Source of the DNA: Candidatus Iainarchaeum sp. | Lineage (GTDB): Archaea; Iainarchaeota; Iainarchaeia; Iainarchaeales; 0-14-0-20-30-16 | DNA: 15,209 bases | Assembly: GCA_903916665.1 (NCBI GenBank) | Contig: CAIWXP010000183.1 | Span: 1 to 15,209 of the forward strand | Direction: 5' to 3' | Shown here: positions 1 through 15,209 of the stretch, piece after piece | How positions within the stretch are numbered: the first letter of the stretch is position 1 | Layout of the letters: the number at the start of each line of letters is the position of its first letter | Notes under the pieces: model-generated | What the model saw: only the letters and a program-made list of their open reading frames with translations | Database searches by the model: none | Told to the model about the DNA's origin: nothing | Made by a program: the position numbers and the translations under genes

Positions 1-1281
1 CGATCCATTTAATTTGGCAAATGCATCCAGGAAAATATAATTATTAATATCTAAATCTAATAAATTAATTGTTAATTTATTTGGAAAATTAAAAGGATAA
101 TTGTATATTGGAGCATAGGCATAAGAACACTCATTCAAAGGAATTATATTTAAATAATAACTTCCTGTATTCAAATCGCCTATTTTTGCTTCTAGGTTTG
201 AACTTACATCATTTAATTCGGACATTAAATTTGAATCTTTATAAACAGAAACATAAAAATTACAACCATCGTTAGCATCCAATGTTAAAGATAAATAATT
301 TCCATCAAAAAAACCAAATTCGAAAACTTTTGATGCTGCCAATGTATTTACATTAACTACAACATTAGAATCCATCAAAGAATATAAATTTTCATTATAA
401 TTCACATCTGCCCTTACTGTATAAGTACCTGCATTTAAATCTAAAAATTGAGTACTTCCTTGACTATCTGTAGTTTGTGATAGAGAATTATTTAATAAAG
501 TTATCTTTACTCCAGAAACAGGATTATTTGTATTTGCATCTATTGCTTTTACAACTAAATTATTTGTTTGTATAACAGGTTTTGGTTGTTCCGCATTCAA
601 TATAATAGAACAATTATTTTCAACACACGGTTTATCATAGGGTAAGAATCCAGGAACTGTTCCACTTATTTGCAAAGAACCACAATCAGAATCTTTTGAA
701 TAATCTTTAGTACCACTAATTGATATTAAATCTGTTTTACCAGAATTTATACATTTAACAGTTAATGTAATTTGAGAATTATACAGCAAAGTTACATCAG
801 GTGATTTATACACTGATAATTTAACAATTGTTAATTTAGGAGCTGGAATATCTGGTACAGATACTGGTTTAGTAATATCAACTCTATAACTTGAGTCTGC
901 TATGGTGTATTTTTTTGTTAACTCATAACCTTCTGTTTTTACTTCTAAATTAATATCTTTACCTTCGGGCAAATTAACGAGCAAAAGGTTTTGCTGTGTT
1001 GTTAAATCTTTAACAACGTCATCATAGGATATTGTTAAATCTAAATTGTCTGTAACTGGTTGTTTATTTAAATAAAAAGAAAAGGTAACATCCATAGTCT
1101 TAGGAATCAAAAAATAAATCAGAATACTTACTAATAATACAGCTACTACCACAACACCAATATAAATATACTTTTTAGGTATTGCCTTAAATTGTTCTGA
1201 AAAACTTTTGGTTTTTGCTTGACTAATTTCTCCTCTTAGTTCTGCTTCAATATTCTGGTCATAATCATTATTTTGTTCCAT
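1..1281 (-). CDS. N-terminal 427 codons of a third large membrane-anchored surface-protein paralog (gene C). It is 3'-partial and continues past the left window edge.
   Basis: ATG at 1281..1279 on the minus strand, with an in-frame stop 5 codons upstream (TAG, plus 1297-1299) and no other start candidate between them. I checked the first ~360 nt triplet by triplet and found no minus-strand stops; the full hand translation is open to position 1 (1281 nt = 427 codons exactly). It translates as MEQNNDYDQNIEAELRGEISQAKTKSFSEQFKAIPKK-YIYIGVVVVAVLLVSILIYFL-IPKTMDVTFSFYLNKQPVTDNLDLTIS... It has the same tail / TM / beta-sandwich / 4-Cys / prealbumin-like order as genes A and B. Confidence 0.8.
   Translation of the reverse strand, partial: MEQNNDYDQNIEAELRGEISQAKTKSFSEQFKAIPKKYIYIGVVVVAVLLVSILIYFLIPKTMDVTFSFYLNKQPVTDNLDLTISYDDVVKDLTTQQNLLLVNLPEGKDINLEVKTEGYELTKKYTIADSSYRVDITKPVSVPDIPAPKLTIVKLSVYKSPDVTLLYNSQITLTVKCINSGKTDLISISGTKDYSKDSDCGSLQISGTVPGFLPYDKPCVENNCSIILNAEQPKPVIQTNNLVVKAIDANTNNPVSGVKITLLNNSLSQTTDSQGSTQFLDLNAGTYTVRADVNYNENLYSLMDSNVVVNVNTLAASKVFEFGFFDGNYLSLTLDANDGCNFYVSVYKDSNLMSELNDVSSNLEAKIGDLNTGSYYLNIIPLNECSYAYAPIYNYPFNFPNKLTINLLDLDINNYIFLDAFAKLNGS
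403..561 (-). other. Carboxypeptidase-regulatory-like (prealbumin-fold) beta-sandwich domain, protein C
   Basis: LVVKAIDANTNNPVSGVKITLLNNSLSQTTDSQGSTQFLDLNAGTYTVRADVNYNE fits the family pattern h-x-h-x-h-x-D-x3-4-P-h-x-G-h-x-h-x-h ... TD-x2-G-x-h ... L-x2-G-x-Y-x-h. Assigned by eye; no HMM was run. Confidence 0.6.
610..753 (-). other. Four-cysteine module (C-x22-C-x18-C-x4-C) of protein C
   Basis: VKCINSGKTDLISISGTKDYSKDSDCGSLQISGTVPGFLPYDKPCVENNCSII. The Cys codons were checked at 751-753 and 610-612. The spacing is the same as in A and B. Confidence 0.6.
1108..1170 (-). other. Predicted transmembrane / signal-anchor helix of protein C (aa 38-58)
   Basis: YIYIGVVVVAVLLVSILIYFL is a 21-residue uncharged hydrophobic stretch. 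It is preceded by the basic AIPKK (positive-inside rule) and is the only such stretch in the visible protein. Confidence 0.75.
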
Positions 1282-1284
1282 AGT

Positions 1285-1289
1285 ATCAC
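1285..1289 (-). promoter_or_regulatory. Candidate Shine-Dalgarno-like element GTGAT, 3 nt upstream of the gene C ATG
   Basis: The minus strand reads ..TATGTGATACT-ATG. Same pentamer and near-identical spacing as at gene B. Confidence 0.4.
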
Positions 1290-1303
1290 ATAATAGCTAT
1301 TTT

Positions 1304-1311
1304 TATTTAAA
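1304..1311 (-). promoter_or_regulatory. TATA-box-like octamer TTTAAATA at -30..-23 from the gene C ATG (weak candidate internal promoter)
   Basis: It matches the archaeal TATA consensus TTTAWATA. The position would suit a leaderless or very short-leader transcript. Such octamers are expected by chance in DNA this AT-rich. Confidence 0.2.
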
Positions 1312-1313
1312 TC

Positions 1314-4300
1314 TTACTGTTGTTCACCTAATAATTTGAATATATTCCAATAGTATAAATATTTTCCTTCTTTATTTAAATAACACATATTGCTTTTTCC
1401 AATCTCATCAACTATATTTGATATGCTTTCAACACCATCTACTATATTTTGAGAATCTAATCCTTTTTGCAAAACATAGACCAAATATTCTGATATGTCA
1501 GAATAATCTAATCCTTCCTTCTTTTGTGATTTAACGGTTATAGATCCATCATTGGAGCTTTCAATAACATCATAGTATAAACTTGCAGGATAAAATAAAT
1601 TGTTTTTCTTAACAAATAATTTTGCATAGGTTGCACCATTTATAGTATTGGTATAATCTAAATTCTCATTTACCTGTTTAATATGTAAATCATTTGGTGC
1701 AAAATATAGTTCTCCATTTCCACCAATATTTGAAGATAAACTTACTTCCCCTTTTAATGCAATTGGTAAATTATCTAAAGTATATACTGTTTTATTTAAA
1801 GTATAATCAAATAATGCAGATTTACTTTTATCTGTTGAATAAGTTTTACTTGAATCATATTTTAATAGAGTATCTATTGTTGTGCCAATCCCATAATCAG
1901 GCGTAGGAGTGTAGGGCATATAATAAAATAAATGATCTGGCATTAAATAGGTATTAAAAGATAAATATACTCTAAAATTATTATCTGAATCTACAATTAA
2001 TCTTGCATCATAGATTCCGGATTGTAATACTCCAATTGGTTCTTGTTTATAGGATAAAAATGAAATATTTAATCCCGAATTTTGTAAAAATCCTTTTTGT
2101 TGATAAATATCCAATGCTTCTTTTGTATAATTATCATATAATAATTGTACCTTAAAACTAGATTCTGCATTTAATTTTGCTTTGGCCTGTAAATAATTTA
2201 CAAACTGTTTTAAATTACAACCATATTGTGATCCAAAGTCACAATTAACATCATCAGTAAAACTTATTTTAGGCATAGCATCTTGACCAGTTAAACCGCC
2301 ACCAAAACAATTTGATATTTGTGCAGCCATAAATCCTGGCTTTGGTTTTTCTTTATATACTCTAATATTTGAACTATTGGCTTTTATAATAGCAATAAAT
2401 TCCAGTGTAAAAGTAGTTAATTGACCAATATTATAGCCACATTCCGAACTATTAACTGTACAAACTATATCAACATTATAATTTAATTTAACAAAGGATT
2501 TAAAATCTAAAATTGAACTATAATCAATGTCCGCGCCATTATATGCAGTACCAACTGCTTGACCAAAATTAATTACAGATTGCGAATTTCTCATTAAATT
2601 AATCCATTTAGATTTAACATAACCCACATAAGCATCATAGTAATTTGTAGTTGCAGTAACATATTTTTTAGCCTCGGCATCAGAATAATATTTTTTCTGT
2701 AAATTATTTGACTGTATGTTTGATGAAATATAATCTTTTAAACTATTTTCTCCATTCTTTCCATAGACAGTATCTAAACCATTACAACTATAATTAACTA
2801 CAGAATCTGAATTTGGACCCGCATCGGTCGAATCTTTTAAAATAAACGATTTAGTTATGTAACTGTTATTATAATTATCAAAAAATAATTTTGAATAGGC
2901 TAAATATATAGGATCTGTTTCTGCTAAATTTATATCATTACCTGAACTATCTTTAGTTGACATAACTAATTTATCTAAACAAATCTTTGTTGTTTTATCT
3001 GTTCCGCTATACTCTAAAGGATAGTAAATAGTATAGTCTTTAAAATTAGAATTCAAAACAGAATTTATTGATTTATAGGCATCATCAGAAGTAAAATTAA
3101 TTATATTTCCAAAACTAATTCCTGTATTTGTTAAAAGATAATTATTAATAGTTTTATCTACTTCTACAGCATCATTAAAAATAACATTATTTGTACTATC
3201 AATGGTTGCATCACTAAATTTTTCTCTTTTTACATCATCAGTAATATTTGTTAATTTACAAATTGTTAAAATAGAATAGGTTCCTTCCCCCCAATCACAA
3301 CCACCCCAATAATCATCATCTAAAGAAACATAGCCCCCAAAAAGATATTCTTTCACACCAGGAGATAAACTATCATTAGTCCAAAAGGATTTCTCAAAGC
3401 CCCATAAATCACCTTGTTGTTTATTGGCCATATATATTTTAACTGGTTCAAAACCATTTGGACAAAAAGTTGCTGCACTATTATGTATTCCATAACACCA
3501 GCCCTTAACACTAGCCGTACCTAAGTTAATAAAGTATGGAAAATCTTGATTGTTTTTTATTTCTGTACCTATTTGTTCAACATATTTACTAAGGTATTCT
3601 TTATATTGTATAGGATCTTTATAATTATCTTTCCCAAAAAATTTACTTGTATCTTCACCCGCAAAACTATTCATAAAATCAAAAGAATAATCTTTTTTTG
3701 ACGGTATACTTTTTGAATAAATAAAATATCTAAAATTTGGAGCTTCCCATAACCAACCACCAAATTCATCAGTAGCAAATAATTTAAAACTATATTTTGA
3801 AAAATCCCCATTTACTTTATCTTTTAATACTTCATTATAATTATCATATTTATAGGTATTTTGATCTTGACCGTTCTTAATACCTGTTAAAAAATAAAAT
3901 AAATTATCACGAAAAGGGTGCCATATGCTAAATTCGGGTATTATTATATCATTATAAATACTACTTACAACTGATTCTAATCCATGTGGATAATATTCGT
4001 TTTTATAAACAGTAACTGGCAAATTATTATTCAAATCAGTAATGAATGGATTTTTTAAAAAATATTTGTTTTGTGTAGAACTTTCAACATTTATCTTTAA
4101 ATCTTTAACATAATCGATGGTAGTAGAATTATCTAATTTGTATAAACTTAATAATACGGCTCCAGAAAAATTATCTGGTCTATCTAAACTAAAATTAATA
4201 TTTTGATCAGGATCTAAAGTTATTTTGTTACCAAAAGATACTGGATAATTCACAGATGAAATCGATAAATAATCATCATTAACTTTACAATATTCATCAT

Positions 4301-7300
4301 CGGATTTACACAATTGAATAGTTACTGGCTTATTACAGCCGTTGCTAATTTGTAATGGTAAAGAGTCAAATTCAAAATAATCAGTAACCTGATCTCCTGG
4401 AAATGTTGCTGGTAAATCTGCGTTATCTGCCATTTTTGCTTCTCCGGGTTTCTCTATAATATTTCCTTGAGCTTTTGATCTTTCACCATCCAAATAATAT
4501 GGAAATTGATAACCGTCTGTGCCCTCTAATGAAAACAAATCTTTATTTTGATTAGTTGTATCAACACCAAAGTATAAACAATTTTCATAGGCTCTGAAAG
4601 ATACATCCAATTTTAAATTTTTAGGAATTGAATTAGTAGAATTATAATTTGATTGATCTGTTGAATAGCCCCCTAAAACATTAAATGTTAAATGTGCATC
4701 AACATTAGACATTGCTAAATCATTCAAATCATCAACAGATAATTTAATTCCGTAGGTATAATCTTGACCAGCTAAAACAACTTCTGGCAAAGGAATAATT
4801 AGGTTTTTACTAATTATACTAGAATATTTATCTTTACCATCTTTTGAAATTTTTATTGCAATAGGAATATCTGAATTAACACTTAAATTAACATCTTTAA
4901 ATTTATAATTAGAAAGACCATTAAGTTCACAATTATTAATAATATGTAAATCAAAACTTTCTTCACTAGCTTCTAAAAAAGTTACATTTGATATTTCTTT
5001 ATCATCTTTTCTTAAATCAACCTGCAAACAATCATCACTATTACTCGGCTCTCCATTAAATATAAACTTAATATCCAAAGGTATATTCTTTGTAAATACT
5101 GTATCCAACAATGATTCTATTGTTGTTAAAAAAGAATTATCAACATTTACTGGAATATATTTAAAATTTAAAAATGAGCTAAACAAAGATATATCTGGTG
5201 CCATCATTAAAGCATCAGGATTAAAAGAAATTGGTAAACTTAACTTATCGTTTGAATGCAATAAAGACCCATCTTTAAATTTGCCTTCCATAACATCTTT
5301 TTTAAATAATAAATTTACAAAATCTATGAAAACAGAAGAATCCCAATAATATTTTAAATCATAAATATTCAAATCATAGTTTGAGGTATTATTTATATCA
5401 ACAAAAACATTTGGCTTTGTACCATCTGTAGGATAATTTATTGTTGCAGATAATTTATCTTTAACAGTAAAAAAATTAAAATCAGAAACAATTTCTTTTG
5501 CAAATGGTTGATAGCTTTGCTTAAAAACAACTATTTTAATTTTATCGCCTATACCTAAAGGATTTGTAGTTACATCAATTGAACCATCATTACCCGTATA
5601 ACTAGTATTAACATATTTCCATATTCCATTAAATGAATCATAGTATTTAACTTCTGCACCTACAACAGGGCCAACATCATTTGTTACTCTAATTAAAATA
5701 TCATTTTTAATATAGGGCACTATTATATCATTTGGTTTTACTTCAACATTTAATTTTGCTTTATCACTAGAAGTTAAATTTATTTTATATTCTCCGTAAG
5801 TATTATTCCAATCATCTTTATATAATTTAAACACCATTGAACTACTATCTGGTGTTAATAATTGATAATCAAAATTAAAATCAATATAATTTCTATAGTC
5901 TATTATTTGATCATTTAAATATATTGGACCGCTTGATAAGCCAGATTCTGTTTTATTTCCAAAAATATCTGTGATTGATAATTTTCCTTGAAGAATATTT
6001 AAAAATAATTCACCAACATCCTGTTTAATACTTGAACTCCCTGATTCTTTTAAATTATAAATTGCCATTTTTTTAATATCTGAATTGTTATCAAATAATA
6101 TTTTACCAAAAACATTTCCTTTAGATGCAATTTCATGACTATTACTTAATGCATCATTCCCTGAATAGGCATTAACACATATAGGATCAGAACAAATTTG
6201 AGTACCTAATTTTCTAGAAATATTATTTAAACTTAAATCTTTTTTATCAGTACCAAACCAATACCAGAAAGAAATACTATCTCCGCCGGGTGTTGATAAA
6301 ATAACATTATTTGTTATTAAAACTCTAATTGAATACATTATTTCAGTTTCATTATCAAAAGTACTTTCAAAATCTGCTTCAGATGTAAAACTTTTTGATT
6401 TAAATAAGAAATTATCATCTGTATTTGCACCAATTAATTTTGTATCATCAAAAGAACTATTATAATTTGAATAAAAAATAGTATTTCCTAAACTATCCAT
6501 TGATATTACTTGTAGTTTTGATAACTCTATATTTTCATCTGTTTTATTTCCCGCAATTCCATAAAAAAATAATTTATTTGGTTTGTTTTTTGGCACTTTA
6601 ACTTTAAATGCATAGTAATATTCATTCATAGGTAAAAGTTCATTTGCGGGTTTTGACAATTGACTATCAGAATAAATTCCTTGAAATTCTATTGTTAATT
6701 TTTCCAAAGGGTTGTTTGGAATTATTGGAGTTAATTCTAAATTAAAACTATAGCTACCATTATTTTCCATAAAAAATGTTTGAGAATATAAATCAAGATA
6801 ATCCTGCTTTGTCACTTTAAAATAAACACTTTCTAAACTTTTAATTTGTGTTGATGCACAATTTTGATTTTTATCGACAAAAAATGTTGATTCCAATCCT
6901 CTCTCACTAGAATAAACTTCAATTATTGCATCCCCAATTGGTTTTTTATTATCAGTTAAACAAACATTTACTGTAGAATTGCCCCAGGCAACAGGTAAAA
7001 CAACAGAAACTGATGTTAATGATAATGATTTTGATTCCTGAACATTAAACGTTGCAATTCCAGATAAATAATTATGTTTTAATTTTACATCATATTGTCC
7101 TTTAGGCAATATTAAATAGTATATTCCATTATAATCTGTTGTTATTATGCCTATGTTTGTTAGGTATTCTTTATTTTCATTTTCAAACCAAATTCTTGCG
7201 AAAGGAATTGGATTTTGCGTAGTTGAATCAATTACTTGAACAACCACATTCTGATCAGTAAAAGAATTATATTTTCTAATTGTTTTTTCTATTGTTTTGT

Positions 7301-8606
7301 CCCCTGAATTTTGATCATAATTTACAGTTATATCTTCAGAAAGATATTTATCATTATAGGGTACATCTAAAGATGATGATATAATATAATTGCCTTGGTT
7401 TACCAATGGAAATACAGTTTGAGTATTAGAATCATATTTTTTAGTTTCTAAAATATTTTGATTTTCATCCTTTAAAAAAATAGTACCACTAACAAAATTA
7501 TCATCTTCTACTTTAAAATTAATATTTAAATTTCCCATGGGCAAAACATCTAAAACAAATGATACAGTTACTGCATTTCCTGCGGTTATTATTGCTTGTT
7601 TAGTTTGTGCAGCATACTTTCCACTAGGATCTGATAAAATAATATTATAGGTTCCTGATAATAATTCTGAGCTATAGGATCCAAAATCTCCAGTTATACC
7701 AGAATCAATTAATTCTTTAGTTTCAGAATTATCTCTTATTTCTAAGGTCATATTACTTGCTGGTTTTCCATCTTTACCATTAACATATACAATTAATTTA
7801 TTTTTGGGAACATTTTGCATAACTTTTACATCTGAACTTAAATTATCTTGAACTAATATTTTACACATTCCAAAATTACAATTTTGCTTTACTCCTGGAT
7901 AATTATCAATATTAGCGATGATTGAAACAGTATTACAAGGAATCTTTTGATCATTTAAAACTCCTTTAATTAAATTATATTGCATATTAAAATCTTGACA
8001 TGATACACTAATTACAGCATCTTTTTGTAATGTTCCATTTTGAGTAACCAATATAAATGAAAATAAATTCTCCTTTTGATCTGTTTTAGTTGTTGTAATT
8101 GTTGAATTTGAAACAATATTTAAAATAATTTCTGATTTATTTGTTATAAATTGTTTTGTTGTTTGAGTCATATCTTTTAATGTTATCTTAGCATTAATTG
8201 TTGAATCGCTTAAAGCATTAAATGTAACCGGGCCTTTAACATTTCTTCCTGTGCCAACTAATTCAACTGGATCTTTTGATGTTAATGTGATTGTATAGGA
8301 ATCAGTTAACAATTTTCCATCTAGATTTATTTTCAAAGTATAACTATTCATAGCAGATGAAAATACAGTAAAATAAACTATTACTGCAATAATAATTAAA
8401 AATAATACTAAAAAGAAAATCATTGAAGGCATTACTTTATCAATTACATTTGTTACACTTCGTAAATGTAATTTATCAATAAGAGAGTAATATTTATTTG
8501 ATAATTTTTTATACCAACTTTCATTCAAAGTTAATTCTTTGTTTTTAGGAGGTTCTTGAATATCTATATTTCTATCAAGGCTTGTTTCGTTTAAATTATC
8601 AGCCAT
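1314..8606 (-). CDS. Giant (2430 aa) single-pass anchored, Cys-paired, beta-sandwich-rich surface protein (gene B). No family name can be assigned.
   Basis: Uninterrupted 7.3 kb ORF in about 27% GC DNA, where stops should be frequent. The ATG at 8606 is immediately preceded by an in-frame TAA, so the start is unambiguous. Stop is TAA at 1314-1316. N-terminus: a 61-aa charged tail, then the hydrophobic helix MIFFLVLFLIIIAVIVYFTVF. It is colinear with its paralog, gene A. Confidence 0.92.
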   Translation of the reverse strand: MADNLNETSLDRNIDIQEPPKNKELTLNESWYKKLSNKYYSLIDKLHLRSVTNVIDKVMPSMIFFLVLFLIIIAVIVYFTVFSSAMNSYTLKINLDGKLLTDSYTITLTSKDPVELVGTGRNVKGPVTFNALSDSTINAKITLKDMTQTTKQFITNKSEIILNIVSNSTITTTKTDQKENLFSFILVTQNGTLQKDAVISVSCQDFNMQYNLIKGVLNDQKIPCNTVSIIANIDNYPGVKQNCNFGMCKILVQDNLSSDVKVMQNVPKNKLIVYVNGKDGKPASNMTLEIRDNSETKELIDSGITGDFGSYSSELLSGTYNIILSDPSGKYAAQTKQAIITAGNAVTVSFVLDVLPMGNLNINFKVEDDNFVSGTIFLKDENQNILETKKYDSNTQTVFPLVNQGNYIISSSLDVPYNDKYLSEDITVNYDQNSGDKTIEKTIRKYNSFTDQNVVVQVIDSTTQNPIPFARIWFENENKEYLTNIGIITTDYNGIYYLILPKGQYDVKLKHNYLSGIATFNVQESKSLSLTSVSVVLPVAWGNSTVNVCLTDNKKPIGDAIIEVYSSERGLESTFFVDKNQNCASTQIKSLESVYFKVTKQDYLDLYSQTFFMENNGSYSFNLELTPIIPNNPLEKLTIEFQGIYSDSQLSKPANELLPMNEYYYAFKVKVPKNKPNKLFFYGIAGNKTDENIELSKLQVISMDSLGNTIFYSNYNSSFDDTKLIGANTDDNFLFKSKSFTSEADFESTFDNETEIMYSIRVLITNNVILSTPGGDSISFWYWFGTDKKDLSLNNISRKLGTQICSDPICVNAYSGNDALSNSHEIASKGNVFGKILFDNNSDIKKMAIYNLKESGSSSIKQDVGELFLNILQGKLSITDIFGNKTESGLSSGPIYLNDQIIDYRNYIDFNFDYQLLTPDSSSMVFKLYKDDWNNTYGEYKINLTSSDKAKLNVEVKPNDIIVPYIKNDILIRVTNDVGPVVGAEVKYYDSFNGIWKYVNTSYTGNDGSIDVTTNPLGIGDKIKIVVFKQSYQPFAKEIVSDFNFFTVKDKLSATINYPTDGTKPNVFVDINNTSNYDLNIYDLKYYWDSSVFIDFVNLLFKKDVMEGKFKDGSLLHSNDKLSLPISFNPDALMMAPDISLFSSFLNFKYIPVNVDNSFLTTIESLLDTVFTKNIPLDIKFIFNGEPSNSDDCLQVDLRKDDKEISNVTFLEASEESFDLHIINNCELNGLSNYKFKDVNLSVNSDIPIAIKISKDGKDKYSSIISKNLIIPLPEVVLAGQDYTYGIKLSVDDLNDLAMSNVDAHLTFNVLGGYSTDQSNYNSTNSIPKNLKLDVSFRAYENCLYFGVDTTNQNKDLFSLEGTDGYQFPYYLDGERSKAQGNIIEKPGEAKMADNADLPATFPGDQVTDYFEFDSLPLQISNGCNKPVTIQLCKSDDEYCKVNDDYLSISSVNYPVSFGNKITLDPDQNINFSLDRPDNFSGAVLLSLYKLDNSTTIDYVKDLKINVESSTQNKYFLKNPFITDLNNNLPVTVYKNEYYPHGLESVVSSIYNDIIIPEFSIWHPFRDNLFYFLTGIKNGQDQNTYKYDNYNEVLKDKVNGDFSKYSFKLFATDEFGGWLWEAPNFRYFIYSKSIPSKKDYSFDFMNSFAGEDTSKFFGKDNYKDPIQYKEYLSKYVEQIGTEIKNNQDFPYFINLGTASVKGWCYGIHNSAATFCPNGFEPVKIYMANKQQGDLWGFEKSFWTNDSLSPGVKEYLFGGYVSLDDDYWGGCDWGEGTYSILTICKLTNITDDVKREKFSDATIDSTNNVIFNDAVEVDKTINNYLLTNTGISFGNIINFTSDDAYKSINSVLNSNFKDYTIYYPLEYSGTDKTTKICLDKLVMSTKDSSGNDINLAETDPIYLAYSKLFFDNYNNSYITKSFILKDSTDAGPNSDSVVNYSCNGLDTVYGKNGENSLKDYISSNIQSNNLQKKYYSDAEAKKYVTATTNYYDAYVGYVKSKWINLMRNSQSVINFGQAVGTAYNGADIDYSSILDFKSFVKLNYNVDIVCTVNSSECGYNIGQLTTFTLEFIAIIKANSSNIRVYKEKPKPGFMAAQISNCFGGGLTGQDAMPKISFTDDVNCDFGSQYGCNLKQFVNYLQAKAKLNAESSFKVQLLYDNYTKEALDIYQQKGFLQNSGLNISFLSYKQEPIGVLQSGIYDARLIVDSDNNFRVYLSFNTYLMPDHLFYYMPYTPTPDYGIGTTIDTLLKYDSSKTYSTDKSKSALFDYTLNKTVYTLDNLPIALKGEVSLSSNIGGNGELYFAPNDLHIKQVNENLDYTNTINGATYAKLFVKKNNLFYPASLYYDVIESSNDGSITVKSQKKEGLDYSDISEYLVYVLQKGLDSQNIVDGVESISNIVDEIGKSNMCYLNKEGKYLYYWNIFKLLGEQQ
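1317..2327 (-). other. Conserved C-terminal (membrane-distal) module of protein B (aa ~2094-2430), family unknown
   Basis: It aligns without large gaps to A aa ~1838-2178. Shared motifs are NCFGGG[LM]TG, QLLYDNYT[KR]EALDIY, YLMPDHLFYYMPYTPxPDYGIGTTI, IGGNGE and Y[IL]YYWNI. Confidence 0.6.
5493..5708 (-). other. Prealbumin-like domain 4, protein B (aa 967-1038)
   Basis: KNDILIRVTNDVGPVVGAEVKYYDSFNGIWKYVNTSYTGNDGSIDVTTNPLGIGDKIKIVVFKQSYQPFAKEI. Confidence 0.5.
6729..6977 (-). other. Prealbumin-like domain 3, protein B (aa 544-626)
   Basis: STVNVCLTDNKKPIGDAIIEVYSSERGLESTFFVDKNQNCASTQIKSLESVYFKVTKQDYLDLYSQTF. Confidence 0.5.
7032..7253 (-). other. Prealbumin-like (CarboxypepD_reg-like) domain 2, protein B (aa 452-525)
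   Basis: NVVVQVIDSTTQNPIPFARIWFENENKEYLTNIGIITTDYNGIYYLILPKGQYDVKLKHNYLSG. Confidence 0.6.
7185..7262. repeat. Second high-identity island, copy in gene B (encodes FTDQNVVVQVIDSTTQNPIPFARIWF)
   Basis: 7 mismatches in 78 nt (hand count, about 91%) against 13988..14065 at offset 6803. The peptides are 25/26 identical. Confidence 0.85.
7551..7802 (-). other. Prealbumin-like beta-sandwich domain 1, protein B (aa 269-352)
   Basis: KLIVYVNGKDGKPASNMTLEIRDNSETKELIDSGITGDFGSYSSELLSGTYNIILSDPSGKYA. This is a looser match to the same pattern. Confidence 0.45.
7863..8000 (-). other. Four-cysteine module (C-x20-C-x18-C-x4-C) of protein B (aa 203-248)
   Basis: VSCQDFNMQYNLIKGVLNDQKIPCNTVSIIANIDNYPGVKQNCNFGMCKIL. 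The Cys codons were verified at 7998-8000 and 7863-7865. Confidence 0.6.
8127..8412. repeat. Dispersed direct repeat, copy 1. It covers the 5' coding region of gene B (TM helix plus first beta-sandwich) and is near-identical to 14924..15209.
   Basis: Ungapped alignment at a constant offset of 6797 nt. Hand count: 13 mismatches in the 241-nt core (8172-8412 vs 14969-15209, about 95%). There is a divergent 14-nt patch at 8158-8171, then identity resumes back to 8127. Confidence 0.9.
8361..8423 (-). other. Predicted transmembrane / signal-anchor helix of protein B (aa 62-82)
   Basis: MIFFLVLFLIIIAVIVYFTVF is preceded by a Lys/Arg-containing 61-aa tail and followed by SSA|MNS. It is the only long hydrophobic stretch in 2430 aa. 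Confidence 0.8.
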
Positions 8607-8610
8607 TTAA

Positions 8611-8615
8611 ATCAC
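8611..8615 (-). promoter_or_regulatory. Candidate Shine-Dalgarno-like element GTGAT, 4 nt upstream of the gene B ATG and overlapping the gene A TGA stop
   Basis: The minus strand reads GAG-TGA-TTTAA-ATG. GTGAT is complementary to the AUCAC part of the conserved 16S rRNA 3' end (..GAUCACCUCCU). The same pentamer lies 3 nt upstream of the gene C ATG. Confidence 0.4.
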
Positions 8616-11600
8616 TCTTGACCTAATAATATATTTGTAATGTTCCAATAGTAAATATACTCGTTATCTTTCATTGTATAACAAATATCGCTAGTAGCTA
8701 TTTTATCATTTATTTCAGACATATTACTAACTTGATAAACTTGTGCATCGGTATCTACAGAAGTATTTGATTTAACAACATAGGCCAAATATAATTGATC
8801 ATCACTATAATCAACGTTGGGTCTTTTCTTTATTGTTACTGTTGAATTATCTTCTGATTTTATTACATCGTAGGTTATACCTGCAGAATAAATCTTATCA
8901 TTCTTTTTAACAAATATACCTTCGTAGGATACTTCACCTTTCATATCCACAGATAAATCATCGGCAATTAAAGTTATTGGTTTTATTCTTAATTCATTTG
9001 GATAAAATGTAATTTCACCATTTCCTCCAATATCAGTTAAGGCAACTCTTCCAACCATGGTAATAGGTAAATTATCTTTAGAATATAAACTTTCAATTAA
9101 ATTATAGGTAAACAAAGGAGAGATGTTTGTGTTTGTAGAATTAGGATAGGAGATTCCAGATTTATAAAAAAGTGTTCCACCAATTGTTGTACCAATACCA
9201 TAGTCCGGATTTGGTGTATAAGGCATATAATAAAATAAATGATCGGGCATCAAATAAGTTTCATAGGTCAAATAAACTTTGAAATTAGTATCTGATTCTT
9301 TATATAAAGTTCCACTATATATTCCTGTTGGCAATATACCCAATGATTCTCCACTAGAAGATAGGAAAGATACAGTTACATTTTTGTTACTTAAAAATGA
9401 TTTATTATAAATATCCAATGCTTCTCTTGTATAATTATCATATAATAATTGTGCAACAAAATCAACTTTAGTTCCATTATTACTATTTGATAAAACTTTT
9501 AAATAATCTACAAAATCAGACATATTACAAATATATTTTGATCCTACACTACAATCATTAACTTTTTCATTAAAACTAATTTTAGGAATTACATCAGATC
9601 CAGTCATACCCCCACCAAAACAATTTGAGTTTTCATTAACAACATATTTCGGTTTTGGTAATTCTTTATATAATCTTACTCCTGATGCTTCACCAGTAAT
9701 ATCCAACTTATCATAGGACACTTCATTAAAATCTCTATCAATAGCATAAAAATTTGGTCTAAATTTATCTTTATTTAATCTACAAACTGTTAATATTTTA
9801 TAGTCTCCCATGCCTGTATTTCTATATCCTTTCCCGCCCATGGTATCCAATCCAATATCTCCACCAAAGATATAGGCTTTATAACCATTTTCAATATAAG
9901 GATCTTTTACCATAAACTTTTTAGTTATTGAATCTTCTCCGCCATGAACTAATTCTAAAGTAATATTAACAGGATCATAATTCTCAGGACAGAAAGTTAC
10001 TGCCGAAACATTTGTTCCACCACCACTATTTCCTCTAAAAAAACCAAATGCCGCATTAATAAAATATGGATATTTCTCTTCATTTAATTTTGTACCTATT
10101 TCTTTAACATAATCATATATTTGATGGTAGGGTATTGGGTCTAAATAATGTCCAGTAAAATATACTTCGTGTATTTTACACTGATCAAAATAATCTGAAT
10201 TTTCATTAATTGAACTAAAATCATAATTTAATTTTGGAAATAAACTATAATTTTCATCTCCAACATATACCATATAGGCATAACCTGCTCCTTCATGTTC
10301 CTGTGTTCCACAAGTAGAAGAACAGTGTGATTGATAAGCACCACAAAAATCATCATAACTTCTTCCAGCAATAGTATCCAATCCTGCATCTCTATAAATA
10401 TCATCCCAATATTGATAACCATCAAATACTAGACTTAAAAATCCTTTTTTAATAATATTTGAGTATTCCATACTTCCTACACTAAATCCACAACCTCCAC
10501 CACCTACAGATTTAGGAGATCCTGCACCAGAAGTATCTTCCCAATCACCATGGGTTTTAAAAAAATAATTACTATCTGATAATTTTCCTCCAAATAAAAT
10601 AGCATTTACATCAAATTTACCCTTTATTACTGATCCAACTCTACAATTTCTACCATCATTGTCCCAAAATGGAGAATCTGGAACATTATTACTCAAAAGA
10701 GTATAATAATCCATATTAGGATAATATTCATTTTTGAAATAATAAAAAGGCATTTTTGTATTCATATCTAAAATAAATGGATTAACAACAAAATTATTTG
10801 CACCTACAGATCCTTCTATATTTATTTTTACATCTTTAACAATTTGATTAATTTCTCTTGTTTCAGTTGAATTATCTTCAATACTTAATAATGTTAATGG
10901 AATTATTGCTGCTCCAGAAAAACTATCTGGTCTCATTAATGAAAATTTATAATTTTGGTCAGCAGCTAAATTTATTTCTGTATTGGGTTGCCCCAAGAAA
11001 GAACTTGATACTAAATCCAATGGTTCAGTACCAGATATGTTACAATATTTGTCCAAATCAGGATTATTAGTATTACAAAGTTTAAAATTAATTGTCTTAC
11101 CACAACCATTACTTACTACTAATGGTAATTCGGTAATTTCATATCTATCATTATAAACATTTTTAGCATTTACTGAATCCTGTGAATCTAAACTATCTCT
11201 TGAATAAAGTATAGTTTCATTATTATCTACTGCTCTTTCACCCACTAAATAATAAGGTAATTTTAAAATATCTGTATTTTCTAAAATATAATCATTTTCA
11301 CTTGCACCAATTGTTTTTGCAGTATCGCTATCTAAACCAAATTTCAAACAATCTTCTGCAGTTTTAAATTGCAACGATAATGTTTCGTTGGTTGATTTAG
11401 AATCTAATAAATCAGCTGATGCAGTAGATTTATATTTTCCAACAACATCTGCAGTTAAATCAAAGGCTGCACTAGACATTGCTAATTCATTAAAATCACC
11501 CACAACATCTAATTTCAAAATATATACTGCTGGTTCAACATCTGAACCCCCATCTAAAGAATATTTTAAAGGGATTTGTTTATCTTTATTAGTATTTCCA

Positions 11601-14600
11601 GAAAATAATACTTCTCCAGTTTTATCAGAAACTTCAACACTAATATCTAAACCAGTATTTAATTCTAAAAACACATCCTTAAATTTATATTTAAATCCAT
11701 TGGCTAAAGTACAATCATTAAAAACTCTTAAATATACTTTATCTTCTTTTGAATCTAAAAATACAATATCTTTTAATGGTGCAGTTTCTGCAGATTCAAA
11801 TTGTAATCTTAAACAAGGTTCATTTCCTGGTTTACCTTCAAAACCAAAATTAAAAGTAATGGGTATATTTTTATACATTCTTATATCGTTTGATTTTGCA
11901 ATTAATTCAGATACCCCATCTTTTGGTGTAAAATTAAAATACAAAGATCCAGAAATTGTTTTGGTTCCATCTAAAGTTTGTAATAATTGTGGATCATAAA
12001 CAACTGGTAAACTTAATTTCTTTTCAGTATCTGTTGAATGCAATATAAATCCATTGGCAAATTTATTTGTCATGTTTTCAATTGTTAAAAATCTATTAAT
12101 AAATTCTTCATCTGTTTTTGTATAATCCCAATAATAATTCAAATCATAAATATTTAAATCATAGCCCAAATCATTTTGAACTTCTACTTCTTTTTGTGGA
12201 TTTGCAGGATCAGTAGGATAAATAACATTAATAGTTAGTGGTCCCTTTGGATCAAAGCCATTAAAATCAGAATTTATTTCTTTAACATTAGCTTTATAAT
12301 TATCTGCCGATACAACTAATTTAATTTTGTCATTTCTTGCAACAGGATTTGTATTTAATTCAACATAGCCTGTTTTATCAGTATAGGCTGTTTTATCATT
12401 TAATAAATGCCAATTACTATTTGAATATTCATAATATTTAATTTCTGCACCATGCACTGGATAATTATCTTGACCCAAAACAACTAATTTAATATCATTA
12501 GAAATATAGGGTACAATATAATCAGGATAATTTACTGTTAATTCACCATTGGCACTATTCATAAATTGTAAAGAATAAACTGTATTATTTATATCCCAAA
12601 AATCTTTATATGCATTAAAATTCAAACTAGCTGAATTGTTAGTAACTAAACTATAATTAAAATCAAAATCTAAATATTGACCTTGATTAACTGGTTGATT
12701 ATCAACATATATTGGTCCAGAACTCATTGCTTTCGAATCTTTAGAGCCATCAACATTATTTATACCATATTCTGCACCATTTAATGCAACACTTAAATCC
12801 AATAATTCTGCTTTTGATTTAATTGCTTTTTCGTCAGAATTATACAATGCAAAATTATAATCTTTATTACTAAATCTTACCTTACCATATATTCTACCAA
12901 CAGCAGATGCATTATAGGGACTAGTTATTGAATTGTTTGCAGAATCATAGGCATCAACACAAATTTCTGTTTCACAAATATTTGTACCTATTTTCTTAAC
13001 TATTTTTGTTAAATTTATTTTATCATTGTCTAAACCAAAACCATAATTAAAAACAATTGAATCACCATTTACTGCACTAGGATTAACATTTGTTGTTATA
13101 CTTGTTTTAACAACATATTGCAATTCAACATCATTTTCTGCAGGTGCATCAAATCTATGAATATTTGCAAAACTCTTTGCTTTATATGCGAAATCATCTT
13201 CCACATCTAAAATAGTTCCACTCATCAAATCCAAATTATTTTGTTTATAATCTGGATAATAATTTATAATTCCTGAATCATTTACTAATCTTGTTTGCAT
13301 TTTTGAATTAGTTGCATTTTCATCTTTTAAATCACCGGTTACACCAACAAATTTTATTGTTCTATTATTATTAACATAGGCTTTAGGCACTTTAACTTTA
13401 AAAGAATAATAGTAATCCTTTGAAGTATCTAATTTTGTTGCAGGTTCTTTTAAATATGAATCATTATAAATACCATCAAATTGATAATCTAAATTTTGAA
13501 CAGGCTCAACAGGTCTTGTTTTTTCTAATACTATATCAATGTTATAAGTTTCATTATTTAAAACAAAATATGTTTGAGTATATTTTTCATAATAATCTGT
13601 TTTTTTAACATGGAAATAAATATTTTCTAAACTTTTTACTTGTTTTGTTGCACAATTATTTTGAGCATCCAAATAAAAACTAGATTCTAAACCATCTGTA
13701 CTATACACATCAACATAGGCATCATTTAAATCGCCGTTAGAAATATCTTTTAAACAAACATTAATTGTTGCATTACCCCATGCTACTGCTAAAGAAACAT
13801 TTTTTGTTGTCATTGTTAATGATTTTGTTTGGTCAACAGAAAATCCTTGTATTCCAGATAAATAATAATGTTTCAAATTAACATTATAACTACCAACGGG
13901 CATAACTTTATAAAAAATACCATTTGCATCTGTTAAAACAAATGCGCCATCAACACCATAGTCTAATAAACTACCATCAACAGAAGTAAACCAAATTTTT
14001 GCAAAGGGAATTGGATTTTGTGTAGTTGAGTCAATTACTTGAACAACCACATTCTGATCTGTGAAAGGATTTGTTTTTCTTATACTGTATTTTACATCCA
14101 TATCTCCAGAATCTTTATCATAGGTAATTGGTAAAACATCTGCAATATAATCATTTGTTTTATCTGCACTTAATGATAATGATAAATTATAACTTCCTTT
14201 TTTAGTTATTGGCATTACCAAAGAATTATTAGAATCAAAAGGTTTTGATTGCAAAATTAATTGATTTGCATCTTTAAAAAATAATGTGCCATTAACATAA
14301 TTTTTATCTTCAACATCAAAACTAATATTTAAATTTCCAATTGCTTTTTCTTGCATAGTAAAATAAATTGGATTTTGGTTTCCTGCATGTACTTCTACAT
14401 TTTGTGTTTGTGATGCATACACATTATTTGGATCTGAAACTAAAATAACATATTTTCCTTCTGCTAAATCAATATTATATGCACCAAAATCTTTTGTTTT
14501 TCCAGAATCAATTAATTCTTGACCTGTAGAATCTTCTCTTACTTCAACAGTAAAATCTTTTATTGGATCATTATTTGCATATCTTACATAAACAACTAAT

Positions 14601-15209
14601 CTATTTTTTGTTAAATTAACTGGCGCTTTACTTAAATTATCAACAAACATTAATCTACAAAGACCAGGATTACAACTTTGTTTTACACTAGGATAGTTTT
14701 CAACATTTGCAGTTATACTAACATTATCACAACTAATTTTAATATCACTCAAATTTCCTTTTACAACTGGCAATTCATTATTATAATCTTGACATTCTAT
14801 TTTAACTTTTCCATCTTTTTCTAAAAAACCATTTTGAGTATTAAAAATAAATGAAAATATATTCTCTTTTTGTTTTGTTACTGCTTTTGAATCAGATTTT
14901 GTTGGAGAAGTTAAACTTAATACAATTTCTGATTTATTTGTTGTAAATTGTTTTATTATGGGCGTTAAATCTTTTAATGTTACTTTAGCATTAATTGTTG
15001 AATCGCTTAAAGCATTAAATATAACCGGGCCTTTAATATTTTTTCCTGTACCAACTAATTCAACTGGATCTTTTGATGTTAATGTAATTGTATAGGAATC
15101 AGTTAATAATTTTCCATCTAGATTTATTTTCAAAGTATAGCTATTCATACCCGATGAAAATGCAGTAAAATAAACTATTATTGCAATAATAATTAAAAAT
15201 AATACTAAA
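8612..15209 (-). CDS. Giant (at least 2198 aa visible) paralog of gene B (gene A). It is 5'-partial; the true start lies beyond the right window edge.
   Basis: The ORF track starts it at Met 15148, but the frame stays open to 15209. The 20 extra codons read LVLFLIIIAIIVYFTAFSSG before MNSY, matching aa 66-85 of protein B (LVLFLIIIAVIVYFTVFSSA before M86 NSY). So Met 15148 is internal and the TM helix and tail lie upstream. Stop is TGA at 8612-8614. Confidence 0.92.
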   Translation of the reverse strand, partial: LVLFLIIIAIIVYFTAFSSGMNSYTLKINLDGKLLTDSYTITLTSKDPVELVGTGKNIKGPVIFNALSDSTINAKVTLKDLTPIIKQFTTNKSEIVLSLTSPTKSDSKAVTKQKENIFSFIFNTQNGFLEKDGKVKIECQDYNNELPVVKGNLSDIKISCDNVSITANVENYPSVKQSCNPGLCRLMFVDNLSKAPVNLTKNRLVVYVRYANNDPIKDFTVEVREDSTGQELIDSGKTKDFGAYNIDLAEGKYVILVSDPNNVYASQTQNVEVHAGNQNPIYFTMQEKAIGNLNISFDVEDKNYVNGTLFFKDANQLILQSKPFDSNNSLVMPITKKGSYNLSLSLSADKTNDYIADVLPITYDKDSGDMDVKYSIRKTNPFTDQNVVVQVIDSTTQNPIPFAKIWFTSVDGSLLDYGVDGAFVLTDANGIFYKVMPVGSYNVNLKHYYLSGIQGFSVDQTKSLTMTTKNVSLAVAWGNATINVCLKDISNGDLNDAYVDVYSTDGLESSFYLDAQNNCATKQVKSLENIYFHVKKTDYYEKYTQTYFVLNNETYNIDIVLEKTRPVEPVQNLDYQFDGIYNDSYLKEPATKLDTSKDYYYSFKVKVPKAYVNNNRTIKFVGVTGDLKDENATNSKMQTRLVNDSGIINYYPDYKQNNLDLMSGTILDVEDDFAYKAKSFANIHRFDAPAENDVELQYVVKTSITTNVNPSAVNGDSIVFNYGFGLDNDKINLTKIVKKIGTNICETEICVDAYDSANNSITSPYNASAVGRIYGKVRFSNKDYNFALYNSDEKAIKSKAELLDLSVALNGAEYGINNVDGSKDSKAMSSGPIYVDNQPVNQGQYLDFDFNYSLVTNNSASLNFNAYKDFWDINNTVYSLQFMNSANGELTVNYPDYIVPYISNDIKLVVLGQDNYPVHGAEIKYYEYSNSNWHLLNDKTAYTDKTGYVELNTNPVARNDKIKLVVSADNYKANVKEINSDFNGFDPKGPLTINVIYPTDPANPQKEVEVQNDLGYDLNIYDLNYYWDYTKTDEEFINRFLTIENMTNKFANGFILHSTDTEKKLSLPVVYDPQLLQTLDGTKTISGSLYFNFTPKDGVSELIAKSNDIRMYKNIPITFNFGFEGKPGNEPCLRLQFESAETAPLKDIVFLDSKEDKVYLRVFNDCTLANGFKYKFKDVFLELNTGLDISVEVSDKTGEVLFSGNTNKDKQIPLKYSLDGGSDVEPAVYILKLDVVGDFNELAMSSAAFDLTADVVGKYKSTASADLLDSKSTNETLSLQFKTAEDCLKFGLDSDTAKTIGASENDYILENTDILKLPYYLVGERAVDNNETILYSRDSLDSQDSVNAKNVYNDRYEITELPLVVSNGCGKTINFKLCNTNNPDLDKYCNISGTEPLDLVSSSFLGQPNTEINLAADQNYKFSLMRPDSFSGAAIIPLTLLSIEDNSTETREINQIVKDVKINIEGSVGANNFVVNPFILDMNTKMPFYYFKNEYYPNMDYYTLLSNNVPDSPFWDNDGRNCRVGSVIKGKFDVNAILFGGKLSDSNYFFKTHGDWEDTSGAGSPKSVGGGGCGFSVGSMEYSNIIKKGFLSLVFDGYQYWDDIYRDAGLDTIAGRSYDDFCGAYQSHCSSTCGTQEHEGAGYAYMVYVGDENYSLFPKLNYDFSSINENSDYFDQCKIHEVYFTGHYLDPIPYHQIYDYVKEIGTKLNEEKYPYFINAAFGFFRGNSGGGTNVSAVTFCPENYDPVNITLELVHGGEDSITKKFMVKDPYIENGYKAYIFGGDIGLDTMGGKGYRNTGMGDYKILTVCRLNKDKFRPNFYAIDRDFNEVSYDKLDITGEASGVRLYKELPKPKYVVNENSNCFGGGMTGSDVIPKISFNEKVNDCSVGSKYICNMSDFVDYLKVLSNSNNGTKVDFVAQLLYDNYTREALDIYNKSFLSNKNVTVSFLSSSGESLGILPTGIYSGTLYKESDTNFKVYLTYETYLMPDHLFYYMPYTPNPDYGIGTTIGGTLFYKSGISYPNSTNTNISPLFTYNLIESLYSKDNLPITMVGRVALTDIGGNGEITFYPNELRIKPITLIADDLSVDMKGEVSYEGIFVKKNDKIYSAGITYDVIKSEDNSTVTIKKRPNVDYSDDQLYLAYVVKSNTSVDTDAQVYQVSNMSEINDKIATSDICYTMKDNEYIYYWNITNILLGQE
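8615..9637 (-). other. Conserved C-terminal (membrane-distal) module of protein A (aa ~1838-2178), family unknown
   Basis: Same motifs as the B module. YLMPDHLFYYMPYTPNPDYGIGTTI is encoded at 9182..9256, against 1875..1949 in B. Confidence 0.6.
8629..8636 (-). promoter_or_regulatory. A/T-only octamer AAATATAT at -30..-23 from the gene B ATG, inside the 3' end of gene A (very weak candidate promoter)
   Basis: Same distance from the ATG as the element upstream of gene C. It cannot be distinguished from background composition. Confidence 0.12.
12278..12499 (-). other. Prealbumin-like domain 4, protein A (aa 884-957)
   Basis: NDIKLVVLGQDNYPVHGAEIKYYEYSNSNWHLLNDKTAYTDKTGYVELNTNPVARNDKIKLVVSADNYKANVKEI. 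Confidence 0.5.
13526..13774 (-). other. Prealbumin-like domain 3, protein A (aa 459-541)
   Basis: NATINVCLKDISNGDLNDAYVDVYSTDGLESSFYLDAQNNCATKQVKSLENIYFHVKKTDYYEKYTQTY. Confidence 0.5.
13829..14059 (-). other. Prealbumin-like (CarboxypepD_reg-like) domain 2, protein A (aa 364-440)
   Basis: QNVVVQVIDSTTQNPIPFAKIWFTSVDGSLLDYGVDGAFVLTDANGIFYKVMPVGSYNVNLKHYYLSG. Confidence 0.6.
13988..14065. repeat. Second high-identity island, copy in gene A (encodes FTDQNVVVQVIDSTTQNPIPFAKIWF)
   Basis: See the copy in gene B. Confidence 0.85.
14351..14602 (-). other. Prealbumin-like beta-sandwich domain 1, protein A (aa 183-266)
   Basis: RLVVYVRYANNDPIKDFTVEVREDSTGQELIDSGKTKDFGAYNIDLAEGKYVILVSDPNNVYA. It is colinear with B domain 1. 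Confidence 0.45.
14657..14794 (-). other. Four-cysteine module (C-x20-C-x18-C-x4-C) of protein A (aa 119-164)
   Basis: IECQDYNNELPVVKGNLSDIKISCDNVSITANVENYPSVKQSCNPGLCRLM. The Cys codons were verified at 14792-14794 and 14657-14659. Confidence 0.6.
14924..15209. repeat. Dispersed direct repeat, copy 2 (5' coding region of gene A). It probably continues beyond the window edge.
   Basis: See copy 1. Similarity is still high at the last base of the window. Confidence 0.9.
15158..15209 (-). other. Predicted transmembrane / signal-anchor helix of protein A (truncated by the window edge)
   Basis: Codons upstream of the ORF-track Met read LVLFLIIIAIIVYFTAF, nearly identical to the TM helix of protein B. 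Confidence 0.75.

Follow-up and report, generated by a model that had tools for sequence, protein, structure and literature searches.

A conserved archaeal gene cluster predicted to encode paralogous giant surface proteins with divergent distal regions

How DPANN archaea touch, recognize and hold other cells is poorly understood, and very little is known for the Iainarchaeota; we know of no demonstration of episymbiosis for this group. Giant surface proteins are already established in ultra-small symbionts. The SPEARE proteins of Ca. Nanohaloarchaeum antarcticus, giant DPANN proteins with protease, adhesion and restriction-endonuclease domains, have been linked to contact with the host, and in bacteria the giant repeat adhesins (SiiE, LapA, MpIBP and the Bap-type proteins) use a long Ig-like rod to present a distal ligand-binding region. 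The molecules proposed for host contact in DPANN archaea are large multi-Ig-fold or cysteine-rich surface proteins (PMC6792436; bioRxiv 10.1101/2023.10.27.564410). Here we analyse a 15,209-bp stretch of DNA (the window, which is an entire contig) with three tandem genes, A, B and C, from an archaeon that the homologs of these genes place among the small-celled DPANN relatives of Iainarchaeum, the window itself bearing no taxonomic marker; this lineage fits the setting of small-genome episymbionts to which an earlier note on this DNA had appealed.

The closest described systems are the DPANN multi-Ig-fold proteins (MJ1_0160 of Nanobdella aerobiophila and its relatives, NEQ300 of N. equitans and the Cys-rich proteins of Ca. 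Huberarchaeum). Like the giants described here, they belong to ultra-small archaea, carry a long ectodomain of Ig-like or β-sandwich domains, lack a sequence-family annotation, diverge fast and have been proposed to act in the envelope or in host contact. However, they measure about 900–1300 residues with 4–8 Ig folds and mostly carry signal peptides or C-terminal TM helices, whereas the present proteins reach 2100–2500 residues with about 13 sandwiches and are predicted to be anchored N-terminally, after a conserved cytoplasmic tail. The giants also differ in a tip of 700–900 residues without assignment and in a fixed operon with five small membrane proteins, and no sequence homology between the two groups was detected. 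The bacterial repeat adhesins follow a like principle, but the tandem repeats of which they consist are nearly identical, and they carry RTX/T1SS signals or LPXTG anchors; the proteins here come from an archaeal host, their sandwiches are all divergent, and they lack tandem repeats, RTX and anchor motifs (no RTX or LPXTG model of Pfam or NCBIfam matches A, B or C; self-BLAST and TRF found no internal repeats in the A and B proteins and no tandem repeats in their DNA). SPEARE-type protease, adhesion or restriction-endonuclease domains were likewise not detectable in A, B or C with Pfam and NCBIfam. SlaA/SlaB of Sulfolobales and other archaeal S-layer proteins likewise belong to the envelope, consist of several sandwiches, have adjacent genes and include a partner anchored in the membrane; yet the giants share no homology with SlaA/SlaB, have another anchor topology, are twice as large and bear a hypervariable tip. 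A search for S-layer homology (MSTP/DUF1608-like, SlaA, halobacterial csg) returned no Pfam, NCBIfam or PDB-sequence match.

The window has a GC content of 25–29% and its three ORFs lie in the order A (B-type)–B (B-type)–C on the minus strand, as do all of the features given below. Gene A (8612–15209) comprises at least 2198 codons, with a frame free of stops from 15208 to the TGA at 8612–8614; its 5′ end is truncated at the contig end, and alignment to B indicates that about 65 N-terminal residues are absent. Gene B (1314–8606) is complete, with an ATG start and a TAA stop, and encodes a 2430-residue protein (entry P0001, present in NCBI and ENA). Gene C starts with an ATG at 1281 and is truncated at its 3′ end, so that positions 1–1281 hold only its first 427 codons; its orthologs are 1094–2018 residues long. 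A and B are separated by 5 nt (8607–8611) and B and C by 32 nt (1282–1313). These ORF calls agree with the earlier note, which had described same-strand frames of at least 2198, 2430 and at least 427 codons with gaps of 5 and 32 nt and had stated that nothing else fits in the window. Indeed, searches of the window for tRNAs, Rfam families and tandem repeats (TRF) were negative, and the sole other long ORF (11292–11996, plus strand, antisense inside A) is treated as spurious because it is not conserved: neither paralog B nor any ortholog has it. The B–C spacer contains TTTAAATA at 1304–1311, the centre of which lies 26 nt upstream of the start codon of C by a hand count; this sequence could be an archaeal TATA box for a leaderless C transcript, chance matches being likely in such AT-rich DNA. 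The contig ends lie inside A and inside C, and an exact look-up of protein B gave no longer contig.

A and B are tandem paralogs with 43–48% identity, and A is 38–40% identical to the relatives P0002–P0004. They had been described as colinear end to end, which is true for most of their length but breaks down in a hypervariable stretch (residues 1500–1700 of A, 4–16% identity) and at an insertion of 290 residues that is found only in B (residues 1785–2074) and appears as a gap in the A/B alignment. The proposal that C is a more distant member of the same array of paralogous giant genes is borne out by hhalign (97.4–98.4%, with E = 1.2e-11 for the 97.4% match), which aligns exactly the two peptides compared earlier; the relationship is limited to the N-terminal ∼330–390 residues. 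C is also 39% identical to a 1539-residue gene product of the related locus L001, where the gene comes after the B-type gene. A third type of giant found in relatives, the X-type, is related to the B-type over 1703 columns (hhalign 100%, E = 3e-80). At the DNA level, the 5′ tract of A (14917–15209) is 92% identical to positions 8120–8412 in B, and the contig terminates within this repeat, whereas the other A/B repeat pairs are mostly 69–77% identical. The sequence comparison makes gene conversion the likely origin of this tract. In a scan of the window it was the only near-identical repeat, and neither the window nor the related loci listed contain a reverse transcriptase domain; a diversity-generating retroelement target, which pairs a template with a variable repeat showing A-specific mismatches, was therefore rejected.

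All three proteins open with the same series of features. Hydropathy places a single N-terminal hydrophobic helix in each, as the earlier note had it and as in every family member: residues ∼63–85 of B (8352–8420), residues ∼38–59 of C (1105–1170) and, as the remaining part of the helix, residues 1–19 of the open frame of A (15152–15208). A charged tail, also claimed for each ORF, precedes the helix in B (62 residues, predicted to be cytoplasmic) and in C (37 residues), while that of A is cut off at the contig end. The tail of B ends in TNVIDKVMPS, a motif conserved in X-type and B-type relatives. Behind the helix lies a four-cysteine module, for which a regular expression recovered exactly the spacing previously noticed: C-x20-C-x18-C-x4-C in A (residues 139–184, 14657–14794) and B (residues 203–248, 7863–8000) and C-x22-C-x18-C-x4-C in C (residues 177–224 from the ATG, 610–753). 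The module is kept in every ortholog, including all C-type orthologs, and its cysteines are invariant across the family. A and B contain 26 cysteines each, all within the predicted ectodomain and many of them invariant family-wide. The prealbumin-like domain expected in each protein is also present. CarboxypepD_reg (Pfam PF13620, gathering cut-off 32.3 bits) matches residues 206–286 of A (14351–14593; E = 1.8e-13, 51.1 bits) and residues 454–526 of B (7029–7247; E = 8e-12, 45.8 bits), where a second, weaker stretch occurs as well. In C the corresponding sandwich (residues 247–292, 406–543) passes with SpaA (PF17802; 27.7 bits against a cut-off of 23.1), and its PF13620 score of 28.2 bits is under the cut-off. 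CarboxypepD_reg matches were obtained for five of the five family members scanned. It should be noted that such a match identifies a domain and not a functional family.

The region that follows, residues 619–1545 of B (3972–6752), has no Pfam match but was modelled with AlphaFold2 (mean pLDDT 74.1) as a nearly all-β string of about eight successive sandwich domains. Foldseek gave 244 PDB matches at E ≤ 1e-3 for this model, to Ig, ASH and MG-domain arrays, with TM-scores of 0.1–0.2 and identities of 7–10%. As modelled, this part of the stalk is thus an ordinary β-sandwich array and not a new fold, and the suggestion that residues 630–2430 of B might be structurally novel is wrong for it. Beyond residue 1545 the same suggestion stands in one respect: the last 700–900 residues match no assigned family, while the available model (pLDDT 49) is too poor for a new fold to be called. 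This distal part begins with a hypervariable region, at residues 1500–1700 in A (10109–10711) and, from conservation and BLAST, at residues 1545–1700 in B (3507–3974). In A it is rich in Gly, Asp, aromatic residues and Cys; family conservation falls to 0.08–0.30 and identity to B to 4–22%, BLAST against the family matched only the sequence itself, and AlphaFold pLDDT is below 50. The B-only insertion (2385–3254) is an orphan, with no similarity within the family and no Pfam match. Both the hypervariable region and the insertion lie near the C-terminal end, with conserved sequence on either side. The conserved C-terminal domain, residues 1837–2198 of A (8615–9700) and 2074–2430 of B (1317–2387), is 48% identical between the two and has no Pfam match; it carries the motifs NCFGGG-TG, LLYDNY and PDHLFYYMPY and a terminal C-Y...YYWN hairpin, with residues invariant in the family, and reaches a pLDDT of only 50–83 in A. 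The AlphaFold model of residues 1440–2198 of A, built from 11 sequences, is mostly β or coil (mean pLDDT 48.9, a poor model), and Foldseek found nothing for it in PDB and BFVD at E ≤ 1e-3.

When 1.84 billion representatives were searched exhaustively, 12 relatives emerged, which belong to DPANN archaea near Iainarchaeum. Looking for further homologs through a word index, with the family profile as query, contributed just one fragment, and a family-alignment scan of GTDB representative genomes returned nothing, its back-translated patterns having missed divergent members (JAQTTP01, which carries one, is among those genomes). A literature search for a description of an X/B/C giant cluster found none; the cluster is very rare and undescribed. 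In the relatives the module reads X-type giant, B-type giant, C-type giant and then five small polytopic membrane proteins, s1–s5, an order preserved among members that are just 21–26% identical. The s1–s5 genes are colinear between relatives with 28–51% identity and have no Pfam or NCBIfam match. The B-then-C order of the window recurs in L001, L004, L008 and JGI 3300072015, and also in L003, where an AAA_14 gene lies in between. Two or three giant paralogs are always kept together, and independent assemblies from at least eight samples show this gene order beside core chromosomal genes, the neighbours being CofD, a TGS GTPase, RpiA, Taw1, ribosomal L3/L4 and FtsZ. In some relatives mobile-type genes (AAA_14/DUF4143, AbiEii, Schlafen-AlbA2) are found within the module. 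The expectation that the array continues on both sides of the window is supported by this synteny, which places an X-type giant upstream and the rest of C with s1–s5 downstream.

Taken together, the contig is probably, in our judgement, a piece of a conserved chromosomal cell-envelope locus encoding paralogous giant surface fibres, which would be part of an envelope module with several subunits. Each giant would run from a short cytoplasmic tail through a single N-terminal transmembrane helix (N-in, C-out) into a stalk of ∼1450 residues with roughly 13 β-sandwiches, including the four-Cys module and the CarboxypepD_reg/prealbumin-like domains, followed by the hypervariable stretch and by the conserved, Cys-bearing C-terminal domain of ∼360 residues as the distal tip. 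With about 13 domains of ∼4 nm each, the stalk would keep the variable tip at a distance of tens of nanometres from the membrane, where it would touch another cell or a substrate, and s1–s5 probably provide the platform that carries the giants in the membrane. Here a tandem duplication of the B-type gene has produced A and B, gene conversion probably keeping their 5′ ends alike. Since the variable regions of A and B are unrelated, two binding specificities are suggested. Because the C-terminal tile is poorly modelled (pLDDT 49), it is the position and the variability of the tip that point to a binding function, and we infer from sequence that the role is probably one of surface contact or attachment. 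The earlier proposal of surface proteins is matched by the architecture (predicted N-terminal anchor, strings of sandwiches and conserved cysteine spacings), attachment being conjectural beside a possible structural coat. The locus offers a concrete, conserved candidate for DPANN cell contact, made of two or three giant fibres and the five s1–s5 proteins, encoded together at a constant position in the chromosome. If the tip, which differs wholly between tandem paralogs, is the recognition element, partner specificity could be predicted from metagenomes. The X/B/C and s1–s5 module could also mark the lineage, and the fresh tandem duplication with its putative conversion tract illustrates how such families diversify.

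That the giants and s1–s5 instead form the main envelope layer, an S-layer-like or fibrillar canopy with a mechanical or protective role and no adhesive one, seems to us rather unlikely. Strict vertical conservation at one chromosomal site by housekeeping genes despite such low identity, with two ancient paralogs always kept, would suit a coat as readily as an adhesin. The constant co-retention of two or three paralogs and the stronger conservation of the s1–s5 membrane partners relative to the giants would also suit a coat, and the S-layer proteins of archaea are as a rule built of several Ig folds and diverge fast (bioRxiv 10.1101/2024.05.28.596244; 10.1101/2023.10.27.564410). However, a separate S-layer protein of 1039 residues is predicted for an Iainarchaeota genome (supplement, 10.1101/2024.05.28.596244), and in sequence the giants match neither a described S-layer family nor an S-layer protein of solved structure. 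For lattice subunits it would be unusual to have an N-terminal anchor with a 60-residue cytoplasmic tail, a length of 2100–2500 residues and a hypervariable tip specific to each paralog, and the tandem duplicates A and B, whose tips are unrelated, look like a diversification of specificity. The N-terminal helix might alternatively be a cleavable signal peptide, in which case the giants would be released or stay attached by non-covalent contacts, perhaps as fibres of a matrix or biofilm. The helix is indeed followed by small residues (FSSA/G for A and B; ASSA for the relative P0009), and the Nanobdella study considers that N-terminal TM helices may be part of cleaved signal peptides (bioRxiv 10.1101/2023.10.27.564410). 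We nevertheless regard secretion as improbable: the helix is preceded by a tail of 37–90 residues, and the tail motif TDxIDKV(M/F)PS is common to the ancient paralogs X and B, which argues for a functional, retained N-terminus. An n-region of that length is atypical for Sec signals.

Two further explanations were considered. Membrane-anchored MG-domain proteins can act as protease traps that shield the envelope, like the bacterial α2-macroglobulins ECAM/YfhM, which are also anchored N-terminally. Bacterial and eukaryotic α2-macroglobulins and complement, with their strings of MG-type sandwiches, are among the better PDB fold matches of the stalk model (∼1000 columns, E = 1e-13 to 1e-15), and weak bMG3 Pfam matches exist below the cut-off (residues 1188–1253 of A, E = 4.8e-5). 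Such a trap is nonetheless very improbable here. Ciliary ASH/Ig-array proteins score higher and global TM-scores are just 0.1–0.2 at 7–10% identity, so that the match is probably to generic sandwiches; the CxEQ thioester motif is present in none of 14 family members (A, B, seven orthologs and five X-type paralogs); no A2M, TED or receptor-binding Pfam domain and no CUB domain is found; and the C-terminal tile is mostly β or coil rather than an α/α toroid, albeit in the poor model described above. Given the very large, AT-rich proteins, the mobile-type genes in some modules and the contig end inside a 92% repeat, one might also suspect an assembly artefact or fibre genes of a virus or mobile element. 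This is scarcely credible, as no match was found in 50,697 phage records (tblastn), IMG/VR or PHROGs, nor for the tip model in BFVD (E ≤ 0.001), whereas the same order beside core genes recurs in independent assemblies from at least eight samples and frames of 2198–2430 codons stay uninterrupted in A and B at 26% GC. A PADLOC scan for defence systems found nothing, and against PDB sequences the family profile reached nothing better than a match at chance level (E = 0.034). More generally, HMM and structure searches assigned the ectodomain to no known adhesin, S-layer or viral fibre family.

Returning to the surface-fibre locus, we advance only tentatively a more specific version of it, in which the X-B-C giants and s1–s5 would constitute a new, lineage-specific archaeal surface apparatus. 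In this scheme s1–s5 would be a platform or insertase gripping the cytoplasmic TDxIDKVMPS tail and the TM helix, a new fold in the unassigned last 700–900 residues would recognise the partner cell, and tandem copies like A and B would offer alternative specificities. A point against the surface-fibre reading comes from N-glycosylation sequons, compared with their expected numbers: B (36 versus 36 expected) and C (3 versus 6) show no enrichment beyond composition, and A shows a mild excess (42 versus 28.5 ± 5).

The window corresponds to one entire public contig (15,209 bp, GC 25-29%), and its long reading frames all lie on the minus strand. Gene A runs from 15208 down to a TGA at 8612-8614 (2198 open codons, with the start missing where the contig ends), gene B extends from ATG to TAA (8606-1314; 2430 aa), and gene C (at least 427 aa) begins with the ATG at position 1281 and has no stop before base 1. 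The spacers, 5 nt and 32 nt long, agree with the earlier note. Its statement that nothing else fits in the window also holds: tRNAs, Rfam families and tandem repeats were each looked for across the window and none was found. The sole other long frame, an antisense stop-free frame inside A (11292-11996, plus strand, 235 codons), is unusually long at 26% GC, but was rejected as a real gene and taken as probably spurious because neither paralog B nor any of the orthologous loci contains an equivalent. The sequence GATTTAAAT follows the stop codons of both A and B (window 8607-8614 and 1304-1311). In the B-C spacer (window 1304-1311), the centre of TTTAAATA lies 26 nt ahead of the C start, a spacing that would fit the archaeal TATA box of a leaderless mRNA but could be due to chance in 74% AT DNA.

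A and B align over their full length with 43-48% identity, with two exceptions: a gap-rich hypervariable stretch (A 1500-1700, 4-22% identity) and a 290-residue insertion found in B only (1785-2074). The colinearity 'end to end' claimed previously thus applies to most of their length and fails at these two places, neither of which resembles any other sequence found, family members included. Since A and B are each other's nearest relatives (43%, compared with 38-40% to orthologs), we infer that they are a lineage-specific tandem duplication. Their 5' ends are far more similar: a 293-nt stretch of A at the contig end (14917-15209) is 92% identical to 8120-8412 in B, with 23 mismatches and no exact run longer than 36 nt, compared with mostly 69-77% for the other A/B DNA repeat pairs found, and the first 50 residues share 94% identity, compared with approximately 43% overall. 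We take the stretch as a probable gene-conversion tract between the tandem paralogs. The contig ends inside the tract, which may have helped to break the assembly there, although its longest exact run is only 36 nt. BLAST of C against A and B gave only marginal matches (E 0.004-0.01). Profile comparison, on the other hand, aligned about 330 N-terminal columns colinearly (probability 97.4%, E 1.2e-11; 98.4% and E 5.5e-15 with a full-length C ortholog), spanning the helix, the first sandwich, the cysteine module and the prealbumin-like domain, which bears out the description of C as a more distant member. Past about 400-780 residues, C-type proteins (1094-2018 aa) are unrelated to A and B.

Much of the N-terminal architecture read from the sequence is confirmed. 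Each member carries a single strongly hydrophobic segment close to its N-terminus; the spacing of the C-x20-22-C-x18-C-x4-C module is exact in A, B, C and every ortholog; and the prealbumin-like domain passes the Pfam threshold as CarboxypepD_reg in A and B and as SpaA/prealbumin in C. A and B each contain 26 cysteines, all past the helix and many invariant across the family, a pattern that would be typical of extracellular disulfides. In B the helix is preceded by a 62-residue charged tail ending in TNVIDKVMPS, a stretch that most B-type proteins share with the X-type paralogs despite their ancient divergence. The corresponding juxtamembrane motif, (T/V)DxIDK(V/I/Y)xPS, lies immediately N-terminal to the helix (window 8424-8456, B aa 51-61) and is present in the relatives P0005, P0006, P0007 and P0009 and in all X-type giants, and absent from P0002-P0004 and most C-type proteins. 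On the predicted cytoplasmic side, it could serve as a docking or targeting signal.

The region of B that the earlier note considered possibly novel divides into two parts. In the AlphaFold2 model of B 619-1545, built from 10 aligned sequences (mean pLDDT 74), the structure is almost all beta and comprises about eight sandwich domains. Foldseek returned 244 PDB matches at E<=1e-3, headed by the ASH/Ig arrays of ciliary central-apparatus proteins, the MG arrays of alpha-2-macroglobulin and complement, and Ig domains from mastigoneme and PrgB. Because TM-scores are 0.1-0.2 and identities 7-10%, the modelled segment is best described as generic tandem sandwiches of no specific family, and novelty does not hold here. 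For the C-terminal tip, the model of A 1440-2198 has a mean pLDDT of 48.9 (tile residues 1-258 below 50, only the last ~320 at 50-83) and no match at E<=1e-3 in PDB or BFVD; none of 11 family members has a Pfam domain in this region. The C-terminal ~360 residues are conserved, with invariant Cys, Gly and aromatic positions (NCFGGG-TG, LLYDNY, FYYMP and a terminal C-Y...YYWN) and no catalytic-looking conserved residue; the His of PDHLFYY, for example, is not invariant. The tip is unclassified, and the evidence does not support calling it a new fold.

The family is rare. A word-indexed search of 5.8 billion clusters retrieved four other full-length proteins, and when a profile of the C-terminal 1100 positions was run exhaustively with HMMER against 1.84 billion representatives, only 12 proteins matched, five of them full-length; one additional locus came from JGI metagenomes. 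Identities within the family fall to 21-26%. The window, in which there is no marker gene, is assigned to an Iainarchaeota-like DPANN archaeon because its genes have homologs in that group alone and its GC is similarly low. One member lies on a 101-kb contig of Candidatus (I)ainarchaeum sp. STB_43, the FtsZ of which is 66-95% identical to those of Iainarchaeum and Micrarchaeota MAGs, and another relative's locus is flanked by a NOG1 GTPase of archaeal/eukaryal type. Wherever sequence suffices, gene order is identical: an X-type giant (2412-2518 aa), a B-type giant (2098-2458 aa), usually a C-type giant, and five small genes, s1-s5 (about 140, 120, 81, 112 and 114 aa). X- and B-type giants are homologous nearly end to end (hhalign 100%, E 3e-80, 1703 columns). 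The small genes always follow the giants in constant order (L001 21520-23286; L006 17411-19270; L029 995-2921; L032 4939-6531) and encode polytopic membrane proteins, two of the five with Gly-rich C-termini, that have no match in Pfam or NCBIfam; the s2 family comprises just 25 clusters in the whole database of 5.8 billion. They are better conserved than the giants, with 28-51% identity between loci whose giants share only ~26%.

The simplest reading is that the giants would be N-in/C-out fibres. About 13 sandwich domains of ~4 nm, an established domain size, would give a fibre of roughly 50 nm, the stalk of which would hold a variable, cysteine-stabilised tip off the membrane. Because the giants have a fixed partnership with s1-s5 and a conserved cytoplasmic tail, and because at least two ancient paralogs have been retained, a surface structure of several subunits seems more plausible than ad hoc adhesins. 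The variable regions differ completely between A and B, which suggests that what the tip contacts has diversified. Taking architecture and role as one package, we consider it probable that these fibres serve surface contact or attachment and are held in a membrane module of their own. We hold a structural coat unlikely, as the separate S-layer candidate of 1039 aa predicted earlier for Iainarchaeota speaks against it, and it is less likely still that the fibres are cleaved and secreted. A macroglobulin-like protease trap, recalling the MG arrays among the structural matches, is very improbable, with the thioester motif absent, and a viral origin or an artefact is the most improbable of all. 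Proteins of this general kind are already known, since the molecules through which DPANN archaea are likely to make contact are considered to be large surface proteins with Ig folds or many cysteines (PMC6792436; bioRxiv 10.1101/2023.10.27.564410). The present giants differ from these in their combination of size, N-terminal anchoring with a conserved tail, unclassified tip and conserved eight-gene module; we found no description of the X/B/C giant and s1-s5 module in the searchable literature.

The neighbourhood of the module is core chromosomal: it adjoins CofD, a TGS-domain GTPase, ribose-5-phosphate isomerase, a wyosine radical-SAM enzyme, ribosomal proteins L3/L4 and FtsZ. Several relatives have mobile- or defence-type genes between the module genes or next to them (L002 8542-9939 and 16348-17097; L003 1659-3279 and 9839-11047; L030 1-7445; L032 3596-4846). 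They comprise AAA_14/DUF4143 ATPases, Schlafen-AlbA2/HATPase_c_4, AbiEii, ORF6N and DUF1016; AAA_14/DUF4143, AbiEii and Schlafen-AlbA2 occasionally occur between module genes, and the locus seems to tolerate insertions. In an Iainarchaeum MAG, a further 2603-aa protein with faint Big_1/bMG3/MG4/SpaA matches is encoded ~2 kb upstream of the X-type giant (L006 1-472, continuing upstream on JAQTTP010000003.1), which therefore places at least three giants within 30 kb. Finally, in the most divergent locus (that of P0009, on a JGI 3300072015 contig), a gene for a MacB_PCD/FtsX-type permease is interspersed with the small membrane-protein genes that follow the third giant, which hints at a possible ABC-type extrusion partner in this lineage.

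Follow-up and report, generated by a model that had tools for sequence, protein, structure and literature searches.

The locus and its question

To our knowledge, how ultra-small, host-dependent archaea recognize and attach to their hosts is largely unknown, with few molecules having been implicated. The locus considered here, i.e., positions 1 to 15,209 of contig CAIWXP010000183.1 of Candidatus Iainarchaeum sp. (below, ‘the window’), carries three tandem paralogous genes for giant proteins, and two of those proteins end in a module of about 340 residues. What, then, is this module, where does it sit, and what might it do there? The reading that we favor, with a probability of roughly 0.45, is that it is a self-contained extracellular domain, most likely the membrane-distal binding head of giant type II membrane proteins.

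Here ‘giant2-type’ is used to describe proteins with the module at their extreme C-terminus, a single N-terminal membrane segment, and four conserved cysteines. Proteins A and B both fit that description, and both carry in addition the FYY[ML]P motif and the C-Y...YY[WY]N hairpin of the type. The terms giant1, giant2, and giant3 refer to the order of the genes within the cluster. The features of the window are as follows:

1..1281, minus strand: gene C, truncated by the window edge; the N-terminal 427 residues of a giant3 protein, including an N-tail and a membrane segment
1314..8606, minus strand: gene B, a giant2-type protein of 2430 residues, consisting of N-tail, one membrane segment, beta-rich ectodomain, and module
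1317-2327, minus strand: module B, 337 residues (2094-2430), the C-terminus of protein B
1875..1949, minus strand: strongest-conserved motif, B copy, YLMPDHLFYYMPYTPTPDYGIGTTI
2352..3209, minus strand: B-specific insertion, about 285 residues (approximately 1800-2085), directly N-terminal of the module
8361..8429, minus strand: membrane anchor of B, residues approximately 60-82, MPSMIFFLVLFLIIIAVIVYFTV, Kyte-Doolittle 3.25, the sole strongly hydrophobic segment
8612..15209, minus strand: gene A, a paralog of B (42% identical), truncated at the 5' side where the window ends
8615-9637, minus strand: module A, 341 residues, the C-terminus of protein A
9182..9256, minus strand: strongest-conserved motif, A copy, YLMPDHLFYYMPYTPNPDYGIGTTI
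15149..15208, minus strand: membrane anchor of A, 5' of the listed ATG (15148)

The giant genes are co-oriented, with intergenic gaps of 5-32 nucleotides, and the 42% identity of A and B holds across their first 1500 or so residues. A preliminary description of this DNA had placed gene A's module at the right coordinates but had miscounted its residues, as that numbering starts at an internal methionine while the frame continues 5' of the listed ATG. Indeed, the 60 nucleotides 5' of that ATG (15148) stay in frame and encode the membrane segment LVLFLIIIAIIVYFTAFSSG. Gene B has no in-frame TGA across its 2,430 codons, and a Mycoplasma origin was dropped because such codons are absent. Scans of the window for tandem repeats, promoters, and terminators gave results at chance level, and searches for Rfam families and tRNAs across the window plus four related loci returned nothing except two tRNAs, both in locus L004.

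Two diverged copies of one module

Modules A and B had been described as aligning with few gaps, and they do: 166 of 342 positions are identical (49%), with 13 gap positions and E=8e-105 in a pairwise alignment. All of the shared strings that had been quoted are present as well, that is, SNCFGGG[LM]TG..PKISF, CxxGSxYxCN, QLLYDNYT[KR]EALDIY, and DNLPI, along with IGGNGE[LI].F.PN[DE]L.IK and Y[IL]YYWNI. The longest of them, reported as identical at 24 of 25 residues, is just that, with 1875-1949 and 9182-9256 translating to YLMPDHLFYYMPYTP[T/N]PDYGIGTTI. Across the wider family the core of this motif is D-x-[LI]-F-Y-Y-[ML]-P, with F, Y, Y, and P found in all 10 of 10 sequences, and the segment bearing it has the highest identity within the module (0.48).

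The DNA underlying the motif is less alike than the protein (62/75 identical nucleotides). The same codon is used at 13 of the 24 identical residues, leaving 11 synonymous codon differences, which indicates that selection rather than recent copying maintains the motif. Over the whole module a codon is shared at 112 of the 166 identical residues. The module is real, that is, and is under purifying selection.

A rare family without recognizable relatives

The module had been said to belong to no recognizable family, and searches intended to place it in one bear that out, there being no match in Pfam, NCBIfam, PHROGs, or PDB sequence and profile searches. Against Pfam-A the best E-values for the module are 0.05-0.2, each such match occurring in just 1 of 12 members. 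Full-length window proteins have no PHROG match and a single weak, sub-cutoff NCBIfam match, which lies outside of the module. Sequence searches of the PDB gave for the module a best, spurious match at E=0.019 (phmmer) and for full-length B nothing, while a PDB profile search with the module gave 0 matches. The family profile yielded one weak beta-sandwich match in the PDB, 8qox_B (‘Conserved membrane protein’, E=0.006), which we take perhaps to be an archaeal S-layer stalk protein.

Structure comparison gives the same picture. Taking as a structural match a Foldseek E-value of no more than 1e-3 along with a meaningful TM-score, the module model returned only generic short beta-sandwich matches, both from the PDB (best E=0.04, TM<=0.17) and from BFVD (best E=0.003, TM<=0.19). 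Membership in a characterized Pfam or structural family, which would have contradicted the earlier claim, is thus not seen in Pfam, NCBIfam, PHROG, PDB, or BFVD. Nor does the DPANN literature searched describe a giant2-type family. The module is a domain that lacks detectable relatives by sequence and by fold.

Three more specific candidates were dropped: a thioester/macroglobulin core, as both the CxEQ motif and TED are absent; a Hint/intein-like start at ‘NCFGGGLTG’, as fold and family support as well as the terminal HN are missing; and an RTX calcium site, as each module has but a single imperfect turn. That turn, GGxG[ED][IL]x[FY], places its acidic residue one position early versus the RTX GGxGxDxUx and has no tandem copies.

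The family is also very rare. When 1.84 billion representative proteins were scanned exhaustively with HMMER there were 9 matches, and a search with a full-length query added four further full-length homologs of the same architecture. The family profile itself recovers protein B at residues 2089-2429 (E=2.5e-127). All full-length members are approximately 2100-2430 residues long, terminate in the module, and have one membrane anchor, which is N-terminal. No relative turned up when GTDB species genomes, JGI metagenome contigs, and 2.9 million viral contigs were scanned with back-translated patterns. Word-index protein searching returned only a 209-residue fragment of B itself given the B module as query, and 2 proteins given a 12-sequence profile, i.e., that index misses the module family.

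Topology: an anchor at one end, the module at the other

In every full-length giant2-type member checked the N-terminal segment is the sole strongly hydrophobic stretch, which upholds the earlier placement of anchor and module at opposite ends of the chain. The C-terminus has no hydrophobic segment, the chain ending ...YYWNIFKLLGEQQ. The remaining 2000 or more residues look extracellular, with cysteines, N-glycosylation sequons (36-42), and CarboxypepD_reg-type beta-sandwich matches. A and B each possess 26 cysteines, an even count, at corresponding positions where the two align. The CarboxypepD_reg match in A reaches E=1.8e-13, and there are weak bMG3 matches along with SpaA and Big-type matches. 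Gene C, too, has CarboxypepD_reg and SpaA-like matches.

As the N-terminal segment is the only membrane anchor and the rest looks extracellular, the module lies at the chain end most distant from the anchor. The type II layout thereby envisaged would run from a short N-tail in the cytoplasm through one membrane segment and a long beta-sandwich-rich ectodomain to the module. Were the ectodomain extended, the module would presumably occupy the physical, extracellular tip; a rod of about 20 beta-sandwich domains would measure tens of nanometers. The small residues that follow the membrane segment (FSS[AGPS]) could, however, represent a signal-peptidase site, and removal of the anchor by signal peptidase, should it occur, would undo this ‘tip’ geometry.

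Predicted structure and conservation

An AlphaFold (AF2) model of the module, built from an alignment of 12 sequences, has a pLDDT of 77.8 and a pTM of 0.74 and shows two lobes followed by a hairpin at the C-terminus; a prediction from modules A and B alone was useless (pLDDT 39.6). The domain would have four parts. These are an alpha/beta lobe; a connecting segment, aromatic and proline-rich, that bears the D-x-L-F-Y-Y-M-P signature; a beta-rich lobe; and a terminal helix and hairpin (N-I-C-Y...Y-x-Y-Y-W-N) predicted to fold back. Least confident are model residues 133-177 (pLDDT approximately 48-64), into which the strongest-conserved motif partly falls. The four conserved cysteines may act as ‘staples’, probably pairing as C2122-C2130, a local disulfide, and as C2100-C2408, which would link both ends of the domain.

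The preliminary description contrasted a conserved module with variable inserts just upstream. The upstream variability is there: the insertion of B has an occupancy of 0.00-0.23 in a 9-protein alignment, B alone possessing it, and B residues of approximately 1550-1700 are poorly conserved. Unusual conservation of the module is not, with identity to B being 0.18-0.44 in the module versus 0.38-0.48 for residues 200-700 (9-protein family alignment). The insertion, which has no Pfam match, marks the N-terminal domain boundary of the module. The associated suggestion that the module serves some shared and important role does gain support, in that the family is defined by the module, and two paralogous giants of the cluster terminate in diverged copies of it.

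Within the module only the beta-lobe is variable. That is, the scaffold has pairwise identities of 0.36-0.48, and the beta-lobe (model residues 178-305) averages 26% and has the most indels. The conserved residues are the four cysteines plus Gly, Pro, Tyr, Phe, and Leu, with no conserved Glu, Ser, Lys, or Arg among the module sequences. The motif histidine is retained in the nine full-length members and substituted in two others. These conserved residues do not look catalytic.

The gene cluster and the organisms that carry it

The order giant1, giant2, giant3 is kept across related contigs, as far as each extends, and in the three loci possessing downstream DNA, small membrane proteins follow giant3. 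Compared with the genes that follow giant2 at related loci, gene C shows 34-39% identity in L001, L003, L005, and L006, and 27% in L007. The module is not confined to giant2, as hhalign finds its core in giant1 (probability 94.7%, E=6e-8) and its second half is recognized in giant3 (probability 74%, E=2.7e-5). In the window giant2 has been tandemly duplicated; gene conversion has affected 5' ends, and two related loci have toxin-antitoxin or abortive-infection (Abi) genes as neighbors. Duplication, conversion, and such neighbors are signs of a fast-evolving interaction locus.

Other neighbors at related loci include rpiA, Mre11, ribonucleotide reductase, CorA, and a gene with a Sta1/Lrs14-like HTH. 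The Mre11 neighbor has its best matches among archaea (1e-30, versus 5e-4 for bacterial SbcD), and the HTH gene likewise has an archaeal flavor. Against this, one neighbor gene encodes a GGDEF protein, such proteins being typical of bacteria. The organisms that carry the cluster are uncultivated and AT-rich and, judged indirectly from such neighbors, probably ultra-small, DPANN-type archaea.

What the module may do

Under the favored reading, the fixed scaffold would be made up of the conserved lobe, the signature segment, and the hairpin, and the indel-rich beta-lobe would present a contact surface, whether for another cell's envelope or glycan or for a partner protein. Given the diverged copies in giant1 and giant3, the heads of the three giants may also recognize one another or a common partner. 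Conservation across three paralog classes is, however, unusual for a receptor-binding tip that determines specificity, and for a scaffold conserved across paralogs a conserved partner or an assembly role is no worse an explanation than a head that binds one specific receptor.

This is where the strongest rival enters, by our estimate less probable than the favored reading. With it the module would be an assembly or docking domain, joining the three giant paralogs at their far ends, building an S-layer-like lattice or canopy, or docking onto the small membrane proteins encoded downstream, with nothing foreign bound. A diverged module terminating giant1 and giant3 of the same cluster speaks for such a role, as does the constant adjacency and co-orientation of the three giant genes. 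The conserved residues, moreover, are structural (Cys, Gly, Pro, aromatics), the scaffold is no less conserved than the remainder of the chain, and there is the weak 8qox_B profile match. A beta-lobe that is both indel-rich and 26% identical, however, is more typical of interaction than of lattice proteins, and the same is true of giant2 duplication and of lineage-specific insertions. The family is extremely rare, too, whereas an envelope protein would be expected throughout a lineage.

A broader proposal, and a doubtful one, would combine assembly with binding. Giant1 through giant3 together with five small multi-pass membrane proteins might represent an undescribed archaeal surface apparatus, e.g., an organelle by which an ultra-small symbiont contacts or attaches to its host, in which the shared C-terminal domain would co-assemble the fibers into a distal cap that engages a partner cell.

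It is quite improbable that the module is instead an enzyme, that is, a glycosidase, peptidase, or lipase which opens the partner's envelope and whose fold is too divergent to recognize. D2158-N2159 (in LLYDNY) are conserved and D2224-H2225 of the PDH motif are present in most members, and lytic domains have been proposed for giant proteins from other microbes that are ultra-small or predatory (bioRxiv 10.1101/2023.11.21.568195). An invariant set of catalytic type is nevertheless lacking, with PDH replaced by VDS or PNQ in some members, with no conserved Glu, Ser, Lys, or Arg, and with no enzyme family or fold matched in the Pfam and PDB searches.

Least credible is a viral or mobile-element protein with the module as tail-fiber or spike tip, as the short local Foldseek matches to phage virion and decoration beta-sandwich proteins (80-106 residues, probability up to 0.97, E>=0.003) and the toxin-antitoxin or Abi genes near two related loci are set against TM-scores of at most 0.19 on the query, no PHROG match, no relatives in 2.9 million viral contigs or, by tblastn, in 50,697 phage records, cellular housekeeping neighbors (rpiA, Mre11, ribonucleotide reductase, CorA), and an N-terminal membrane anchor that is foreign to tail fibers.

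As a compact domain with a usable model, signature motifs, and a conserved gene cluster, the module could be expressed alone. It may serve as a handle for binding assays, antibodies, cryo-ET labeling, and database annotation. Should its function turn out to be ordinary adhesion, then its value would lie mainly in defining a new family of domains and in marking a rare lineage.

Comparison with known systems

One close parallel is offered by the SPEARE proteins of Nanohaloarchaeota, very large, membrane-bound, and mostly extracellular proteins of ultra-small symbiotic archaea that are rich in Ig-like/beta-sandwich domains, vary among strains, and have been proposed to bind host surfaces (PMC10266531; Hamm et al. 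2019, as cited there). Giant2 types likewise are giant, membrane-bound, and possess extracellular beta-sandwich arrays (CarboxypepD_reg, SpaA, Big-type). SPEARE-type proteins, however, are 5,000-9,400 residues long, contain a VirB4/TraG-like ATPase domain, and have a second such ATPase encoded adjacently (PMC10266531), whereas giant2 types are 2,100-2,430 residues long, belong to a set of three tandem paralogs, and are unrelated in sequence. In proteins A, B, and C neither an ATPase nor any further catalytic domain came to light, nor is there a VirB4/TraG-type ATPase among related-locus neighbors, where an unrelated AAA_14 gene is found in L003.

Bacterial alpha-2-macroglobulin-like/CarboxypepD_reg/Big-type proteins share with giant2 types an N-anchored chain of prealbumin-/MG-like beta-sandwiches and a distinct end domain. 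The bMG3 matches, however, are sub-cutoff (23.7 versus 34.9 bits, Pfam). A match to A2M/TED, a thioester domain, and CxEQ were not found, the module's cysteine motif instead being NCFGGG, and the module bears no relation to the receptor-binding domain of macroglobulins.

The gliding machinery of Mycoplasma mobile consists of tandemly encoded giant surface proteins (Gli123, Gli349, Gli521) that are membrane-anchored and possess a distal binding ‘foot’. The analogy is one of layout only, i.e., of a wall-less or minimal cell with very AT-rich DNA in which adjacent genes encode several huge surface proteins. The sequences are not similar, the genetic code of the window is not that of Mycoplasma (TGA = Trp), and the neighbors look archaeal. 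Archaeal S-layer glycoproteins, lastly, are anchored via a C-terminal membrane segment/PGF-CTERM, whereas the giant2 anchor is N-terminal.

Gene layout and divergence of the paralogs

The window (15,209 nt) is nearly all coding on its minus strand, has a G+C content of 25-30%, and carries three genes for giant surface proteins, which lie head to tail as follows:

8612 to beyond 15209, minus: gene A, truncated by the window edge
1314-8606, minus: gene B, 2430 aa
1-1281, minus: gene C, start at 1281, truncated by the other window edge; third giant gene, giant3 ortholog

The membrane segment of A (LVLFLIIIAIIVYFTAFSSG) is encoded in the 60 nt upstream of the listed ATG, and gene C encodes an N-terminal tail and a membrane segment of its own, along with CarboxypepD_reg/SpaA-like domains. 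The intergenic gaps are short, i.e., 5 nt between A and B and 32 nt between B and C, and scans for promoters and terminators across the window returned chance-level matches only, which together suggest that A, B, and C form a single transcription unit. A 203-aa, TTG-initiated ORF on the plus strand (11388-11999), antisense to gene A, most probably arose by chance, the coding sequence there being AT-rich.

Genes A and B are paralogs of the giant2 type, giant1, giant2, and giant3 being the successive giant genes of a conserved cluster. Their 5' ends, i.e., window 15209-14970 (A) versus 8412-8172 (B), minus strand, are 93-97% identical as DNA over the membrane anchor and the first ~60 ectodomain residues, whereas elsewhere the two are ~68-70% identical or unalignable, which looks like the tract of a recent gene conversion between these tandem paralogs over the anchor. 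As proteins, A and B are 42% identical across their first ~1500 residues, and differ mainly by inserts found between that conserved region and the module, that is, the ~340-aa C-terminal domain that is the subject here.

The preliminary description had set a conserved module against variable inserts just upstream. The upstream variability is borne out: B aa ~1550-1700 are poorly conserved, and a ~285-aa insertion (B aa ~1800-2085; window 2352-3209, minus), without a match in Pfam, is unique to B, being missing in A and in seven other family members. As this insertion ends directly before the module, it marks the module's N-terminal boundary. The variable region of A (window 9638-10714, minus; listed-ORF aa ~1479-1837) includes a stretch rich in Gly and Cys (…GGGGCGFSVGS…HCSSTCGTQEHEGAGY…) with no counterpart in B.

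The modules themselves (B, 1317-2327; A, 8615-9637) align as had been described, with 49% identity, 13 gap positions, and E=8e-105, and with all of the quoted motifs found. Upon translation, a 25-residue stretch (1875-1949 versus 9182-9256) is indeed identical at 24 of 25 positions; only 13 of those 24 residues use the same codon, with a DNA identity of 62/75, so that it is the protein that is conserved, by purifying selection and not by recent copying. The module is well conserved, but that its conservation is exceptional was overstated: in a nine-protein family alignment, identity to B is 0.18-0.44 over the module versus 0.38-0.48 over aa 200-700.

Tail, anchor, and ectodomain

Every full-length member of the giant2 family has the same layout: an N-terminal tail of 35-65 residues, one strongly hydrophobic segment with no second, approximately 2000 further residues, and then the module, which reaches the C-terminus to within a few residues. 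In the stretch after the anchor, A and B each have 26 cysteines; 36-42 N-glycosylation sequons and matches to beta-sandwich domains also fall there. Type II membrane proteins whose extracellular portion is large are laid out in this way, and the module is the chain end farthest from the anchor. Provided that the ectodomain is extended and the anchor kept, the module would plausibly also be the physical tip, and a receptor-binding role is likewise plausible.

Most full-length giant2 members have in common the motif KYYxLxDK...IDKVMPSxIFF in their cytoplasmic tail (window 8421-8519, minus; B aa ~30-62), which is also seen in giant1 proteins; in the related loci L001, L002, L004, and L005 it lies at the N-termini of giant1 and giant2. 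From this sharing, the giant1 and giant2 tails may have an intracellular partner or a targeting signal in common.

Directly after the membrane segment, most giant2 members have small residues, FSS[AGPS] (B aa 83-86; window ~8349-8360, minus), which could be a signal-peptidase site, cleavage at which would release the ectodomain. The giant1 proteins of L002 (aa 1565-1589) and L004 (aa 1577-1611) have, within the chain, a hydrophobic stretch rich in Gly and Ala (LLITAAATAPIPVAGWIICGIAAAAAATMVIVAAI is one example), which might be a further membrane segment or else a loop that inserts into the membrane; among the full-length giant2 members scanned, none has such a stretch.

A rare domain family

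Searched as whole proteins against Pfam, the giants yield only CarboxypepD_reg-type beta-sandwich domains (1.8e-13 in A) along with sub-threshold bMG3, Big_1, and PEGA, with no match inside the module. Searching Pfam with the modules alone, or with 12 family modules singly, gave scattered matches (E ~0.004 to 0.2), each to one member only. The window proteins had no match in PHROGs and only two weak, sub-cutoff matches in NCBIfam, both outside the module, while PDB searches with the module, by sequence and by profile, returned nothing meaningful. The module thus stands, as had been noted, without a recognizable family.

A word-index search with the module as query matched only a fragment of B. 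Full-length B, used as query, recovered four full-length homologs (P0003-P0006; 2098-2251 aa, 38-40% identity), and cluster look-up contributed P0016 (2227 aa). The profile search that had been proposed, i.e., exhaustive HMMER with a two-module profile against 1.84 billion representative proteins, gave only 9 hits; three of the nine are full-length proteins (2098-2192 aa) that have the module at their extreme C-terminus. Against an improved module profile, P0006 scores E=6e-52. Pattern scans across GTDB species genomes, JGI metagenome contigs, and viral contigs added no further relatives. The family is real and extremely rare in public data, a new domain family within a conserved, undescribed multi-gene cluster.

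The conserved cluster

The gene order giant1, giant2, giant3 is common to all related loci. The giant1 proteins (~2410-2480 aa) are distant paralogs, 20-24% identical to B, and giant3 is 1539 aa in L001 and 2018 aa on a JGI contig of 87 kb. Gene C, the giant3 ortholog, is 34-39% identical to the genes downstream of giant2 in L001, L003, L005, and L006, and 27% to its counterpart in L007; the window therefore reads giant2a, giant2b, giant3, that is, a tandem duplication of giant2.

By profile-profile comparison, the module core (residues 52-146, LLYDNY to FYYMP) is found near the giant1 C-terminus, there with large insertions (probability 94.7%, E=6e-8), and the module's second half (130-340, FYY[LM]P to YYxW) in giant3 (74%, E=2.7e-5); module motifs in the giants are also visible by eye. 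The module is thus the end-piece that all three giants of the cluster have in common.

Where downstream DNA is present, small multi-pass membrane proteins follow the giant genes: five in each of L001 (21520-23286) and L004 (16701-18559), of about 141-146, 114-120, 82, 106-115, and 112-114 aa, and four of similar size on the JGI contig, together with an FtsX/MacB-like gene. Among those of L001 and L004, NCBIfam returned no family for the four tested, and none has a Pfam match on record. The small proteins may belong to one apparatus with the giants.

Structure and conserved residues

A structure prediction followed by Foldseek comparison, also proposed earlier, gave an AlphaFold model with pLDDT 77.8 and pTM 0.74 when a 12-sequence module alignment was supplied, versus pLDDT 39.6 with the two window modules only. 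Model residue n is B aa 2088+n:

~10-132: alpha/beta lobe, with helices 44-55 and 74-83
133-177: connecting stretch of low confidence, which holds the most conserved motif
178-305: beta-rich lobe
C-terminal part: helix, hairpin NMCY...YLYYWNI (319-332), and last helix

No match at E<=1e-3 was found in PDB (best 0.04, TM<=0.17) or BFVD (best 0.003, TM<=0.19), with matches consisting only of short, generic beta-sandwich alignments. Provisionally, the modeled fold would have no known relative in either database.

As scored among the sequences covering each column of the family alignment, the near-invariant positions are:

four Cys: B2100, 2122, 2130, 2408
Gly, Pro, and Thr of the turn C-F-G-G-G-x-T-G...P
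L-x-x-D-N-Y
F-Y-Y-x-P
G-T
turn G-G-x-G-[ED]
several Tyr
hairpin C-Y...Y-Y-x-N

The spacing of the cysteines, together with the fold-back hairpin, suggests disulfides C2122-C2130, which would be local, and C2100-C2408, which would join both ends. Mean pairwise identity is 0.36 in the N-lobe, 0.48 in the signature segment, 0.39 in the C-terminal hairpin, and 0.26 in the beta-lobe, where most indels also fall, a picture of a putatively fixed scaffold with one variable face.

Possible roles

The reading given most weight, at a probability of roughly 0.45, is that the module is a distal head domain. Its scaffold would be stapled by disulfides, and its variable beta-lobe would touch another cell's envelope or a partner protein. 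A cell-cell interaction role for the locus fits with the giant2 duplication, the 5'-end gene conversion, the lineage-specific insertion in B, and the toxin-antitoxin and abortive-infection (Abi) genes near the giant genes in related loci.

The main rival, possible though somewhat less probable, is that the module instead serves assembly, i.e., by joining the three giants, building a canopy, or docking on the small membrane proteins. That the module is conserved from paralog to paralog, and that its conserved residues are structural in character, both support this reading. An enzymatic role is poorly supported and very improbable: the near-invariant positions include no Glu, Ser, Lys, or Arg, the His of the PDH motif, present in the nine full-length proteins, is substituted in two other members, and the module has the look of a domain for structure or binding rather than of an enzyme. 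Least likely, and as poorly supported, is a viral tip, as a viral origin of the giants is itself unlikely given no match in viral contigs, in PHROGs, or, by tblastn, in 50,697 phage records, and given neighbors which are housekeeping genes.

The closest functional analogs of the window giants belong to Nanohaloarchaeota: giant extracellular proteins, anchored in the membrane, of 5,000-9,400 aa and defined by a VirB4/TraG-like ATPase (PMC10266531); lacking that ATPase, the window giants are not members of that group. With alpha-2-macroglobulin-like and CarboxypepD_reg-type multi-domain surface proteins they have only generic beta-sandwich repeats in common, and with the trio of giant gliding proteins of Mycoplasma mobile the analogy is one of layout only. 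Giant surface proteins of minimal cells are a known kind; new are the rare end-domain family and the undescribed cluster.

Host lineage and neighboring genes

The host of the family is probably an archaeon, DPANN-like. One neighbor gene best matches archaeal Mre11 models (1e-30, versus 5e-4 for bacterial SbcD), another encodes a Sta1/Lrs14/Csa3-type HTH, G+C is very low, no obvious Shine-Dalgarno sequence precedes B or C, and pattern scans of GTDB species representatives found no relative. A counter-indication is the GGDEF gene adjoining one related locus, as such domains typically occur in bacteria. With no in-frame TGA in its 2430 codons, B excludes coding of the Mycoplasma type.

Just upstream of giant1, and divergent from it, lies a beta-CASP/metallo-beta-lactamase gene in three loci (L001, 635-1630; L002, 1-865; L005, 1644-2624), which resembles 'ligase-associated DNA damage response exonuclease' and constitutes conserved synteny.

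Follow-up and report, generated by a model that had tools for sequence, protein, structure and literature searches.

The stretch of DNA analysed here, referred to as the window, is an entire contig of 15,209 bp with a G+C content of 26.5%, and its host, judging from relatives of the encoded proteins, is probably an uncultured archaeon of the DPANN type (Iainarchaeota-like). The contig is filled by three co-oriented giant genes, all of which reside on the minus strand (Table 1). The stop codon of gene A is followed by gene B after 5 nt, and that of gene B by the third gene after 32 nt. Genes A and B are apparently co-transcribed. Gene B is complete, whereas gene A has a frame that is uninterrupted from the contig end to its stop codon; the ATG at position 15148, returned as the start of A by an ORF lister, is an internal methionine that is equivalent to residue 86 of B. 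With regard to the third gene, a likeness of its N-terminus to a 1539-aa gene of locus L002 and a 698-aa gene of locus L004 was noticed by eye only.

Table 1. Genes and sequence features within the 15,209-bp window.
Feature	Position	Strand	Remarks
Gene A (5'-truncated by the contig end)	8612..15209	-	Type-2 giant membrane-anchored protein, at least 2198 aa
Gene B (complete)	1314..8606	-	Type-2 giant membrane-anchored protein, 2430 aa; identical to P0001
Third giant gene, type 3 (5' part, first 427 codons)	1..1281	-	Runs off the contig; outside the island
Cytoplasmic N-terminal tail of B (residues 1-65)	8413..8606	-	Motif KYYSLIDKLHLRSVTNVIDKVMPSMIFF; the counterpart in A lies beyond the contig end
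Island core, gene A	14969..15209	-	228/241 nt identical to 8172-8412; reaches the contig end
Island core, gene B (B residues 66-145)	8172..8412	-	Ungapped alignment to A
3' transition zone of the tract, gene A	14924..14968	-	Base-by-base alignment; change point
3' transition zone of the tract, gene B	8127..8171	-	Base-by-base alignment; change point
Possible second micro-tract	A 9407..9451 vs. B 2103-2147	- (A)	44/45 nt identical

Both A and B are predicted to be giant, N-terminally membrane-anchored surface proteins with beta-sandwich domains arranged like beads on a string. An AlphaFold2 model of residues 66-367 of B, which was derived from a shallow alignment of six sequences and has a mean pLDDT of 77, has a membrane helix at model residues 2-19, after which come three beta-sandwich domains (model residues 22-99, 115-186, and 204-287) connected by disordered linkers. 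Pfam matches in A and B are few, and each of them is to a beta-sandwich-type domain. Residues 206-286 of A match PF13620 with 51.1 bits (gathering cut-off 32.3; E = 1.8e-13); in B, there is no match to PF13620 and the related PF13715 is found only below its cut-off, while the model of B contains a beta-sandwich homologous to the PF13620 domain of A. The best Foldseek matches (E-values from 1e-10 to 5e-6) were the TIE protein, pilins, SdrD, UafA, and SlaB, that is, CnaB-type and Ig-like domains of pilins, adhesins, and S-layer proteins, and no solved structure with a sequence match to the proteins studied here was found. The resemblance to Gram-positive pilins and adhesins and to archaeal S-layer stalk proteins (BcpA, SdrD, SpaC, SlaB) appears to be one of the beta-sandwich fold only: sequence identity amounts to 7-15% and, unlike in the Gram-positive pilins and adhesins, there is no sortase/LPXTG signal, the anchor being an N-terminal membrane helix.

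Giant proteins of this family are rare. A set of 5.8 billion proteins contained four homologues of B, and a full HMMER scan across 1.84 billion representatives yielded 40 clusters at E <= 1e-3, none of them with more than 50% identity. Neither the missing 5' end of gene A nor any close relative was found in genome or metagenome contig collections; the scan of genome contigs returned distant archaeal relatives only, and that of metagenome contigs two distant fragments. Nothing relevant was found in the literature on giant proteins of Iainarchaeota. Nine related loci (L001-L009) feature a conserved tandem cluster of genes for giant proteins with an N-terminal anchor. Up to three types are present in the cluster, with sizes of ~2470 aa (type 1), 2100-2470 aa (type 2), and ~1540 aa (type 3). 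Tandem pairs in these nine loci consist of a type-1 and a type-2 gene, never of two type-2 genes, and self-comparison by BLASTN revealed no similarity at the nucleotide level between the tandem giants of any of them. A and B, on the other hand, both belong to type 2, of which every other genome found has a single gene. The body of A falls with the subfamily P0002-P0004, while B shares 56-66% identity in its cytoplasmic tail with P0005, P0006, and P0008 from the other type-2 subfamily. Since two old subfamilies are thus represented on the contig by one gene each, a near-identical segment at the 5' ends of both genes must be secondary.

Such a segment, termed the island in the following, is indeed present. 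Its two cores align without gaps and differ at 13 of 241 nt (94.6% identity), which agrees exactly with the count given in a first-pass annotation of the window, and the 57 identities among the first 62 ectodomain residues that had been listed there were likewise reproduced. Its figure of 10 transitions among the 13 mismatches has to be corrected to 11. Several mismatches had been described as synonymous, and Nei-Gojobori counting assigned 6.0 of them to synonymous and 7.0 to non-synonymous change. In A, the core codes for the last part of the membrane helix together with ~60 residues from the first ectodomain. Protein identity between A and B is 85-93% in the island segment and 43% outside of it. 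Over the 2070 codons aligned between the two genes (with the island making up the first 80), nucleotide identity is 0.946 in the island vs. 0.594 elsewhere, such that the sharp contrast with the flanks noted at first pass is real. Third codon positions are identical in 74 of the 80 island codons compared to a fraction of 0.548 elsewhere (binomial P = 1.3e-13).

The 3' boundary of this tract is the only one visible, as the contig stops short of the 5' one; the island was correctly annotated as unbroken at the window edge, the window being the whole contig. A two-segment likelihood model placed the change point at nucleotides 240-285 of A, equivalent to positions 14969-14923 of the window, and the start at 14924 proposed earlier fits this range. 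Past the end of the core at 14969, a divergent patch of 15 nt is followed by a run with 28 of 29 nt identical that extends to ~14924, and beyond this point identity between A and B is ~70% and drops further. According to the structural model, the tract would span the helix and ~75-95% of domain 1 and end inside the last two strands of that domain. The tract end (residues 80-95) lies near but within the end of domain 1, and the domain boundary discriminates no explanation.

Divergence at synonymous sites sets the island apart even more clearly. By the Nei-Gojobori method, dS and dN are 0.118 and 0.039 in the island as opposed to 0.776 and 0.54 elsewhere. The uncorrected proportions in the island are 0.109 (pS) and 0.038 (pN), giving a pN/pS of ~0.35, and the lowest pS among 48 flanking windows of 80 codons is 0.30; synonymous divergence in the island, for which the first-pass annotation had suggested a comparison with the flanking segments, is therefore clearly below that of the flanks. 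Where A and B have the same amino acid, they also use the same codon in 66 of 72 cases in the island vs. a fraction of 0.62-0.72 elsewhere (Fisher p = 3e-5). Codon usage alone predicts a value of 0.654 at full saturation, which is near the value observed elsewhere: outside the island, synonymous sites of A and B are saturated. Transitions and transversions occur at a ratio of 11:2 in the island and of 808:1609 elsewhere, a contrast expected for a young vs. a saturated divergence. The conserved block TDQNVVVQVIDSTTQNPIPFA served as an internal control. Here, dN is 0.06 and dS is 0.54, which means that constraint at the protein level does not preserve synonymous sites in A and B. For L003 and L004, the closest orthologue pair available, dS is 0.60 and thus five times that of the island, indicating that the event is young when measured against the divergence of species in this group.

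Comparison with the type-2 proteins of related loci pointed in the same direction. Identity of the island segment to six orthologues is 25-42%, while it is 41-54% for the following 225 residues, which makes the island segment the least conserved stretch within the N-terminal 400 residues when orthologues are compared. Neighbor-joining trees, which were calculated from simple distances and contain long branches, differed along the gene. In the island tree, A is sister to B in 100 of 100 bootstraps; for residues 80-800 of A, the protein groups with those of L001, L003, and L004 to the exclusion of B (100/100); residues 800-1500 gave no resolution; and for residues 1500-2198, A and B are again sisters (99/100). 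We furthermore performed a maximal-fragment permutation test on six type-2 genes, for which our own GENECONV-style implementation was used and not the GENECONV program itself. It identified an A-B fragment at alignment sites 0-263 in which 171 of 187 polymorphic sites are identical, and the score of this fragment was reached in none of 2000 permutations (p < 0.0005).

We consider the island to be the result of a recent ectopic gene conversion, or of an equivalent non-reciprocal homologous recombination, between tandem paralogs, and put the probability of this reading at roughly 80%. Recent conversion or recombination was one of two readings put forward at first pass, and the low dS of the island lends it support. 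A discrete tract, low dS, tree incongruence, and non-conservation in orthologues are all observed at this locus, and from them we infer homologous recombination as the process. A and B belong to two old subfamilies of one protein type, with saturated synonymous sites outside the island; one copy would have acted as template and overwritten at least 240-285 nt of the other, across the membrane helix and into the first ectodomain by roughly 60-75 residues. After copying, the 13 substitutions would have gathered, mostly as transitions and with a pN/pS of ~0.35. Homogenisation of the anchor-proximal part may have been tolerated or even favoured because both proteins would reside in the same envelope.

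As for the direction of transfer, the identity of the island to the A subfamily (34-42%) and to the B subfamily (25-38%) differs too weakly for a call. The island is marginally nearer to the A subfamily and B keeps the tail of its own subfamily, which gives a weak hint, drawn from two tract sequences only, at a transfer from A to B. If this were the case, one might speculate that the 5' boundary of the tract is located near the junction of tail and helix.

Gene conversion is a textbook mechanism, while the setting described here, a rare family of giant proteins in DPANN-type archaea, is new; the finding therefore adds an example and not a principle. Archaeal chaperonin paralogs are reportedly an example of ectopic gene conversion, as put forward by Archibald and Roger in 2002. 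Ectopic gene conversion or concerted evolution has also been reported for paralogous surface antigens of Plasmodium falciparum (PMC10919680) and for the Gal/GalNAc lectin genes of Entamoeba (PMC3125142), and a transfer of the GAF-A domain is reported between the tandem genes TbrPDEB1 and TbrPDEB2 of Trypanosoma brucei (PMC2689650). The locus studied here shares with cases of ectopic conversion the discrete near-identical tract in old paralogs, the low dS, the incongruence between trees for tract and flanks, and the presence of adjacent co-oriented genes. It resembles TbrPDEB1/B2 in that an N-terminal module has moved and the remainder of the gene is still diverged. Unlike in the known cases, however, the host is an uncultured organism of the DPANN type, the genes encode giant (2200-2400 aa) membrane-anchored beta-sandwich proteins, and a single event with one boundary is visible and is read from sequence alone.

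Should the gene conversion reading be correct, homologous recombination between paralogs would act on giant envelope-protein genes of an uncultured archaeal lineage with small genomes, and conversion would be capable of shifting a membrane anchor together with a first domain between proteins whose identity is otherwise 43%. In practice, tracts of this kind mislead assignments of orthology and phylogenies of giant envelope-protein genes, and they also break or confuse assemblies of metagenomes, for which the contig end inside the tract may be an illustration.

The tract is known from one assembly and is situated at the very end of a contig. An artefact of assembly accordingly has to be weighed, in which the final 240-285 nt would represent the 5' end of gene B from a co-occurring strain with ~5% divergence that was misjoined to A. 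The position of the island exactly at the end of a contig that makes up the whole window is in line with such a misjoin, and the divergence of 5%, the high transition bias, and the pN/pS of 0.35 would likewise be compatible with allelic differences among strains. However, a de Bruijn join requires an exact k-mer common to the true A and the foreign allele, and runs common to A and B at the boundary do not exceed 19 nt; any longer common k-mer would itself constitute a real, albeit shorter, island. In addition, the boundary is patchy, with the divergent patch and the nearly identical run described above in place of a clean switch, and the reading frame is unbroken across the junction. We therefore consider a misjoin unlikely.

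Beyond the island, further signals suggest older or smaller exchanges and give the locus a mosaic-looking character. The C-terminal regions of A and B are identical to a degree of 0.48-0.57, compared to ~0.42 with orthologues, and the possible micro-tract listed in Table 1 is of borderline significance after multiple testing. Both the C-terminal grouping and this patch of 44/45 nt are weaker signals than the main island. Synonymous sites in the C-terminal region are saturated, implying that exchange there is old and not ongoing. The view taken at first pass, that the locus generates mosaics, thus stands in part, namely insofar as tree topology shifts along the gene. That island, C-terminal grouping, and micro-tract together reflect a recurrent and selected homogenisation or exchange of terminal modules between the subfamilies appears improbable to us. 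If true, standing recombination would keep the anchor-proximal and distal modules matched or reshuffled while the middle parts of the proteins diverge.

The same mosaic signals, i.e., the pairing of A with B over the C-terminal 700 residues and the second patch, could be taken as traces of programmed variation, in which a dedicated system for cassette exchange, phase variation, or diversity generation would use the 5' module as its homology arm; giant surface proteins are plausible targets for a system of this kind. Known antigenic-variation cassette systems are pilE/pilS in Neisseria, vlsE in Borrelia, and vlp/vsa in Mycoplasma. Common to these and the locus under study are surface paralogs in which a shared 5' anchor or signal segment is located beside a variable ectodomain, as well as recombination between copies. 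Unlike in the cassette systems, there are neither silent promoterless cassettes nor a multi-copy archive, a site-specific recombinase, or an invertible element at this locus, both genes are full length, and their divergence outside the island is ancient and does not originate from shuffling. With just three giant genes, two of them full-length copies of the type concerned, with Pfam hits in A and B that are few and solely of the beta-sandwich type, and with self-comparison devoid of inverted repeats, the window speaks against a programmed system, as does the age of the C-terminal exchange. Cassette antigenic variation was rejected on the basis of the presence of two copies only and no further copies at the nucleotide level in the contig. 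A DGR with a TR/VR pair was rejected as well, given that the 11 transitions and 2 transversions run in both directions and are not adenine-specific as in DGRs. In summary of these points, programmed variation is highly improbable, and gene conversion between the two type-2 genes remains our preferred explanation.

Selective constraint, the other reading proposed at first pass, would have purifying selection act on the protein or on the nucleotides themselves (RNA structure, a regulatory site, or a targeting signal) and could draw on a pN below pS and on a conceivable common partner of the membrane anchor and membrane-proximal domain, but it has found no support, is largely refuted, and strikes us as scarcely credible: synonymous sites are kept in the island as well (dS of 0.12 vs. 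0.78), the protein-constrained block of the same genes still diverges at dS 0.54, orthologues are least conserved exactly here, no Rfam family was detected in the island sequence, and RNA folding is on par with shuffled sequences (z of -0.31 and -0.36), with the two copies predicted to fold differently.

Tandem arrays of two or three giant, N-terminally anchored beta-sandwich proteins of 1500-2500 aa form a conserved cluster in uncultured archaea, as seen in the window and in nine related loci (L001-L009). The protein family itself is very rare: a search of 1.84 billion representatives retrieved 40 clusters at E <= 1e-3. Among the loci compared, only the contig studied here carries a pair of type-2 genes, and each of the two subfamilies contributes one of them. 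The ATG at 15148-15150, listed mechanically as the start of an open reading frame, was rejected as the start of gene A as it is an internal Met codon that corresponds to Met86 in gene B; gene A truly begins past the contig end.

Most type-2 giants share a cytoplasmic motif, KYYxLxDK...T..IDKVMPSMIFF, that immediately precedes the membrane helix and is also discernible in type-1 giants. It is deleted in the subfamily comprising P0002-P0004, with which the body of gene A groups. The motif may serve as a targeting or docking signal.

Features of the giant genes and their coordinates
Feature	Gene A	Gene B	Related loci	Strand	Identity (nt)
Cytoplasmic motif		8413-8606 (residues 1-65)	L002 10001-10300; L005 10049-; L006 9947-
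Second short A/B patch	9407-9451	2103-2147		minus	44/45
41-nt A/B patch	12124-12164	5339-5379		minus	38/41
C-terminal region	8612-10700 (residues about 1500-2198)	matching part

With regard to similarity between genes A and B, the C-terminal regions cluster as one group in 99 of 100 bootstraps, sharing 0.48-0.57 identity with each other vs. about 0.42 with orthologues. Despite this grouping, synonymous sites are saturated in these regions, and the grouping could reflect older homogenisation or lineage-specific co-evolution. The 45-nt patch encodes QLLYDNYT(R/K)EALDIY, and third positions are identical in 23 of the 25 codons of a window around it; it may represent a micro-conversion tract or a chance outcome of AT-rich codon bias. 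The 41-nt patch, specifying YDLNIYDL(N/K)YYWD, probably stems from conservation of a motif at the protein level together with codon bias.

In one relative, L001 (8542-9939 and 16348-17722), the type-1 giant is separated from the type-2 giant by an inserted gene for a 465-aa protein, and the giant cluster is followed by an AbiEii-family gene and a partner, which suggests that the giant-gene locus receives mobile or defence genes.
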